64,000 nucleotides of DNA from Myxococcota bacterium. Lineage in GTDB: Bacteria; Myxococcota_A; SURF-8. A model generated the notes under the pieces. That model searched no databases. It was not told the origin of the DNA and saw only the letters and a list, made by a program, of their open reading frames with translations. The translations under genes were made by a program, and so were the position numbers. Of the stretch, positions 1 through 64,000 are shown piece after piece; position 1 is the stretch's first letter, and each line of letters opens with the position of its first letter. Where the stretch lies: the NCBI GenBank assembly GCA_965140415.1, contig OZ223209.1, positions 672,001 to 736,000 on the forward strand, written 5' to 3'.

Positions 1-987
1 TCCATTCCGATTCCGCAGATCGACATCCCGCGTTTCAAATTCGGTCCGCAGGAGCAGGGCGGTGTCAGCCAGGGCGATGGCGAACCGGGCGATCCGCTGG
101 ATAGCGGCGAAGAGGGTGAAGGTTCCGGGCAGGGTGAAGCCGGAGATCAGCCCGGCGAACACGAACTGGAAGTGGAAGTCACCTTAAAAGAACTGGCCGA
201 GATTCTGGGCGAGGAGTTGCAGCTTCCGCGCATCGAACCGAAAGGTGCGGACAAGATCCGTTATACGGTCGACAAGTACCGGGGCATCCGCAAAACCGGT
301 CCGGAGTCGTTGCGCCATTTTAAACGGACCTACCGCGAAGCGCTCAAGCGTCATATCTCGACCGGCATCTACAATCCCGATCGGCCCATCGTGGTGCCGG
401 TGCGCGAAGACAAGCGCTACCGGAGCTGGAAAACCATTCCGGAGCCGCAGTACAACGCCGTCATTTTCTACATCATGGATGTTTCCGGTTCGATGGGCGA
501 CGAGCAGAAGGAGATGGTGCGTATCGAATCCTTCTGGATCGATACCTGGCTGCAAAGCCAATACAAAGGCTTGGAAAGCCGTTACATCATTCACGACGCC
601 ACCGCCCGCGAGGTCGACCGGGACACCTTTTTCCGTACCAAGGAATCCGGCGGCACCGTGATTTCATCCAGTTACAAACTGGCGTTGGAGATCATGGAAG
701 AGGATTACCCGACCAGCGACTGGAACATTTACGTGTTTCAGTTTTCCGACGGCGATAACTGGTCCACCGACGATACCCAGCTTTGCATGGAACTGCTGGA
801 AAAGAAATTGCTGCCTGCCGTTAACCTGTTTGGTTACGGCCAGGTGCGCTCCTTTTTCGGTAGCGGGCAGTATATTCTGGATTTGAAGGCGTCGATCAAG
901 GAAACGGAAAATCTGGTGTTGAGCGAGATCCCCGATAAAGAGGCGATCTACAACTCGATCAAGGATTTTCTGGGTAAAGGAAAATAA
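1..987 (+). CDS. YeaH/YhbH (DUF444) family protein with VWA-like C-terminus, 5'-truncated by window edge
   Basis: Frame open from base 1 ([15 protein letters not shown], then Gly-rich linker); motifs [19 protein letters not shown]; directly upstream of SpoVR as in prkA-yeaH-spoVR loci. Confidence 0.9.
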
Positions 988-1026
988 GCTGTCGGACTTG
1001 GCTTCGGCGGCAGGAAAGGATTTGCG

Positions 1027-2550
1027 ATGCTGACTCCGGAACTGGAAGCGATACGCACCCAGATCGAGCAAATCGCTAAAGATTACGGCCTGGACTTCTA
1101 TACCACCATTTTCGAACTGCTGGATTATCGGCAGATTTCGGAAATCGCCGCCTATGGCGGATTTCCTACGCGCTACCCGCACTGGCGCTACGGCATGGAA
1201 TACGAAAAGCTCTACAAAGGGTACATCTTCGGCGGGCAGCGGATCTACGAAATGGTGATCAACAACAACCCCTGTTATGCCTATCTGCTAAACAGCAATC
1301 CGGTATACGATCAGAAAACCGTGATGGCGCATGTGTATGGCCACTGCGATTTCTTCAAGAACAACCTGTACTTCAGTGCTACAAACCGCAAGATGATCGA
1401 CGAAATGGCCAATCATGCCGCCCGCATCCGGCGCTATATCGATCGTTTCGGCATCGAAGAGGTGGAAACCTTTCTCGACCAGGCGCTCTCCTTGGAAAAT
1501 TTGATCGATCCTCACGCTACGCATATTTCCCGCAAGGCGCGTCCTCTGACGGAAGAAGAGCAGAAGCTGGCGCAGGAAATCCCGCGCATCAAAACCAAGA
1601 AGTACATGGAAAACTATGTGAACCCGAAGGAGTATATCGAGGCGCAGCAAGAAAAGATGCGCAAGGAAAAGGAAGATAGCGAGCAGCGTTTTCCGGTGGA
1701 ACCGGTGCGCGACGTGCTTGAGTTCCTGATCGATCACGCGCCGCTCAAAGACTGGCAGCAGGATATTCTTTCCATTATCCGCGAAGAGGCCTACTACTTT
1801 GCGCCGCAATGGATGACCAAGATCATGAACGAAGGCTGGGCGGTGTACTGGCACAGCCAGATCATGACCAAGCATATGGTCGATGCCTCCGAGATCATCA
1901 GCTATGCCGATCATCACTCCGGTGTAATCGCCATGAGCAAAGGGAATTTCAATCCGTACAAGGTGGGGTTGGAGTTGTTCCTGGATATCGAGGAGCGCTG
2001 GAACAAGGGCCGCTTCGGGCGCGAGTATGCCGAATGCGACAATATGAGCGAAAAACTCAATTGGGACAAGCAACTGGGCCTGGGTAGGGAGAAAATGTTC
2101 GAGGTGCGCAAGCTCTACAACGACGTGACCTTCATCGATGAGTTTCTTACGCCGGAATTCTGCATCGAACACAAGCTGTTTACCTACGGTTACAACAAAC
2201 GACAGGAACGCTGGGAAGTCACCTCGCGGCGCTTCGAGGACATCAAGCAGATGTTGCTGACAAACCTCACCAATGGAGGAAATCCCTTCATTTACGTCAC
2301 CGACGGCAACTATCAGAATCGCGGGGAACTGTATCTGGTTCACCAGCACGAAGGGGTGGACTTGAAACTGGATTATGCGCGCGATACGTTGCGGAACCTG
2401 GAACGCGTCTGGCATCGCCCGGTGGTGATCGAAACGGTGATTCAGGAGAGTATCACGCAGATTCGCTTCGATGGGCAGAATTACTCGATTGAACAGATCG
2501 GCGAAATACCCAAAGCGGAAGAACCACATGCCAATGGAATCGGAATCTGA
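1027..2550 (+). CDS. spoVR: SpoVR/YcgB family protein
   Basis: [37 protein letters not shown] and NPYKVG motifs. Confidence 0.92.
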
Positions 2551-2584
2551 TGTGATTCCGGTTGGATAGAGTAATTTTGGATTT

Positions 2585-2611
2585 GTAGGATGGGCATTTA
2601 CCATGCCCATC
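2585..2611 (+). repeat. GTAG-type REP-like palindrome, possibly also acting as terminator of spoVR
   Basis: GTAG tetranucleotide leading into the GATGGGCA-TTTACCA-TGCCCATC hairpin, followed by TTTTCCTTT. Confidence 0.5.
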
Positions 2612-2670
2612 TTTTCCTTTCGATAGAACAGCGCACAGCAAAATTCCCCTCAAATTTTCTTTCCCACAAA

Positions 2671-2704
2671 ATTGATTGACAAGTCAATCAATGGCTGTTA
2701 GCTT
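2671..2704 (+). promoter_or_regulatory. Sigma70 promoter overlapped by a perfect palindromic operator (likely TetR site)
   Basis: ATTGATTGAC-AA-GTCAATCAAT (2671-2692) covers TTGACA (2676-2681); 17-bp spacer; TG-n-TAGCTT (2699-2704); upstream of tetR gene. Confidence 0.75.
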
Positions 2705-2745
2705 TTTTACCGGATTAAAAAATCAATCTGGAAGGATGTAGCAGC

Positions 2746-3363
2746 ATGGGTAAGCAGAACGGCCACACACCCAAAGGTGAGGCGCGTGAGGATCTGATAT
2801 TACGGGCGGCCTGTCAGGTCATCCGGGAAAAGGGCTTTCATCGCGCCCGCATGGCGGATATTGCAGACCGGGCGGAGATCAGCTATGGGTTGGCCTATCA
2901 CTATTTCGCCAATAAAGACGGCGTGTTCGACGCCATTTTCGCCCGCTGGAACGAAAGCCTGTTTGCAGAGCTTGACCGCATCGCAGAAGATGTGCACGGC
3001 ATCGAAAAGCAACTGGCCAGCTTGATCGAATACTTTCTGGATGCCTACGAACACCAGCCGGATCTGGTGCATATTTTCATTACCGAATTCAGCCGTTCAA
3101 GCCACAACCTGAATCCCGAACGCCTGACGCATTTTAAAAACTTCATCGCCCGCACAGTGAACCTGATTAAAAATGCTCAGGAAAACGGAGAGTTACGCAC
3201 GGATATCAAGGCGCATTATCTGGCCTATCTTTTTTTGGGTGGTTTGGAAACGTTCTTGTCGTCGATGGTGCTGGAAAACCAGGCCATCGATGGCGCGCGC
3301 ATGAAGCGCAACATTAAAGATGGATTACTGGATCTGTTTTTATCGGGAGCACGTCCCCGATAA
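2746..3363 (+). CDS. TetR/AcrR family transcriptional regulator
   Basis: N-terminal HTH (KGFHRARMADIADRAEISYGLAYHYFANK), 205 aa. Confidence 0.93.
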   Translation: MGKQNGHTPKGEAREDLILRAACQVIREKGFHRARMADIADRAEISYGLAYHYFANKDGVFDAIFARWNESLFAELDRIAEDVHGIEKQLASLIEYFLDAYEHQPDLVHIFITEFSRSSHNLNPERLTHFKNFIARTVNLIKNAQENGELRTDIKAHYLAYLFLGGLETFLSSMVLENQAIDGARMKRNIKDGLLDLFLSGARPR

Positions 3364-3392
3364 CAGCGATTGTATAACCTGTGGAGGAAGCC

Positions 3393-4535
3393 ATGGACTT
3401 TGCATTGACCGAGGAACAACGCCTGTTTAAAGATCAGGTTGTTAAGTTCGCACGCAAGGAGATCGTGCCGCGCGTACTGGAGCACGAGCGCGCCCAGCAA
3501 TTCGACTTCGAATCCTGGCGCAAAATGGGGGAAATGGGCCTGTTGGGTCTGCATTTCCCGGAAAGCTACGGCGGTAGCGGCGCGGACGTCATGACCTGCA
3601 TTCTGGCCGGCGAGGCGCTAGGCGAGGCCGGAGTCGATGGCGGGTTGACGCTCTCTTATGGCGCGCATACCTATTTGTGCGCGGACACGATTTTCAGTCA
3701 CGGCAGCGAAGAGCAGAAACAGAAATACGTGCCAAAACTGGCCAGCGGCGAATGGATCGGCTGCATGGGGCTGACCGAGCCGGGTGCTGGCAGCGACGTG
3801 GCCGCCTTGCGCACGCGGGCGGATAAAACGGATGAAGGCTACGTGCTGAATGGCAGCAAGATCTTTATCACCAACGGTTCCATTGCGGATGTCGCCGTGA
3901 TCTACGCCAAGACCTCGCCGGAAGGCGGCCACGCAGGCATCAGCGCGTTCATCGTGGAAAAAGGCACGCCCGGTTTCAGTGTCAGCCGCAACCTGCATAA
4001 AATGGGCGTGCGTACCTCGCCAACTTCCGAACTGGCTTTCGAAGACTGCCTGATCCCGCACGAGAATCTGCTGGGTTTCGAGGGAGCCGGATTTTTAATG
4101 GCCATGCAGACGGTCGAATGGGACCGCTCGGCCTTGATCGCACCGTTTATCGGAAGCGTACAGAATGTGCTGGAAAAATGCGTGCGCTATTCGCAGGAAC
4201 GGGAGCAGTTTGGTCGGGCCATCGGGCAGTTCGACGCAGTGAAAGAGAAAATCGCCAACCTGAAGATCTTCATGGAGGCGGCGCGCACTTTGGTCTATCG
4301 CATCGCCTGGTGCAAGGATCAGGGGCGGCCCTTGAATCATCTGGAAGCGGCGGTGGCCAAGCTGTTCGTGGGTGACTGGTCGCTGGCACCGTTGAATGAC
4401 GCCGTTCTGTTGCACGGCGGCTATGGCTATACCGATGAATACGAGGTGGAGCGCGTTTTCCGCGACGGTCGCCTGGCGCCGATCGGCGGAGGCACCAGCG
4501 ATATCCAGAAACTCGTCATTTCCAAATTAATGTGA
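3393..4535 (+). CDS. Acyl-CoA dehydrogenase
   Basis: LTEPGAGSD, LNGSKIFITNG, REQFGRAI, HGGYGY and GGTSDIQ motifs; GGAGG RBS before ATG 3393. Confidence 0.93.
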   Translation: MDFALTEEQRLFKDQVVKFARKEIVPRVLEHERAQQFDFESWRKMGEMGLLGLHFPESYGGSGADVMTCILAGEALGEAGVDGGLTLSYGAHTYLCADTIFSHGSEEQKQKYVPKLASGEWIGCMGLTEPGAGSDVAALRTRADKTDEGYVLNGSKIFITNGSIADVAVIYAKTSPEGGHAGISAFIVEKGTPGFSVSRNLHKMGVRTSPTSELAFEDCLIPHENLLGFEGAGFLMAMQTVEWDRSALIAPFIGSVQNVLEKCVRYSQEREQFGRAIGQFDAVKEKIANLKIFMEAARTLVYRIAWCKDQGRPLNHLEAAVAKLFVGDWSLAPLNDAVLLHGGYGYTDEYEVERVFRDGRLAPIGGGTSDIQKLVISKLM

Positions 4536-4545
4536 GGAGCGGGCA

Positions 4546-5643
4546 ATGAACTTCGAATGGCCCAAGCAAAGTAAAGAACGGATCGAATCCATCCGTGAAC
4601 TGTTTACCGAGGAGATGCTTTCGGCGCTGCTATTGGCGTCGCAGGCAGACGATAAAGAACTGGCGGCGCGCTGGAAAACATTGCTGCAAAAGCTGGAAAG
4701 CTGCGGATATTGGGAACTGGCGCAGCAGCAATTGAAAGAGGCGGACGTCAGTCTGTTGGCCGCGCTGGAAATCGAACTGGCCAAGCAAAACGCCGCACTG
4801 GCACTGGCTGCACAACAAACGCGCCTGTTCACGCAGGCGGCGTCTCTGCTGCCGGACTGCTATCCACCCAAACCGGGTGAGGCGCTGGTAAGTACCGTGC
4901 TGGTCGATTCGCAGTCTGCGCCAATTTTGGAGGAAAGCGGAGAAGGTTACAGCCTGTCCGGCCATGCGAGCATGGTTCCATTGGCTGCGCTGGCGGAATG
5001 GTTCGCCATCGAAGCACAGTTTAACGATAAGCCGGTGCTGGTGCTGGTCGAAGCGAGCGCTCATGGTGTTTCACGAAGCAGCGGAGTGCGCTGTAGCGGT
5101 TTGCATGCGCTGGCCTTTGCCGATGTTACCTTTGAACAAGTTGCGATCAGCCGGGAACGTTGCAGCAACCCGGACAAATCAAGCGGAGCGTTGCAGCAAC
5201 TACACGCCTTGCAGGATCTGGGATTGTGCGCAGCGGCGGCAGGCGTGATGCAGGCGGCGTTTACTGCCGCTCGCGCCAATGCGGAGAAAACCACGGAGCA
5301 GGGGCGCTCCAAGATGGCGCGTCAGCAGGTGCGCTATAAACTGGCGGAATTGTTGACTTTGAACCAGACGGCGGAGTGGATGCTGCTTCGGGCGGCGTGG
5401 CTGTTGCAAAGCGGCGATTTCGAAGCGTCAACGGTGGTGAAAAGCGCCAAAGTCTTCTGCGGGGAATCGGCCCACGAAGTCGCGCAGGCGGCGCTACAGA
5501 TCGCCGGTGTGGAAGGCTATCGCAGCGGTGCGGATTTCGAGCGTTTCGTGGCCGACAGCCGCTATCTGCTGCTGGCAGGAACGACGGCGGGTCAGGCCAA
5601 GTTGCAGATCGCCGATGATTTACTCAAGCGCTACGAGGTGTAA
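4546..5643 (+). CDS. Divergent acyl-CoA dehydrogenase-like protein (possible partner subunit)
   Basis: C-terminal ACAD features (QVRYKLAEL, AKVFCGE, ALQIAGVEGY, AGTT) with degenerate N-terminal FAD motif. Confidence 0.75.
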   Translation: MNFEWPKQSKERIESIRELFTEEMLSALLLASQADDKELAARWKTLLQKLESCGYWELAQQQLKEADVSLLAALEIELAKQNAALALAAQQTRLFTQAASLLPDCYPPKPGEALVSTVLVDSQSAPILEESGEGYSLSGHASMVPLAALAEWFAIEAQFNDKPVLVLVEASAHGVSRSSGVRCSGLHALAFADVTFEQVAISRERCSNPDKSSGALQQLHALQDLGLCAAAAGVMQAAFTAARANAEKTTEQGRSKMARQQVRYKLAELLTLNQTAEWMLLRAAWLLQSGDFEASTVVKSAKVFCGESAHEVAQAALQIAGVEGYRSGADFERFVADSRYLLLAGTTAGQAKLQIADDLLKRYEV

Positions 5644-5645
5644 CG

Positions 5646-7262
5646 ATGCCGGTGTTGGATAGTCGGATCGATCCGGATAGTGCGGTATATCGTACAAATT
5701 TCGAAGCGATGGAGAAACTCGTTTCGGAATTGAATGAGGAGCTGCGCATTGCGCGGGAACAGCGTTCGGAAAAGGCGCGCAATCGAAACGCCCAGTTGGG
5801 AAAGTTGACTGTTCAGCAGCGGCTCGATCGCCTGTTGGATAAGAATACCCCCTGGCTTGAGCTGGCGCCCCTTGCCGCGCGCGGCATGTACGACGGCAAA
5901 GTGCATGGCGCTGGTGTGCGTTCTGGAATCGGCGTGGTGAGCGGACGCGAAGTGATTATCAACGCCAACGACCCGATGATCAAGGGCGGCACGATCTACC
6001 CGATGGGCGTGAAAAAGAATCTGCGTATCCAGACCATCGCCATGGAAAATCACCTGCCGATGATCAACCTGGTGGATTCGGGTGGTGCGTATCTGCCGCT
6101 GCAATCGGAAATCTTTCCCGATATCGATGACGGCGGGCGCGTGTTCTATAACCAGGCGATCATGAGCAAGCTGAACATCCCGCAGATCACCGCCGTGATG
6201 GGGCTGTGCACCGCCGGTGGAGCCTACGTCCCTGCCATGAGCGATCATGTCGTACACGTCAAGAAAACCGGTGCGATCTTTTTAGGCGGACCGCCGCTGG
6301 TATTGGCGGCCACGGGAGAAGTCGTAAGCGCGGAGGATCTGGGTGGAGCTTCCGTGCATTGTTCGGAAAGTGGGGTAAGCGATTACATCGCCGAGGACGA
6401 TGCCGACGCCATCGAGCAGTTGCGGGAGATCGTCGCCATGCTGCCGCCGGGCGAGCGGTTCAGGATTCCGATGCGCGAACCGGCAGCTCCCTTGTACGAC
6501 AGCAAGGAAATCTACGGCATCGTGCCGGAGAAGCTCAGCACACCATACGACGTACGCGAGGTCATCGCCCGCATGGTGGACGGCAGCGAGTTTCTGGAAT
6601 TCAAAGAGCTATACGGACCGACGCTGGTCTGCGGCTGGGCGCATATACACGGTTACATGGTTGGCATTCTGGGCAATAACGGCGTGCTCTTTTCAGAAAG
6701 CTCGTTAAAGGCCACGCAGTTTATTTCTTTGTGTGACCGCCAGGGCATCCCACTGATATTTTTGCAGAACATCAACGGCTATATCATCGGGCGCGAATAC
6801 GAGCGCGGCGGCATCACCAAAGACGGCCACAAGATGGTGCATGCTGTCAGCACCGCCACCGTGCCGAAATTCACCGTGATCGTTGGGGCTTCGTTCGGTG
6901 CAGGCAATTACGGCATGTGCGGGCGGGCGTATTCGCCGCGCTTTTTGTGGATGTGGCCCAACGCCAAAATCGGCGTCATGGGCGGCGAGCAGGCGGCGGA
7001 TGTGCTGGTGACGGTGAAAAACGACCAGCTCAAGCGCGAAGGTCAAGATCCATTGCCGGATGAATTCGTCCAGGCCATCAAGCAGCCTGTCGTCGAAACA
7101 GCCGATAAGGAAGGCAATGCCTATCACAGCACGGCCAACGTCTGGGACGACGGCATTATCGATCCGGCCAAGACCCGCGATGTGCTGGGCCTGGCGCTTT
7201 CGGCTTCGCTGAATAATCCCCTGCACGATCGCAAGCAGGGTCACGGCACCTTCCGCATGTAG
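5646..7262 (+). CDS. Acyl-CoA carboxylase carboxyltransferase subunit (methylcrotonyl/geranyl-CoA carboxylase beta-like)
   Basis: LVDSGGAYLPLQ, CTAGGAYVPAMSD, GAGNYGMCGRAY and MGGEQAA motifs; C-terminal FRM. Confidence 0.92.
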   Translation: MPVLDSRIDPDSAVYRTNFEAMEKLVSELNEELRIAREQRSEKARNRNAQLGKLTVQQRLDRLLDKNTPWLELAPLAARGMYDGKVHGAGVRSGIGVVSGREVIINANDPMIKGGTIYPMGVKKNLRIQTIAMENHLPMINLVDSGGAYLPLQSEIFPDIDDGGRVFYNQAIMSKLNIPQITAVMGLCTAGGAYVPAMSDHVVHVKKTGAIFLGGPPLVLAATGEVVSAEDLGGASVHCSESGVSDYIAEDDADAIEQLREIVAMLPPGERFRIPMREPAAPLYDSKEIYGIVPEKLSTPYDVREVIARMVDGSEFLEFKELYGPTLVCGWAHIHGYMVGILGNNGVLFSESSLKATQFISLCDRQGIPLIFLQNINGYIIGREYERGGITKDGHKMVHAVSTATVPKFTVIVGASFGAGNYGMCGRAYSPRFLWMWPNAKIGVMGGEQAADVLVTVKNDQLKREGQDPLPDEFVQAIKQPVVETADKEGNAYHSTANVWDDGIIDPAKTRDVLGLALSASLNNPLHDRKQGHGTFRM

Positions 7263-7272
7263 GAGCAGATCG

Positions 7273-8787
7273 ATGTTCGATTCATTACTGATCGCCAACC
7301 GGGGAGAGATCGCCGTCCGTGTGATGCGCACGGCCAAGGAAATGGGCATTCGTACCATCGCGGTATATTCGGATGCCGATAGCGACACCCCGCATGTATT
7401 GCAGGCGGATGACGCCGTGTGTATCGGTTCGGCGGAGCCCGCTCAAAGCTATTTGAATATCGAGGCCATTTTAAAGGCCGCCAAAGAAAGCGGTGCCAAG
7501 GCTATTCATCCAGGCTATGGATTCCTTTCGGAAAACCCGGAATTCGCTCGGGCGGTAGATGAGGCGGGCCTGATTTTCGTCGGCCCTGCGGCAGAGGTGA
7601 TGGCCGCACTGGGCGATAAGACCTCCGCGCGCGAACTGGCGCGTTCGCAAGGTGTGCCGGTGACTCCCGGCTTTGAAAAGCGGGATGCCAGCGCAGAAGA
7701 ACTGGAAGCGGCGGCCAAGGAAATCGGTTATCCGGTTTTGATCAAAGCGGCGGCGGGTGGTGGCGGAAAAGGAATGCGCGTGGTAAGCGATCCTGCTTTG
7801 CTTGTCGAATCGGCAAAGCAAGCGGCCAGCGAAGCCAAAAGCGCGTTTGGCGATGGCACGATCTACCTGGAAAAATACCTGGAACGTCCGCGCCACGTCG
7901 AAATTCAAATTATGGCCGATAAAAACGGCCATGCCATCCATCTGTTCGAGCGGGAATGCTCCATTCAGCGCCGTCACCAGAAAATCGTGGAGGAATCGCC
8001 CTCGCCGGTGCTGGATGCGGATTTGCGCGAACGTATGGGCCAGGCGGCGGTGGCGCTGGTAAAGGCGGCTGGCTACGTCAATGCCGGAACGGTGGAGTTT
8101 TTACTGGATGAAAACAACAACTTCTATTTTCTGGAGGTCAATACGCGCCTTCAGGTGGAGCATCCGGTCACGGAGATGATCACCGGCCTGGATCTGGTGC
8201 GGCTGCAATTGCAGATTGCAGACGGGCAGGCGCTGTCCTTGCAACAGCAGGACGTAACCTTGCGAGGGCACGCCATCGAATGCCGCCTGTATGCGGAAGA
8301 TGCGGCCAAGGGCTTTCTGCCTTCGCCGGGGAAGATCCTGTTGGCGATTGTGCCGGAAGGACCGGGGGTGCGCTTCGATCATGCCATTCGAACCGGTCTG
8401 GATGTGCCGGTTTATTACGATCCGATGCTGGGCAAGCTGATTGCCACTGCGCCGGATCGGAACAGTGCGATACAACGCATGATTCGGGCGCTTGAAGAAT
8501 GCGTGATCCTGGGTGTGGCTACGCCGGTGGAATTTCTGCTCGACGTGCTGCGCTCGCCCGCTTTCAGACAAGGCGAAACGCATACGCATTTTATCGAGCA
8601 GCATTTTTGCGAATGGACGCCGAGTGATGACGCGGATGTGGAAGCGGCAGTCGGTTATACACTTGCTCCCGCTGTTTCAAGAAGTTCCGTACAATACAAT
8701 GGTGCAGCACAGGGTATCGCGACGCCTTTCGAACGCCTGGGTAAATGGGATCTGTACGATCCGAGCGGGAAAGGAGAGCGGTCATGA
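7273..8787 (+). CDS. Biotin carboxylase subunit
   Basis: IANRGEIA, HPGYGFLSEN, GGGGKGMR, ERECSIQRRHQK and EVNTRLQVEHPVTE motifs. Confidence 0.95.
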   Translation: MFDSLLIANRGEIAVRVMRTAKEMGIRTIAVYSDADSDTPHVLQADDAVCIGSAEPAQSYLNIEAILKAAKESGAKAIHPGYGFLSENPEFARAVDEAGLIFVGPAAEVMAALGDKTSARELARSQGVPVTPGFEKRDASAEELEAAAKEIGYPVLIKAAAGGGGKGMRVVSDPALLVESAKQAASEAKSAFGDGTIYLEKYLERPRHVEIQIMADKNGHAIHLFERECSIQRRHQKIVEESPSPVLDADLRERMGQAAVALVKAAGYVNAGTVEFLLDENNNFYFLEVNTRLQVEHPVTEMITGLDLVRLQLQIADGQALSLQQQDVTLRGHAIECRLYAEDAAKGFLPSPGKILLAIVPEGPGVRFDHAIRTGLDVPVYYDPMLGKLIATAPDRNSAIQRMIRALEECVILGVATPVEFLLDVLRSPAFRQGETHTHFIEQHFCEWTPSDDADVEAAVGYTLAPAVSRSSVQYNGAAQGIATPFERLGKWDLYDPSGKGERS

Positions 8788-9284
8788 CGGAAAGCATTCG
8801 CATCACAGAACGCGACTTCGAACTGGAGCAGCTTGACGGTCAGATCCGGCTTGGTGAGAACGTTTACAAGGTCGAACCCTGCCTGCAAAGTGAAAACAAG
8901 CAGGTCGTTCGAATCGACAATCGCATTGCCACGCTCTACACCGTGCGGACGGATACCGGTGTTTGGGTGTTTTCGCGGGGCAGGGCGCGCTTCGTCGAGG
9001 ATCTGTCCAAAAGTGGCAGTCGGCGAAAAAGCAAAACCGGTCAGAGCGAACAGGTAACGCCGCAGATGCCGGGCGTCGTGGTGAACGTACTGGTAAGCGT
9101 GGGTGAAGCGGTTACGAAAGGCCAGGGGCTGGTCGTGGTCAGTGCGATGAAAATGGAGGCGGTATTGGCCGCGCCGTTTAACGGCGTGGTGGAGGCTGTG
9201 AACGTCGAAGCGGGAGATAAAGTCTCGCCGGGTGAAATCCTGGTGGACGTTACCCGGGATGCGCAAGGAGGCGACGATGAGTGA
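8784..9284 (+). CDS. Biotin carboxyl carrier protein with N-terminal extension
   Basis: PQMPGVV...SAMKME biotinylation motif; ATGA overlap with the upstream stop. Confidence 0.88.
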   Translation: MTESIRITERDFELEQLDGQIRLGENVYKVEPCLQSENKQVVRIDNRIATLYTVRTDTGVWVFSRGRARFVEDLSKSGSRRKSKTGQSEQVTPQMPGVVVNVLVSVGEAVTKGQGLVVVSAMKMEAVLAAPFNGVVEAVNVEAGDKVSPGEILVDVTRDAQGGDDE

Positions 9285-10044
9285 CGAGTTGCTCTATGAA
9301 GTGAAAGGACATGCGGCCTGGATCACGTTGAATCGGCCCGAAAAACGCAACGCCATCAGCGTGGCCATGATCGAGCGCTTCAACGAATACCTGGACGCCA
9401 TCGAAGCGGACGAAAGCATTCGTGTCGTCTGCTTAACCGGCGCGGGGGATACGACGTTTTGTTCGGGTGCGGATCTGGCCGGTGCATTCGAAGGCGGCCC
9501 GCAGCAGGGCGCATTGAAATACGCAAATCTGTTATTGCGACTGAACCGTTTTTGCAAACCCTTGGTGGCGCGGCTCAACGGTCATTGTCTGGCTGGCGGC
9601 ATGGGGCTGATGCTCTCCTGCGACATCGCTTATGCAAAAGAAGGCATCTACATCGGTACGCCCGAAGTTAAGGTAGGGTTGTTCCCAATGATGATCGGAG
9701 CCCTGATTTTCAAAAACGCCATACGCAAGCAGGCGTTGGAGATGATTTACACCGCGCGGATGCTCTCGCCGTTACAGGCCGAGCGCATGGGATTGATCAC
9801 GCGCACCTACGAAGCGGAAGATTTGGACCGCGAAGTGGAAGAAACGCTGGCGGATATAGCCAAGAATGCGCCTTTGGCGATTCAGGCGGGACGGCAGGCG
9901 CTGGCTGCGGCGGAAGAAATGGACTTGGAAAATGCCTTTCCTTTTCTGGCGGATGAACTGGGAAAAATCTTTCAAAGCGAAGACGCCGCCGAGGGACTTT
10001 CCGCCTTTTTCCAGAAACGCGAACCGGTTTGGAAGAACCGATAA
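9277..10044 (+). CDS. Enoyl-CoA hydratase/isomerase (methylglutaconyl-CoA hydratase-like)
   Basis: LNRPEKRNA, FCSGADL, GHCLAGGMGL and PEVKVG crotonase motifs. Confidence 0.88.
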   Translation: MSDELLYEVKGHAAWITLNRPEKRNAISVAMIERFNEYLDAIEADESIRVVCLTGAGDTTFCSGADLAGAFEGGPQQGALKYANLLLRLNRFCKPLVARLNGHCLAGGMGLMLSCDIAYAKEGIYIGTPEVKVGLFPMMIGALIFKNAIRKQALEMIYTARMLSPLQAERMGLITRTYEAEDLDREVEETLADIAKNAPLAIQAGRQALAAAEEMDLENAFPFLADELGKIFQSEDAAEGLSAFFQKREPVWKNR

Positions 10045-10071
10045 TCGAACTCATACAAAAGGAAGCCTGCT

Positions 10072-10956
10072 ATGTCGATGTGGATCAAAGACAATCAGAA
10101 TTACGAACGCCCCTGCATGATTACCTGCGCGCTTTCCGGCGTGGTGGCCAATCGCCAACAGTGCCCGGCGATTCCTTATACTCCCGAAGAATACGCCGCC
10201 GAAGCCAAGCGCGCCTATGAAGCAGGTGCGGCGGTGGTGCACATTCATGCCCGCACGCCCGACGGCAAACCCAGTTACGACGTGCAGGACTATCGCAACA
10301 TTCACGACGCCATCGTCGATGCCTGTCCCATCATCACCAATTTCTCGACCGGTGCGGTCGGCATCACAACCGATATGAAAGTCAACCCGATCAAGGAAGT
10401 CAAACCCGCCATTGGCGCATTGAACATGGGTTCGATGAACTACGCCAAGTATCATCCCAAGCGTAAGGACTTCGTCTTCGAGTTCGTTTTTCCCAATCCC
10501 TTTTCGGAAATCAAGGCGATCGTCGAAGCCATGAACGGGGTAGACGTCAAACCCGAGATGGAATGCTTCGACATGGGGCATATCGGCAACAGTTACCCGC
10601 TGATCGACATGGGTTTATTGAAGCCGCCGTACCAGTACAGCCTGATCATGGGTGTACTCGGCGGCATTGCGCCCACGGTGCCGAATCTGGTGCGTATGGT
10701 GGAGATGCTGCCGCCACAGAGCGACTGGGAACTGATCGGCATCAGCCACGATCAGTGGCGACTGGTAGCCGCCGCCATCAGCCTGGGCGGCAACGTGCGC
10801 GTGGGACTGGAGGACAACTTCTATCTTTCCGCCGGCGAAATGGCAGAGAGCAACGGCGATCTGGTCGCCAAGGCCGCACGCATGGTGCGCGATCAGGGGC
10901 GCGAAGTGGCCACGGTCGAGCAGTGCCGGGAGCGCCTGGGACTGCAACATCGCTGA
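10072..10956 (+). CDS. Beta-keto acid cleavage enzyme (BKACE/DUF849, Kce-like)
   Basis: ITCALSG, PYTPEE, AGAAVVHIHAR, KPEMECFD and GGNVRVGLEDN motifs. Confidence 0.92.
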   Translation: MSMWIKDNQNYERPCMITCALSGVVANRQQCPAIPYTPEEYAAEAKRAYEAGAAVVHIHARTPDGKPSYDVQDYRNIHDAIVDACPIITNFSTGAVGITTDMKVNPIKEVKPAIGALNMGSMNYAKYHPKRKDFVFEFVFPNPFSEIKAIVEAMNGVDVKPEMECFDMGHIGNSYPLIDMGLLKPPYQYSLIMGVLGGIAPTVPNLVRMVEMLPPQSDWELIGISHDQWRLVAAAISLGGNVRVGLEDNFYLSAGEMAESNGDLVAKAARMVRDQGREVATVEQCRERLGLQHR

Positions 10957-10971
10957 AGCTTTCGCAAACGA

Positions 10972-11000
10972 TTGACGTACAAGCGGCAATCGCCTAGACT
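10972..11000 (+). promoter_or_regulatory. Sigma70-like promoter
   Basis: TTGACG (10972-10977), 17-bp spacer, TAGACT (10995-11000). Confidence 0.6.
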
Positions 11001-11011
11001 GGCGTTGTGAA

Positions 11012-11197
11012 TAGAGTAGGTATTACTCATTTCTGTCCATCGAGTAATCACGATGTGCCATGGTCTCACGGAATGGAAATTCCGGAAGGCCGTGTGTAAC
11101 TACAAGAAGACACACAGCCTTCCACGATCTTCGATCGCGTAAGACTATGGCACACATTATTCAAATTAATGGCTAAAAATGATTGAGAACCGCTATA
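11012..11197 (+). mobile_element. ~185-bp structured dispersed repeat (MITE-like), copy A
   Basis: Near-identical to 34886-35072; TA ends (TAGAGT...AACCGCTATA); nested inverted repeats; no credible ORF. Confidence 0.85.
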
Positions 11198-11217
11198 CAA
11201 GCGCTTCGGGGTCGGAT

Positions 11218-12477
11218 ATGTCCGAAAAGGTTTCCTCAAGCCGCGTGGCGGTGCTGCTGTTTTTCCTGCTGTTGATCGCCGCTCCGGCGCTGTGGCTGGG
11301 TCTGTCTCAGCCGCCCGATCTGGATGAACCGGCCTTTCACCTGCCCGCCATCCAGCAGTACATCGACCAGTTTCCGGCATTCGATCTGCAACACTATCAC
11401 AGCGCCTCCGGTCCCGTGCCTTACATGCTGTGGTCCGTATGGGGGCAGCTTTTCGGCGACAGCCTCCCCGCATTGCGACTGCTTTCCTTGTTGCTTGGTC
11501 TGGGTTGCGTAGTCATTCTATGGCGCGTATTGCGGGACGAACCGACCGGAAGGACCGCGCTGCTACTGGGGTTGATCGTATTGCAACCCTATTTTCTGTA
11601 TCGCTGCTACACCATTTACACCATGATTCCGGCGCTGGTTACGGCCTTACTGGCGCTGGCGTTCTATCTTCGTTTCGAACGGAAGAAGGAATATTCCAGC
11701 CTGCTTGTATTTGCGCTGTTCGCGTCACTGGCCGTATGCAGCCGCCAGGTCTATCTTTCCTATGTGGCCGGAGTGCTGGCGCATTTCACCTTGTTTCACC
11801 TGCTGCCGTCCTGGCGCAAGGACCGTGGCCGCAGTCTAGCCCAGGGCGCGCTACTAATGCTGCCGGTGTTTGCGCTACTGGGACTGTTCTGGTTGTGGGG
11901 TGGCAGCAATCCACCTGATTTTCGCGAAAACGCCGTGCGCGGAATCAATTGGCGCATGCTGGATTTCGTGCCGCTCTTTTTGGGATTCTGGTTTCTGCCG
12001 GTGGCCTGGACGCTTGCCCGGCGCGTGTCGCCGGTGTTATGGCTCCTTGCTGCCGTGGCGTCACTGCATCTGATTTTCTGGCCCTATATCGCCGATCCGG
12101 TGGGCATCGAGGCGGGAAACGTTTCCGGTGTGATCGCCAAGCTGTTTCTGAAAGCGGCCAGCAAGGGACTGCCACTGTGGCTATTGGGACTGGCCCAGGC
12201 GGCGTTGTGGTCCGCCGGAGTCATTGTTTTGGCGGCTCTGTTGTACCGGCTGAAGCATGTCGGCAGTTGGATCGCGTTTGCCCATTTCGGCTTATTGGCC
12301 TTTATCCCGCATACCTGGGAACGCTTTTTCCTGCCGGTGATTCCGATTTTGTGGCTGAGCCTGCGTGACACCGTGAAAGCAAGGCCGATCTTTTTGCTGT
12401 GGCTGGTCTTTCAGGCACTGCTTACCGCCATGTATGTTGCGCAAAAAAGCGGCGTATTCGGCGGTGCATCCTTTTAA
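11218..12477 (+). CDS. Polytopic membrane protein, GT-C fold glycosyltransferase-like
   Basis: DE motif after first TM helix (PDLDEPAFHLPAIQQY), about 10 or more hydrophobic segments; start moved to ATG 11218 outside the repeat. Confidence 0.65.
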   Translation: MSEKVSSSRVAVLLFFLLLIAAPALWLGLSQPPDLDEPAFHLPAIQQYIDQFPAFDLQHYHSASGPVPYMLWSVWGQLFGDSLPALRLLSLLLGLGCVVILWRVLRDEPTGRTALLLGLIVLQPYFLYRCYTIYTMIPALVTALLALAFYLRFERKKEYSSLLVFALFASLAVCSRQVYLSYVAGVLAHFTLFHLLPSWRKDRGRSLAQGALLMLPVFALLGLFWLWGGSNPPDFRENAVRGINWRMLDFVPLFLGFWFLPVAWTLARRVSPVLWLLAAVASLHLIFWPYIADPVGIEAGNVSGVIAKLFLKAASKGLPLWLLGLAQAALWSAGVIVLAALLYRLKHVGSWIAFAHFGLLAFIPHTWERFFLPVIPILWLSLRDTVKARPIFLLWLVFQALLTAMYVAQKSGVFGGASF

Positions 12478-12540
12478 TTGCGTGCAAATTCCGCTACACT
12501 GACGCGTCGAATAGATTATCTGCAACGAGGAGTCGCTTAC

Positions 12541-12795
12541 ATGCCCAAAATCGATATTTACACCACTCAGTTCTGTCCCTACTGCGTTCGAGCCAAGAAA
12601 CTGCTGCAATCCAAGGGTGCAAGCTACAACGAGATTCGCCTGGATCAAGACCCCTCGCGCTCGGAAGAATGCCTTACGCGCAGTAACGGTGGGCGCACCG
12701 TGCCGCAGATCTTCATCGGCGATCTGCATGTGGGCGGTTGCGACGATCTCTATGAATTGGAACGTCAGGGCAAACTGGATACGCTATTGGCTTAA
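12541..12795 (+). CDS. grxC: Glutaredoxin 3
   Basis: CPYC active site, TVPQIFI and GGCDDL motifs; GAGGAG RBS before ATG 12541. Confidence 0.95.
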   Translation: MPKIDIYTTQFCPYCVRAKKLLQSKGASYNEIRLDQDPSRSEECLTRSNGGRTVPQIFIGDLHVGGCDDLYELERQGKLDTLLA

Positions 12796-13973
12796 CTTTT
12801 GATGCGCACCACGCCATCGTCACACAAGGCGGCTATATCTGTTTCGGTATAGCCGCTCTCCATTAGAATTTCGCGAGTATGTTCTCCCAAAAAGGCCGCC
12901 GGGGATAACGATGCGCCGTGCTGCTGCAAGGCTGGAACGGCCCGAGCGCGCGTCAGTTTGGAATCCCCGACTGCGACATCCTCGAACAGCTTGTGCGACT
13001 TGAAATGCGGGTGCTCAGGTACATCTGCAAGGTTCAGCACCGGCTCGCAGCAGGTGTCGACGTCTGCGAGAATCTCCACCCATTCTTTCTGTGTGCGGCT
13101 GCGGAATTGCGCCTGCAATTCTTGATACGCCACGGTATTTTCCGCGATGCGGTCGTATTGATGCTCCATCAGATCCGGTCGCTTGAGCAACTCACACAGC
13201 GTTTGAAAGAATTTGGGTTCCAGTGCCGCCAGCGACATGTAGCGCTGATCTTTCGTTTCGTACAGGTTATAGCAGAGATAGCGCCCCGATAGCAGCGTCT
13301 CGCCGCGTGCGGGCCGCTGGTTTTGCGCCATGACTTCCGCCAGTTGAATTGGCATCAGCGCGATCTGCCCGTCGCACATCGACACATCCAGATGTTCGCC
13401 TTCGCCGGTGCGCATACGACGAAACACCGCCGCCAGGATGGAGAGCACGGCGGCATAGGAACCGGCCAGATCGGACATCTGCGTTCCCGGCATGGCGGGT
13501 GCGCCGTTACGAACGCCGGTCATTTCCACCAGCCCCACCAATGCCTGGAAATTCAAGTCGTGTCCGGCGCGGGTGGCGAATGCGCCCTGCTGGCCGTAAC
13601 CGGTCAGCGAGCAATAGATGATTTCCGGGTTGACTTCGCGAAGATCTTCGTACGAAAGACCGAAGCCGGCCATGGTGCCGGGGCGGAAGCCTTCCAATAC
13701 GACATCATAGTGCTTCACGAGACGCCAGATCACTTCACGGCTTTTGGGATGCTTGAGATCGATCGACAGATTCTTTTTCCCGACGTTCAGGCTTTCGTAC
13801 AGCGCCCCGCGCCCTTCGATCAGTGGTGGCGCCATCCGGGCCGGATCGCCCACGCCCGTGTCTTCGACCTTAATTACTTCCGCTCCCATTTCAGCCAGCA
13901 TCAAACTGGCGAAAGGTCCGGGCAATAACCTGGAAAAATCCAATACGCGCAAGCCTTGTAAATACGCGGTCAT
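12792..13973 (-). CDS. CaiB/BaiF family III CoA transferase (alpha-methylacyl-CoA racemase-like)
   Basis: LRVLDFSRLLPGP, GAEVIKVE, EGFRPG and GHDLNF motifs. Confidence 0.92.
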   Translation of the reverse strand: MTAYLQGLRVLDFSRLLPGPFASLMLAEMGAEVIKVEDTGVGDPARMAPPLIEGRGALYESLNVGKKNLSIDLKHPKSREVIWRLVKHYDVVLEGFRPGTMAGFGLSYEDLREVNPEIIYCSLTGYGQQGAFATRAGHDLNFQALVGLVEMTGVRNGAPAMPGTQMSDLAGSYAAVLSILAAVFRRMRTGEGEHLDVSMCDGQIALMPIQLAEVMAQNQRPARGETLLSGRYLCYNLYETKDQRYMSLAALEPKFFQTLCELLKRPDLMEHQYDRIAENTVAYQELQAQFRSRTQKEWVEILADVDTCCEPVLNLADVPEHPHFKSHKLFEDVAVGDSKLTRARAVPALQQHGASLSPAAFLGEHTREILMESGYTETDIAALCDDGVVRIKS

Positions 13974-14111
13974 CTTCGTTCACTCCGGAAAAGCAGCAGC
14001 TTGTTTTTGTTGTAGGCACTGTAGCACGGAGACGAGTGACCGGCCAAGGATTCTTGTCAAAGGGAGTCGGTATCGGGATTTTTGTTAAACCGAAGGTTCG
14101 GTTCTTGCGGC

Positions 14112-15509
14112 TTATTTGATCTTGTCGCGGGCTTCGGCAAAGCGCACTTTGGCGACTTCGATCCAGGTTCCCTGCGGGTATAGAGTGATATACGCCAGGT
14201 AGGCGCGCAGGGCGTCGCCGTGCTCTTGCAGGTTGTGATGACATTCGCCGAGCAGGAAACGCGCTTTCTCGCTCTCCGGACCGGGATGCTGACTGATGAA
14301 GTTTTTCAGATTGGCAATGGCCCGCAAGGTATAGCCGGAGCGCATCTGCTTATCCACTACGGAATAAAAGCGTCCGATGGCGTCGCGTTGTGGCATTGCC
14401 AGGTTTTCCAGCGTCAACTGCCAACTGGTGCGCTGCACAACCGCTTTTGGGCGAGCTTCGAGAACCGGATCGGTTTCGAGGCGGTTACGTGGGTCATTCG
14501 TTTTCGGCGAAGGCGTATTGAGCTTCATGCGCGGATCGGGACGATTCAGGTTTTCCACCTGCCGCGACTGTTCCGGTGTAAAGCCGAAACGTCGTTCGAA
14601 CAGATCGCGACCGGTCAACCCGGTGCCCGCTTGGATCTGGTTCTGTCCGATTTGCCAGGACGCGTTTTCGCCTTCCCGGATGTCGATCTGCTGTCGATTG
14701 CCGCGCTGAACCTGAACGGCTCCCTCCAGAACGTCTACCGAGCCGTTGCCGTTACGGTCGGAGCGGACGATAAAGCGGGTGCCGATATCGACGAGCCGTG
14801 TTCCCTGTGAGAAAACGAGGAAGGGATCGTTTTCATCATGTAGAACATCCACTGCCACTGCGCCGTGATGCAGGTAGGGATGAACCTTGCCACCGCTTTC
14901 GTGAAAGCGAAGTTCCGAACGTTCACCCAAAGTCAAGGTGGCGCGTTGATTCAGCCGGAAACGCAGTGTGGTTTTGGCATCGGTCTTCAAAATATCTCCG
15001 GCGCGCACCAGTTGGCCGTTCGGATCGATCAAAGCAAGCTTGGCTTGATCGCCGGAATCCAGGTTTTCTATTGAAGCGGTCAGCCCGCTGGAGTCTTCGC
15101 TGCCGGTATCGATTCCGATCAGGTTGTCCAGCGAGGCAATTCCAGGTTGTGTAGCGCTTTGTGGAGTAACGTGGAACAAGCCGGTGGTAATTGCGATCAG
15201 TGCGATGGCCGCCAGAATGGCAGGCGCCCAGATCAAGCCCCAGCGTGCTCTGCTGCGGCGCGATTGGCGCTGCTCCGTTCGGAGGCTTGTAAACAGGCGC
15301 TCTTCGATGCGCTCCCAGTCTGTTTCGCTGGGCTGGTAGAGATCCAGCGCCTGGGGAAGCAAGTGGTCGAGATTACGAAGGGTATCCAATTCCAGTCGAA
15401 GCGCGGCGGAGGTTTGCAACTCCTGCTCAATGCGCAGGGCTTCATCTTTAGGGACTTCCCCATTGATGTAGCGTTGCAATTGTTCGGTTGTGGTGCGGAT
15501 TTCGGTCAT
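14112..15509 (-). CDS. FecR-domain anti-sigma factor with C-terminal TPR-like domain
   Basis: Short N-terminal helical domain, one TM, FecR-like DIGTRFIV...VDVLEGAV, C-terminal ARFLLGECH...YPQG; downstream of ECF sigma. Confidence 0.75.
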   Translation of the reverse strand: MTEIRTTTEQLQRYINGEVPKDEALRIEQELQTSAALRLELDTLRNLDHLLPQALDLYQPSETDWERIEERLFTSLRTEQRQSRRSRARWGLIWAPAILAAIALIAITTGLFHVTPQSATQPGIASLDNLIGIDTGSEDSSGLTASIENLDSGDQAKLALIDPNGQLVRAGDILKTDAKTTLRFRLNQRATLTLGERSELRFHESGGKVHPYLHHGAVAVDVLHDENDPFLVFSQGTRLVDIGTRFIVRSDRNGNGSVDVLEGAVQVQRGNRQQIDIREGENASWQIGQNQIQAGTGLTGRDLFERRFGFTPEQSRQVENLNRPDPRMKLNTPSPKTNDPRNRLETDPVLEARPKAVVQRTSWQLTLENLAMPQRDAIGRFYSVVDKQMRSGYTLRAIANLKNFISQHPGPESEKARFLLGECHHNLQEHGDALRAYLAYITLYPQGTWIEVAKVRFAEARDKIK

Positions 15510-15514
15510 GTTTA

Positions 15515-16120
15515 CTATTCCACTGTTTCTTCCGGTCCGCTGTCTACTCGACTGCTTTCCAAGAGCGCCTTCTGGCGCAGTTTCTTGTAGAAATCCTTTT
15601 TGGCGTAAAACAAGCGCGATTTAACGGTCAGTTTGGAAGCGTTGACGATCTTCGCGATTTCTTCCGGGCTGTGCCCTTCGATTTCATGCAACACGAACAC
15701 GATGCGCTTTTTCGGAGCGATATCCTGGAGTATTTCGTTCACGATTCGAAGCTGCTCGCGATGGTTTACCTGCTTTTCCGGTGGATCTTCCGGATTGATC
15801 AACTGGTTGGCCCGTTCCGAAATATCTACCGGTTCAGGGGTGCCTTTTCGCTTGCGAAGATGCTGCAACGCCACATTGACCACCAGTCGATACATCCAGG
15901 TCGAGAATTTGCTGTCTCCCCGGAAACGTGGCAGGGAGCGGAAAATCTCCATGAAAGCGATTTGCATGATGTCTTCGAGTTCGGAGTCTGGACCGATGGT
16001 ACTGATCAGCACGCGGTGAACGTCCGTTTTGATCAGACGAAAAAGCTGATTATATGCCGTCTGATCGCCGGATTGGCAGCGATGAACAATTTTGTTGAGT
16101 TCATTGATGGATTGATCCAC
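15515..16120 (-). CDS. ECF RNA polymerase sigma factor
   Basis: Region 2 FRGDSKFSTWMYRLVVN; region 4 VFVLHEIEGHSPEEIA...TVKSRL; GTG start after GGGGAG (alternative start 16162). Confidence 0.93.
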   Translation of the reverse strand: MDQSINELNKIVHRCQSGDQTAYNQLFRLIKTDVHRVLISTIGPDSELEDIMQIAFMEIFRSLPRFRGDSKFSTWMYRLVVNVALQHLRKRKGTPEPVDISERANQLINPEDPPEKQVNHREQLRIVNEILQDIAPKKRIVFVLHEIEGHSPEEIAKIVNASKLTVKSRLFYAKKDFYKKLRQKALLESSRVDSGPEETVE

Positions 16121-16380
16121 GCCGTCATTCTCCCCAGTGAACGGTACCAAAAACGATAACACAGCATGGTTCCGAACTCAAGACGCCAAATCGGATTAAC
16201 ATGTAAAAGAACCAACGCCTTCTCCCAATGAGTGACGAATCATTGAGAAAAAGATCAAGAAAAACATTAATTTGTGGAATAAATCATTAAACAGAAGTAA
16301 ACCATCAAGTCTCCTTTTAAACAAAGGCCAGGAAAGCGAATTATTTCACGTTGTTATAATTGAGAATGATTGTGGATGAA

Positions 16381-17334
16381 TTAGAAGACTTTTATCGGGA
16401 ATCCTCGTTTTGCAGCGAAGGTGAACACCTTCAGCGCGATATCGCACTCCACTCCGATTTTTTTTGCGGTGTCCAGATTCAACGCGATTTCCATTCCTTC
16501 CGGAGGAGTGACCGGAATCAGAGTTGGGGAAACGCGATCTTTCAAAATACGTTTGGCAATGGTGGCAGCCTGTTTGCCGATCAGGGTGTAGTCCGGGGAA
16601 AGCGAAACCAGTGCGCCTACTTTCACGAACTTGGAAGTTAATGAAAAGAGTGGGATTTTCATGCGCACGGCGAAATCGACCAACGAAGCATGCGCGGATT
16701 GATTCAGAATCAGGTTATCCGGCACCACCCACAATGCATCCACTTTCCCTCGCATTCGCGCCAGGGCTTCGGCAACCTGGTTGCGGCTGTCGATTTCTTC
16801 AGCAACCAGTTGCAAGCCGATCGCCGCAGCAACTTGCCTGGATTCCTCGATGATTCTTCCGGTGTGTTGCTTGTTATAAATGACACCGACCGATTGCACG
16901 TTCTGAGCCATCAGTTTCAGAACTTTCAGTTGGGTCTTGATGGGTAACTGCATGGAAATACCGGTGATATTGTCAGCCTTCAAGCTTTTCAGGCTACTGT
17001 CGGGCACCAGGCAGAATACGATTGGAACGTCTTTCAATGCTTGTTTGGCAAGTGACGCAGCCAGGGGACCGACTGCCAGCACCAGTTCGGGCGGTGTTGC
17101 AGCCAGCAACTCCATGACCCGTTTCCCTTTATTGACATTGCGACTTAGATTGTACTCGACAACCGTATCGTTGGAGTTCACCGTAAACGAGGTAATGACG
17201 CTGTTGTAGCTATCCAGTTCGGCGCTTTTCACCACCGCGATTCTAGCTGCGAACGCAGTTGAGATACCGCCGCTGACCAATGCGATCCAAGCGGCACAGA
17301 GTATCCAAGTCAATCGTACGATCACGTGCATCAT
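16381..17334 (-). CDS. ABC_sub_bind-type periplasmic substrate-binding protein
   Basis: Signal peptide (AFA); PIVFCLV, VGVIYN, DALWVVPD, GALVSL..DY..IGKQAA and LNLDTAKKIG motifs. Confidence 0.8.
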   Translation of the reverse strand: MMHVIVRLTWILCAAWIALVSGGISTAFAARIAVVKSAELDSYNSVITSFTVNSNDTVVEYNLSRNVNKGKRVMELLAATPPELVLAVGPLAASLAKQALKDVPIVFCLVPDSSLKSLKADNITGISMQLPIKTQLKVLKLMAQNVQSVGVIYNKQHTGRIIEESRQVAAAIGLQLVAEEIDSRNQVAEALARMRGKVDALWVVPDNLILNQSAHASLVDFAVRMKIPLFSLTSKFVKVGALVSLSPDYTLIGKQAATIAKRILKDRVSPTLIPVTPPEGMEIALNLDTAKKIGVECDIALKVFTFAAKRGFPIKVF

Positions 17335-17731
17335 TCGTTTTCGAGTTCCCGGTTATGTTGGAAGATCCTAGCAATGAAAATACTATCACAACATATTTGC
17401 GAAACGCAACTTTGCGTCGCAGGTTTTTTATCGGCGAAAGATTTGAAAACATTAATGATATCGGCAATATACTCAATGTCTTCTTGTCGGGTGCGCCGCG
17501 AGGTAACCGTGATCGAAGGCGTTTTGAACATTGAAATGTGAGTGTGCCACTTTTTAAAAAATGATGATTTAGTACGAAAAACACTTTTCTTTTTAAATTC
17601 TTGTGGTATCATCCCGGCCCTTTCGAGATCCGGGCGGCTGTTCGCTGCGACTAGTGGATCTCACTGTTGTTTTTTTGCTTGCACATGGCCCGTCACGCAG
17701 CCCGTCGATTGGTCATACATGGAGAAAAGAG

Positions 17732-19807
17732 ATGGGTATCTCGACCGCACGAAACATTGGTATTGCTGCACACATTGACGCTGGAAAGACGACTGTTACC
17801 GAACGCGTTCTCTATTATACGGGAATGACACATAAAATCGGGGAAGTGCATGATGGCCGCGCCACCATGGATTTCATGAAACAGGAGCAGGAACGTGGGA
17901 TCACCATTGCGTCCGCCGCGATTTCCTGCAAATGGAAAGACCATTCCGTTAATATCATCGATACACCCGGACACGTGGATTTCACCATCGAAGTGGAACG
18001 TTCCATGCGCGTACTCGATGGCATCGTGGCAGTATTCTGTGCGGTTGGTGGTGTGGAAGCGCAAAGTGAAACCGTGTGGGGCCAAGCCGATCGTTATCAC
18101 GTGCCTCGCATCTGTTTTATCAATAAGATGGATCGTTCCGGCGCGGATTTCCTTCAGGTTGTCAAACAGTTGGATGAGCGCCTGGGTGCCAGCCCGGTTC
18201 CTTTCCAGTTGCCGATCGGAGCGGAAGACGATTTCGAGGGTGTCATTGATCTGGTGCGCATGGTTGCCGTTCGTTTCCCGGAAGGTCTTGTAGAAGAGTT
18301 TGAAATTCCGGAAGAATTACTGGCCGAGGCGCAGCAATGGCGTACCAATCTGATCGAGCATCTGAGCGAATTCGATGATGAACTGGCGGAATTGTACCTG
18401 GAAGATGGTGAGATTCCTGTAGAATTGTTGCAACGGGTAACACGTCATTGTGTGGTGCGTTCGTTGTTTACGCCGATTTTCTGCGGCGCGGCCTATCAGA
18501 ACCTGGGTATTCAGCCTTTACTGGATGCCGTTGTCGAATATCTGCCCAGCCCCTTGGACAAGGGAGTCGCAACCGGAGTGGATATCAACGATCATGAAAA
18601 GCCGATCACCCGGCCTCCCAGTAGCCAGGAGCCGTTCTGCGGTCTGGCGTTTAAAGTCATTCACGATCCCTACGTCGGTCAGCAGACCTTCGTGCGAACC
18701 TATTCCGGTACGGTCAAGGCTGGCGATTCGCTGATGAATGCCACCACCGGCAAGAAAGTGCGTGTCAGCCGTATTCTGCGCATCAAAGCCAAAGATCGTA
18801 TTGAAATGGAAGAAGTGGGACCGGGCGATATCGTTGCGTTTATCGGACTGAAAGACACCTTTACCGGCAACACGCTGTGTGACATCGAAGCGCCGGTGCT
18901 GTTGGAGTCGGTGCGTGTGCCCGAACCGGTGATCAGCATTAAAGTCGGAACGGAAACCCGTAAAGAACTGGAAAAGCTGCATCAGTCGCTGCGCAAGATT
19001 TCAATGGAAGATCCTTCTTTCAGTGTGCGCGTTGTGGAGCGTACCAACGAAACGATCATTGCCGGTATGGGAGAACTGCACCTGGAAGTCATCGTGGACC
19101 GGTTGAAGTCCGATTTCAACGTGCAGGCCATGGTCGGGCAGCCTTCGGTCGAGTATCGGGAAACCGTAACAGCCGAGTATCGTCACAACTACAAGTTCGT
19201 CAAACAATCCGGTGGACGTGGCCAGTTCGCACATACCATCATGCAGATCGAACCGAACCCCGGCGGCGGATTCGAATTCCATAATCAGGTGGTGGGCGGA
19301 AACATTCCGACCGAGTATATTCCGGCAGTGCGCAAGGGAATCGAAGACACCTTGAACAGTGGAATTCTGGCGGATTACAACGTGGTGGATGTTAAAGTGA
19401 CCCTGATCGACGGTTCCTTCCATCCGGTGGACAGTTCGGAAATGGCTTTCCGTACTTGTGGTTCGATCTGCTTTAAAGAAGCCTTCATGCGCGCCAAGCC
19501 GCAGTTGATGGAACCCATCATGCTGTTGGACATCGCCACGCCGGACGATTACATCGGAGATATCGTGGGCGATCTCAATCGCCGTCGCGGTCACATTCAC
19601 AACATGCGACGTTTCCGCAAGGGCTCACAGAAAATCACCGCCGAAGCGCCGTTGATGGAGCTGTTCGGTTACGCGACCACGATTCGTTCGCTCTCTTCGG
19701 GTCGTGCCAACTATTCGATGGAAATGAAGCGCTTCTCGCCGCTACCCGAATCCTTGCAGGCCAAGGTGCTGGAAGAAGCTCACAAACGCATGCGCGGCGA
19801 GCAGTAA
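17732..19807 (+). CDS. fusA: Elongation factor G (stand-alone copy)
   Basis: [43 protein letters not shown] and GSFHPVDSS motifs. Confidence 0.95.
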
Positions 19808-19850
19808 TCGGTTGTAAGGATTAGATATATTTGCTCTGTTGGCAAATTTG

Positions 19851-19882
19851 AGAGGATGGGATTTCCCATCCTCTTTCTCTTT
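19851..19882 (+). terminator. Rho-independent terminator between convergent fusA and htpX
   Basis: AGAGGATGGGA-TT-TCCCATCCTCT stem followed by a T-rich tract. Confidence 0.65.
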
Positions 19883-19934
19883 GCGCGCTACGAGTTTGTT
19901 GGGGGGTGTACTGGGGTGCAAGTGGTTTTTGAAT

Positions 19935-21020
19935 CTAGCCTGCTCCCATTTCTCGGAGACGCTGGATACGATCCTCCAAAGGCGGATGGGTGTTGAAAAG
20001 GCTGCTTTTGCCGGAACTGGCGGCTTTCAACGGATTGACGATATACATATGCTGGGTAGCGCGATTGGCGGAGAACAACTCTCCCTGCTTTCCTGCGATT
20101 TTGGCAAGTGCGCTGGCCAACCCATTGGGATTGCGGGTAAAAGCCACCGAGCGGGCGTCGGCCATGTATTCGCGCTTTCGCGAAATCGCCATTTGCAGCA
20201 TCATGGAAAACAGCGGAGCCAATATCGCCAAAACGATGGTGGCGATCAAAATGATAATCGCCAGCCGCCCGTCGATTTTACTGGAGCGCGAACGGCGGCT
20301 GAAGATGCCGTAGCGCAGGAAATAGTCGGACAGCAACGCGATCACGCCCACCAGCGCGGTTGCCAGCATCATGAAGCGGATGTCGAAGCTGGCGATATGC
20401 GCCATCTCATGCGCGATAACTCCCTGAAGTTCATCACGATTCAATGTTTCCAACAGTCCCCGCGTAACGGTGACGGCGCTATGCTCCGGGTCGCGCCCGG
20501 TGGCAAAGGCATTCGGAGTCGGATCTTCAACCACAAAAACATGCGGGCGGGGAAGGCCGCTGGCGATGCTCATTTCCTCAACTACATTGAACAATTGCCG
20601 AAATTCGGTTTCGTCTTCGGTGACCTCGCGCGCGCCTGCCATGGCGATAATCAACGCTCCGCCGCGATAGTAGGCCAGCAGCATGTAAATGCTGGAAAGC
20701 ACGGCGGCAATGCCCAGACCGATCAGGCCGCTTTGCACCGTCATGCCGTGACTGAAACCGACACCGAACCCCAGGGCGCATAAAAGCAGCATGAAAACAA
20801 GCATCAGCACGCGACTGCGCCGTCGATTGCGTCGAATCTCCGCTACGAAGTCTGCCCGTTCGGCAGGACCAAGTGTATTGGGAGAGGCTGTTTGCGGGGC
20901 GGAATCGGTCGCCTGCGGCGCAAGCGGTGCAAAAGTCGCCAGGCACAATTCGCAATAGCTCGCGCCTGCGGGGTTAGCGTGGCCGCATTTCGGGCACGGG
21001 ATCTGTTCGGAAGCGTTCAT
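19935..21020 (-). CDS. htpX: HtpX-like M48 zinc metalloprotease with N-terminal zinc ribbon
   Basis: PNAFATGR, HEMAH, ISRKREYMAD and THPPLEDRI motifs; N-terminal CPKC...CELC. Confidence 0.9.
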   Translation of the reverse strand: MNASEQIPCPKCGHANPAGASYCELCLATFAPLAPQATDSAPQTASPNTLGPAERADFVAEIRRNRRRSRVLMLVFMLLLCALGFGVGFSHGMTVQSGLIGLGIAAVLSSIYMLLAYYRGGALIIAMAGAREVTEDETEFRQLFNVVEEMSIASGLPRPHVFVVEDPTPNAFATGRDPEHSAVTVTRGLLETLNRDELQGVIAHEMAHIASFDIRFMMLATALVGVIALLSDYFLRYGIFSRRSRSSKIDGRLAIIILIATIVLAILAPLFSMMLQMAISRKREYMADARSVAFTRNPNGLASALAKIAGKQGELFSANRATQHMYIVNPLKAASSGKSSLFNTHPPLEDRIQRLREMGAG

Positions 21021-21039
21021 GATGATTCAGATCGCGAAA

Positions 21040-21600
21040 TCAGAATTTAACTTGAACGTTCTGGCGCTCTTCCTCGGGCGCTTCGAATAGTTCTTCTTCC
21101 TTGAAGTTGAACATGTTGGCGATGATGTTGGAAGGCACCACCTCGCGCTTGGTGTTGTAGCGATAGACGCTGTCGTTGTAATACTGCCGCGCAAACGCGA
21201 TCTTGTTTTCGGTGGCGGTCAGTTCTTCCTGAATCTGCATCATGTTTTCGTTGGCGCGTAATTGCGGATAATTTTCCGATAGCGCAAACAGGCTTTTCAA
21301 TGCGCCGGAAAGCATGTTTTCCGCTTTGGCCTGCTCGGCAACGCCGTTTGCATTGATGGCCATATTGCGCGCCTGGATCACCGCTTCCAGGGTTTCGCGT
21401 TCGTGCTTCATGTAGCCTTTGGCTGTTTCAACGAGATTCGGAATCAGGTCGTAACGGCGTTTCAGTTGCACGTCGATTTGCGCCCAGGCATTTTTTACAC
21501 CGTTGCGCATGGCGACCAGGCCGTTATAAGCCGTCACCGCCCAGATGATTACGAGCAGAAAGAGTCCCAGGATTACCAGAAGCGCGTATAGCATCGTCAT
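21040..21600 (-). CDS. lemA: LemA family protein
   Basis: AWAQIDVQLKRRYDLIPNLV, ENYPQL and ENKIAFARQYYN motifs. Confidence 0.95.
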   Translation of the reverse strand: MTMLYALLVILGLFLLVIIWAVTAYNGLVAMRNGVKNAWAQIDVQLKRRYDLIPNLVETAKGYMKHERETLEAVIQARNMAINANGVAEQAKAENMLSGALKSLFALSENYPQLRANENMMQIQEELTATENKIAFARQYYNDSVYRYNTKREVVPSNIIANMFNFKEEELFEAPEEERQNVQVKF

Positions 21601-21632
21601 TCCCCTTTATAAATCCGTGTAAAAAGATGGTG

Positions 21633-22334
21633 TCAGCGCCAGTCGCTCGGTGTCGTCTGTAACAACGACAAGACCTGCTCGGTGTCGGATAGGTTTTCGA
21701 GCACCGTGCAGGGACCGGCGGCTTTCAATTCCGCTTCAGTCGTCATTCCGGTCGTGACCGCCAGGCAGCGCAGGCCGTTGTCATCGGCGCAACGCACATC
21801 GCCGACACTGTCGCCGAGGATGATGGCGTCCCGATCTCCGAATGATACACCATAATACCTCGTGGCGCGCCGAATGGCAATGGGAATCAAATCCGCGCGG
21901 ATGGCGCTGTCGGAGGCGAAACCGCCTACAGGGAAATAGCGATTGAGATCAAAGGGGGTGAGTTTCAGCCGTGCGCCGCGTTCGTCGTTGCCGGTTACGA
22001 GCGCCAGATACAAGTCCTCGGTGGCCTCGATGCGTTGCAGCAGTTCGCGCACACCAGGCAGTAAAATCCAGTCCTGCGCCTGTTGCTGTTCCTGATCGAG
22101 ATAAGAGACGTACAACTTCATGAACGGTTCGTAGTCTTCTGGTTTATAGGGAAGTTGATTTTCCGCGAAGAGTTGCGGAACGATAATCGGATCGGTTTTT
22201 CCATCGGGTCGCACGGAAACCACCGGACCATTGTAGCCAGTGTAATCGGACAGGGCGCGCGTCATGGCGCGCAGACCGGCACCACCGGTCTTGACCATCG
22301 TCAGATCGATATCGAACAACAGCAGCGTAGCCAT
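21633..22334 (-). CDS. HAD superfamily hydrolase (phosphoglycolate phosphatase-like)
   Basis: LLFDIDLT motif I, LVTGN, ILGDSVGD motif IV. Confidence 0.88.
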   Translation of the reverse strand: MATLLLFDIDLTMVKTGGAGLRAMTRALSDYTGYNGPVVSVRPDGKTDPIIVPQLFAENQLPYKPEDYEPFMKLYVSYLDQEQQQAQDWILLPGVRELLQRIEATEDLYLALVTGNDERGARLKLTPFDLNRYFPVGGFASDSAIRADLIPIAIRRATRYYGVSFGDRDAIILGDSVGDVRCADDNGLRCLAVTTGMTTEAELKAAGPCTVLENLSDTEQVLSLLQTTPSDWR

Positions 22335-22511
22335 CAATGCTCCTTTTACATCGTTGCGATCAAGTAGCTTAAAACGGGAATCACCTTATCACAACCGAGT
22401 GTCGAACAGAACCAATTACAATCCGATTCAACCTCTTTCTAATGTATGTCACGTTCATCGAGCAGGAATGGCTCTCTGTCTTGACGCCATCCTGACCACA
22501 GGGATTACTCC

Positions 22512-22540
22512 TTGACGCATACGGCAGATAGCCGTATAAT
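22512..22540 (+). promoter_or_regulatory. Sigma70 promoter of the TA operon with embedded inverted-repeat operator
   Basis: TTGACG, 17-bp spacer, TATAAT; ATACGGC-AGATA-GCCGTAT palindrome at 22519-22537. Confidence 0.8.
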
Positions 22541-22567
22541 CCAGGTAATGAAAGAAGGAGGTGTCCC

Positions 22568-22849
22568 ATGGGAACCCCGACACTTGAAATGAAACGCCTT
22601 GAAGCCCGGATTCCGGCCAAAATAAAAGACCTGCTCGAACAGGCCGCCCTCTTGGAGGGAAGAAGTCAGACGGATATTATTATCGAAGCCCTGCGGACCC
22701 AAGCGTATAAAATCATACGGGAACATGAAGCCATTCATTTAAGCAGAGAAGATCAGATTCGTTTTGCCGAGTCGCTGCTCAATCCTCCCGAACCCACCGC
22801 CAAACAGAAACGTACGGCCAAATGGTTTAAAGAGGAATTCGGCAAGTGA
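22568..22849 (+). CDS. DUF1778 ribbon-helix-helix antitoxin (TacA/AtaR-like)
   Basis: RLEARI...LEQAALLEGRSQTD...LSREDQIRFAESLLNPPEP; overlaps the GNAT gene. Confidence 0.88.
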   Translation: MGTPTLEMKRLEARIPAKIKDLLEQAALLEGRSQTDIIIEALRTQAYKIIREHEAIHLSREDQIRFAESLLNPPEPTAKQKRTAKWFKEEFGK

Positions 22850-23364
22850 GCCGGAAAAAACTGGGAGAATTATATCGTTTCGAACCCCTCGACAAGTCTC
22901 ATGATCGTAACGTTTTCGATTGCGGGAACGAACGGCTGAACACCTATTTCCGACAACAGGCATTGCAAGATCAAAAAAGGAAAGTTTCTACTGTTTTCGT
23001 GGCGGTAGAAAAGAAAACGAGGGCCGTTCACGGTTTTTACACTCTTTCGGCGGCTCATGTAAAACTCAACGACTTTCCCGCATCAACGGCGAAGAAGCTG
23101 AGCAAATACAAGGATCAACCCGCTATCCGGCTGGGTCGTTTAGCCGTTCATAAGGACGTTCAGGGAAAAAAACTGGGAACCTTTCTGCTTTACGAAGCCA
23201 TGTTGAAAATTATCGCACAGCAAATCGGCTGGGTGGCTTTCATCGTGGATGCCAAGGGTGACAACGCCCGCAATTTTTATCTTGGTCATGATTTTCTGTC
23301 TTTTAAAGACGATCCTCTCCATTTGTACCTGATGAGGTACACCATCGAAAAGTTGCTGCGATAG
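22846..23364 (+). CDS. GNAT acetyltransferase toxin (TacT/AtaT-like)
   Basis: HDRNVFDCG..LN.Y, GFYTLS, PAIRLGRLAV...QGKKLG and VDAK...FY motifs. Confidence 0.9.
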   Translation: MSRKKLGELYRFEPLDKSHDRNVFDCGNERLNTYFRQQALQDQKRKVSTVFVAVEKKTRAVHGFYTLSAAHVKLNDFPASTAKKLSKYKDQPAIRLGRLAVHKDVQGKKLGTFLLYEAMLKIIAQQIGWVAFIVDAKGDNARNFYLGHDFLSFKDDPLHLYLMRYTIEKLLR

Positions 23365-23404
23365 GGTCTGCGCTTCAATGAAAAGAAGCGGAGAATAGCT
23401 GAGC

Positions 23405-25129
23405 CTACATATCGATGACGATCGGAATCACCACCGGTTTGCGGTCGAGCTTTTTATTGAAGAAGCGGCGCACGGTCAGCCGGATTTCCTCTTTGACTTC
23501 CTCCAGGTCTGTGCGCGAGATAGACGGCATCGCGTTCAGCGCGGCAAGCACCGCCCGGCTGGCTTCACCAAACAGCGGCTTGGCTTCGTCCTCGAACAAA
23601 AAGCCACGGGAAAAGAGTTCCGGTCCCAACAGCAGTTCTCCGGTCGTGCGGTTGAAAATGACCAGGGCGGAAATGATGCCGGTTTCGCTGATCTTGCGGC
23701 GTTCACGCAACTGGTCCGGCCCGACGTTGCCCACGCCTTTGCCATCGACGTACACTCGCCCCGTCTCGATGCGATCCACCAGCGTGCCCACGCTATCTTT
23801 AAACTGCACCACATCACCGTCGTTGATGATCATGATGTTTTTCTCGGATACGCCGCAATCCACAGCCAGTTTTCCGTGGGTGACCAGGTGCCGGTGTTCG
23901 CCATGCACCGGAATGAAGTAGCGTGGCTTGATAAGATTGAGCATCGTAGCCAGTTCACCGCGATGACCGTGACCGGAAGTATGCACGATGTGTGTGCGCT
24001 CGGTAAAGACTTCCGCGCCGCAACGCGACAGGTGATTCAGGATGTTGGAGACGGAACGCTCGTGTCCGGGAATGATGCGCGAGGATAAAATCACGATATC
24101 CCCTGGATCGACCTTCAATGCCTTGTGGTTGTTCAAGGCGATGCGGGTCAGCACCGAGCGAGGTTCTCCCTGGCTTCCTGTTGCCAGAATGCAAACCTGC
24201 TCCGGTGGCATTTTTGCGACCTGGTCTTCATCGATCAACTGGGCGCTGTCTAATTTGAGCAGTCCCAGGTTGCGCGCAATACTGGTGGTGCTTTCCAGGC
24301 TGCGCCCGGCAATGTGAATTTTGCGTCCATAGCGGCGGGCCAGATCGCAAATATGCTGAATGCGGGGAATCGAACTGGCAAATAGCGACACGAAAATCTT
24401 TTTATTGGCGCGATGGAAAATCGTGTCGATTTCTGCGGCGACTTCGCGTTCTGGACGAGTGAAGCCGGGCCGCTCCACGTTGGTGCTGTCACTCAACAGG
24501 GCCAGCACACCACGCCGTCCAAGCTCGGAAAACCCGGAGAAATCAAAGACATCAGAATTGGTGGAGGTGGTATCGATGCGGAAATCTCCGGTATGAACCA
24601 CCAGCCCCTCCGGGGTATCCAGCGCCAGGGAAATGGCGTCGCAGATCGAATGATTCACGGATAAAAACGAGGCGCGGAAATGCTCGAACTCGATATGCTC
24701 TCCCGCCTTGATTTCATTCAGGTAGGTGTAGCCAATACGGTCGTGTTCTAACAGTTTTTCCTTGATCAACTCCAGCGTAAAACGGGTGCCATAGACTGGT
24801 ACGTTGAATTCCTGTAGGAAAAAGGGAACCGCACCGATATGATCTTCATGACCGTGGGTTAGAATCAACGCCTTGATTTTACCGCTGTTTTCCCTTAGAT
24901 AGTTGAAATTGGAGATGACCAGGTCGATCCCTAAAAGGGAAGAATCGGGGAATAGACCGCCGCAGTCCACGACGATGATTTCGTCGTGGTAGTGGTAGGC
25001 CATCATATTCATGCCGATTTCGCCTACGCCACCCAGTGGAACGATATGCAGTGCCTTTTGCTGGTATAAATGAGTTTTGTATTCCTCAGGCAGCTCGACT
25101 TTTTCTGTATTCTGTTCGTTTTGCATCAC
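23405..25129 (-). CDS. rnj: Ribonuclease J
   Basis: PLGGVGEIGMN, THGHEDHIG, HTGDFRID, DSTN, TGSQGEP, HTSGH and PVHGE motifs. Confidence 0.95.
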   Translation of the reverse strand: MMQNEQNTEKVELPEEYKTHLYQQKALHIVPLGGVGEIGMNMMAYHYHDEIIVVDCGGLFPDSSLLGIDLVISNFNYLRENSGKIKALILTHGHEDHIGAVPFFLQEFNVPVYGTRFTLELIKEKLLEHDRIGYTYLNEIKAGEHIEFEHFRASFLSVNHSICDAISLALDTPEGLVVHTGDFRIDTTSTNSDVFDFSGFSELGRRGVLALLSDSTNVERPGFTRPEREVAAEIDTIFHRANKKIFVSLFASSIPRIQHICDLARRYGRKIHIAGRSLESTTSIARNLGLLKLDSAQLIDEDQVAKMPPEQVCILATGSQGEPRSVLTRIALNNHKALKVDPGDIVILSSRIIPGHERSVSNILNHLSRCGAEVFTERTHIVHTSGHGHRGELATMLNLIKPRYFIPVHGEHRHLVTHGKLAVDCGVSEKNIMIINDGDVVQFKDSVGTLVDRIETGRVYVDGKGVGNVGPDQLRERRKISETGIISALVIFNRTTGELLLGPELFSRGFLFEDEAKPLFGEASRAVLAALNAMPSISRTDLEEVKEEIRLTVRRFFNKKLDRKPVVIPIVIDM

Positions 25130-25197
25130 AACTCTTCAATCACCTTGAACTCGATAAACAACATTAACAACAACAACTCCATCAGGTAACAGAGACT

Positions 25198-26028
25198 TCA
25201 TCTTCTAGAAGGCAGCAAGGGGCGCATGGTGCGTCGTTTTTGCTTGCGCGGATTCAGTTCGTCCGAACGCTTTTGAGCCCGGCTGGCTTCGCGATTGCGT
25301 CCGCGTCGCTGGTAAAACTGCGCCAATCTCAAATAGGCAAGCGAGGTATTGCCCTGTAGCCGAATCAGCTGTTTCAGCGTCTCTTCGGCTTTTTGATATT
25401 GTTTTGTATCCTCATATAGTTTTGCCACAATAGACAACACGGAGACATTGTCCGGTTGTCGTTGCAGCAACCAGTCGTATTCGCTGATCGCCTGGGCGGA
25501 ACGTTCCTGTTCTCGGTACAGGTTGGCCAGGCGAAGATGCGCGTCTTCGAAATCGGGATTGCGCCGGATGGCCTCTTGAAAACGCCGCTCGGCCACGTCA
25601 ACCTGACCCAGATGATACTGGGTAATGCCCAATAGATAATATGTCCTGGGATTTTCGTGGTTTATCTCCAGGGCTCGCTGCAATGCATGTAGCGCCGCCT
25701 GCTGGTCGTTGTCGTACAGGGGGTGTGTCAGTGCCAATTGAAGATAGGGCAGATCCCATTCGGGAACCATCCAACTGGCTCGCTGCCAATGATGAAACGC
25801 CTCGCGCATGTCTCCCTGCTTGAAGCTGCGATGACCTGCCTCGAAGTGAGCGATCCCGCTGACTCTGCGATCGTAAGCCTGCTGTGCCCGTAAGACCTCG
25901 ATTTCGAACAACTCTTTCTCGTTCAGAAACGAAGGTGGCTCTAAGGTCCGACATCCGCCGCAAAGGGAGCAAAGCAACAACGGAATAAACAGGAAATGTA
26001 CAATTCTGGTAAAATACAACGTGTTCAC
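25198..26028 (-). CDS. TPR-repeat lipoprotein
   Basis: Lipobox-like LCGGC; several TPR units (YYLLGITQY...NPDFEDAHLRLA); basic C-terminus. Confidence 0.75.
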   Translation of the reverse strand: MNTLYFTRIVHFLFIPLLLCSLCGGCRTLEPPSFLNEKELFEIEVLRAQQAYDRRVSGIAHFEAGHRSFKQGDMREAFHHWQRASWMVPEWDLPYLQLALTHPLYDNDQQAALHALQRALEINHENPRTYYLLGITQYHLGQVDVAERRFQEAIRRNPDFEDAHLRLANLYREQERSAQAISEYDWLLQRQPDNVSVLSIVAKLYEDTKQYQKAEETLKQLIRLQGNTSLAYLRLAQFYQRRGRNREASRAQKRSDELNPRKQKRRTMRPLLPSRR

Positions 26029-26170
26029 GAAACCACTATTAGCCTTAGTTTGTATTCCAAGCTGTTTGAGCAGCCTTACATAAATCAGTTTACTATATCG
26101 AACTTCCGATATGATCTCAATGAAAAATAACGAAGCTTTGAGTTGGTTTTTACCGGATTTTGTGGCGAAT

Positions 26171-26677
26171 TACCGCTGCGTGGTCGCCAAGATAGAAAAG
26201 CACGAGGGCGAGCTTTTTACAAGGGTCGGTTTTGTCGTAAACAACATGAGCGCCGGAATGAGGGGGTGGTCCATTTCTACAATGGATTCGGTACAGCCGA
26301 GTTGTGGATCAAGGAGGGCAAGTACGCCCTGAACTAGACGCGGCTTTCCTGCAAGCGGTTTGTTTCCAACCAGGATGGATTGACCCTGTTCGTGTTGGCT
26401 TACAACCCGGGGAATTTCCTACGGCGTCTGGTGCTACCTTGCGCGGATCAGGCGATTGCGATGCTGTGCTGCGTAGCTTCTATGCGAATCCAGTACCGTC
26501 GGGGGATTGGTTTGAAAACGACACTTTGGTTTGTGAAAACGGTTGATTTCCAAGCTATACAGGAGTACGATACCCCGCCGCAATGGAGGTTAGAACAAGA
26601 TCAGGAGGTCGAAGGAAGATTTTGCCGGACACGATGTCCGGAAAATCCACTTCGGAAGTTGATATGGGGAATACCGG
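26171..26677 (+). pseudogene. IS1380-family transposase remnant with probable right end
   Basis: VVAKIEKHEGELFTRVGFVVNN, a frameshift, then VVHFYNGFGTAELWIKEGKYALN*TRLSCKRF..N...LFVLAYN.GNFLRRL with in-frame TAG at 26335; end ATATGGGGAATACCGG resembles IS1380 termini. Confidence 0.8.
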
Positions 26678-28237
26678 ATGAATCTGCCTGATATCAAAAA
26701 ATTTGATAAGGCGACGAGACCCGGGGCATCCTCGTGCATTTTAGGGCTATTCAGTTTATTATTGCTTGTTGTACTGATTGTTCTCGCTTTGAGTTATCGG
26801 ATTTATGCCGATGACACATGGTGGCATATGGCCACTGGCCGGTATATCTTGGAAACGGGCAGTGTTCCAAGCGCCGATTTGTTTAGCTTCACCTTTTTTG
26901 GAAAGCCCTGGGTCAACTGGGAATGGTTGCCGGGCGTCTGCTTTTACCTGGCATATGACTTCTTTGGACCGGTTGGTCTTCAGATCTTGCGCTTTATACT
27001 GGTGGGCCTGTTGGTTGCTCTAGCCTGGAAGAGGAGTTCGAATTTCCCGGGCGCTGGAGGCACTTTCAGTATAGTATTGCGTTTTACGTTGGTTGCGATG
27101 TTGATTGTTGTTCTTACCAGCCGAGGTCTCGACCGGCCACACCTGTTCGGATATATTTATTTTGCGGGATCTTTTCTGTTGGCCGAGAGGCTGAGAGACA
27201 AGGTAACCTGTTTTGGAGGCATTGCCTGGTTTTTACTACTACTTGTTTGGACTCAATCGCATCCTTCCTGGATTCTTGGCATATCCTTTTCCGCGGCCTT
27301 GATTGCGGATCCGATGTTGGATGAATGGAAAACGTCGGGGTTTTACCACACAGTAAAGCGATATCGGTACCAGCTTTTTATTCTGATTCTGATGCTGATA
27401 TTGACTCTTGGACTTCGCTTCTTCAGCTCCTATTCGGAGGCGGTCACCGATCTTTTCGCTTCCAAGAATCTTGTCGAATGGCAATCCGTTTTCACGCTGA
27501 TCTCCGATTCGAGACTTGGGATGAGCTTGCCGCTGGCCGTGTTCCTGATCGTGTGGGGTTTACTGTTTAGTGCGTTGATCGTATCGCCGCGCAGTTTCCT
27601 CAAGCCTTCCAGTATTTTATTGGCCGCGCTTGCCATCCTCAGTGTTTTATATGCCCGGTTCGCACCATACCTGGTGCTTGCGGCCATCGGACCGATCGTA
27701 TCCGTGTTTTGTCCCCGACTCGCGAAAAAATTGATGCCGGTGCGCACTGCGGTATTGGTTCTGGTTGTAATTGGCGTATTGGCTGCCGGAATCGTAGGGA
27801 ATATCAACCTGGTTCAAAACAAAAAGTTCGGTTTCGGTTTGGATCGAATCAACTTGTCTGCCGATGCCGCCGATTTCATGCAGGAAGAGAATGTTAGTGG
27901 GAATCTTGTTACCAATTGGTTGCCGCTGCATGCCTTTTTCTCGTATCGATTATATCCCGACATTAAGGTTTTCGTGGATGGTCGAACACCTCAACTGTTT
28001 CCTTTGTCCTTCGTTGCATCCTGGGAGCGCGGAATGCGACCGGAGGGAATTGATGACCTGCTTCGAGTCCATCCGATCGACCTGGTATTGATCAATCGCA
28101 CCCTCAGTGTAGATGCGATCAAACTTTTCGAAGCGATGAAAACTCGTAGTGATTTTGAAATCATTTATGCAGATTCGATTAGCGTGATTTTTAAAAGGAA
28201 CAGTTTGCCTCCGAAATCCAACCGAACGGATTTTTAA
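26678..28237 (+). CDS. Polytopic membrane protein, putative GT-C-type glycosyltransferase (DxWWH family)
   Basis: DDTWWHMATGRYI...DLFSFT...W.N.EWL, RPHLF and VFVDGR motifs; many TM segments; more AT-rich than flanks. Confidence 0.6.
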   Translation: MNLPDIKKFDKATRPGASSCILGLFSLLLLVVLIVLALSYRIYADDTWWHMATGRYILETGSVPSADLFSFTFFGKPWVNWEWLPGVCFYLAYDFFGPVGLQILRFILVGLLVALAWKRSSNFPGAGGTFSIVLRFTLVAMLIVVLTSRGLDRPHLFGYIYFAGSFLLAERLRDKVTCFGGIAWFLLLLVWTQSHPSWILGISFSAALIADPMLDEWKTSGFYHTVKRYRYQLFILILMLILTLGLRFFSSYSEAVTDLFASKNLVEWQSVFTLISDSRLGMSLPLAVFLIVWGLLFSALIVSPRSFLKPSSILLAALAILSVLYARFAPYLVLAAIGPIVSVFCPRLAKKLMPVRTAVLVLVVIGVLAAGIVGNINLVQNKKFGFGLDRINLSADAADFMQEENVSGNLVTNWLPLHAFFSYRLYPDIKVFVDGRTPQLFPLSFVASWERGMRPEGIDDLLRVHPIDLVLINRTLSVDAIKLFEAMKTRSDFEIIYADSISVIFKRNSLPPKSNRTDF

Positions 28238-28428
28238 GATCGCTTCCTGTATCTCATTGATAGAAATTGGTCGTTTCAATTCTATCTATCTGTCAACTTC
28301 TCCATCGTCGAATATTACTCGATATACGGGTGAATCGATGGCAGTGGTACCTACTGGTTCTGCCGTGTCATCTGCTATAACGACCGCTTAGAGTCCGTAT
28401 TACTTGAAATGCGCTACTGTTGCCACTC

Positions 28429-28497
28429 CTCATTCTGAGGTTAAGCAGAAGAATCTTTAATAAATTCAGGCAGATCCTTCGTTTTACTCCGGGTGGC
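28429..28497. repeat. Degenerate REP-doublet-like palindrome
   Basis: TCATTCTGAGGTTAAGCAGAAGAATCT ... AGATCCTTCGTTTTACTCCGGGTGGC resembles the GTCATTCTGAG..GAAGAATCT/AGATCCTTCG..CTCAGGATGAC repeat type. Confidence 0.45.
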
Positions 28498-28717
28498 TCC
28501 ATGCTATCCAAAACCTGAAATAAATAATATTGGCTATGAGCTTTATGAAAAGAGCATTTAACATCTGGATAACTATTCGTTGATTTGTGCTTTCTCCAAT
28601 TATGATAAAATCCGTTATTAATGGTTTTTTAGCGAATCAGTCATTGCCAATACTGTCGTTCTGTATATATTGTATGCGTGTCAGGTGTGTGATCTACCGT
28701 ATGAAATGGAGTAGCAG

Positions 28718-30205
28718 ATGGGTAATTGGGGCCTTCTACGTTTGTCGATCGCAGTTGGGATCGTCATGTTCTGTATGGTTATCGAGCCAACACAGCCCTT
28801 GGCTCAAGAGAATTCCGGCAATGTTGCACAGAACCCCGAAATGTCTTCCACAACGGAGACTCCTGCGGCTTCTGAACCGGTGGCATCGACGGAAGCGGCA
28901 CCTGCTCCTGAGCTGGTGAATACTGATGAAACAGCTGCTCCTGAGCCGGTCGAAGCAACGCCTGTTGCGGAACCTGAAACGTCTCCAAGCGTTGAGCCCA
29001 CGGTCGCTCCGACGGAGCCGGAAAGCGTCGAAACGGCGAAACCGGAAGACACGGAAAAGAAGCTGGATTACAAGGCCGGGCAGCAACTTGTCAACCGTTC
29101 GGTGCGGGAATTCTTTGACGGTCAAACCCATGCAGCCTGGAAGTATCTCCGTCCTTACCTGCTGCTTAGAACCGGTGTCATATACGAGCAGTTCGATGAA
29201 ACCAACGTCGTGCTGCGTCGTGCGGGTTTCAAACTCTTCGACGCCCAGCTCGGCTTCCGTAGCGCCATGGACCCCTTCCCGATTTCAAAAAACTGGGACT
29301 TTGAACTTGCTTATAAGTTCACTGCCAGCTTCGCCTCCGGCGCGTCGGTATCGGATGCATATATCGAAGCGGCGATTAAAAATTACTGGTTTACGCCACG
29401 GCTGCGCATAGGATATCAGAAGGTTCCCTTCATGTGGGCCGAATTGCAGAGCGACAGCGAACTGTATTTCTACGACCGCCCGCAGTATGCGCGCCCCTAC
29501 GGTGCGAAATATGCCTCCTTCGAAATAGGTCTACATCGTAACGCCGGTGCCGGGCTGAAGCTGGGCTTTTTCGACGAAGTTTTCTGTGTCGAAGGCGGAA
29601 TCTATTATCCCAGCAATCCCAAAGAGGAAAACTGGGGAGTCGGTATCGTCGCGGTGCGAGCCGAATTGGATACGAAAAAGCTGATTCATGACAAGGTGCG
29701 CATCGAAGCCGGTGCGGGATATTATCGCCAGGAAAAGATGGCGCAATATTTCGAAAACAGCCGCGAAGCCGTTGCGGTGGACGCCCGCCTGCACGTATAC
29801 GGAGCCTTTATCGGGGGTGAATGGGTACTGCACGAAATGAACGACGGTGTCAACAATAAGGAATACCGCCGACTGAGTTACAAGAACAACTACACTCATG
29901 CCATGGGATACCAGGTTTTCGCGGGCTACTCTTTTCCGAACCGGGAATACGAACTTGCCGTGCGTTACCAATGGTACGACCCGGATGATACCAACCTGAT
30001 CATGCCGATACCGCAAAGCGCCAACCAGGCATTGCGCTGGGTCACGGCAAGCGTTAGTTGGTGGCCGATCGATCTGCTGCGTATTATGGTCAATTACACG
30101 CACAAGCAGGAACTCGAAGCCGCTGAAACCACAGAATATTCGGAAGAACGCTTAAAGGATCTCAAGAACGACGAAGTGATCTTGCAGTTGCAGCTTCTGC
30201 TGTAA
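28718..30205 (+). CDS. Outer-membrane beta-barrel, phosphate-selective porin (OprO/P)-like, with Pro/Ala/Glu/Thr-rich N-terminal linker
   Basis: Signal peptide, low-complexity linker, GFKLFDAQL, DAYI, RIGYQKVPF, amphipathic strands, C-terminal LQLQLLL. Confidence 0.65.
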   Translation: MGNWGLLRLSIAVGIVMFCMVIEPTQPLAQENSGNVAQNPEMSSTTETPAASEPVASTEAAPAPELVNTDETAAPEPVEATPVAEPETSPSVEPTVAPTEPESVETAKPEDTEKKLDYKAGQQLVNRSVREFFDGQTHAAWKYLRPYLLLRTGVIYEQFDETNVVLRRAGFKLFDAQLGFRSAMDPFPISKNWDFELAYKFTASFASGASVSDAYIEAAIKNYWFTPRLRIGYQKVPFMWAELQSDSELYFYDRPQYARPYGAKYASFEIGLHRNAGAGLKLGFFDEVFCVEGGIYYPSNPKEENWGVGIVAVRAELDTKKLIHDKVRIEAGAGYYRQEKMAQYFENSREAVAVDARLHVYGAFIGGEWVLHEMNDGVNNKEYRRLSYKNNYTHAMGYQVFAGYSFPNREYELAVRYQWYDPDDTNLIMPIPQSANQALRWVTASVSWWPIDLLRIMVNYTHKQELEAAETTEYSEERLKDLKNDEVILQLQLLL

Positions 30206-30232
30206 TCGCCTCGTAAGTTAGGAGGATTACCT

Positions 30233-31612
30233 ATGAAACAGATCATCATGCTTTTCATCTTGTTGACGTTGCCGCTGGCTTTCTGTTCCAGCGCCCAGGC
30301 TGAACTGAAAAAAGGTCCGTACCTGCAAAAACTGACGAAGACGTCGGTTACCGTGGTTTGGGAAACCACCAACGATGCCGCCGGGGCTGTGGAATGGGGG
30401 GCGGACGAATCGCTGGGAAATCGCGTGGAAGCCGGTGCATCGAGTATGCACGAAGTTTCCATTGAAGGTTTGCAGCCGGATACTGCGTATTATTACAAGG
30501 TTTCCAGTGGTGGAGAGGAAACCCAAACCTACGAGTTCTGGACTGCTCCGGAAGGCAACGTTCCCGTCCGCTTTGTGGCTTACGGCGATTCCCGCTCGGG
30601 AGAGAACGATCATCGCCGCGTGATATCGCGCATCATGGAAGAAGATCCGGACATCTACAGCAATAGCGGTGATATCGTCCCCACCGGTGAGGACGAAGTC
30701 GGCTGGCAGACGCATTTCAATGTCGAGCGCGACATCATGGCCACCCGTCTGATGCTGCCGGCAATCGGCAATCATGATGTCAATGGTCTGAATTTCGAGC
30801 AGTATAAAAAATATTTCGTGTTGCCGACCTACGCCGACGGTGAAAACAGTGATTACGAGGAAAATTATTACTATGCGGACTGGGGCCCGGTGCGCGTCAT
30901 CACTTTGGACACGACACTTGCGCCGCTTAACTTGGGTAGCCCGCAATACAACTGGTTGATCCAGACCTTGGAAGACGCCAAAAACAATGATTACACACTA
31001 CACGTCTTCATCAACACGCATATCGGTCCCTACACCGCCAAAGCCGGACGCAGCGGCAGTCAATACCTGCGGGCGCTGTCTCCGACCTTAGTGGAATACG
31101 ACGTGCGCGCGGTGATCTCCGGTCACGACCACCATTATTACAGGGCAACCGATCCCAACGGATTACATGTCATCGTTACCGGTGGCGGCGGCGCGGGTCT
31201 GTATGACTGCGATCCCAAACCGGATTTCGGCGTGATCAATCATGCCTGCGAAAAAACGTTCAACTACGTCGTGTTCGACATCAACGGCAAGTACGTCAGC
31301 GCGACCGCCAAAGATTCCGAAGGCAATGTCCTGGAAACGTTCGAATGGGAAGGCTTGAAAGAGCCGAAAAGCGTCGTTACTCCGGATGGCGATGACACCG
31401 TACCGGTGGTGGATGGCGACGACAGTATCGATGTTCCCGACGGTGACACCAGCGGCACCGGTGAAGTGGCGCCCTACGATCCTGAATACGGATTCGCCGG
31501 TTGCCAGCATACCGACAATAGCCTGTCGGCTGGATTGTTACTGGTTGCATTGTTTGCAATCACCCTCTGGCGCAGACGGCGCACCGGGGCGCAAGCCATT
31601 CGCCAGCGGTAA
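30233..31612 (+). CDS. Secreted purple-acid-phosphatase-family metallophosphoesterase with Fn3 domain and C-terminal sorting signal
   Basis: GPYLQ start, GLQPDTAYYY (Fn3), metal ligands GDSR, GDIV, GNHD and GHDH; tail AGC-spacer-TM-RRRR. Confidence 0.88.
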   Translation: MKQIIMLFILLTLPLAFCSSAQAELKKGPYLQKLTKTSVTVVWETTNDAAGAVEWGADESLGNRVEAGASSMHEVSIEGLQPDTAYYYKVSSGGEETQTYEFWTAPEGNVPVRFVAYGDSRSGENDHRRVISRIMEEDPDIYSNSGDIVPTGEDEVGWQTHFNVERDIMATRLMLPAIGNHDVNGLNFEQYKKYFVLPTYADGENSDYEENYYYADWGPVRVITLDTTLAPLNLGSPQYNWLIQTLEDAKNNDYTLHVFINTHIGPYTAKAGRSGSQYLRALSPTLVEYDVRAVISGHDHHYYRATDPNGLHVIVTGGGGAGLYDCDPKPDFGVINHACEKTFNYVVFDINGKYVSATAKDSEGNVLETFEWEGLKEPKSVVTPDGDDTVPVVDGDDSIDVPDGDTSGTGEVAPYDPEYGFAGCQHTDNSLSAGLLLVALFAITLWRRRRTGAQAIRQR

Positions 31613-31672
31613 GTATTGCGAACGGAAATCAACGAATTACGAACTAATAGTAGTGTAGGTAAGGACGGAAGC

Positions 31673-33865
31673 ATGAACGCAAGTATGAGCCGGGTTTGGG
31701 TAAAACGAACCCTGATTTCGCTGTTGGTATTTGGATGGGTCTGTTCCGGTTGTCACAGCAATGGAAAAATTACTCAGACAGACGGCGATGTGGATGGAGA
31801 GCTTACGGAAAGTCAAACGGAGGCGGCTTCGTTGGAAGTTTCCAAATGGTTTTCCGGCAATGGCTCCGTGCTTGCCAAAGATGCCGATGGACGCCTGGTT
31901 TCCGTTTCCAAGGCTGGGTTGGTGATTCTGGATACCCAGGGTACGCCTGCCGATTTTTCCGATGACACCAAGACGGTTCATACAGAATTGACCGACGAAA
32001 ACTGGCCGTCCGGTACCGTGCTGGATGCCTGTGTCGATGGTTCCGGCGCGATCTGGTTTGCGGAAAAAGCCGGTCTGTTCCGGTTGCCCGTAGCCGAAGA
32101 TGAAAACGAACCCGCCATCCAGCAAGCCGAAACGGAAGAAATCTTTACCGCCGGACGCGACGTGTTGCAGCTTATGTGTCTGCATGCAGGCGGTGGCGTG
32201 TGGGTTTCCACCACTTTCGGTTTCCTGGAAGTTGTACCGGGCGAGGCAGGAGACGATCCCTCCGCATGGACCATCACCGATCATCGCGACGAAGGTAGCG
32301 TACTTTCTCAACGTCCGCATTTCGCATCGTTGGATAGCGCCGACCGCTTGTGGGCCACGGTGTATGATGTCGATACCTACAAGCTGTTCGTCGATGTAGA
32401 TGGTACGGTTTCGGAAATCGCGTTTGGTTTTGCCGATCCGGCTCCCACCGCGCTGGTGGCGGACGGCGATCAGGGCGTGTGGGTGATGAGCGGCGAAGAC
32501 GCCTGGTATTTCTCGCATAATGGTACACCGGCGGATGCTTCCGACGATAGCTGGACCCAGCTTCCGGCTACGGGCGGCATCGAAGCGCATACTCTTATTC
32601 CCATTGGCTCGGGTCGAGCGCTGGTATATGCCGGAAACCTGCGCGACATGCATTTACTGGATACGCATGACACCGCTGCCGCCGATGACGATACCGTGGT
32701 GCTGTTGCCGTCATTGGGCATGGACGATCAGAACCGCCTCGTTTCCGCCGTGGCGCTGGATGATGCGGGGCTGTGGTTTTCCAGTGAAGCCGACTTCGGT
32801 CTGGCCGTATACGGAAACGATCTGGCCGCCGATGGCTGGACCTCTTCCCGCTTGATCGATCTTGGTTCCGCACCCGCCAATGACCTTGCAGGTTTCTCCG
32901 CATCCGGCGATCAAGTCTATCTCGGTGGACCTAATGGCGTCGTTACTGCCGGTTTGGCTGAAGAAGGGACAGATGCTTTTACCTTTTCCGCTTCGACGCT
33001 TGCCATTCCCGATAAAGCCACACCGTTCCATATTCTGTCCATCGCAGCCGTTTCCGGCGGTTTGGTCGTAGGCGGGGATATGCTGGCTTATATGGACAGC
33101 AATGGCGCGTTTTCGACCTGGGAGGCCAAGTCGCCCTCCAGCGTTTCGCTGATCGTTCCCGGTCCTAACGATGTGCTGTGGCTGACTTCCACCTTGCAAT
33201 CCATCGTAACGGTGATTTCATTTGCCGTATACGATTTCAACGGGACTCCCAAAAACGGGATGGACGATGAAACGGAGAAAATCGATACCGAGTACTTCGG
33301 CTTCAACGCCGGAGTTTCCGCCGATACCATGGCCTTTTTCGATGGCTGCAAGGCGCTGATCGGAAATTCGCTCGGTCTGCACTATTACGACTGCAACGGC
33401 ACGGCGATCGATCCTTCCGACGACATCGCGGAGACAGGGCTTTTGGACGGGGCCAAGCTGATCAAGCAGATCGAACATATCGGTGAAGGCAAGTTCTGGG
33501 TGACAAACCTGCAAGGACTACATTACCTGGATATGAAACAAACCGCCGATCCTGCTGATGACACCGTCGTCGATTATGAGCATCCCGGACAAGCCGCCAG
33601 TTTCGCCGTGGACAGCCAGGGGCGACTTATAACCTTCATTACCGGTGGTTTGTTGGTGCGCGATCCGGTGGACACTCCCGCCGATCCTTCAGACGATCTT
33701 GGAGCGCTTTTCCCGATGGACTGGACGACGACCGCCGTCGTACGGGTGGATGCCCAGGACGGATGGTGGTTCGGCAAAGGCGATGGCTCCGGCATCTATT
33801 ACGGCGAACTCCTGGACGGCGACCTGTTGCCTATCGAGCAGGTACTGACCGAAACGGCTCAATAA
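31673..33865 (+). CDS. Acidic beta-propeller lipoprotein with repeated GTPxDxSDD motifs
   Basis: Lipobox CSGC; DxxGxxW propeller-blade pattern; about 7 copies of the D-rich motif. Confidence 0.65.
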   Translation: MNASMSRVWVKRTLISLLVFGWVCSGCHSNGKITQTDGDVDGELTESQTEAASLEVSKWFSGNGSVLAKDADGRLVSVSKAGLVILDTQGTPADFSDDTKTVHTELTDENWPSGTVLDACVDGSGAIWFAEKAGLFRLPVAEDENEPAIQQAETEEIFTAGRDVLQLMCLHAGGGVWVSTTFGFLEVVPGEAGDDPSAWTITDHRDEGSVLSQRPHFASLDSADRLWATVYDVDTYKLFVDVDGTVSEIAFGFADPAPTALVADGDQGVWVMSGEDAWYFSHNGTPADASDDSWTQLPATGGIEAHTLIPIGSGRALVYAGNLRDMHLLDTHDTAAADDDTVVLLPSLGMDDQNRLVSAVALDDAGLWFSSEADFGLAVYGNDLAADGWTSSRLIDLGSAPANDLAGFSASGDQVYLGGPNGVVTAGLAEEGTDAFTFSASTLAIPDKATPFHILSIAAVSGGLVVGGDMLAYMDSNGAFSTWEAKSPSSVSLIVPGPNDVLWLTSTLQSIVTVISFAVYDFNGTPKNGMDDETEKIDTEYFGFNAGVSADTMAFFDGCKALIGNSLGLHYYDCNGTAIDPSDDIAETGLLDGAKLIKQIEHIGEGKFWVTNLQGLHYLDMKQTADPADDTVVDYEHPGQAASFAVDSQGRLITFITGGLLVRDPVDTPADPSDDLGALFPMDWTTTAVVRVDAQDGWWFGKGDGSGIYYGELLDGDLLPIEQVLTETAQ

Positions 33866-33889
33866 CCATAACCACCTGACGAAATAGCG

Positions 33890-33925
33890 AAAAACAGGAT
33901 CGGGATTGTGTCCCGGTCCTTTTTT
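33890..33925 (+). terminator. Rho-independent (possibly bidirectional) terminator
   Basis: A-tract, AGGATCGGGA-TTGTG-TCCCGGTCCT stem, then T-tract. Confidence 0.8.
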
Positions 33926-33959
33926 ATGTAGTCTTAAAAAAAATGAGAAGAGTCTATTT

Positions 33960-34142
33960 TATAGCGGGTGTAACTCATTTCTGTTTATCACGCAATCGTG
34001 ATGTGGCATGGTCTCACGGAGTGGAAATTCCGGGAGGCCGTGTGTAACCTTAAACCCCACACAGCCTCCCCATCTTCGATGGTGAGACTATGCCACACGT
34101 TATTGAAATCATTGGCTAAGTATGATTAATTGGACCCCTAAA
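33960..34142 (+). mobile_element. ~185-bp structured dispersed repeat, copy B (most diverged full copy)
   Basis: Starts TATAGCGGG; colinear with copy A, with compensatory substitutions in the stems. Confidence 0.8.
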
Positions 34143-34177
34143 AGCCAAGCACTTAGTAAACGATAGGATCAACACGC

Positions 34178-34888
34178 ATGATTCCACTGCGAGACAACAT
34201 CCCCAGTCAGCGTTTCCCCTTTGTGAACTACTCGCTGATCGGAATCAATATTTTACTATACGTCTACATGTACTGGATCGTGGGGGATGCACAGGCGGAA
34301 GCATTGATGTTCGACTACGGTGTGGTGCCGCGACGGGTGATCTCCTGGGTACTGGGGGCGGATGTCGGTTGGGATATTTCGTTGTTGCCGTTGGTAAGCT
34401 ACATGTTCATCCACGGTGGTTTCCTGCATGTCGCGGGTAACTGTTTATATCTGTACATCTTCGGGGATAACGTTGAAGATTATTTCGGCCATATCGGGTA
34501 TGTGTTCTTTTATCTGCTGGCGGGTATCGGTTCTGCGTTTATTCATCTTGCCATTAACTGGGACAGCACCATGCCGACTGTCGGTGCCAGCGGGGCCATT
34601 GCCGGAATCATGGGAGCGTATTTTATCCTCTACCCGCATGCTAAAGTCGTCACCATCGTGCCGATTCTGATTTTCATTCAGATTATGGAGATCCCGGCAG
34701 TGATTTTCCTTGGATTCTGGGTGTTTCTACAGTTCATTTCGCTGGGCGGGCAGGGCGTCGCATGGTGGGCGCACATCGGAGGCTTTTTCGTCGGCATTTT
34801 ACTGCTGCAACTCTACAACCGTTTCTTTCGCTTCAAGCCGCCCCGACCCCCTTCGGGTGGACCGCGCAAGGTGATTCATATCAATTAG
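34178..34888 (+). CDS. Rhomboid family intramembrane serine protease
   Basis: MFIHGGFLHVAGN, FGDNVED, VGASGAIAG (catalytic Ser) and AWWAHIGGF (catalytic His). Confidence 0.95.
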   Translation: MIPLRDNIPSQRFPFVNYSLIGINILLYVYMYWIVGDAQAEALMFDYGVVPRRVISWVLGADVGWDISLLPLVSYMFIHGGFLHVAGNCLYLYIFGDNVEDYFGHIGYVFFYLLAGIGSAFIHLAINWDSTMPTVGASGAIAGIMGAYFILYPHAKVVTIVPILIFIQIMEIPAVIFLGFWVFLQFISLGGQGVAWWAHIGGFFVGILLLQLYNRFFRFKPPRPPSGGPRKVIHIN

Positions 34889-35072
34889 AGTTAGGTAATA
34901 CTCATTTCTGTCCATCGAGAACTCACGATGTGCCATGGTCTCACGGAATGGAAATTCCGGGAGGCCGTGTGTAACCACAAGAAATAACACAGCCTTCCAC
35001 GATCTTCGATCGCGTAAGACTATGGCACACATTCTTAAAATTAGTGGCTAAAAATGATTAAGAACCGCTCTA
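34886..35072 (+). mobile_element. ~185-bp structured dispersed repeat, copy C
   Basis: TAGAG...CTCTA termini; begins at the rhomboid TAG stop; near-identical to copy A. Confidence 0.85.
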
Positions 35073-35079
35073 GACTCTG

Positions 35080-35832
35080 CTAAACCCTCTGCTGCATGGA
35101 TTCGGTGGCTTCCGCCTGCATGTCCATGACCGGTTGCAGGGCGAAAAGTTGTTCCATTTCTTGTTGATATTGTAGCATCAAGCTCTCTGCCGTACTATCC
35201 GGTAGCACGTAAATCGGATTACCGAAGCGTACTTCCACCTCGCCGGAACGAATGGCCAGGCTGCCTTTGGGCATCAGTTTCTGGCTGCCGACAATCGCTA
35301 CTGGCTGGATTGCACGACCGGAAAGCAGCGCCATATGGAAACCACCTTTTTTAATCGGAGCCAGCCGTTTGCCTTCCAGGTCGGAACGGGTGCCCTCCGG
35401 GAAGATCATGAAGTTCATGTTCGGTGCGATCTGGGAGATGGCGTCGTTCAAGATTTCCTGAGCTTGCTTGGCGTTTCTGCGGCTGATGAAAACCATGCCG
35501 ACCATGATCATACTCCAACCCAGGAACGGAATTTTCCCCAATATTCTTTTTGAAATGAATGCAAGCCCAGCCGGAATGGCGGTCATCAGAATTGGGATGT
35601 CGGCCTGTGAAAGATGATTGCTCATGTAAATCACCGGTTGGTCGAAATCGACTTTTTCCCGGTTTTGAACGTGAATTTTAACCATGAACAGCGCAATCAA
35701 TGTGCGCGCCCAAAACCGAACCATGATATACGCCCGGCGTTTGCTACGGCCAAAAAGACCGAACAGATAGACACAGGGTGTTAGAATAATAGTGACCATG
35801 CATAAAATAAACAGGCTGTATATCGCTCGCAT
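35080..35832 (-). CDS. plsC: 1-acyl-sn-glycerol-3-phosphate acyltransferase
   Basis: NHLSQAD, FISR, IFPEGTRS and KKGGF motifs. Confidence 0.9.
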   Translation of the reverse strand: MRAIYSLFILCMVTIILTPCVYLFGLFGRSKRRAYIMVRFWARTLIALFMVKIHVQNREKVDFDQPVIYMSNHLSQADIPILMTAIPAGLAFISKRILGKIPFLGWSMIMVGMVFISRRNAKQAQEILNDAISQIAPNMNFMIFPEGTRSDLEGKRLAPIKKGGFHMALLSGRAIQPVAIVGSQKLMPKGSLAIRSGEVEVRFGNPIYVLPDSTAESLMLQYQQEMEQLFALQPVMDMQAEATESMQQRV

Positions 35833-36104
35833 GACAGGACTCCAAATTAGTAATGGTTGTTTGAATTGCAGAGATTCGGAGCCTCGAAATATCTGTAACC
35901 GGTGTCTCGACAATCCATCGCGCATATCAGCTGTAAGGATTCGACAGTCCCTTCGGTTGAAAGCGCAAAGCGAACCCGAGGACTGACATGTCAGTCTATC
36001 TATTTGTAGATACATGTCAAGTTAGGAATTGTTGCGGATTGAAGAGTCAAAGAGTTGGCGACTTTCTCCTGCTGTGATTGCACAGTCATAGAGCTACAAT
36101 TTCA

Positions 36105-36132
36105 TTGACAATTTATGTCTCAATGCTATATT
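36105..36132 (+). promoter_or_regulatory. Sigma70-like promoter (extended -10)
   Basis: TTGACA, 16-bp spacer, TG-c-TATATT, about 350 bp upstream of CDS 36479. Confidence 0.45.
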
Positions 36133-36478
36133 GATGGCCTTTTTTAGGGTTTGTTGTTGCGAGAACGAGGCCGTATCGAGCTGGAGCGAACTACAGTCGT
36201 TGTGAATCACAACGGCGAAAATGATTTTCAATGAACCCGTAGAATCTCAACAGGGCAGGGCTGATTTTATTCGAGCACGAGGATGGCCAAGGCCAATCGC
36301 GGCTCGATCGTTATTGATAGCTGTATCTCAAACGGATACAATAGGCGCATTCTCCGGCGCTATTCAGGTTGATGAAACCACGCGCCGGGAGACGACTGTA
36401 GAGCGTCGCAGTTCCGATGGGCTGCTGGATGCTCGTGCAGTTAACCTTTAGTAGTAACCATGAAGGAACGAGCTGGAA

Positions 36479-38491
36479 ATGATTTTCGGGTGCCCGAATT
36501 GTAATGCAGACTGCCCCATACCGGATGACAAAATTCGCAACCGCATACTGAAGGTCCGCTGTCGGCACTGCCATCACATTTTCTATGTCAAAGATCCCGA
36601 ACTCGATAAAAGAGTTACAGCCAGCGTGCAAGCGCCGCCGCCGCCGGACGATGACGATGTGTGGTTCTATGCGGCAGGAGATCAATCCGCCGGTCCCGTT
36701 TCGGTTGGCTCGATGCGCATTCTTATCGAAAGCGCGCAGATTCTTTCTTCCACACTTGTCTGGCGTGAAGGTATGGAAGCCTGGACGCCGCTAGCCGATG
36801 TCCCGGAACTAACCGCCATTCTACAGGCGATTGCCTCGCCGCCACCTCCCGCCGATGCCCCGGTCGCTCCCGGTTTGGAAGATATGGAACCCTCGGAAAA
36901 GGCGGTGGAAATCCAGGAAGAAGTCGATCCACTGGCCTTGATGGAACAGGAAGCGGACAGCGACATTTCCGTAGATCTGGATCAGGAAACATCCTCGGAT
37001 TCCGATGCGGAAGATGAAGAAATCGAGCTGGAAGCGGACGAGATCGAGTTCGAAGAGGATGCGGGCGGCGAAATCGACGATACCGTAAAGGCGCTGATGG
37101 AAGAAGAAGAGCGCCTGCAACAGGAACGCGAGAAGAAACGAGAGCAGTTCGCCAAGCGTAAAGAGGAAGAAGAGAAGGCGAGCAAGGCCGAAGAAGAAGC
37201 CAAGCGCAAAGAGGAAGAAGAGAAAGCTCGCAAGGCCGAAGAAGAGGCCAAGCGCAAAGCGGAAGAAGAGAAAGCTCGTAAGGCCGAAGAAGAGGCCAAG
37301 CACAAAGCGGAAGAAGAGAAAGCTCGCAAGGCCGAAGAAGAAGCCAAGCGCAAAGCGGAAGAAGAGAAAACCCGCGAGGCCGAAGAAGAAGCCAAGCGCA
37401 AAGAGGAAGAAGAGAAAGCCCGCGAGGTCGAAGAAGAGGCCAAGCGCAAGGCGGAAGAAGAGAAAGCCCGCAAGGCCGAAAAAAAGGCCAAGCGCAAGGC
37501 TGAAGAGGAAGAAAAGCGCCTGGATGCAGAACGGCGCAAGCTGGATGAAGAACGCAAAGCGCTGGAAGCGGAAAAGAAGCGCCTGGAAGAAGAACGTAAA
37601 GCCGCGAAAGCCGAGAAAAAGACAGAAGAAGCCGGCGGAGTTTTCGTTGCGGCAGGGAAATCGGTTGAAACCGCCGTTGAAGAGGCAAAGCTGGCCGAAC
37701 GCCGCCGCCTGGAAGAAGAGAAAAAGGCGGGAATGCCAATGGGCAAACTCGCTGTGGCCGTTTTGGTTCTGATCGGACTCGGAATCGGGTTCCTGCTGAT
37801 ATTCGAGAGCAACAAGGTAGAGCAGCCGCAGCCGTCCCCGGGCGGTCATGCGTTGCTTGAAGAGACGACGACGGATGCCAACCTGTTCATCCCGGAACAG
37901 AATCTGCCTGCGGAAGAGGGTGAAACACCTCCACCGGCGGAAGAAGTCGCCGATGAGACGGAACCCAAGTCCGAAAAGCAGGATCGCAAAGTGGCGGAGC
38001 AGATGAAGGAACTGGATTCCGAAATCCACGCCATGCGCAATGCGTTGGGAAAAAAGAAGGCCTCGCCCGCAGCGAAGTCGAAAAACGGCAAAAATGCCGA
38101 AACCAAGGCCGTGGCAGTGCCGTCTACGCCATCCGGCAGTTCCATGGCGATGCCGCCCGTTCCAAGCGCTAATGACGCTTTCCCCGAGGCCCTGCTACCC
38201 TCGACACTGAGCCAGAGCCAGATCAGCAGTGTAGTCAACCGGAATCTGGCGCGCATCAAATTCTGCTACGATTCGCAACTGCGTCGCAACCCGAATTTGA
38301 CGGGCAAAGTCATCGTGAATTTCACCGTGGAAGGTTCCGGCAAGGTCAGTTCGGTTGCCGTCAAGTCACGACGATTCCGTGGATCCTACCTGGACACTTG
38401 TGTGACCGGTGCGATCCGAAGCTGGCGTTTCCCGCGTTTTTCCGGCGATCCGGTCAGCGTGGACTATCCGTTTATATTCAGCGCTTTTTAA
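36479..38491 (+). CDS. AgmX/GltJ-like protein: zinc ribbon, GYF_2, acidic and E/K/R helical linker, TM, TonB-C-like domain
   Basis: CPNC...CRHC; WFYA..QSAGPV...LVWREGMEAW; single TM; IKFCYD...NPNLTGKV...WRFP...VDYPFIF. Confidence 0.8.
   Translation: MIFGCPNCNADCPIPDDKIRNRILKVRCRHCHHIFYVKDPELDKRVTASVQAPPPPDDDDVWFYAAGDQSAGPVSVGSMRILIESAQILSSTLVWREGMEAWTPLADVPELTAILQAIASPPPPADAPVAPGLEDMEPSEKAVEIQEEVDPLALMEQEADSDISVDLDQETSSDSDAEDEEIELEADEIEFEEDAGGEIDDTVKALMEEEERLQQEREKKREQFAKRKEEEEKASKAEEEAKRKEEEEKARKAEEEAKRKAEEEKARKAEEEAKHKAEEEKARKAEEEAKRKAEEEKTREAEEEAKRKEEEEKAREVEEEAKRKAEEEKARKAEKKAKRKAEEEEKRLDAERRKLDEERKALEAEKKRLEEERKAAKAEKKTEEAGGVFVAAGKSVETAVEEAKLAERRRLEEEKKAGMPMGKLAVAVLVLIGLGIGFLLIFESNKVEQPQPSPGGHALLEETTTDANLFIPEQNLPAEEGETPPPAEEVADETEPKSEKQDRKVAEQMKELDSEIHAMRNALGKKKASPAAKSKNGKNAETKAVAVPSTPSGSSMAMPPVPSANDAFPEALLPSTLSQSQISSVVNRNLARIKFCYDSQLRRNPNLTGKVIVNFTVEGSGKVSSVAVKSRRFRGSYLDTCVTGAIRSWRFPRFSGDPVSVDYPFIFSAF
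37151..37513 (+). repeat. In-frame 48-bp tandem repeat, about 7.5 units (AKRKAEEEKARKAEEE)
   Basis: GCCAAGC recurs every 48 bp from 37151. Confidence 0.9.
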
Positions 38492-38616
38492 AATTCGAAT
38501 CGACGTTTTTGAGCCTATTTCATCGGGACGACCATGTATGATCGAGCGGTGCGAAGCAACGACGCCATACACAAGCAATCGGACCTCAGGCAATTGTTCC
38601 GGTAGAAACAGGTTGT

Positions 38617-38710
38617 TATAGTAACCCGTAATCATTTCTGGTCACGGATTCGAAGGTTTTGTGCCATAGTCTCACGCGAAAGAAGATCGTGGAAGGCTGT
38701 GTGTCTTCAA
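38617..38710 (-). mobile_element. Structured dispersed repeat, copy D (3' half only, inverted)
   Basis: TATAGT..TAATCATTTCTGGTCAC...TGTGCCATAGTCTCACGCG...GATCGTGGAAGGCTGTGTGTCTT matches the reverse complement of the right half of copy A. Confidence 0.8.
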
Positions 38711-38777
38711 TAGTAGCGGCGAGGCGTGAGCCCGCCGAAAAAAAACTATAATGACCGCAACCCAGGGAGGAAAGACC

Positions 38778-39587
38778 ATGAGCGAAATCCTTTCCGAGCA
38801 AGTATTGGAACGAATCGAAGATCTGTGCAGACAACTGGGCGAAAGCCTGGGTATCGATCCGGACAGCGTTCCCGCCTACGAGCTTCGCCACAAAGACTTT
38901 TTTCCCGAAGTTTCCGTCGATGCCATGCAGCGCATCCTGTCCGGCGATGGAGCCGCACTGACCCAGACCATCGACCATACCCTGCTTAAAGCCGAAGCTC
39001 AGAAAGAGCAGGTCAACCTGCTATGTGCTGAAGCCATCGAGCATCAATTCCGCGCAGTCTGCGTCAACGGCGGCTATATCGCCAGAGCCAGTTCCTTGCT
39101 GGTTAATACCGATGTCCAACTGGCGGCGGTGGTCGGTTTCCCGCTGGGACAGATGACGAGCGAGGCCAAGGCGTTCGAAAGCAAGCTGGCGGTGGAAGAA
39201 GGTGCCAGTGAAATCGATATGGTGATCAATATTGGTTGGTTGAAGGACGGTCATTTTCGCGAGGTGTTTGACGACATCAGCCAGGTGGTGCGCGCCGCAG
39301 CGGTGCCGGTGAAGGTGATTATCGAGACGGCGCTTTTAACCGAAGACGAAAAAATCATCGCCTGCCTGCTCAGTCACTTCGCCGGGGCGGCATTCGTAAA
39401 AACGTCCACCGGCTTTTCCACCGGCGGGGCGACGGTCGAAGATGTCGCGTTGATGCGCGCCGTGGTTGGAGAGAATCTCGGAGTCAAGGCCAGCGGCGGT
39501 ATCAAAACCTATAAAGACGCCCTGGCGATGCTGAAAGCCGGAGCTAACCGCATCGGTACTTCCTCCGGCATCCAGATCATCGGCTAA
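38778..39587 (+). CDS. deoC: Deoxyribose-phosphate aldolase with N-terminal extension
   Basis: IDHTLLK, VGFPLG, EIDMVINIG, KVIIET, FVKTSTGF, VKASGGI and RIGTS motifs. Confidence 0.95.
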   Translation: MSEILSEQVLERIEDLCRQLGESLGIDPDSVPAYELRHKDFFPEVSVDAMQRILSGDGAALTQTIDHTLLKAEAQKEQVNLLCAEAIEHQFRAVCVNGGYIARASSLLVNTDVQLAAVVGFPLGQMTSEAKAFESKLAVEEGASEIDMVINIGWLKDGHFREVFDDISQVVRAAAVPVKVIIETALLTEDEKIIACLLSHFAGAAFVKTSTGFSTGGATVEDVALMRAVVGENLGVKASGGIKTYKDALAMLKAGANRIGTSSGIQIIG

Positions 39588-39596
39588 GCGCCGAAG

Positions 39597-41138
39597 ATGA
39601 AACACCATAACTCGAACAAACCGGGAATCGCCGTGAGATTCGGCGACTTTGCCCTTGTCATCTGGATCGTGCTGTTGATCGCCGGAATGATTTCGCCCGG
39701 CTTTGCGCAGGACGAGCTTCTACCTTCGGCGGATTCCACTGCGGCGGTGCAGCAGCAAGCGCCGTCGGCTCAGACTTTGCAGCAGCATTTGAACGACCGT
39801 CGTGAGAACGACACCACCGACTGGGGGGCGCGGCTGATCAGCCTTTTGGGAATGGTGGTGTTACTCGGTCTCGCCTGGTTGCTGTCGGAAGACAAACGCA
39901 AAATTCCCTGGAAACTGGTAGCCTGGGGGATGGGGCTGCAATTGATCTTTGCGCTGCTGATTCTTAAAACCGTTCCCGGTCAGTGGTTTTTCCAGCAACT
40001 GACGGACGCCGTCAATGTGATTCTAGGTTTCACTGAAGAAGGTGCGCGCTTTATTTTCGGCGGTTTGGTGGCCAATAACGTTCCGGTTGGCACACCGCTG
40101 GGCGATCCTTCAATGGGGCCGGTGCCCGCCGAGGGAGCGACTCAGTTTGCGCACATCGGTGCGTATTTCGCCTTTTTCGTATTGCCCACAATCATCTTTT
40201 TCAGTTCGCTGATGAGCTTGCTCTACCATCTGGGCATTATGCAGGCTTTCGTCAAGGCGGTTGCCTGGGTGATGCAGCGAACCATGAAAACCAGTGGCGC
40301 AGAAACGTTAAGTGTTGCAGCCAATATTTTTGTAGGCCAGACCGAAGCGCCACTGATGATCCGCCCTTACGTCAACAAGATGACCCAGTCGGAATTGATG
40401 GCGGTGATGACCGGTGGTTTCGCTACCATCGCCGGTGGTGTGATGGCCGCCTACGTCGGTATGCTGCGTCACGTTTTTCCCGATATTGCCGGGCATCTGA
40501 TCGCAGCCAGCGTCATGAGCGCTCCGGCGGCGTTGGTGGTCGCTAAAATAATGATCCCCGAACGCGAGCAGTCGATGACTACCGGCACCGTTCGGCTTAA
40601 GGTGGAAAAAGACACCGTCAATGTGGTGGATGCCGCCGCGCAGGGTGCGTCGGTCGGTTTGAAACTGGCTTTGAATGTCGGCGCCATGTTGCTGGCGTTT
40701 ATCAGCCTGTTGGCAATGGCCAATTATCTGGTTGGTGCGGCTGCTGGCTGGTTCGGCGCGGAAAACGTAACCTTGCAATTACTGATGGGTTATCTGTACT
40801 GGCCGATTGCCTGGGTAATGGGCATCCCGTCCGGTGAATGTTTGCTGGCCGGGCAACTGCTGGCCGAGCGAGTGGTGCTCAATGAATTCGTCAGTTACTT
40901 GCACTTGTCTTCGATCTTAACGACAGACGGAAGCGGTCTGTCCTATCGCAGCATGGTCATTTTGATTTACGCCTTGTGCGGTTTCGCCAACTTCGGTTCC
41001 ATCGCCATTCAACTGGGCGGCATCGGCGGGATTGCACCCGACCGGCGAAAGGATCTGGCTCGCGTCGGCATGCGCGCCATGATCGCGGGATTGATCGCCA
41101 CTCACATGACAGCCACCATCGCGGGGATTCTTTTATGA
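39597..41138 (+). CDS. nupC: Concentrative Na+/H+ nucleoside transporter (CNT/NupC)
   Basis: VLPTIIFFS, SGAE, NIFVGQTEAP, GFATIAG, LNEFV and ALCGFANFGS motifs. Confidence 0.93.
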   Translation: MKHHNSNKPGIAVRFGDFALVIWIVLLIAGMISPGFAQDELLPSADSTAAVQQQAPSAQTLQQHLNDRRENDTTDWGARLISLLGMVVLLGLAWLLSEDKRKIPWKLVAWGMGLQLIFALLILKTVPGQWFFQQLTDAVNVILGFTEEGARFIFGGLVANNVPVGTPLGDPSMGPVPAEGATQFAHIGAYFAFFVLPTIIFFSSLMSLLYHLGIMQAFVKAVAWVMQRTMKTSGAETLSVAANIFVGQTEAPLMIRPYVNKMTQSELMAVMTGGFATIAGGVMAAYVGMLRHVFPDIAGHLIAASVMSAPAALVVAKIMIPEREQSMTTGTVRLKVEKDTVNVVDAAAQGASVGLKLALNVGAMLLAFISLLAMANYLVGAAAGWFGAENVTLQLLMGYLYWPIAWVMGIPSGECLLAGQLLAERVVLNEFVSYLHLSSILTTDGSGLSYRSMVILIYALCGFANFGSIAIQLGGIGGIAPDRRKDLARVGMRAMIAGLIATHMTATIAGILL

Positions 41139-41953
41139 CGGATTTTCAACACATCCAGGCATCTGCGGATTTTCTGAAAAACAAGCTGGGCCAGGTGCCC
41201 GACCGGGCCATCATTCTGGGAAGCGGCCTGGGAAATCTGGTGGATCGCTTCAGCGACACGCAGGTGATCCCGTATGGCGACATTCCCGGTTTTCCCAAGC
41301 CGACGGTCGCCGGTCATCGTGGAGAAATGGTCGTCGGTACGCTCGATGGCGTGCGGGTGCTGGGCATGGCGGGACGCTTCCACTATTACGAAGGACATCC
41401 CCTGGATGTCATCGCCTTCCCCGCACGGGTGTTGGCGGTAGCGGGTGTAAAAAATCTGATGATCACCAATGCGGCAGGAGGGGTCAATACGACCTTTTCC
41501 CCCGGCGATCTGATGCTTATCACGGATCACCTGAACCTGACCGGACGCAATCCGCTGATGGGCGGTAACCTGGACGAACTGGGCGTCCGTTTCCCGGATA
41601 TGAGCTACACCTACCCGCGCGATTTTCAACAGCTTGCCAGAGACGTGGCCAGGCGTGAGGGATTGGATTTGAAGGAAGGTGTTTACGCCTGGATGAGCGG
41701 TCCGAGTTACGAAACCCCGGCGGAAATTAGAATGCTGCGCACTATTGGCGCCGATGCGGTGGGTATGTCCACCGTGCCGGAAGCGATTGCAGCGCGTCAT
41801 GCCGGGATGAAAATCGTCGGCGTATCGCTGATCACCAACATGGCGGCGGGTGTATTGGATCAACCTCTGACTCACGAAGAGGTTACGGAAACCGCCGATC
41901 AAGCCGCCAAACGTTTCGAAAAACTGGCCATCGGTATTCTGACCGGGATGTAA
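41135..41953 (+). CDS. punA: Purine-nucleoside phosphorylase (trimeric, PunA/XapA type)
   Basis: ILGSGLG, GRFHYYEG, TNAAGG, GPSYETPAE, AVGMSTVPE and TNMAAG motifs. Confidence 0.93.
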   Translation: MTDFQHIQASADFLKNKLGQVPDRAIILGSGLGNLVDRFSDTQVIPYGDIPGFPKPTVAGHRGEMVVGTLDGVRVLGMAGRFHYYEGHPLDVIAFPARVLAVAGVKNLMITNAAGGVNTTFSPGDLMLITDHLNLTGRNPLMGGNLDELGVRFPDMSYTYPRDFQQLARDVARREGLDLKEGVYAWMSGPSYETPAEIRMLRTIGADAVGMSTVPEAIAARHAGMKIVGVSLITNMAAGVLDQPLTHEEVTETADQAAKRFEKLAIGILTGM

Positions 41954-42063
41954 ACGGATAAAACGCCGCTCTGCGCCACTTGCCCTTGCAAGCACAAGTG
42001 TTTGATAATATAATTGAATTCGTCTACCGAGATCGGCACGGACTCGCCTTCTGATCCTCGTCG

Positions 42064-42092
42064 TTGACAGATCCTACCAGAACCGTTACATT
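42064..42092 (+). promoter_or_regulatory. Sigma70-like promoter of the S8 protease gene
   Basis: TTGACA, 17-bp spacer, TACATT. Confidence 0.55.
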
Positions 42093-42147
42093 ACTGTGTT
42101 TTGTTTTCGGCTCTGGCCAACCGTTTTAATAAATGGAGAATGTTCGT

Positions 42148-45100
42148 ATGAAGTTGTTCAAGTCCCGCCTGTACTCTCTCCTTGCGCTCGTTCTGTTGCT
42201 TTCCCTGCTGCTTTCATCGAACGTGTTTGCAGAATTCGCTTCCGAGGACTGGAACCCGGAACTGTTGCGACCGGATGCGGCGGAGATGCCGTCTTTCGAA
42301 AGGCTGCCAGTACCGGAGGTTGCCGGTTATGATGAGTTGCTGAAACAGCTCAGCGTTCAGACCCTGGATCGCAATCGCATCTTGTTGAAACAGCGCGCCT
42401 TCGATCCGTTGCAGGAAAATGCCCCCCATTTTCTAAGCAATCATCTTTCAGCGCAAACGCTGCACCCTGAAGTACTACGGCGCATTGAAAAGTTGTCCCC
42501 TCATCATGTTCGGTTAGTGCAATTAAAGGAAACCGTGACTTCCGATACGGCGGACGAATTGCGCGATGCGGGCTTGAATGTCATTGCTTACATTCCGAAC
42601 AATGCGTTTTTGGTCTCCGGTAACGATGCTGCCCTGCCTGCAATGCTGAAAAATCAGATCCGTTGGAGCGGTCCCATCGATCCCGGCTTGAAAATAGACG
42701 AGACTCTTCAACAGGATCTCTCTACCGGCATCGAAGATGCGGAAGCCTTGATTCGGGTTTCCGGTTATCGTGGTGAAACCATCGACGGGTGGGAGGAACT
42801 GGCACTCACCTTGGGTGCCGGGGAAGTTCTGGCTGCGGAGGAAAAACCCTTTCCGTCGCTGCTGTTGCGTGTGGAACGCGAGCGCATGGCGGAAGTGACG
42901 GTCGGCATGGCACAACTCAGCGGTGTCGAGCGGGTGCAGCGCTTTGAATTGCCGGTCACGAAAAACCACGGGTCCATCTGGCTGTTGCAGTCCGGCGATC
43001 CCGATACCCAACTGACTTCGATCTTCGATGCAGGCATCAATGGTTGGGGGCAGGTTTATGCCGCCGCCGATTCCGGTCTGGATACCGATGGCTGCCAGTT
43101 CCGCTACAATGAAGAAGAGGGCAGCCAGACTTTCGCCCAGGATCTGCGACCGCCGAGCACCAGTATTTCCAATCCCGATGACAAGGTGATGGCCTATTAC
43201 GTGCTACCCGGCTCCGATGCCTACGACGAAACCACCGGCGGCTATCACGGTACGATGACGACCGGTTGCGCAGTGGGCGACAATTACCAGAACCTGGCAA
43301 CGCCGTATAGCCCCGGTATCGACTATTCCGACGGCATGGCTCCCGGCGCTCGCGTGGTGTTTCAGGATGTCGGCGACATGCGCGGCAATCTATGGGGGTT
43401 GGCGCTCTCCACGGAATTCCAGATCAGCCTTCAGGCTTACGATTCGGGCGCGCGCGTACATAACGACAGTTACGGCAGCGAGCGGGTTTACAATGGTTAT
43501 GACATCAGCTCGCAGATGCTCGACCTGTTCCTCTGGCAATATCCCGACTACAACATCTTCTTTGCAGCGGGAAATTCCGGCCCGGATGAAAGCACCTTGG
43601 GCGGAGGCGGTGGCACGGCCAAAAACACGGTGTCGGTGGGAGCTTCCACACCGGCCTGGTTCCAGGATGGGCGGGACATCGTCTCCTTCAGCAGTCGTGG
43701 ACCAACCGAAGATGGTCGCTTGAAGCCGGATATCATGGCTCCGGGCGTTATTATTTCTGCAACCGAGTCGGGAAGCAAAGCCATTCCCGGCGTTACCAAT
43801 GTTTACGACGAACCGGCACGCGAATCGCAAACCGTGCCGCCCAACAACAACTGCAAGACCGCCATGACCAGCGGAACCAGTTTCTCTTCTCCCACGGCGG
43901 CGGGTATGGGTTTGTTGGTTCGCCAGTATTTCACGGACGGCTTCTATCCTTCCGGCGTGCGTGTGGCGGAAGACAGCATGATTCCTTCCAATGCGTTGGT
44001 AAAAGCGGTGATGATCAACTCCGGGCGCAATCTCGATGGTTCGGTGGTGGTTTTTTACGGCCACAGCAGTCGCCCGTTAAGCGGAATCGAACCGGTTCCC
44101 AGCACGAATCAGGGATGGGGCCGTGTTACTCTGGAAGATGCCTTGTATTTTAAGGGCGACCGCCGGGATCTCGTTGTATTGGCGGACATTCCCAACGGTA
44201 GCGATGACTGTCCCCGGCAAGGCGATGAAGTCCGGTATGAAATCGATGTCAAACGGGATATGCCTCTGAAAATTTCGCTTGTGTGGGCCGATCCGCCAGC
44301 TTCGCCTTATGCCGGAGTGAGCCTGGTCAATAACCTGGATCTGGAAGTGATTTCGCCTTCCGGCGTTCGCTATTTCGGAAATATCAATTACTCCAACGGC
44401 TATTCTACTCCGGCGCAGATCGGTGACACTTTCGATACATTGAACAATTTCGAGCAGGTCATTATCGAGAATCCTTCCAACGGCGTCTATACGGTTGTCG
44501 TTCATGCTGCCAGCCTGCCGGGTAACGGAGAAAACGATCCATTTGATGCAACGTTACAGGGCTATGCCTTGATCGTCACCGGCAATCGTGGTGACATTTC
44601 GGATATTGCCGGGCCGCGAATCGGTATTCGTGACATTCAGTTGTCCGGTGGTTGCGATAACGACGACGCACTGGATCTGAATGAAAGAGCAGCATTTTTA
44701 GTCAGCGTGTCCAATTCCGGCGACGGCGATGCCCAGGGATTGTATGGCACCCTGACGCTTAATGAGGACTTGACCGAGATCGACTCCAGCCTGATCGCCA
44801 TTAGTGGCGAGAGCCGTTTTGAAATCGGCAATATCGACAATAAAACCCAGCGAACCTTTACAACCGCAAATATTCGCTTAAGCGCCGAGGCCGTAGATGC
44901 TTGTAACAAGTACGCCGCGTTCGATCTGAAAATATTCGATGCCAATGACGAGTTGCTGCAATCCTCGACTTTCCGCGTTCCGTTAGCACGCAACATCACG
45001 GTTCTTGAAACGATTGAATGTCAGGATGATCTGTGCAACCCGCCTCCCGAGATCACGGAAATCACGCCCAATTCCTTGTTTGCCGGTATTCAGGGGGTTT

Positions 45101-45498
45101 CCCTGGAGGTTCGTGGGGAGCGCATCGCCGACGACATGACGGTCGAGTTCGACCCGGATGTGTTGAATTGCGAATCGCTGGATTTCCGCTCCACACGGGA
45201 ATTGAGGCTGCGCAACTGTACGGTGCCGGAAGACACCGAACCGGGTGACGTGGCGCTGTTACTGATCGACTCGGATGGTTTCCCGACTCGCTACGAGAAT
45301 ATGTTGAAAATTACGGAAGCGCCGGAACCCGATCCGGTTACGGATGGCGATATTGAAGCGGAAATCATCACCGGAGCGGATACGGATGAAACCGATGATG
45401 GTGGCGGTTGTCGCAACGCGGGTTCGTCTTCCTCTTCAATCGTTCTGTTGCTTGCCGTAACGCTATTATTCTACCGACGTTCCAGACGTTTGGTGTAA
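42148..45498 (+). CDS. Secreted S8 subtilase (KP-43-like) with C-terminal MYXO-CTERM-like anchor
   Basis: Signal peptide; triad motifs ADSGLD, HGT and GTSFSSP; FAAGNSG; DGRLKPD; QGWGRV; tail GGGC-spacer-TM-RRSRR. Confidence 0.92.
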   Translation: MKLFKSRLYSLLALVLLLSLLLSSNVFAEFASEDWNPELLRPDAAEMPSFERLPVPEVAGYDELLKQLSVQTLDRNRILLKQRAFDPLQENAPHFLSNHLSAQTLHPEVLRRIEKLSPHHVRLVQLKETVTSDTADELRDAGLNVIAYIPNNAFLVSGNDAALPAMLKNQIRWSGPIDPGLKIDETLQQDLSTGIEDAEALIRVSGYRGETIDGWEELALTLGAGEVLAAEEKPFPSLLLRVERERMAEVTVGMAQLSGVERVQRFELPVTKNHGSIWLLQSGDPDTQLTSIFDAGINGWGQVYAAADSGLDTDGCQFRYNEEEGSQTFAQDLRPPSTSISNPDDKVMAYYVLPGSDAYDETTGGYHGTMTTGCAVGDNYQNLATPYSPGIDYSDGMAPGARVVFQDVGDMRGNLWGLALSTEFQISLQAYDSGARVHNDSYGSERVYNGYDISSQMLDLFLWQYPDYNIFFAAGNSGPDESTLGGGGGTAKNTVSVGASTPAWFQDGRDIVSFSSRGPTEDGRLKPDIMAPGVIISATESGSKAIPGVTNVYDEPARESQTVPPNNNCKTAMTSGTSFSSPTAAGMGLLVRQYFTDGFYPSGVRVAEDSMIPSNALVKAVMINSGRNLDGSVVVFYGHSSRPLSGIEPVPSTNQGWGRVTLEDALYFKGDRRDLVVLADIPNGSDDCPRQGDEVRYEIDVKRDMPLKISLVWADPPASPYAGVSLVNNLDLEVISPSGVRYFGNINYSNGYSTPAQIGDTFDTLNNFEQVIIENPSNGVYTVVVHAASLPGNGENDPFDATLQGYALIVTGNRGDISDIAGPRIGIRDIQLSGGCDNDDALDLNERAAFLVSVSNSGDGDAQGLYGTLTLNEDLTEIDSSLIAISGESRFEIGNIDNKTQRTFTTANIRLSAEAVDACNKYAAFDLKIFDANDELLQSSTFRVPLARNITVLETIECQDDLCNPPPEITEITPNSLFAGIQGVSLEVRGERIADDMTVEFDPDVLNCESLDFRSTRELRLRNCTVPEDTEPGDVALLLIDSDGFPTRYENMLKITEAPEPDPVTDGDIEAEIITGADTDETDDGGGCRNAGSSSSSIVLLLAVTLLFYRRSRRLV

Positions 45499-45525
45499 GC
45501 GCATTTTAGGATAGGTTGTAACAAC

Positions 45526-46110
45526 ATGAATCTGCGCCTGTCGGAAAAGAAAATTTACAACGTGATTCTGATCTTTCTGATCGGCTATCTCGCCTATTCC
45601 TGGTTTTTCGTCGATCGCTTCGGCAATGCAACACTGGAACTCGGCCCGCCGAAATCGACGCAAGCCGCGCCGTATCCCTTGTATCCCGCTCCAGCGCTCA
45701 AACTGCCACAACCCAGTGGTGGAGAAATTTCCTTGAGCCAGTTTAAAGGGCAACCGGTGGTGGTCGTTTTCTGGGCGCCCTGGTGTCCTCCCTGTCGTCG
45801 CGAGTTACCTTGGTTGGAAGAGCTTGCCAAGAAACTTGGGAGCACAGGCAAGGTGATTTCCGTGGCGACCGGCTATCGTGACCGGGGCGAAGTGACGGAG
45901 CTGTTCGATTCCAAGCAGCCCCTATCCAAGATTCTGCTGCTCGATGAGGAAGCGGATGCTTCCGCAGACTGGAAGGTTGGCAGCTTCCCAACTGCCTTCA
46001 TCGTCGATCCTTACGGCATCGTACGTTATCGATTAGCGGGGGCGCGTCATTGGGATGGACCGGACGCCTGGGCCGATATCGAAGCCGTTCGACAGGTAGC
46101 CGCACCGTAA
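45526..46110 (+). CDS. TlpA/ResA-family membrane-anchored thiol-disulfide oxidoreductase
   Basis: N-terminal TM, FWAPWCPPCRRELP and FPTAFIVD motifs. Confidence 0.9.
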   Translation: MNLRLSEKKIYNVILIFLIGYLAYSWFFVDRFGNATLELGPPKSTQAAPYPLYPAPALKLPQPSGGEISLSQFKGQPVVVVFWAPWCPPCRRELPWLEELAKKLGSTGKVISVATGYRDRGEVTELFDSKQPLSKILLLDEEADASADWKVGSFPTAFIVDPYGIVRYRLAGARHWDGPDAWADIEAVRQVAAP

Positions 46111-46227
46111 AGCCGGTTTTATCGTTGACTTCAACCCATTTTGCCTCATTTCCGAGTTTACTTTTTGTGGACAAATCCCTCGTTTGCAGTATGCTGAGTG
46201 AGAATGAAAATCACGAGGAAATTGTCC

Positions 46228-47160
46228 ATGCCGGGTATTGGAGTCATCAATAATCCGAAAGCCAGACAGAATCTCAAAAACCCCGATCGCATCCGGTTGC
46301 TGGCCTATATTCTTGGAGACAAAGGCGATAGCAAAGCCACGCAGAATTTCGACGAACTGGAAGACAGTTTAAAGGAGTTCAAGCGGCGTGAAATCGATAT
46401 CTTGGCTGTCAACGGCGGCGACGGAAGCAATCACGTCACCTTGACGAAACTGATCGAAGTCTACGGCGATCAGCCCCTGCCGAAAATCGCATTGTTACGC
46501 GGGGGAACGCTTAATACCATTTCCTGCGCCTTTGGAATCAAGGGCAAACCCGCGTATCTGTTGCACAACCTGGCAGACAAGTATGGCCACGGCGAAGAAT
46601 TCACCACCATGGATGCGGACTTGATGAACTGTAATGGAAAGTACAGCTTTCTATTCGGAAATGGTGTAGTTGCCAATTTCATGCATACCTACTACAGTTC
46701 CGGTACGCCATCGCCCACTCAGGGCGTGATTACGCTGGTAAAAGGGATTGCCTCTGCGATTACGGGAACCCAACTCGCCAAGGGTTGGTTCAAACCGGTA
46801 AAGGCAAAAGTAACTGTCGATGGCGAAGTGTTGCCGTTTGAACAGTTTTCATCGATCATGGCAGGCACGATGACGGATATCGGCGTGGGGTTTAAACCCT
46901 GGTACCGCGCTTTCGATGAACCACATACCTTTCATATTTTGTTTCTTACATGCAAACCGCTGGAATTACTCCCTGAAGTTCCTCGTTTCTATTTTGCCCG
47001 ACCGATTCATCCTAAAAATGGGAGTGAAACACTGGCCAAGCATGTTCTGATCGAAGCCGAAGAAGCGTTCCATTTCACGCAAGATGGCGACTTGTACACT
47101 TGCGATGATGGGCGCATGGATATTTCCATCGGACCGCGTGTGACCATGATCATCGAATAA
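46228..47160 (+). CDS. Diacylglycerol/lipid kinase family protein
   Basis: INNP, NGGDGS, GGTLN and QDGD motifs. Confidence 0.85.
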   Translation: MPGIGVINNPKARQNLKNPDRIRLLAYILGDKGDSKATQNFDELEDSLKEFKRREIDILAVNGGDGSNHVTLTKLIEVYGDQPLPKIALLRGGTLNTISCAFGIKGKPAYLLHNLADKYGHGEEFTTMDADLMNCNGKYSFLFGNGVVANFMHTYYSSGTPSPTQGVITLVKGIASAITGTQLAKGWFKPVKAKVTVDGEVLPFEQFSSIMAGTMTDIGVGFKPWYRAFDEPHTFHILFLTCKPLELLPEVPRFYFARPIHPKNGSETLAKHVLIEAEEAFHFTQDGDLYTCDDGRMDISIGPRVTMIIE

Positions 47161-47339
47161 TCCCCGCTGTAGATATTCAGCATACAGTTAGCTTGATTGG
47201 CTTATCTCCTATCCCGTTGAAAACTCGACATATTTGCAACCAAAGACTGTCTATTTTGAGTAGACAGCTCAAGCCATTGACAAATGACAAAGCCTACATT
47301 CTAGCAGGGCTCCTGTCCTGCTCCTTGAGATTTCAGACA

Positions 47340-47521
47340 TGTACCGGTTCTTAATCATTTCTAGCCACAGATTCTGTTAGTTTGTGCCATAGTCTTACGC
47401 GATCGAAGATCGTGGAAGGCTGTGTATCTTCAACAAGTTACACCCGGCCTCCCGGAACTTTCATTCCGTGAGACCATGGCACATCCCGATTACTCGATGG
47501 GCAGAAATGAATGCTATCTTA
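47340..47521 (-). mobile_element. ~185-bp structured dispersed repeat, copy E (inverted)
   Basis: Reverse complement is colinear with copy A over its full length. Confidence 0.85.
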
Positions 47522-47711
47522 CGTTGGAGCATGGACTCCTGTCCTGCTTCATCACATAGACAGTGTGAAAATTTATCTGTATATAATTAGTATACAGATA
47601 TAAACCGTAATTCTATAATATTACATGAGTTTTTAAAGACAGGTACACGAATACTCGTGTTTAAAAGCCAGTTGTTTGTTGCCAAATAGTATTATGAATA
47701 GATACACCGGC

Positions 47712-48152
47712 TTATCCGAATAGCTTTGCGTGCTCCACCTTGATGCATTTGGATTGCACCATCTGTAAGCCTGCGGCGCGCACCTTTTCAGCAGATTCGT
47801 GATGCGCCAAACCCAGTTGCAGCCAGACCGCTTTGGGATGAATGGCAATGGCTTCCTGGACAACGCCCGGTACGGCTTCAATTTTACGAAAAACATCTAC
47901 AATATCCACCGGTTCCGGTATCGACGCCAGATCTGGATAGCTTTTCTGCCCCAAGATCTCCTGTTTCACCGGATTCACGGGGATCACGCGATATCCCTTT
48001 TCAATCAAGTACTTGGCCACTTTATAGCTATCCCGTTCCGGTTTGTCGGAAAGTCCTACAATGGCAATGGTACGGCTCTCTTCCAGCAGGCCTCGCAGGG
48101 TTTCATCCGCAGGGTTTCCATCCGGCATTTCGCAAACAATCTTTTCGTCCAT
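47712..48152 (-). CDS. CoA-binding protein (YccU-like)
   Basis: IAIVGLSDKPERDS, VIPVNP, VDIVDVFR and VWLQLG motifs. Confidence 0.92.
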   Translation of the reverse strand: MDEKIVCEMPDGNPADETLRGLLEESRTIAIVGLSDKPERDSYKVAKYLIEKGYRVIPVNPVKQEILGQKSYPDLASIPEPVDIVDVFRKIEAVPGVVQEAIAIHPKAVWLQLGLAHHESAEKVRAAGLQMVQSKCIKVEHAKLFG

Positions 48153-48626
48153 GTGATTTCCCTTTTCGGTTAACTCATCGATATCTAATAACTTAAATCG
48201 GATTCGATGAATTGCAAGGGCTTTTTATTTTTCTGTTCAGTGTTTATACAGAATAGACAGTTCGTGTTTGCGATCACATGGTAGCATTTCAATAAGTTGG
48301 AGCAATACTCACGCCTGCACATCAATTCCCTTTCAACATGTAAACGATTTCAATGGTGTATTCGAACCGGCTACAGATAAGGTCTGGTTTTTATTGGCTC
48401 TAACTGTCTAATGAATATATACATCTCTGGTTTCATCAACCGCTTTTGTGTTCCTTTACGAAATTGAAAATTCGATTAAAAAGTCCTGACATGCCGCTCG
48501 TTTCGCTTTTCAAATCATGAATTTATGTTATGCTGTCGCCTGGCTCGTCCATCAAACACATTGGGGAAGCTTGCTCGAACCGAAACAAATAGAATGCGGC
48601 AGATGCAGAAGTCGGCTTCACAAACT

Positions 48627-50570
48627 ATGCGGGGATGGAAACCTTTCTATTTACAGTTGCTGACTCTTGTCTTTTCTCTCGTGCTGGTCTGTCAAGGTGG
48701 TTGTGCAAGTGTCGAGGAAAAGGACGATCTACCGCCTAAACCCCTGATCAAGAAGATCGAATTCGTCGGCGTTACCATCGCAGACAAGGATGAATTAATC
48801 CAATATCTCTACATGGATGAGACCTCCTGGCTGGAGGCTATCGGCTTGGCCGATCCTCACTATTACATCTCCAATTTCACGATTGAAGACAAGCAGCGGC
48901 TGGAGCGATACTACGAATCTTTCGGTTATTACCATGCCAAAGTCACGGATATCGAAGCGCTGCCCTTAAATAAAGATGGCAGCAAAGTAAAGGTTCGAAT
49001 AGCGGTAGAGGAAGGTCAACCGGCACTCGTGCGCGATGTCGCCTTTCACTGGTCCTCCTCCATCGAAGAGAAAGCGGCAGTCGAGTCTCGAAGCAAGCTG
49101 ATCCGGGGAAAAGCCTTTAGTATGGCAGCGTTGACTGAAAGTGCGGCTGAATTACAACTTGCGCTGAATGAACGCGGTTATGCCCTGGCCAGTGTCAAAG
49201 AACACGCAAAAGTCAATCGTGATGACAACTGGGCCGATATCGACTTCGCCATCACCCCCGGTCCGAAGTGCCATATCGGACAAATTCGTTTTATTGGGCT
49301 GGCAACCATCCCGCAAAAGCTGGTGGAAGTGGAAATCCACTTCGCTTACGATCAGGCCTACAGTCCGACATTGATCGCCCAGATCGAAAAAAGCGTGTAC
49401 GCCATGGATGTCTTCAACACCGTAGATGTTCAACCGGCAAAAGCTTTGAATGAGCAGGGACTTCTGGACATAACAATTCAGGTAGTGGAAGGTCAGCACC
49501 AACGGCTAAAGGTTGGAGGTGGCATCGGTATCGAGCCGAATCGCTGGGACGGACACCTGAAACTTCAATACACCCATTACAATCTGGGTAGGCAGTTGAT
49601 CCGTTTCGATCTAAGTGCGCTGGCCGGTTATGCCGTTTTGCCTTATCCCTGGGATGTAAAGGAACATGGTCCGATCTTCAAGGTTCAACCCTGGTTTAAA
49701 AAGAAAGGCTGGCTGGAGTCGCAACTGGTCTGGTCGTTACAACCGTCGTTTGAATTGGGTGTGGAGGAAGGCTACCAGTTTCACGCCACCAAGTTACGGG
49801 TGGGGTTATCGCGTTTTCTGTTCAAATTCACTCTGGCCGAAATCAGCTACAACGCGCATTTCTTCGATTTCTTCGATAAATCCCCGGCGTTTGACAGCAA
49901 TAAAACCCTTTTGGGTCGCGATTTCATGGACCCCTTTTTCGTGGACTATTTTGAAGTCGGGTACACCTTATTCTTTACCGACGATTTCCTGGAACCGAAA
50001 AACGGTGTCACGCTGGGTGCGCGTTTTACGATTGCCGGTAGCTGGATGGGCAGTGATTACGACTTTATGACTGTCACGCCGGAAGTAAAAGGGTATTGGC
50101 AGGTCTTCTCTCATTTACAGATCGCAGCCCGCGCCCGCACCGGTCTGTTATTTCCCTATGGTTCCAAACCGGGAGCGCCGATCTCGATGAAACTCTATCT
50201 TGGTGGTTCCGATACCGTGCGCGGTTGGGGCTTGAAGCGCCTGTCGCCACGCATACAGGATTGCAGCGACGGCAGTTGCCGCAGCATTCCCATTGGTGGA
50301 CATACCAGTATTCTTGGTAATTTCGAATTGCGGTTCATGACGATCAAGCAGCTTTTTATCGTACCGTTTTTCGATTTCGGCGATGTACAGGAGGGAGAGG
50401 CCGACTACAAGCCGAGCAAGTGGAACTACTCCACCGGCGGGGGACTGCGCTACGCCAGTCCGATCGGAAAATTCCGTCTTGATTTCGGTTGGCGGCTGAA
50501 CAACGATGCTGTCCGCTTTCCCGATGACAAGCGCTGGGCGATACATTTGAGTTTCGGAGAAACCTTTTAA
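48627..50570 (+). CDS. tamA: Omp85-family TamA-like outer membrane protein with POTRA domains
   Basis: Lipobox-like QGGC, three POTRA-like units, YLGGSDTVRGW, GLRYASPIG.FRLDFG, C-terminal FGETF; start uncertain (48525-48627). Confidence 0.85.
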   Translation: MRGWKPFYLQLLTLVFSLVLVCQGGCASVEEKDDLPPKPLIKKIEFVGVTIADKDELIQYLYMDETSWLEAIGLADPHYYISNFTIEDKQRLERYYESFGYYHAKVTDIEALPLNKDGSKVKVRIAVEEGQPALVRDVAFHWSSSIEEKAAVESRSKLIRGKAFSMAALTESAAELQLALNERGYALASVKEHAKVNRDDNWADIDFAITPGPKCHIGQIRFIGLATIPQKLVEVEIHFAYDQAYSPTLIAQIEKSVYAMDVFNTVDVQPAKALNEQGLLDITIQVVEGQHQRLKVGGGIGIEPNRWDGHLKLQYTHYNLGRQLIRFDLSALAGYAVLPYPWDVKEHGPIFKVQPWFKKKGWLESQLVWSLQPSFELGVEEGYQFHATKLRVGLSRFLFKFTLAEISYNAHFFDFFDKSPAFDSNKTLLGRDFMDPFFVDYFEVGYTLFFTDDFLEPKNGVTLGARFTIAGSWMGSDYDFMTVTPEVKGYWQVFSHLQIAARARTGLLFPYGSKPGAPISMKLYLGGSDTVRGWGLKRLSPRIQDCSDGSCRSIPIGGHTSILGNFELRFMTIKQLFIVPFFDFGDVQEGEADYKPSKWNYSTGGGLRYASPIGKFRLDFGWRLNNDAVRFPDDKRWAIHLSFGETF

Positions 50571-53500
50571 TGACCGAAGAACGGCAAACAACCGAGGCGA
50601 AGAGCAGCCTCAAGCGAAAACCCTGGTGGCGGAGGATCATCCGAGGGACGATTGTCGCTATCGGTTTTTTGGTGTTTGCGTTGTTAAGTTTTATCGTTTG
50701 GGCTTTGGGAACGAACGTCGGATTGACGGTCTTGTTGTATCGCGGGTTGGAATTTTACAACGATATGATTCCCGGTTCCATTCACGTTGCAGAAGTACGA
50801 GGCACAATCGTCGATGACTTCGAGTTGATCGGAGTGCAGGGGAAAACGGAACAGGGAGAGCAGCTTTTCCATTGTCGTTGCATAACGTTTTCCTGGTGGC
50901 CGGTTTTGTTGCCGACTGGCGACATCTTTGTAGAGCGGATCAAGTTGTATCACTCGACCGTTACACTCTACCCGGAGAGAGCCGGAGCAGGATTTTTGGA
51001 TCTCGCTCCTCGCTCCGATCCAAATGCACCGCCTCCACCTCCGGAACCCGAAAAAGAGCCGATGACTTCTTTTTCCCTGCCCTTGCCGATTCGCCTGATG
51101 CAATTTGAATTGGAGCATGTCGCTTTGCGGCAAGTGAAAAAGCAACGCCTTGAGAGTCTTGTGAATCTTGGAAGCTTTCGCTTGCAGGCAAATAGTCGAG
51201 GCGAAGAAATCCAGGGTATTCTGAAACTTCGTGCCCTCAACGCACCGGTGGCACAAGCCTACGTCAATTCTCTTCGATTCGAAGCTCACTGGCGGCGCGA
51301 TACCCTGCGCCTGCGTGATTTCAAGCTTGTTTCCAACCTTGCAAATGTCACGATTGCCGACAGTCTGTTCAATCCCTTCACGATAGATGGCAGAGCGGAT
51401 CTGACGGCACGCATACCGGAAAAGACGCTGACCCGTTACACCGGTTTGAAACTCGGTAGCAATACAACACTTCGATTGATCGCCGATGGTGGCCTTTCAG
51501 GCTTGGATATTCAATTGGATGCCGAATTGCCGCCAGCAATTTTGGAACTTAGCGGGGAAGCCGCATTGAAGCCGACTTCCAGTGCAAAGGTGAAGGCCCA
51601 CATCCACAATCTGGACTTCAAACGTTTCCAGTTGCCGGTGGATGGCGTTGCCAATCTGCAAATCGAAGCAGATGTAAAGGGCACGGATATCGACTCGTTA
51701 CAGGCAAACGCGACGGTTCAATGCCTGGATTGCAAAGTTGAAAAGCTTGGAAAGATCGAATTGCGCGCCATCACTTCCATGGTGCAGCGAACCGTCAAAG
51801 CGGATGTTACGACATCGGCCCGAGATCTTGCGGTCAAGGTAGACGCGACACTGGATAACTTCCAAGCGCTTGCAGCTAAGCTCTCTCTGCAAGCGCCCGA
51901 TCTTCGTTCGATTACGAGCTTGTTTTTAGCGGACCCGCTTTCCGGGGCCTTATCCCTAAACGCTGCCTGCAATGGTGATCTGCCATTTCCGGACTGCTCC
52001 GGCTCGGGGGAACTCAAGAAACTGGCGCTGGCGGATATCTCCCTGAAACAGGCGACACTTTCCTTTAGCAGCCAGATGCAAAACCAGACGCTGCATTTCG
52101 ATAGCGACCTGCACGCTACGGAATTATCCGCCAAGCCCGTGATTCTCAGCAGCATTGACTTGCAGGCTACCGGTTCCCCGGAGCAGATCGAAACGAAACT
52201 GGCGCTCGATGCGGCCAGCGATGGCAAGGGGCGCGTGAGTCTCTCGTTGCGGCCCGGTCCTCCTCTTCGGGTAACGTTGCACTCATTAACCGGAAACCTG
52301 CGCGAGATCCCACTGAAACTGGAAGAACCGAGTCGGATCGAAGTAAACTCCAGCCGCATTGCCGTGACGAAATTTCGTCTCGGTGTAGACAGCGGAGAAA
52401 TCAAGATCGACGGCTATTTCGACCCGAATTTAAGAAATCGCCTGTCGGTGAAATTACAGGAACTGGATCTGCTCAATCTGGCCAAGTTTGTCGAAGAGCC
52501 GATCCTGCAAGGTCGTTTGACGGCTGAATTCTCGTTGGATGGTGCAAGCTCGCAGCCGCAGGCGGACGTTCAGATCCTCATTGCGGACACCCAGGTAGAT
52601 GACCAACAGCTTGGCAACCTGAGCGTTCAAGCCGGATATCGCAATAGGCGATCCGATTTGTCCTTGTATTTGGAACGGGGTGAGCGCCGCCTGTTCGAAA
52701 TTCAGGCGAGTGCGCCGCTTGCAATGGATTTGCACCGCAACCACTTCGACTGGTTAAAAAACCAGAATCATTCCTTAAACCTAACCGTAAATGAAATCGG
52801 CGTACAGGATGTAGAGGAATGGGTGGAAATTCCCGAAGAGCTGGATTTCTCTTATTCTCTGACTGCACAGGCGCAAGGAAACATCTCGGAATACCAGGCC
52901 GATGTCAACCTTACGGGTTGGACTGCTCATCAACAATTAGAGCCGGTGCCGATGACGGTTCGGCTATCTGCAAATGAAGCGACACAACAGGTTTCCATCC
53001 AGTCCGACCCATCGAGTCCGCTGCCGCTAACGATCGAGGGACAGAGCGAGATCGATTTGGCAAGTGTGATGGAGGGGCATTTCGATCCGGCAAGCACGCC
53101 ACTGACAGCCAGTGTGGACATTCGCGAATTGGACTTGAAGCCATTCAATCCTTTTTTACCGGCTGGCGTTCACGATCTGCGCGGAATGTTCAGTACGCAT
53201 CTGCTGATCGACGGGACCGTGGATAACCCGCACCCCAAGGGTTTTGTTGCATTGAACAAAGGTGAAATGTCCCTGCTCAATATCTTAACGCCTTTCCGCA
53301 ACATCGGTCTGAAACTGGATATCGATGATACCCGGGCCGATTTGCAGACTCTTTCCGTCACTAGCGGCAAAGGCAAGCTGGAGCTGAAGGGTTGGGCCGA
53401 AATAGGAGATGGCGAAAGCATCGCCGCCGAATTGCAGGCGCAGATGAACGACTTCCAGATCGAGTTGCCCGGTGCGCCGCAGAGCTTTGTAGATGGCCGA

Positions 53501-54487
53501 GTCGCAGTCAACGCTTCCGGCGATAAGGACAAAATCCGGATCGACATCGGCCTGCGTGACATGCTGGTCGATGTGTACACCACGTTCACTAAAGCGCCCA
53601 AAGATGCCCCCTTAAATCCCAACGTGGTTTTCGTGGATGAAGAGGGCCTGAAGCAACAAATGAAGCAGCCGTTGAATCAGGACTCCCCCGAGATCATCGC
53701 CGAGCTTACACTTGAAACGCCCTTGATTATTAAGGGCGATTTCATGGATATGGAATGGGGCGGCGGTATCAGCGTTCACCTGCTGGGCGGAAACACCTCC
53801 GTAAACGGCCAGTTTGAGTTGGTGCGAGGGCGTTACGAGTTTTTAGGGAACAGTTTCAAAGTCGATGAAGCCTTGCTGAGCTTTCCACCCGGTACAAGTA
53901 ACGAACCTTTCCTTAACCTGGCTGCCAATGCAAGCATGCCCGATGCGGAAGTACTGATGATGATCAAGGGCCGGACCAGCGCACCCAAGTTGACTTTCCG
54001 CTCGCAGCCGCCCATGCCCGAGTACCAGATCTTCACCCTGCTGGTAACCGGAAATCTGGAAACCAATGAAGAAAGTCAGGACGAAGTTCAAGGCAAAGCG
54101 GCCAATCTGGGTAGTGGTTTGATCGCGTATCAATTCCCCCAGCTTCAACAGCAGCTCAAGCGCCGTCTGGGTATCGACCGCGTCGGTGTTTCTTTCGGCG
54201 AAACCGCCGATCAACCGATTCTTACGGTCGGCAAGCGCATCACGCGACGTATTTACGTCGAGTCCGCCTATCATCACAATGCACCGGACGACGTCAACCG
54301 CACGCAGGGCAAGGTTGAAATTCAACTGGTGCCGCGCTGGACGCTGGAAACTTTTTACGGTGATGCCAATATCGGCGGCATCGACGTGTTCTGGCACATG
54401 CCCTTTCCGGTAGGGACACAACCTCCCTTGCCTGAAACGCCACAAACCGAGCAAGCTCCCGATGATGAAACGCAAAATACTCCGTAG
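50570..54487 (+). CDS. tamB: TamB-like translocation and assembly module protein (DUF490)
   Basis: N-terminal TM, long beta-rich body, C-terminal P.L.F.S.P...VGKRITRRIYV; translationally coupled to tamA. Confidence 0.85.
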   Translation: MTEERQTTEAKSSLKRKPWWRRIIRGTIVAIGFLVFALLSFIVWALGTNVGLTVLLYRGLEFYNDMIPGSIHVAEVRGTIVDDFELIGVQGKTEQGEQLFHCRCITFSWWPVLLPTGDIFVERIKLYHSTVTLYPERAGAGFLDLAPRSDPNAPPPPPEPEKEPMTSFSLPLPIRLMQFELEHVALRQVKKQRLESLVNLGSFRLQANSRGEEIQGILKLRALNAPVAQAYVNSLRFEAHWRRDTLRLRDFKLVSNLANVTIADSLFNPFTIDGRADLTARIPEKTLTRYTGLKLGSNTTLRLIADGGLSGLDIQLDAELPPAILELSGEAALKPTSSAKVKAHIHNLDFKRFQLPVDGVANLQIEADVKGTDIDSLQANATVQCLDCKVEKLGKIELRAITSMVQRTVKADVTTSARDLAVKVDATLDNFQALAAKLSLQAPDLRSITSLFLADPLSGALSLNAACNGDLPFPDCSGSGELKKLALADISLKQATLSFSSQMQNQTLHFDSDLHATELSAKPVILSSIDLQATGSPEQIETKLALDAASDGKGRVSLSLRPGPPLRVTLHSLTGNLREIPLKLEEPSRIEVNSSRIAVTKFRLGVDSGEIKIDGYFDPNLRNRLSVKLQELDLLNLAKFVEEPILQGRLTAEFSLDGASSQPQADVQILIADTQVDDQQLGNLSVQAGYRNRRSDLSLYLERGERRLFEIQASAPLAMDLHRNHFDWLKNQNHSLNLTVNEIGVQDVEEWVEIPEELDFSYSLTAQAQGNISEYQADVNLTGWTAHQQLEPVPMTVRLSANEATQQVSIQSDPSSPLPLTIEGQSEIDLASVMEGHFDPASTPLTASVDIRELDLKPFNPFLPAGVHDLRGMFSTHLLIDGTVDNPHPKGFVALNKGEMSLLNILTPFRNIGLKLDIDDTRADLQTLSVTSGKGKLELKGWAEIGDGESIAAELQAQMNDFQIELPGAPQSFVDGRVAVNASGDKDKIRIDIGLRDMLVDVYTTFTKAPKDAPLNPNVVFVDEEGLKQQMKQPLNQDSPEIIAELTLETPLIIKGDFMDMEWGGGISVHLLGGNTSVNGQFELVRGRYEFLGNSFKVDEALLSFPPGTSNEPFLNLAANASMPDAEVLMMIKGRTSAPKLTFRSQPPMPEYQIFTLLVTGNLETNEESQDEVQGKAANLGSGLIAYQFPQLQQQLKRRLGIDRVGVSFGETADQPILTVGKRITRRIYVESAYHHNAPDDVNRTQGKVEIQLVPRWTLETFYGDANIGGIDVFWHMPFPVGTQPPLPETPQTEQAPDDETQNTP

Positions 54488-54620
54488 CTGGCGACGCATC
54501 AAAATCCAATCCATCTAAAGAATTCTATTGGAAATAATTCTTTCTTGACAAGCATTGCTGCTGCGACTATACACACTGTTCTAGTTGGACGATTTGTACT
54601 ATTCACGTGAAGGAGATGTT

Positions 54621-55046
54621 ATGAAGAGATCGTTGGTTTTTCTGTTGCTTGCCTTGTTCTGCCTCGTATGCTTCGTTCCCGCTTGCGGCGGCTCCGATGA
54701 CGACGACAATTCCACCACAGATGGCGATAGTGCTGATGGCGATAGCGCCGATGGCGATGAGTCCGCAAACGTCGAGACCATCGAGCTTTGCGGCGTGACC
54801 ATCGTCGATGATGTTTGTATCAGGGAAAATTGCAGTTACGAGTGGGAAAGTTGCATGGGTAATTGCGAATGCGTTTTGCTGCGCAAGTGTGACTTCGACT
54901 GTTACGCCTGCGAGGAAGATGGCAGCTGTGATGGATCGGACTGTCGGGATAGTTGCATGAGCGCGCATCGCACCGGAACGGCACAGATGGCGGATCTCGG
55001 TGAATGCCTGCAAAACAGTCAGGCTTGTCCGGATTCTGAGCTATAG
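54621..55046 (+). CDS. Small cysteine-rich lipoprotein with DGD repeats
   Basis: AGGAG RBS; lipobox VPAC; TDGDSADGDSADGD; 14 further cysteines. Confidence 0.8.
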   Translation: MKRSLVFLLLALFCLVCFVPACGGSDDDDNSTTDGDSADGDSADGDESANVETIELCGVTIVDDVCIRENCSYEWESCMGNCECVLLRKCDFDCYACEEDGSCDGSDCRDSCMSAHRTGTAQMADLGECLQNSQACPDSEL

Positions 55047-55142
55047 GTATGGCAAGGCTTTATAGCCTTGTTGATGATCGAGCCCCGATGCGTAATTGTA
55101 TCGGGGCTTTTTCGTATTTCCGGTTCTTGTTTAACCAGTAAA

Positions 55143-56405
55143 TTAGTGCTGCACGCAAAGCATTTCCGATTCTTCGAACAGGCGCGGAACGAATTCCGAA
55201 AAGACGAACGCAGAAGCCAGATCGCCGCCGATATCGCCGTTGCACAGTACGATAGCGCCGATTTTGCTTTCACGCCGGGTGTACATCATCGTGCTGATGC
55301 CGTCATCGTTTCCGGCATGTCCGAAACGGTCGGCTTCGTCGGACAGTTTGTAGTTCCAGATCAAGGCCTGGTCTTCATCCAGATCCGGTATCTGCAAGCG
55401 CAATGCTTCGTCTACGGAAGCCTTTTCAAGAATACGAACACCCTCGTACTCTCCATCACCTAGATAGGCCATCAGGTATCTGGCAAGATCGTGAATGGTC
55501 GTGTGCAATCCACCGGATGGATAGTTTGGATATCCGTATTGCGCCATCGCCGTCAATGTACCTTCGGAATCGTGCAGATAGGGAGTGGCAATCTGGTTAT
55601 CCGATAGATCAGCGAGATGATAAGCTGTCTTCGTCATATTCAAAGGTGTGAATATCGAATCTCGTACAAATTCAGCGTAGGATTTACCCACGGCGCGTTC
55701 GATGGCAAAGGCAGCCAATCCGGCTCCGATACAGGAATAAATTGAACGTGTGCCCGGCTCGTCCTCTTGAAACGCGGTCTCGGCATTGTACAAGCTGCCA
55801 TCCGGTGTTAGATAATCCTGTAAATATTGGCCAAGAGCGATGGGGGAGTCGCCGTTGACGTAGTGCTGCCGTTCGATCGTCCAGTTATCCTTGATGCCGC
55901 CGGTATGCGTAAGCAACATGCGTATCGTAATGTCGGTTTCGGGAAATTGCGGATGAACTACGGTAAATGGCAGGTAGGTATTTACAGGCTCATCCAGATC
56001 CAACACTCCCAGTTCCACCGCTTGTAATGCCGCCGTTGCAATGAATGTTTTCGAAATGGATGCGATCATAAACAACGTGTCGTCATCAACCGGAATCTCG
56101 TTTTCAACATCAGCCCAACCGAAATTTCTACTCCAGCAAATCCGGTTGCCTTGCAGAACCAAAGCGGCCATACCGGGGATATGCGCCTCCGCCATTTTCT
56201 CGGTGAAGTATTGGTCAAGTTCCGGCGTCGATGCTTGGTTGTCGGATTCCGAATCTTCCAACTCAGCGTCATTCCATTCGGATTCTTCCATTGTTTCCGA
56301 CGTGTCAAGGTCGCCGTCGGTGACTTTCGCATCGTCGCTGTTACACCCAGCTAGCAACGAGACAAAAACAAAAGAAACGAGTAAAAAGCATCGGATTCGT
56401 TTCAT
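55143..56405 (-). CDS. Serine hydrolase, beta-lactamase/AmpC-like family lipoprotein
   Basis: Lipobox LAGC; IASISK (SxxK), LLTHTGG, YSC (YxN position), PSGGL and GHAG motifs. Confidence 0.9.
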   Translation of the reverse strand: MKRIRCFLLVSFVFVSLLAGCNSDDAKVTDGDLDTSETMEESEWNDAELEDSESDNQASTPELDQYFTEKMAEAHIPGMAALVLQGNRICWSRNFGWADVENEIPVDDDTLFMIASISKTFIATAALQAVELGVLDLDEPVNTYLPFTVVHPQFPETDITIRMLLTHTGGIKDNWTIERQHYVNGDSPIALGQYLQDYLTPDGSLYNAETAFQEDEPGTRSIYSCIGAGLAAFAIERAVGKSYAEFVRDSIFTPLNMTKTAYHLADLSDNQIATPYLHDSEGTLTAMAQYGYPNYPSGGLHTTIHDLARYLMAYLGDGEYEGVRILEKASVDEALRLQIPDLDEDQALIWNYKLSDEADRFGHAGNDDGISTMMYTRRESKIGAIVLCNGDIGGDLASAFVFSEFVPRLFEESEMLCVQH

Positions 56406-56521
56406 ACGCGAATTCTCCTACTGCATCTATACAAGGGAATGACACCTACATTACTAGGCGTATGAGTCCCTGTCAATGTAATAGTGTGAAATACTTTACG
56501 GATAAAGTTGAGAGGCTGCTA

Positions 56522-57358
56522 CTATTGTTGTTCCGGTAGTTTGGCGGAAAAAAAAGCGCCGTCCTCGGCCAATAGCATGATGGTGTCGTGTCGGTCGTCG
56601 ATGTAAATGCCCTCGGTGGGAATGTGCGCCTGAATGAAGGGGCGCACATCCGGGTAGGCTTCGTCGGAATTCAAGACGATGCGGTTTTCGCGTAAATCCC
56701 ATTCGAAAAACCCTTCCTGTCTGGAAGACAACACGAACAGGCTGTGACGCTTGGCCGAATAGGCAAGGTCGCTGCAGCTGGCATAGGTTTTGGGTGGTTT
56801 CATTTGCAACACATTGCCGGTAGGACAGTGGCGCTCGTCCAGCTCGGCTACGAACAGTCGGGCCTGGCTGTGTTCCTTGGCAATGTACAAGCGGTTGTGC
56901 CGCGAATCGTAAGCGACTCCCTCCAGCCCGCAGTTGGCAAAGCGACAATCCGGGTTGTCGTTTTTGAACAAGGGAATTTCCAGCGGATCGCAGGCGGCGG
57001 AAATCACGTAGCCCTTTGGGTCGATTTCAAAGGCGAGCACCTGCTGGGAAAGGTTGCAGTCGGTGGAGCACTGGTTGTCGGTTTTTTCGATCACAGCGTA
57101 AAACATGTTGTCCGTGACCCAGGTGATGCCTTCGAAGTCGTAGGAGCGATAAGTGTTCAATCGATAGGGCAAGGGTTTACAGCGCAACGAATCACCATCC
57201 GCTTCGCAGCGTGCGAAAACACCCGGACGGTTGTTGATGGAGTAAATGTGGCCGTCCCGATCCATCGTGATGCCGGAAAGATCCCGCAAACAACCGGAGC
57301 AGATCAATACAAGAAGAACGGTTAGTCCGCCTAGTAGTGGCCAGAATAAACGGGTCAC
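56522..57358 (-). CDS. SdiA-regulated/YjiK-like beta-propeller lipoprotein
   Basis: Lipobox CSGC; DLSGIT, DFEGIT, N.GLEGVAYD and SDLAY repeats. Confidence 0.7.
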   Translation of the reverse strand: MTRLFWPLLGGLTVLLVLICSGCLRDLSGITMDRDGHIYSINNRPGVFARCEADGDSLRCKPLPYRLNTYRSYDFEGITWVTDNMFYAVIEKTDNQCSTDCNLSQQVLAFEIDPKGYVISAACDPLEIPLFKNDNPDCRFANCGLEGVAYDSRHNRLYIAKEHSQARLFVAELDERHCPTGNVLQMKPPKTYASCSDLAYSAKRHSLFVLSSRQEGFFEWDLRENRIVLNSDEAYPDVRPFIQAHIPTEGIYIDDRHDTIMLLAEDGAFFSAKLPEQQ

Positions 57359-58833
57359 GCCTCCTCCTTTTGGAACAGATCGACCAGGCTGGTGTCGAAC
57401 GAGGCCCGCCGTGCGCGATCCCGCGCCCAGTCGCGCAGCCGCTTGATGTCCTCCTCGTAGGTGTTGTAAATCGGCATGATCATCGCCGTGATCGCCTGTA
57501 GATCCTCCGCCGTGACGGCACGCTTTTCGGCAAACGCACGATAGAGCGCATCCACCACGACCTGCTCGATTTCCGCGCCGGTGAAGTTGCGCGCCTGCTT
57601 GACCAGATCCGCAACCGGGAAATCGTCCGGGTTCAGCTTTCGCTTGTTCATATGCAAACGCAAAATCTCGGTGCGCTCGCGCTCGTCGGGCAGATCCACA
57701 AAGAAGATCTCGTCGAAACGGCCTTTACGCAGCAGTTCCGGCGGCAGGCTTTCGATGCCGTTGGCGGTGGCCACCACGAAAACGGGACGCTGCTTTTCCT
57801 GCAACCAGGTGATGAAGTGGCCGAAAATGCGCTGAATGGACACATCGCCGCCGCCTTTACTACCGGCGAAGGCTTTCTCTATTTCGTCGATCCATACGAC
57901 TACCGGGCTTAGCGCCTCCAGCGTGCGGGTGGCGTTCCGAATTGCTTCCTCCGGCGAGCGGGAAGAGGCAAAGGCGGCTCCCAGATCCAATTGCACCAGG
58001 GGTAACTGCCAGTGCGAAGCGACCGCTTTGGCCGTCAGCGATTTTCCACAGCCTTGCACGCCCAATAGCAGTAGACCTTTGGGTTCGGGCAAACCGAATT
58101 CACGCGCCCGCTCGTCGAAAGCGGCGTCACGTTCATGCAGCCAGTCTTTCAATGCATACAAGCCGCCGATATCCGAAAGCGTCACCTGACGGTCATAATA
58201 TTGCAGCAGCCCTTCGCCTTCCACCAGTCGGCGTTTTTCTTCGATGATCACCGTGGCGTCGCCTTCGGCCAATCGCTCCGGCTCAAGCAACAGGCGGCTG
58301 AAAATCAACATGGCTTCTTCCGCCGTCAAACCGCTGGCCGCACGGGCGAACCGTTCCAAAATAGGTTTGTCCAATTCAACGTGATGCTGACCGCACATCT
58401 GCGAAAGCAGGGCCTGCAACTCGCGCACAACCGGTAGGGGCACATTGAACACCGTGAACTGCTTTTCAAGTTCCACCGGCAACACGTTCAGTGGCGCACA
58501 AATCAAAACGGTTTTCTTGTCGCGGATCAAAGCTTCGCGTTGATCCTTAAATCGGCGAATCGTAATGGGATCGTTCAGGCGTACATGAAAATCCCGCAGC
58601 AGAAACAGGCCTCCGCCGTTGTGCTCCAAAATGGCTTCCAGGGGATCTTCGGCCAGGCCGCTTAAAGCCGGACTGAAACCGCGATAGGCGCTCCAGTTCA
58701 CCAAAGGGAGCTTCAGTTTCTTGGCGGCCAGATTCAAATTGGCCGCCACGCGGTTTTCCTCGTGTGAAACGAGGTAGAAATAGGGATAACTCGCGCGGAT
58801 CTTCTGTTCCAGTTCTTCCCATATCGAAAGCAT
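57355..58833 (-). CDS. AAA+ ATPase, Ycf46-like
   Basis: EENR and degenerate N-terminal module (LRDFH); GVQGCGKS, WIDEIEK and LPPELLRKGRFDEIFFVDLP motifs. Confidence 0.9.
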   Translation of the reverse strand: MLSIWEELEQKIRASYPYFYLVSHEENRVAANLNLAAKKLKLPLVNWSAYRGFSPALSGLAEDPLEAILEHNGGGLFLLRDFHVRLNDPITIRRFKDQREALIRDKKTVLICAPLNVLPVELEKQFTVFNVPLPVVRELQALLSQMCGQHHVELDKPILERFARAASGLTAEEAMLIFSRLLLEPERLAEGDATVIIEEKRRLVEGEGLLQYYDRQVTLSDIGGLYALKDWLHERDAAFDERAREFGLPEPKGLLLLGVQGCGKSLTAKAVASHWQLPLVQLDLGAAFASSRSPEEAIRNATRTLEALSPVVVWIDEIEKAFAGSKGGGDVSIQRIFGHFITWLQEKQRPVFVVATANGIESLPPELLRKGRFDEIFFVDLPDERERTEILRLHMNKRKLNPDDFPVADLVKQARNFTGAEIEQVVVDALYRAFAEKRAVTAEDLQAITAMIMPIYNTYEEDIKRLRDWARDRARRASFDTSLVDLFQKEEA

Positions 58834-58847
58834 ATGCGCTTCTCTCC

Positions 58848-60647
58848 TTATGCCAGCACGCGCCGGATTTCGTCGTAACTGGTGGACCCGTTCGCCAGTT
58901 TTTGAATGGCGGCTTCTTTCAATGTGACCAGGCCGTCCTGCTTGGCGATTTTATACAGCTCGCGCGAATCGGCTTCCTGCTTGATCAGGCGGCGGAACTT
59001 GCCCGTCACCGCCAATACCTCGAACAGGCCGGTACGACCGTACAAGCCGGTATAGCGGCATTTCACGCAGCCGTCGCCGTACCAGCTTTTAAGGCGCTGT
59101 GTACCCTCCGGCAGTTTCAATCCCAGCGCGTGAATTTCTTCCTCGCCCAGGTAGGTTTCCATCTTGCATTCGGGACAGATCGTGCGCACCAGCCGCTGGG
59201 CGATAACCATATTCAATGTGGACGCCACCAGATAAGGCCGAATGCCCAACTCTCCCAGTCGCGCAATGGTGCTGACCGAATCGTTGGTGTGCATGGTCGA
59301 GAAAACAAGATGGCCGGTCAACGCCGCCTGCAAGGCATTTTCGGCGGTTTCCGAATCGCGGATTTCACCCACCATGATGATATCCGGGTCCTGGCGCAGA
59401 ATGTATTTCAGTGCCGAAACGAAATCCAGGTTGATGCGCCGCTGCACGGCGATCTGGTTGAAACTGTCGATCACCATTTCGATGGGATCTTCGATGGTCG
59501 TGATGTTCACATGCGGACCGGCCAGCAGTCGCAAGGTCGAATACAAGGTGGTGGTTTTACCCGAACCGGTGGGGCCCGTCACCAGCACCAGTCCGGTCGG
59601 TTGCGTCACGCCCTGTTTGTACTGCTCCAGCGACTCGGAGTTGAAGCCCAATGAGTCCAGGTCTTTCAAAAGCTGATCGGAATCGAAAATGCGCAGCACC
59701 GCTTTTTCGCCGAAGGCGGTGGGAACGGTGGAAATACGAATTTCGATTTCGCGGTTATCCATGCCCATTTTCATACGCCCATCCTGCGGGCGGCGGCGCT
59801 CGGCGATATCCAGGCGGCTCATGGCCTTGATGCGTGAGACCACCGGCGGATGGATTTTCTTGGGAATCGTGTAGATGTTCTGCAAGACGCCGTCGATGCG
59901 GAAGCGGATACGGCTGTAGTCGCGCTTGGGTTCGATGTGGATGTCGCTGGCGCGCTGCTCGAAGGCGTAGTGCAGGATGTAATCCACGGCGTTGACGATG
60001 TGCTGGTCGTTTTCCTCGATCTGATCCAGGTTCTGCAATTTGAAAAACTGTTCCAGATTCGCCAGATCCACGCCTTCCTCAATGTACTGCTCGGCGTCGC
60101 TGACGGACTTGCGGAAACCGTAGACTTCGGTGATGACGCGCAGGATATCCGCCTTGCTGGTCATGACCGGCACGACTTTCTTGTCCGTCACCCGATTGAG
60201 ATTTTCGAAAAATTCAATGTCGTAAGGGTTGGCGACAGCCACGTACAGCTCGGTTTCGTTCTCTTCAATAGGCACCGCGTAATGTCGGCGGGCGAAGGGG
60301 CGCGAGAATGCGCCGGTCACGACTTTGGCATCCAACTTCAAAGGATCGATCTTGACATAGCGCATGCCGTCTACACGCGCCAGCAGTTCGTAAATCAGAT
60401 CTTCGGTGATGACGTGGCTGTTGTCGTGGGCTAGGGGGATTTTCATGGCGGCGATCAGTTCGGGCGGCAGAATCTGAATGCGCCGATTTCCCAGTGCGTA
60501 GGATTCGCTGGCGTACTGTTTTTCCAGCCGCCGGCGCAAGTGCGGCACCTGGCGTTTCAATTCTTCCAGTTGCTCGGGTTGCATGTATCCATAGCCGACC
60601 AGTAACTCGCCTACCGAATCCACCGTAAACATCTTTCGCCCAACCAT
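58848..60647 (-). CDS. GspE/PilB family secretion/pilus ATPase
   Basis: ASDIHIEP, PQDGR, GPTGSGKTTTLY, LRQDPDIIMVGEIRD, TGHLVFSTMHTND; CPEC and CVKC zinc motif. Confidence 0.93.
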   Translation of the reverse strand: MVGRKMFTVDSVGELLVGYGYMQPEQLEELKRQVPHLRRRLEKQYASESYALGNRRIQILPPELIAAMKIPLAHDNSHVITEDLIYELLARVDGMRYVKIDPLKLDAKVVTGAFSRPFARRHYAVPIEENETELYVAVANPYDIEFFENLNRVTDKKVVPVMTSKADILRVITEVYGFRKSVSDAEQYIEEGVDLANLEQFFKLQNLDQIEENDQHIVNAVDYILHYAFEQRASDIHIEPKRDYSRIRFRIDGVLQNIYTIPKKIHPPVVSRIKAMSRLDIAERRRPQDGRMKMGMDNREIEIRISTVPTAFGEKAVLRIFDSDQLLKDLDSLGFNSESLEQYKQGVTQPTGLVLVTGPTGSGKTTTLYSTLRLLAGPHVNITTIEDPIEMVIDSFNQIAVQRRINLDFVSALKYILRQDPDIIMVGEIRDSETAENALQAALTGHLVFSTMHTNDSVSTIARLGELGIRPYLVASTLNMVIAQRLVRTICPECKMETYLGEEEIHALGLKLPEGTQRLKSWYGDGCVKCRYTGLYGRTGLFEVLAVTGKFRRLIKQEADSRELYKIAKQDGLVTLKEAAIQKLANGSTSYDEIRRVLA

Positions 60648-60820
60648 TGCTTTTCCTTTGCCGGAGCGGTGCTGGCAGTGTGTTTTGCTGCTGCCAGTCC
60701 ATCTGCCACAAGCTCTATAAACGCCTGCTAACCATGCGTAATCCGGTATTTTATCAGAGTTGTGGGTGGCTGTCTAATTTCAGAGCGAAGAATCCGGCGA
60801 ATAAGCGAGCAATACGTTTC

Positions 60821-63800
60821 TTATTCCAGCACTTCGCGCAGCTTCTTGGCCAGGTTTTGCAGCGAATACGGTTTTCCGATGAAGTTGAGTCCTTCTTCGA
60901 TCACGCCATGATGCGCGATGGTGTTTTCCGTATAGCCGGAGGAATATAGAATCTTGATGTCAGGATAGAAGGTAACCAGTTTTTCCGCCAATTGGCGACC
61001 ATTCATGCCCGGCATCACGACATCCGTCATCAGCAGGTCAATCGGTCCATCGAATTGTTGCACCAATTTTAGCGCGCTCTCACCGTTGGCAGCTTTCAAC
61101 ACGCGATAGCCCAGGCGAGTGAGAATTCGGATTGCCAGATCGCGAACGACTTTTTCATCCTCCACCAGCAGAATGGTTTCTTTTCCTCCCTGCATTTTGG
61201 TGGAAACTTGGTTGCCGTTCAATCTTGTCGTCTGTTCCTCGACAATCGGCAGATAAATTTTAAACGCCGTTCCTTTTCCGACTTCCGAATAGACTTCAAT
61301 GTTTCCCCCTGCCTGCTTGACGGTGCCGTAAATCGTGGCTAATCCCAGCCCGGTTCCGCGTCCTTTCGGCTTCGTCGTGAAAAACGGTTCGAACAAATGT
61401 TCTTTTACTTCATCCGAAATGCCATGACCGTTGTCGCTTACCACCATCCTTACATAGTGACCTGGAACCGCATTGGTGTGAAGGCGGCAATATTCTTCAT
61501 CCAACTCAACGTTTTCCGTTTCGATCACCAATTTGCCGCCGTTTGGCATCGCATCGCGTGCATTGACGGCCAGATTCACCAAGATTTGTTCACATTGACC
61601 TGGATCGATCTTGACCACACCCAGGTGCTTCTCCTTGATCGTTTTCAACTCAACATCTTCACCGATCAGGCGAGTAAGCATTTTATTCAATGAGGAAATC
61701 AACTCGTTAAGATCAAGCCGTTTCGGTTCGATCAGTTGTTTACGGGAAAAAGCCAATAGCTGGCGAGTCAACGCCGCAGCACTTTCTGCGGCTTGATCGA
61801 TTTCACTCAGGAAGTCTGCCAAAGGATGATCTGGCGTTACATCCATCAAGGCCAGTTGAACGTTTCCGGTAATGCCGGTTAGCAGATTGTTGAAATCATG
61901 CGCCACGCCGCCGGCAAGGCGTCCGATCGCTTCCATCTTCATCGCTTGCTGAAGCTGAATTTCCAAACGGGCCTTTTCCCGTTCCGCCTGCTTATGATCG
62001 CTGATATCGATCCAATTGCAAACAACATTGGTCAAGTTGTTAGCGGAATCGAAAATGGGAAAAAGTGTCGCACTGACTTCAACAGAGGTGGCGTTTTCAA
62101 AACGAGTTCTAGGAAGATCTTCGCCATGCCAACTCAATTCAACGGTAATCGTTTCTCCTTCTGTGAAGACTCTTTTTACACGGTCCAGTAAGCCATTCTG
62201 GACAATTACCGGATCCTGAAGCACATTGTATTTGCCGACCATTTCTTCATCGGTCACATTCAATGTATTCCTAAGCACCTGGTTCGTTCGAATCACGTAA
62301 CCTTCCGAATCCGAAATCCATGTCGCAAACGGACTTTGATCGAGAATTCGATTCAGGAAGATTTCACGATTTACACGTTCCAATTCCACACGTTTTCGTT
62401 CGGTAATATCGCGAACGTTCAGCACGATGCCCTTGACGGTCGGATCGTGCAACAGGTTACATCCAACCGTTTCCAGATCGACATATCCCCCATTCTTGTG
62501 CAGGAAACGGTATTCCGCTTTGTGCACAGAACCCGGTACTTGTAGGCCGTCGGAGAAAATTTCCATGGCGTGTTGAAGGTCGTCCGGGTGAACGCCGTCG
62601 AAACATAATTTTCCTACCAGATCTTCGGGTTCATATCCCAGAATTCGAGTGACCTGGTCACTGAGATACATGTGGTTGCCGTTCTGATCTATGATTTCGA
62701 TGATGTCATTGGAATTTTGTACAAGTAAACGGAAGCGCTTTTCGCTTTCCTTCAAGGCGACTTCCGCTTGTTTGCGTTCGGTAATATCTCTTGCGAGAAA
62801 TACGGCAGACGTAACTTTCTTTCCACTCCAAACGGGAGAAACACTGACCGCGTATACTTTCGTTTCTTCTTCGATGCCGCCTGCTTCCGTTTCATATCGG
62901 CTTGTTTTTCCATCTTTGAACACGCGAGCAAGCGCCTTTTCAACATACGAACGTTGCTCTGGAGGCACGTAATCAAAAACGCTTGACGACAGCACGTCTT
63001 CCTGGCTGCTACCACTTTCAACACGATTGATGTAGTTGATGCTTCCCTGCTCGTCACACTGGATAATCGTTTCGGCAATGTTTTCGGTAATGGCTTTGAG
63101 CTTGGAATGCATTTCATTGCGCGCCTGCTCGTCCTGTTTTGCTTGCGTAATGTCAATAATCATCGGTAGGAAATACAGCGGTTTTCCACTGGGATCTTTT
63201 ACGATTCTCAGCGAAACGCGTCCCCATACCACCGCATTATCTTTTCGGATGTATCGTTTCTCCGTTGAATATTGTTCGATGAGGCCTTCCACCAGCCGAC
63301 GTATATTCTCGATGTCCTCTCCGAGATGGTCTTTATGAGTAACTTCTTTAAAGGACAGTGTTTTCAGTTCATCTTCGGTGTATCCGAGAAAGCGGCAGAA
63401 CTCGGCGTTTACACGTTGAAACTTGAAATCGAGAGAGAGGATCGCCGCTCCGATGGGAGCCTGGTTGAAGGTGCGCTGGAATTGGGCCTGGCTTTCCTTC
63501 AATAATAATTCTGTCTGTTTGGCAGTACTGATATCTCGGGCAATCGTCAGGTAACCGTTTTCATCATGATTAAGATCAACCGTCGAGGTGGACCAGTCCA
63601 GCCATATTGTCTGATCCTGATCGGATTTGACTGCTACTTCTCCACGCCATTTTCCATTGGCAGTAAGCTGCGTTTGGATTTCATCGTACGAGATCGATTC
63701 CATACAGATTTCGACCAATTGTTGGATCGGCCCTCCAATGGCCTCTGCTGCTTGACGCCTGCACAATTCTTCCGCTGCTCGATTCAAGAAATGGATGTTG

Positions 63801-63880
63801 AAATCCATATCCGAAACGATAACCGCGTCTGGGATTTCGTTGAACAATTCGAATCGGTTTGTCTCTTCGATCCTATTCAT
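60821..63880 (-). CDS. Cytoplasmic multi-PAS hybrid histidine kinase with C-terminal receiver
   Basis: About 5 PAS/PAC units ending DIT/DIS; AHDFNNLL H-box; NARDAM, EPFFTTK, GTGLGL; receiver TDVVMP; start uncertain (frame open to 63997). Confidence 0.93.
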   Translation of the reverse strand: MNRIEETNRFELFNEIPDAVIVSDMDFNIHFLNRAAEELCRRQAAEAIGGPIQQLVEICMESISYDEIQTQLTANGKWRGEVAVKSDQDQTIWLDWSTSTVDLNHDENGYLTIARDISTAKQTELLLKESQAQFQRTFNQAPIGAAILSLDFKFQRVNAEFCRFLGYTEDELKTLSFKEVTHKDHLGEDIENIRRLVEGLIEQYSTEKRYIRKDNAVVWGRVSLRIVKDPSGKPLYFLPMIIDITQAKQDEQARNEMHSKLKAITENIAETIIQCDEQGSINYINRVESGSSQEDVLSSSVFDYVPPEQRSYVEKALARVFKDGKTSRYETEAGGIEEETKVYAVSVSPVWSGKKVTSAVFLARDITERKQAEVALKESEKRFRLLVQNSNDIIEIIDQNGNHMYLSDQVTRILGYEPEDLVGKLCFDGVHPDDLQHAMEIFSDGLQVPGSVHKAEYRFLHKNGGYVDLETVGCNLLHDPTVKGIVLNVRDITERKRVELERVNREIFLNRILDQSPFATWISDSEGYVIRTNQVLRNTLNVTDEEMVGKYNVLQDPVIVQNGLLDRVKRVFTEGETITVELSWHGEDLPRTRFENATSVEVSATLFPIFDSANNLTNVVCNWIDISDHKQAEREKARLEIQLQQAMKMEAIGRLAGGVAHDFNNLLTGITGNVQLALMDVTPDHPLADFLSEIDQAAESAAALTRQLLAFSRKQLIEPKRLDLNELISSLNKMLTRLIGEDVELKTIKEKHLGVVKIDPGQCEQILVNLAVNARDAMPNGGKLVIETENVELDEEYCRLHTNAVPGHYVRMVVSDNGHGISDEVKEHLFEPFFTTKPKGRGTGLGLATIYGTVKQAGGNIEVYSEVGKGTAFKIYLPIVEEQTTRLNGNQVSTKMQGGKETILLVEDEKVVRDLAIRILTRLGYRVLKAANGESALKLVQQFDGPIDLLMTDVVMPGMNGRQLAEKLVTFYPDIKILYSSGYTENTIAHHGVIEEGLNFIGKPYSLQNLAKKLREVLE

Positions 63881-64000
63881 TGTTGAATTACTTTCATTCA
63901 AATCACTTCGGGTTACTGCGTTTTGTCGTTCACGGAAGTGTATGTTCGCTCCCTGTACGGGATTTGCTCCCAAGGTTGTGATATCACCTAATTTCATCCT

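Follow-up and report, generated by a model that had tools for sequence, protein, structure and literature searches.

In its excerpted text, PMC3116915 describes REPINs as inverted doublets of REP units, which are separated by a less conserved spacer and linked to flanking RAYTs. The same excerpts report that REP doublets form hairpins in single-stranded DNA or mRNA, and that compensatory changes are common in them. According to the excerpted part of PMC3479197, binding by TnpA_REP requires a 5' tetranucleotide together with a stem mismatch, it is abolished when the stem is randomised, and the protein makes no contact with the 5 bp closest to the tip. Among the TnpA-Y1 proteins, the available portion of PMC6006769 assigns long REPs headed GT[AG]G to subclasses 2.7 and 2.8.

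Here we analysed 64,000 nt of a contig of a Myxococcota bacterium (the whole stretch is hereafter called the window), in which an earlier note, made from the letters alone, had read the core of a repeat at 11054–11154 as a covarying four-way junction and likely a strand-specific structured RNA. In the core, one unit of 37–43 nt is present twice in inverted orientation, forming a doublet. The four-way junction does exist as a fold, but the RNA reading is not supported, and the element is best read as a known bacterial repeat type (REP/REPIN-RAYT) and not as a new RNA gene. We estimate at roughly 0.8 the probability that the core is a REP doublet, or REPIN, of a RAYT tyrosine transposase clade, for which we infer binding, cleavage and mobility. 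Observed directly are the anatomy of the unit, the compensation within it, the strand symmetry of the doublet and, in a relative, a RAYT gene lying between two units.

The window carries five copies of the repeat. Copy A is a 186-nt extragenic repeat on the + strand (11012–11197, with ends TAGAG...CTMTA), which contains the REP doublet in its centre (11054–11154); its boundaries were defined from an alignment of 44 copies with their flanks and from the ends of 47 near-full copies. Copy B (33961–34131, +) belongs to a divergent subfamily, and its right unit shows the CATAGTCTCAC/GGGAGGCTGTG arm haplotype with the tip CATC-GAA-GATG. Copy C is full length (about 34887–35072, +), copy D retains only the right half (38619–38712, −; model positions 91–184) and copy E is near full length (47342–47519, −). 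A tandem array with 24-nt and 48-nt periodicity at 37055–37579 of the window, where 11 overlapping copies of a 189-nt reference were found, is unrelated to the REP doublet. A profile search of the whole 5.98-Mb source genome (G000) gave 156 matches, which were merged into 88 repeat loci, 50 on the + strand and 38 on the − strand, 47 of them near full length. Outside ORFs of at least 150 aa lie 84 of the 88 copies, though such ORFs cover about 90% of this genome. Across the 47 near-full copies, column conservation is highest in the two units (0.965–0.988) and lower in the spacer (0.855), which is the least conserved part of the core, and in the flanks (0.857 and 0.78).

In copy A, the left REP unit (11053–11094) has its top strand on + and consists of the head ATGTGC (11053–11058), a 5' arm CATGGTCTCAC (11059–11069), the tip hairpin GGAAT-GGAA-ATTCC (11070–11083) and a 3' arm GGAAGGCCGTG (11084–11094). 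The spacer between the units (11095–11112, without strand) corresponds to what the earlier note had called the P3 loop, together with the top of P3. The right unit (11113–11155) has its top strand on −, with the head GTGTGC, the 5' arm CATAGTCTTAC, the 3' arm GGAAGGCTGTG and, within these limits, the tip hairpin GCGATC-GAA-GATCGT on the same strand. The stems proposed for the junction are all present: P1 (11054–11070/11138–11154), P2 (GGAAT/ATTCC with a GGAA loop), the P3 arms and P4. In terms of units, P1 is formed by the two 5' arms paired together and P3 by the two 3' arms paired together, while P2 and P4 are the own tip of each unit. In addition, the two arms within a single unit are complementary to each other, with the pattern ||:||:||| |.

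This anatomy was followed in 248 units from 7 genomes, of which G000 was parsed whole and the six relatives only in fetched loci. The order is head, 11-nt arm (CATAGTCTCAC or near), variable stem-loop and 11-nt arm (GGGAGGCTGTG or near). The commonest heads are GTGTGC (57 units), ATGTGC (52), TTGTGC (30), GGGTGC (27) and GGGTGG (11), and the units do not share the GTAG (or CGTC) tetranucleotide that marks the base of canonical REP hairpins. The arm haplotype of the right unit of copy A is the commonest one, with 60 occurrences, and is present in G000, G004, G006 and G009; in the left unit of copy A, a G>A change that is private to it disrupts arm pair 9. Whole-genome parsing of G000 returned 139 units, namely 54 inverted doublets and 31 singlets, the latter mostly truncated copies, one or two of which look spurious.

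Within the arms, position 4 is A-T in 161 units and G-C in 66, position 9 is C-G in 150 and T-A in 88, and position 7 is C-G in 227 and T-A in 9. Three irregularities are nearly fixed: a T.G at position 3 (232 units), a T.G at position 6 (222) and an A.G at position 10 (231). The relevant compensatory changes lie inside the units, at arm positions 4 and 9. The left and right units of a doublet usually differ in haplotype, which explains the four "defects" of the junction, namely the G.U and C.A of P1 and the C.A and G.U of P3.

The tips behave differently from the arms, since 102 distinct tip hairpins were counted among the 248 units, with stems of 4–7 bp in 215 of them. The proposal that the fold is kept while the sequence changes therefore holds for P2 and P4. 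An exact-pattern search of five relatives gave the same picture, with 40 matches in which the invariant boxes enclose about 20 different stems, all fully paired; the reversed pattern, run as a control on the same five relatives, gave no match.

The two pairing models were compared on one alignment of 26 core sequences from four genomes. In the unit-hairpin model, pair 12–41 is AU in 14 sequences and GC in 10, and pair 76–98 is UA in 21 and CG in 4. As for the covariation claimed for the junction, P2 and P4 do show many double changes, but in P1 the pair 17–98 is standard in only 3 of the 26 sequences, in P3 the pair 41–70 is standard in 16 of the 26, and at 12–103 the changes are mostly one-sided. 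Both structures beat all 500 shuffles in percentage of paired bases and in covariation score, and these overall scores cannot separate the models because P2 and P4 are common to both. It is the site-by-site pattern that separates them, as the conserved mismatches of the junction are pairs, with compensation, within the units. On the other side, when the single strand of copy A is folded with DNA parameters, the junction reaches −26.9 kcal/mol versus −11.1 kcal/mol for two separate hairpins, and this greater stability of the junction for the whole strand counts against the REPIN unit-hairpin reading.

The individual changes on which the junction had been based fared unevenly. The variants attributed to copy B (GTGGCA/TGCCAC, GCCTCCC, CCATC/GATGG and GTGAGAC) are all there, as are the one-sided G-T changes in copies B and E. 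In P1, the changes of copy B exist, but in an alignment read by eye most of the copies that vary at GTG[C/G]C are uncompensated. Of the two copies said to repair the C-A mismatch of P1, copy B indeed carries GTGAGAC, but copy D is devoid of the 5' strand of P1 and cannot repair it. Finally, GGGAGGC/GCCTTCC, taken for a change in P3, is the family consensus, and it is the GGAAGGC of copy A that is private (1 of the 136 units counted in G000).

A BLAST search of 41 genomes found the element in four, G000 included. Beyond G000, most matches cover only query positions 43–146, corresponding to the junction, at 73–78% identity, and one copy of G004 matches query positions 37–166 at 82%; in other genera the core sits in repeats with quite different flanks, so that conservation is confined to the core. 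A covariance model derived from 26 cores matched in 7 of the 10 genomes of the order, which are the same 10 genomes that make up the whole class. With E up to 1e-12 and stricter filters, the model matched in 5 of 141 genomes of a phylum sample, all five within the class. None of the 131 genomes outside the class matched at E up to 1e-12, a threshold at which two genuine holders also drop out, so that weak relatives elsewhere may have escaped detection. An exact 20-mer scan of the genome contigs gave no match. In the fragmented assembly of the relative G002, contigs C39, C143, C170, C29 and C73 end within a few bases of a unit with the tip GGCCC-GTA-GGGCC, which suggests a high-copy repeat breaking the assembly.

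The link with an enzyme comes from G004, in which a 172-aa ORF (L117 3033–3551) lies directly between two inverted units 550 nt apart (L117 2993–3035, +, and 3584–3620, −). The earlier note had proposed looking for ORF-bearing variants with an insertion in the P3 loop, and the outcome is positive, as the RAYT gene of G004 occupies precisely this spacer position. Against NCBIfam NF047646 (REP_Tyr_transpos, cut-off 80) the protein reaches 89.9 bits, and against Pfam PF01797 (Y1_Tnp) 30.7 bits; it shows a HUH motif (EHVH), a WQ motif and YIHNNP. A profile of its orthologs finds PDB 4ER8, the E. coli TnpA_REP, with E 2.7e-21, ahead of the IS200/IS605 transposases; a PDB search with the single G004 sequence returned no chain at E up to 0.01.

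Orthologs at 49–56% identity are found in G000, G002 (two), G003, G006 (two) and G007. In seven of the eight ortholog loci a hairpin headed GGGTG[C/G] is present on both flanks, with stems that differ by genome and always pair, and at the eighth the pattern used detects a headed hairpin on one side only. The stem type of the doublet studied here flanks the RAYT gene only in G004, that is in one of the eight ortholog loci. Moreover, G001 and G009 have doublets but only distant homologs of the protein (at most 31% identity), and G007 has an ortholog but no doublet match with the covariance model. Because of these mismatches, repeat and enzyme are strongly linked by their architecture, but the correspondence is not one-to-one.

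In the source genome, the reading frame of the ortholog (54% identity) is interrupted by a TAG at a position occupied by Tyr in five aligned relatives, and the gene is flanked by a sister REP type (CATGGGC..GCCCATG) and not by the type of the doublet described here. An intact cognate RAYT was not found in G000, where the closest ortholog is the one with the stop. The head-plus-arm motif of the sister unit occurs 65 times in G000 at no more than one mismatch, and by our own reading of the list about 50 of these are real copies. The sister family has the same head and arms of the form GGGTGGCATGGGC..GCCCATG, with the tips GAAGC..GCTT or TAACC-GCA-GGTT; examples are at G000:C1 4582341, 850791 (114 kb past the end of the window) and 4512949. 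Several sister copies abut truncated 186-nt repeats immediately behind CACGGT, and this may point to a site favoured for insertion or recombination.

Other candidate partners were considered and set aside. G000 has an intact, classical RAYT (G000:C1:4046707–4047213; L054 2008–2514; 181.7 bits on NF047646), which was rejected as the cognate enzyme as it is flanked by GTAG-headed REPs of its own (GTAGGTCGGATTAAA..TTTAATCCGAC); related GTAG REPs occur near L049, L122 and L127. Likewise, the gene between two identical doublets in G001 is a RAYT of the GTAG type, so the doublets are not its own. Two half-copies that could have represented the end of a longer element proved to be chance neighbours. 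One lies beside an IS200 at L050, which has its own hairpins, and the other beside an IS4-like element at L048, which has its own 53-nt inverted repeats. The latter (L048 4053–5442; G000:C1:1589852–1591241) encodes a 400-aa protein with DUF4372 and DDE_Tnp_1 and adjoins a solitary REP unit. Five IS200-type Y1 matches with identical scores (G000:C1:224848, 598394, 886009, 1390075 and 5746978) are read as copies of one IS200, whose hairpins are subterminal at the one locus examined, L050; three further IS200-like genes are present elsewhere. Beside the IS200 copy at L050 (4165–6133; G000:C1:1390764–1392732) are genes for a RloB-like protein and an AAA_21 ATPase, a pair that we take to be typical of defence genes of the OLD/abortive-infection type.

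Among the described systems, those closest to the present one include the REPINs of Pseudomonas fluorescens SBW25 (Bertels and Rainey 2011). As far as the excerpted account of the latter extends, both are extragenic inverted doublets of a palindromic unit with a less conserved spacer, both number tens to hundreds of copies with a predicted hairpin in single-stranded DNA or mRNA and compensatory changes, and in both a RAYT gene is bordered by inverted copies of the same unit. Within the same limits of the source, the differences are that the head here is GGGTG[C/G] instead of GTAG, that the unit is longer (37–43 nt) and combines a fixed basal stem with a distal stem that varies freely, that the copied unit in G000 is 186 nt long with extra inverted flanks, and that the host belongs to an uncultured lineage in which the G000 ortholog is interrupted by a stop. 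With the REP/BIME of E. coli and TnpA_REP (4ER8; Messing 2012, PMC3479197, in its excerpted part), the unit shares an imperfect hairpin with a 5' head, a conserved stem mismatch and unread tip-proximal pairs, in addition to the profile match of the orthologs. That TnpA_REP leaves the five tip-proximal base pairs uncontacted fits a unit in which, as observed here, head and basal arm are fixed and the tip is free. The protein differs from E. coli TnpA_REP in the HUH context (EHVH) and in the Y motif (YIHNNP).

The REP dimers and TIRtrons of Di Nocera et al. (2013, PMC3733652, as covered by the available excerpts) resemble the present doublets in being head-out (HH) dimers with a conserved spacer, in including heterodimers whose partners differ in stem and loop, and in that the partners may fold separately or as one large stem-loop; the families named in those excerpts are GTAG- or CGTC-tagged or are GGGGWSAS repeats, and the head found here fits none of them exactly. 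The WQ and Y---NP motifs place the protein in class 2 of the TnpA-Y1 proteins as outlined in the excerpts of Quentin et al. (2018, PMC6006769), and the sister units read GTGG just before the stem, similarly to the REPs that the same excerpts give for subclasses 2.7 and 2.8. The 186-nt repeat is also similar to ERIC/IRU and to bacterial MITEs, in that these are palindromic intergenic repeats of 130–190 nt with internal hairpins. The core differs from ERIC in being a dimer of a RAYT-type hairpin common to 7 of the 10 genomes of the class. To our knowledge, no unit of ERIC flanks a tyrosine-transposase gene.

A strand-specific structured non-coding RNA (a ribozyme, a protein-binding or a guide RNA) whose gene is spread by a mobile element would account for a core conserved across genera inside different flanks, for the strong covariation of P2 and P4 with a junction that beats all shuffles, and for a P2 loop that is GNRA in most copies. 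It would also agree with the very stable fold of the 101-nt + strand, which reaches −52.3 kcal/mol versus −23.4 ± 3.4 in 200 shuffles (z −8.5, no shuffle being as good), but the opposite strand folds as well or better (−56.5 kcal/mol, z −9.4). On the top strand of the unit, the loops of the 248 units are mainly GAA (82), GGAA (56), GGA (20) and GAAA (8), and both the purine (GNA/GNRA) loops and the T.G wobbles belong to each unit's own top strand, hence to opposite strands of the doublet. One transcript would therefore contain GGAA in P2 but TTC in P4. The copies are not biased in orientation, either with respect to neighbouring ORFs in tandem (21 in the same direction, 17 in the opposite one, p 0.63) or with respect to the replichore (Fisher p 0.51), and this, together with the loops and wobbles on opposite strands, argues against a strand-specific RNA. 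Two halves that are inverted copies of one unit, conserved non-pairs of the junction that become compensated pairs under the unit model, the existence of solitary units and a pair of units separated by 550 nt with a gene in between all speak against it as well. No Rfam family matches at the gathering score across the window and, over the element, no match is credible at E up to 10, the best being mir-7359 with 16 bits against a gathering score of 90. Altogether, we consider the RNA explanation very improbable. Equally small is the chance that the hairpins are to be explained, whatever their origin, by exaptation by the host for gene expression, as terminators, mRNA stabilisers or sites for nucleoid proteins. 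The copies are extragenic, with 32 of 87 lying between convergent ORFs, and such roles are reported for REPs and REP dimers in the excerpts of PMC3733652 and PMC3479197, but the copies decay, with a core identity to the consensus of 81–100% and seven cores equal to it among the 47 near-full copies. A function of this kind is compatible with the REPIN reading and does not compete with it.

An ordinary TIR-type MITE, for example of the IS630/Tc1-like type with a TA duplication, would instead have a DDE transposase acting at its ends and a passenger interior. This appears unlikely, if somewhat less so than an RNA gene. In its favour, most of the 47 near-full copies of the 186-nt repeat are bounded on each side by TA and have imperfectly inverted ends, and in other genera the same core occurs in repeats with other inverted ends. 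Indeed, that the copied unit in G000 is the whole 186-nt repeat, with TA...TA ends like those of a TIR-type MITE, counts against the REPIN reading. Against such a MITE, the outermost ~12 nt are among the least conserved columns, and the interior units are the most conserved. None of 10 candidates in G000 matched DDE_3 (PF13358), and neither a longer element with the same ends nor paired end motifs outside the repeat loci were detected. In the public contigs of two DNA runs, a break falls inside copy C and copy B is bridged without differences, and no empty site or joint skipping a copy was seen at either of them. The suggestion of the earlier note that the core is more than the inert interior of a MITE is supported, and its fallback, a single-stranded mobility intermediate, fits the REPIN reading.

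For a REPIN, the following mechanism can be proposed by analogy with E. coli TnpA_REP and IS200/IS605 TnpA. The top strand of each unit, as single-stranded DNA, would fold into one long imperfect hairpin with a GGGTG[C/G] head (GTGTGC or ATGTGC in G000), a basal stem of 11 positions, in which the T.G wobbles at 3 and 6 and the A.G mismatch at 10 are fixed features, a free distal stem and a GNA/GNRA loop. The RAYT, a HUH/Y1 tyrosine transposase, may bind the folded strand at its head and imperfect basal stem and would not read the distal stem or the tip; by cutting and rejoining single-stranded DNA, it could then copy the doublet to new extragenic sites. The four-way junction follows automatically from the inversion of the units, as an alternative and thermodynamically favoured fold of the whole single-stranded doublet. 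Given the in-frame stop in the closest RAYT ortholog of G000, the 88 copies are probably a decaying population or one served in trans.

In conclusion, our data settle the identity of a conspicuous and highly structured repeat of this genome, whose lineage is distant from the Gammaproteobacteria, the group in which most work on REPINs has been done; biologically, the repeat belongs to a known class and is ordinary within it. The sequence-level picture, with a fixed head and imperfect basal stem and a free distal stem, matches the TnpA_REP co-crystal. In addition, an apparently covarying four-way junction can arise from two inverted DNA hairpins recognised by a protein, which calls for caution in the search for RNA motifs. 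Among the matches listed, no paper linking RAYTs or REPINs with Myxococcota was found by title. More tentatively, and with considerable doubt, the doublet might represent an undescribed REP family with a non-GTAG head (GGGTG[C/G]) and a two-tier hairpin, in which a heterodimeric doublet, its left and right units differing by a compensated pair, has been kept across two families of an uncultured class, and of which the 88 copies of G000 have outlived a stop-bearing RAYT. If this were true, it could be asked whether transposition has the cruciform four-way form as its intermediate instead of the single hairpin, and G000 would offer a natural case for the decay of a REPIN population or for its service in trans by a paralog.

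Follow-up and report, generated by a model that had tools for sequence, protein, structure and literature searches.

A family of 186-bp repeats, with five copies in the 64-kb stretch of DNA analysed here (the window), is very probably a non-autonomous IS630-type MITE built around a REP doublet (REPIN), which, to judge from its ends and target sites, would have been moved in trans by an IS630 transposase. IS630-type MITEs and REPINs are both known; what sets this family apart is their combination, a pair of REP hairpins inside IS630 ends. In related genomes the same hairpin pair is found bare or in two other transposon shells, which suggests, as far as sequence comparison goes, that such repeats can change the enzyme that mobilises them.

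RESULTS

Copies of the repeat in the window

All five repeat copies of the original prediction were recovered, and their parts are as follows (percentages are to the genome consensus).

11012–11197, + strand: copy A, complete element, 186 bp, 92%, TA at both ends
11012–11039, + strand: copy A, left IS630-type end, TA plus a terminal repeat of ~26 bp
11055–11094, + strand: copy A, left REP unit, foot GTGC, GGAA loop
11095–11112, no strand: copy A, variable spacer between both REP units, two main sequence types
11113–11153, − strand: copy A, right REP unit, inverted, foot GTGC, same basal stem, GAA loop
11170–11197, − strand: copy A, right IS630-type end, 27/28 nt identical to the right end of IS630a of G004
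33960–34140, + strand: copy B, 181 bp, 81%, TA at both ends
34886–35072, + strand: copy C, 187 bp, 91%, between convergent genes
38617–38712, − strand: copy E, right half only (spacer, right REP unit, right end with TA)
about 38713–38737, + strand: GTAG-type REP hairpin of a second REP family, fused to copy E in place of the missing left half
about 47340–47525, − strand: copy D, full core, decayed termini, 90%, both terminal TAs lost

The earlier coordinates stand for copies A and C, while copy B ends at 34140 rather than 34142, copy D extends to about 47525 rather than 47521 and copy E to 38712 rather than 38710; the imperfect terminal inverted repeat of ~28 bp is real. The copies had been called intergenic, which holds generally, except that the stop codon of the ORF at 34178–34888 is the first TAG of copy C, and that the right end of copy A overlaps the longest possible start of the ORF at 11179–12477. 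The latter ORF may in fact begin at a later ATG (11218). Copy A belongs to the youngest subgroup, its nearest copy differing at 4 positions, and its left REP unit consists of a 4-nt foot, a 9-bp basal stem with G.T pairs, one mismatch and an upper stem. Copy B is diverged, with a GTGG foot and small core deletions, copy D is flanked by convergent ORFs, and the right REP unit of copy E occupies 38661–38701. Both junctions of copy A are covered by short-read contigs from two public runs, which may include the source sample, and hence this copy is not an assembly artefact. A promoter scan around copies B and C gave 0 sites, and the same scan found no terminator-like site inside these elements.

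The core is a REP doublet

The central 99 bp, whose nature had escaped the original prediction, consists of two REP-type hairpins in inverted orientation (a REPIN), a 40-nt and a 41-nt unit separated by an 18-nt spacer. In each hairpin a 9-bp stem with G.T pairs is followed by one mismatch, an upper stem of 4–6 bp and a loop of 3–4 nt, and the units fit the long-hairpin descriptor of REPs given in the accessible text of PMC6006769 (basal stem 7–20 nt, bulge, upper stem, loop 2–5 nt). The canonical GTAG/GTGG foot is not the rule: the foot is GTGC in 35/40 left and 32/40 right units, and GTGG in 2/40 and 8/40, respectively. Since the foot is conserved but mostly non-canonical, the core counts as a variant REP rather than a canonical one of the GTAG kind.

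The upper stems covary: 92 distinct variants form 3.6 pairs on average, swapped controls 1.4. Of 136 units folded as DNA, 129 give the better fold with the footed strand. The REP halves are the most conserved part of the element, at 97% to the consensus compared with 64–89% for ends and arms. Rare variants occupy 55/3432 cells of the REP halves and 49/1785 of the arms plus spacer (p = 0.006; 40 of 54 copies used), a modest contrast that subfamily structure can bias. REP doublets are abundant in intergenic DNA of the genome carrying the window (G000, 93.7% complete).

The ends are those of IS630 elements

Compared by sequence, the terminal repeats of the element are IS630 ends. The genome G004, of the same family, holds IS630 elements with ends starting TATAGCGGTT and termini matching those of the repeat: the right end matches that of IS630a over 27–29 nt in many copies (28/28 in one), and the left end matches one end of IS630b at 20 of the first 22 nt. 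The C-terminal ORF of IS630a scores 160 bits against NF033545 (cut-off 100). Among 10 genomes, the end pattern has 62 matches in G000, 5 in G004 (all of them IS630a ends) and 1 in G003, control patterns giving 0, and several end types within the family echo different IS630 ends. Thus, an IS630 element with matching terminal inverted repeats, as the original prediction envisaged, was found in G004, not in G000.

On either side, 34 of 59 copies have a TA at the exact predicted end, where the background is 3–4%; TA at both ends (within 1 nt) occurs in only 32/59 copies, and none of these 32 has a 3–5 bp target duplication. The copy at G000:5936015 interrupts a GTAG-REP doublet, and the rejoined form with a single TA matches 14 intact sites; among 32 rejoined sites just 2 had any match, and one of those two matches is weak (E 0.02). 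In the reverse nesting, at G000:4448549, a 150-bp IS630-ended GTAG-REP element lies inside a copy of the 186-bp family, with TA duplicated. Thus a second REP doublet family of G000 also carries IS630 ends, and both IS630-ended families of this genome have REP cores and are inserted into each other at TA. The earlier claim of mobility through TA ends is borne out by the TA ends themselves and by one filled/empty pair within G000, but no strain-level empty site was seen: contigs of three runs of one study held no empty allele of copy A. A metagenome scan for close strains returned only distant proteins (best 51% identity), and the REP unit was present in 0 of 80 metagenome loci.

The suggestion of an IS630-mobilised, TA-ended MITE therefore holds for the ends and the target, but not as a plain IS-deletion MITE, because over half of the element is a REP doublet from a RAYT (HUH tyrosine transposase) system. 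This doublet occurs in relatives without IS630 ends, and also with other ends.

Search for a mobiliser in the source genome

No cognate transposase had been seen in the window, and profile searches found none in G000 either. The IS630 catalytic domain (PF13358/DDE_3) gave no match, and matches to NF033545 cover only profile positions 1–130, none above the cut-off; we therefore infer the mobiliser from another genus. A weight-matrix scan of G000 revealed no long element between the ends. Rejected as cognate were the 22 matches to PF01609, along with multi-copy elements that have other ends, and the 10 matches to PF01797, which are eight IS200-type and two RAYT-like genes. An IS200 gene beside the copy at G000:241809 has its own ends and was taken for a neighbour.

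Distribution of the family

The high copy number and narrow lineage range that had been proposed are both supported: the 186-base repeat was found at 87 places in G000, of which 51 are full-length, giving ~50 complete copies, and the core unit is present in 7 of 301 genomes searched. Copy-to-copy matches reach E values of about 1e-87 and the RNA fold gives z = −7.0 and −7.8 relative to shuffles, so the family is not a product of chance. No two copies are identical. With a crude ORF set, 58 of 59 cores lie outside ORFs, 28/59 copies sit between convergent genes (214/1189 gaps) and 2/59 in divergent gaps (414/1189 gaps). Both orientations relative to flanking genes occur (17 vs 12), and there is no clear enrichment at stop codons (8/59 copies vs 7% per TA site).

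Blocks of the element are poorly linked (Mantel r of 0.05 for right arm vs left end), and about 60% of site pairs 21–120 nt apart are incompatible. Such weak linkage is not predicted by simple clonal transposition. In four truncated copies, a REP with a GTGG foot follows directly after CACGG.

A check against Rfam yielded no named family, with 0 matches in the window at the gathering score; the best-scoring match (14.6 bits, E 0.14) lies largely beyond the element. Plasmid collections gave no sequence match, and neither the end nor the REP unit nor IS630a was matched in viral contigs. No RNA sample was listed with the element, which says nothing about its expression.

RAYT genes and other shells in relatives

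In G004 a RAYT gene (C2:794992–795619; NF047646, 89 bits, cut-off 80) is flanked by inverted copies of the core unit and looks truncated past the catalytic motif, and in G002 the core unit flanks what is left of a RAYT gene after an internal deletion. Hairpins with a GTG(G/C)CA foot border related RAYTs at 8 loci in 6 genomes. Intact RAYTs of the same clade include genes of G002 and G007. The same-clade RAYT of G000 has an internal stop and a different flanking REP family. The core unit is not at the flanks of either of the two RAYT-like genes of G000, where other REP families are found, and no intact cognate RAYT was found in this genome.

In relatives the core unit is bare, enclosed in IS5/IS427-type ends, or in a third shell. 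The IS5/IS427-type ends, of 16 bp, enclose the same REP doublet in 236–240 bp elements of G004, G006 and G009, and this shell, which is not that of the window, matches a resident IS in relatives. The corresponding IS5-family element scores 145 bits against NF033580, and we take it to be of the IS427 subgroup from its size, split ORF and TA target. The third shell, in G009, has 4–5 bp target duplications; IS1182 was rejected as its source, with no matching ends in 5 loci checked. The duplication type thus follows the shell, TA or 4–5 bp, and autonomous IS elements matching the shell are known for two of the three shells, within one order. A tree of 38 cores, in which 3 of 35 branches are well supported, splits the G000 type from a 91-bp type and cannot order the captures.

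DISCUSSION

The following course of events would account for these data. The GTGC-footed REP family may first have been the hairpins on either side of a RAYT gene and then have spread in the form of short doublets, which make up two related families. One such doublet would next have been bracketed by two IS630 ends in the ancestry of G000, although the order of assembly could differ, and an IS630 DDE transposase acting in trans would have bound the ~27-bp ends and inserted the 186-bp unit with duplication of TA. The cognate IS630 would since have been lost from G000; given this loss, and since every copy differs from all others, the family has probably ceased to move. The copies that lasted would mostly be those downstream of genes, where a transcript may tolerate, or benefit from, a long hairpin in its 3′ part. 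RAYT-type enzymes may still act on the REP halves, which could explain the many mosaics with other REP families.

The most serious alternative concerns function and is compatible with this mechanism. The REP ancestry would be real, while the doublet would be an inert stuffer of no present function, captured only since two ends need roughly 100 bp between them, and we give this somewhat less than an even chance. Tc1/IS630 elements have a minimum end spacing for synapsis, and where intergenic REP doublets are as abundant as in G000, IS ends would bracket some by chance; one IS630b copy of G004 lies about 30 bp from a REP unit, and a core-less short fold-back of the left end (G000:5926512) occurs a single time without amplification. 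Against an inert interior speak the modestly lower share of rare variants in the core, with its possible subfamily bias, the three different shells that hold one REP family, and the REP cores of both IS630-ended families in G000.

It is improbable that RAYT rather than IS630 did most of the copying, with the REPIN moving single-stranded and dragging along flanks that are remnants of IS630 ends. Conserved REP halves with fewer rare variants, shuffled blocks, the four truncations past CACGG and the bias toward gene 3′ ends are what such copying might leave, yet the sharp TA-bounded ends fall exactly at the IS630 termini, the two nested insertions carry TA duplications, the duplication type tracks the shell in relatives, and G000 yielded no intact cognate RAYT. 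We consider it very unlikely that the mobiliser was the resident 926-bp IS5-family element of G000 and not a lost IS630: this element has 3 TA-flanked copies, over the first 17 nt its ends agree, by inspection, with the right end of the repeat at about 10 positions, and a pyrimidine precedes the left TA in 25/32 repeat copies, but IS630 ends match over 27–29 nt instead, and the IS5-family copies are 99.9% identical while the repeat has no identical pair of copies. Even less likely is a structured non-coding or cis-regulatory RNA family, which the strong fold on both strands, the covarying stems and the positions at gene 3′ ends would fit, in view of the lack of an Rfam match, both orientations relative to genes, the transposon ends with target duplications, and loops that are mostly GAA/GGA triloops, typical of DNA hairpins. 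Integron attC sites were dropped by inspection only, the copies being dispersed, in both orientations and TA-ended.

Returning to the REP doublet moved by IS630, we see about an even chance for a broader, joint reading, namely that REP doublets can switch mobiliser, one GTGC-footed family having been enclosed at least three times by different DDE ends and each time amplified as a unit (IS630 in G000, IS5/IS427-type in G004, G006 and G009, and the type with 4–5 bp duplications in G009), and that this family stems from a RAYT system of which the known copies are broken today. With a core better conserved than its ends, the element may be able to move by two routes, or its hairpins may have a function for which the host selects and which lasts beyond each transposase. 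If the reading is true, the published division between REPINs and MITEs is blurred, and REP families have a route to persist without RAYT. With one hairpin family bare and in three shells within one order, and matching IS elements for two, it becomes testable whether a REP core helps movement or merely rides. For repeat annotation, a TA-ended 'MITE' may turn out to be a composite, with an inner part that has a history of its own.

ERIC elements are linked to IS630. Together with Correia/NEMIS (Neisseria) and RUP (Streptococcus pneumoniae), they are named as MITEs in the accessible text of PMC2817692 and PMC3733652. Our element resembles all three in its size class (70–300 bp), terminal repeats of 15–30 bp, TA ends, non-coding, strongly folding sequence, intergenic position and ends matching an IS630 element. 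Unlike them, as they are described, it has for its interior a REP doublet of an unrelated HUH system that is not IS-derived, and several end types that echo different IS630 ends.

The accessible parts of the literature gave no description of a REP doublet inside DDE ends, and the REP tables in the supplements of PMC6006769 and PMC3733652 could already hold the family. As far as the available text of the sources goes, the element shares with REPINs/BIMEs and their RAYT (TnpA-REP; PMC6006769, PMC8266576) the two inverted hairpin units with a short spacer, the 4-nt foot 5′ of a bulged long hairpin (Quentin et al. 2018; Corneloup et al. 2021), the units flanking a RAYT gene and the mosaics with other REP families; it differs in its foot, mostly GTGC instead of GT[AG]G, and in a doublet enclosed by DDE-transposon ends and apparently moved with target duplication. 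In the accessible text of Bertels and Rainey (bioRxiv 10.1101/2021.07.10.451892), REPINs and MITEs are distinct classes that differ in duplication rates and persistence, REPINs being argued to be slow, long-lived and host-beneficial and MITEs fast, short-lived parasites, whereas the 186-bp element is both. The TIRtrons/TIRYTs of Di Nocera et al. (2013), in what is available of PMC3733652, are similar in that palindromic, non-GTAG repeats border RAYT-like genes and also form dimers at other genomic sites; their 'TIRs' are these RAYT-flanking repeats, whereas here there is a second, outer pair of IS630 ends.

Distribution of the repeat

The original prediction of five copies of a TA-ended repeat in the window was borne out by the sequence for all five, with three spans mended: copy B to 33960-34140, copy D to about 47340-47525 and copy E to 38617-38712; copy A lies at 11012-11197. 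The window corresponds to C1:672001-736000 of the genome under study, G000 (5.98 Mb, a single contig). Its host probably belongs to the Myxococcota: all named records in which the core was found come from a genome of that group, and a gene of the window is GltJ/AgmX-like. A profile search of the whole genome located the element at 87 places, of which a few low scorers may be distant relatives; 51 are full-length and 36 truncated at one or both sides. In the set of 54 near-full copies, identity averages 81%; 2-4 positions separate the closest pairs, and a copy differs from its nearest neighbour at a median of 17. An Rfam search with the element gave no match. Of the 87, 31 fall in the first megabase and 23 in the last, a clustering centred on the minimum of the GC skew (near 417 kb), and few lie near 2.5-3 Mb.

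Terminal repeats and movement

By their sequence, the ends of the element are IS630 ends. On either side, 34 of 59 copies have TA exactly at the predicted end (background 3-4%), and a duplication longer than TA was found in 0 of 32 copies. The same-family genome G004 carries two IS630 elements, IS630a (1097 bp with a split ORF; two identical copies and one partial) and IS630b (seven copies; protein 76% identical to that of IS630a), and its IS630 protein scores above the NCBIfam IS630 cut-off. The right end of the element is identical to the right end of IS630a across 27-29 nt and the left end matches one IS630b end at 20 of 22 nt; moreover, several end types occur among the copies (TATAGCGGTT, TAGAGTAGGT, TATAGGCACT and TAGACCCTCT), each resembling one of the four IS630a and IS630b ends. 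A search of G000 found no IS630 catalytic domain. Near 756700 on contig C2 of G004 (locus L120), a REP unit lies ~30 bp away from IS630b, and 12 nt of the IS630b end are repeated there; G000 has at C1:5926512 (-) a single-copy fold-back of the element's left end, about 70 bp, without the core.

The element seems to have moved whole, as one unit. When the flanks of 32 copies were rejoined, matches were obtained for two, one of these weak. The copy at 5936015 of G000 splits a GTAG-REP doublet, and the empty single-TA form matches 14 intact sites. The converse nesting is seen at 4448549, where a 150-bp element, having ends of the same class and a GTAG-REP doublet within, lies inside a copy of the 186-bp family at a duplicated TA. 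Contigs from three sequencing runs, all of one study, contained no empty allele of copy A; its junctions are covered in two of the runs.

Blocks of the element are weakly linked, which suggests recombination among copies; homoplasy is also possible. Two further families were noticed in G000. One, of ~150 bp (C1:4448549-4448698 and about 30 related places), is TA-bounded with IS630-type ends and a GTAG-REP doublet, and is often fused to other REP modules; the other (C1:813088-813240, about 150 bp, seven regions) has an end resembling that of a resident 1287-bp IS5-type element.

The REP core

The central part of the element is a REP doublet. In relatives, matches covered only about positions 44-146 (4 of 41 genomes), the exceptions being a single decayed copy of greater length and, in G004, the IS630 ends. 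The core consists of two units in inverted orientation. Each begins with a GTG(C/G) foot and a 9-bp stem that includes G.T pairs; a mismatch separates this from the upper stem, which ends in a loop of GAA type. The sequence of the upper stems varies among genomes, and the pairing is kept (3.6 pairs versus 1.4 in swapped controls), and in computed DNA folding the footed strand was better in 129 of 136 units. Of 301 genomes of the phylum, 7 contain the unit pattern, and these belong to two families; the controls had no matches. In shape the core fits the long-hairpin REP descriptor of Quentin et al. (PMC6006769), from which it differs in the foot, mostly GTGC.

Identity to the consensus is 97% in the REP halves and 64-89% in the ends and arms. 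Rare variants in the REP halves stand at 1.6% versus 2.7% in arms and spacer (p = 0.006; 40 of the 54 copies used), a modest effect. The chance that the core is an inert stuffer without function is real, if somewhat less than even.

Association with RAYT genes

RAYT genes encode the HUH tyrosine transposases of REP systems. In G004 two inverted core units flank a RAYT gene whose C-terminus is apparently truncated; in the related genome G002 such units lie on both sides of a RAYT remnant whose middle is deleted. Related footed hairpins accompany RAYTs of the same clade at eight loci in six genomes, among them a stop-interrupted gene of G000 with a different REP family on its flanks. G000 has two RAYT-like genes:

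C1, 4582357-4582956: RAYT-like gene
C1, 4046704-4047213: RAYT-like gene

One has an internal TAG and GTGG-footed REP flanks; the other is intact with GTAG REP flanks. Four truncated copies (C1:322416, 850699, 3877652 and 4512963) are fused to GTGG-footed REPs, the junction coming immediately after CACGG and at either of two positions in the element, possibly a RAYT target rule. In G001, identical REP mosaics at 1028-bp spacing bracket a GTAG-flanked RAYT gene in direct-repeat-like fashion (L051, C2:349719-350783).

Other shells in related genomes

Among the loci fetched, which are not whole-genome counts, the core was a bare doublet in G001 (3/3), G002 (5/5) and G003 (2/2). In G004, G006 and G009 it lay inside 10 of 10 short elements of 236-240 bp with TAGRYRGTGTCGTCAC-type ends, nine of them with TA at both ends, and ends of this type also bound multi-copy IS5-family elements of ~870 bp in these genomes. 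G009 has, moreover, a 177-bp form whose ends are of a third type; five of its six full copies are flanked by a duplication of 4-5 bp; its two 166-bp variants showed no target duplication, and a search for a transposase for this shell found none. Locus L002 of G004 is one decayed copy of the G000-type element.

Since ends and duplications differ among the shells, independent captures of the core are the simplest reading, and end-swapping on an existing element could also have produced them; the tree of the cores has too little support to give the order of events. Near 36600 on contig C3 of G009 (L041), an element of about 85 bp has IS427-type ends and no REP core; it may be a precursor that was still empty, or it may have arisen by deletion.

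Proposed mechanism and genomic context

IS630-type ends, the TA duplication, the REP-type core and the other shells in relatives are shown by the sequences. In the proposed mechanism, a REP doublet would have been captured between two IS630 ends and spread by an IS630 transposase acting in trans; the mobilising IS630 would later have been lost, copies would have been retained near gene 3′ ends, and RAYT-type shuffling of REP parts may continue. Taken as a whole, we consider this course of events quite probable. Each of the two parts has known counterparts, in IS630-derived MITEs and in REPIN-RAYT systems respectively (PMC2817692, PMC3733652, PMC8266576 and bioRxiv 10.1101/2021.07.10.451892); in the mostly open-access literature searched, no description was found of a REP doublet within IS630-type ends or of named repeats like it.

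Gene 3′ ends are favoured by the copies. With a crude ORF set of G000, 28 of 59 copies lie between convergent genes, compared with 214 of 1189 gaps, and 2 of 59 between divergent genes, compared with 414 of 1189. In the window, the ORF at 34178-34888, whose motifs we take to be rhomboid-like, had no match in an NCBIfam search; it lies between copies B and C, and its stop codon is provided by C. The window also encodes, at 36479-38491, a GltJ/AgmX-like protein whose N-terminus carries a zinc finger; within its gene, 37055-37579 is a tandem repeat of 24/48 nt.
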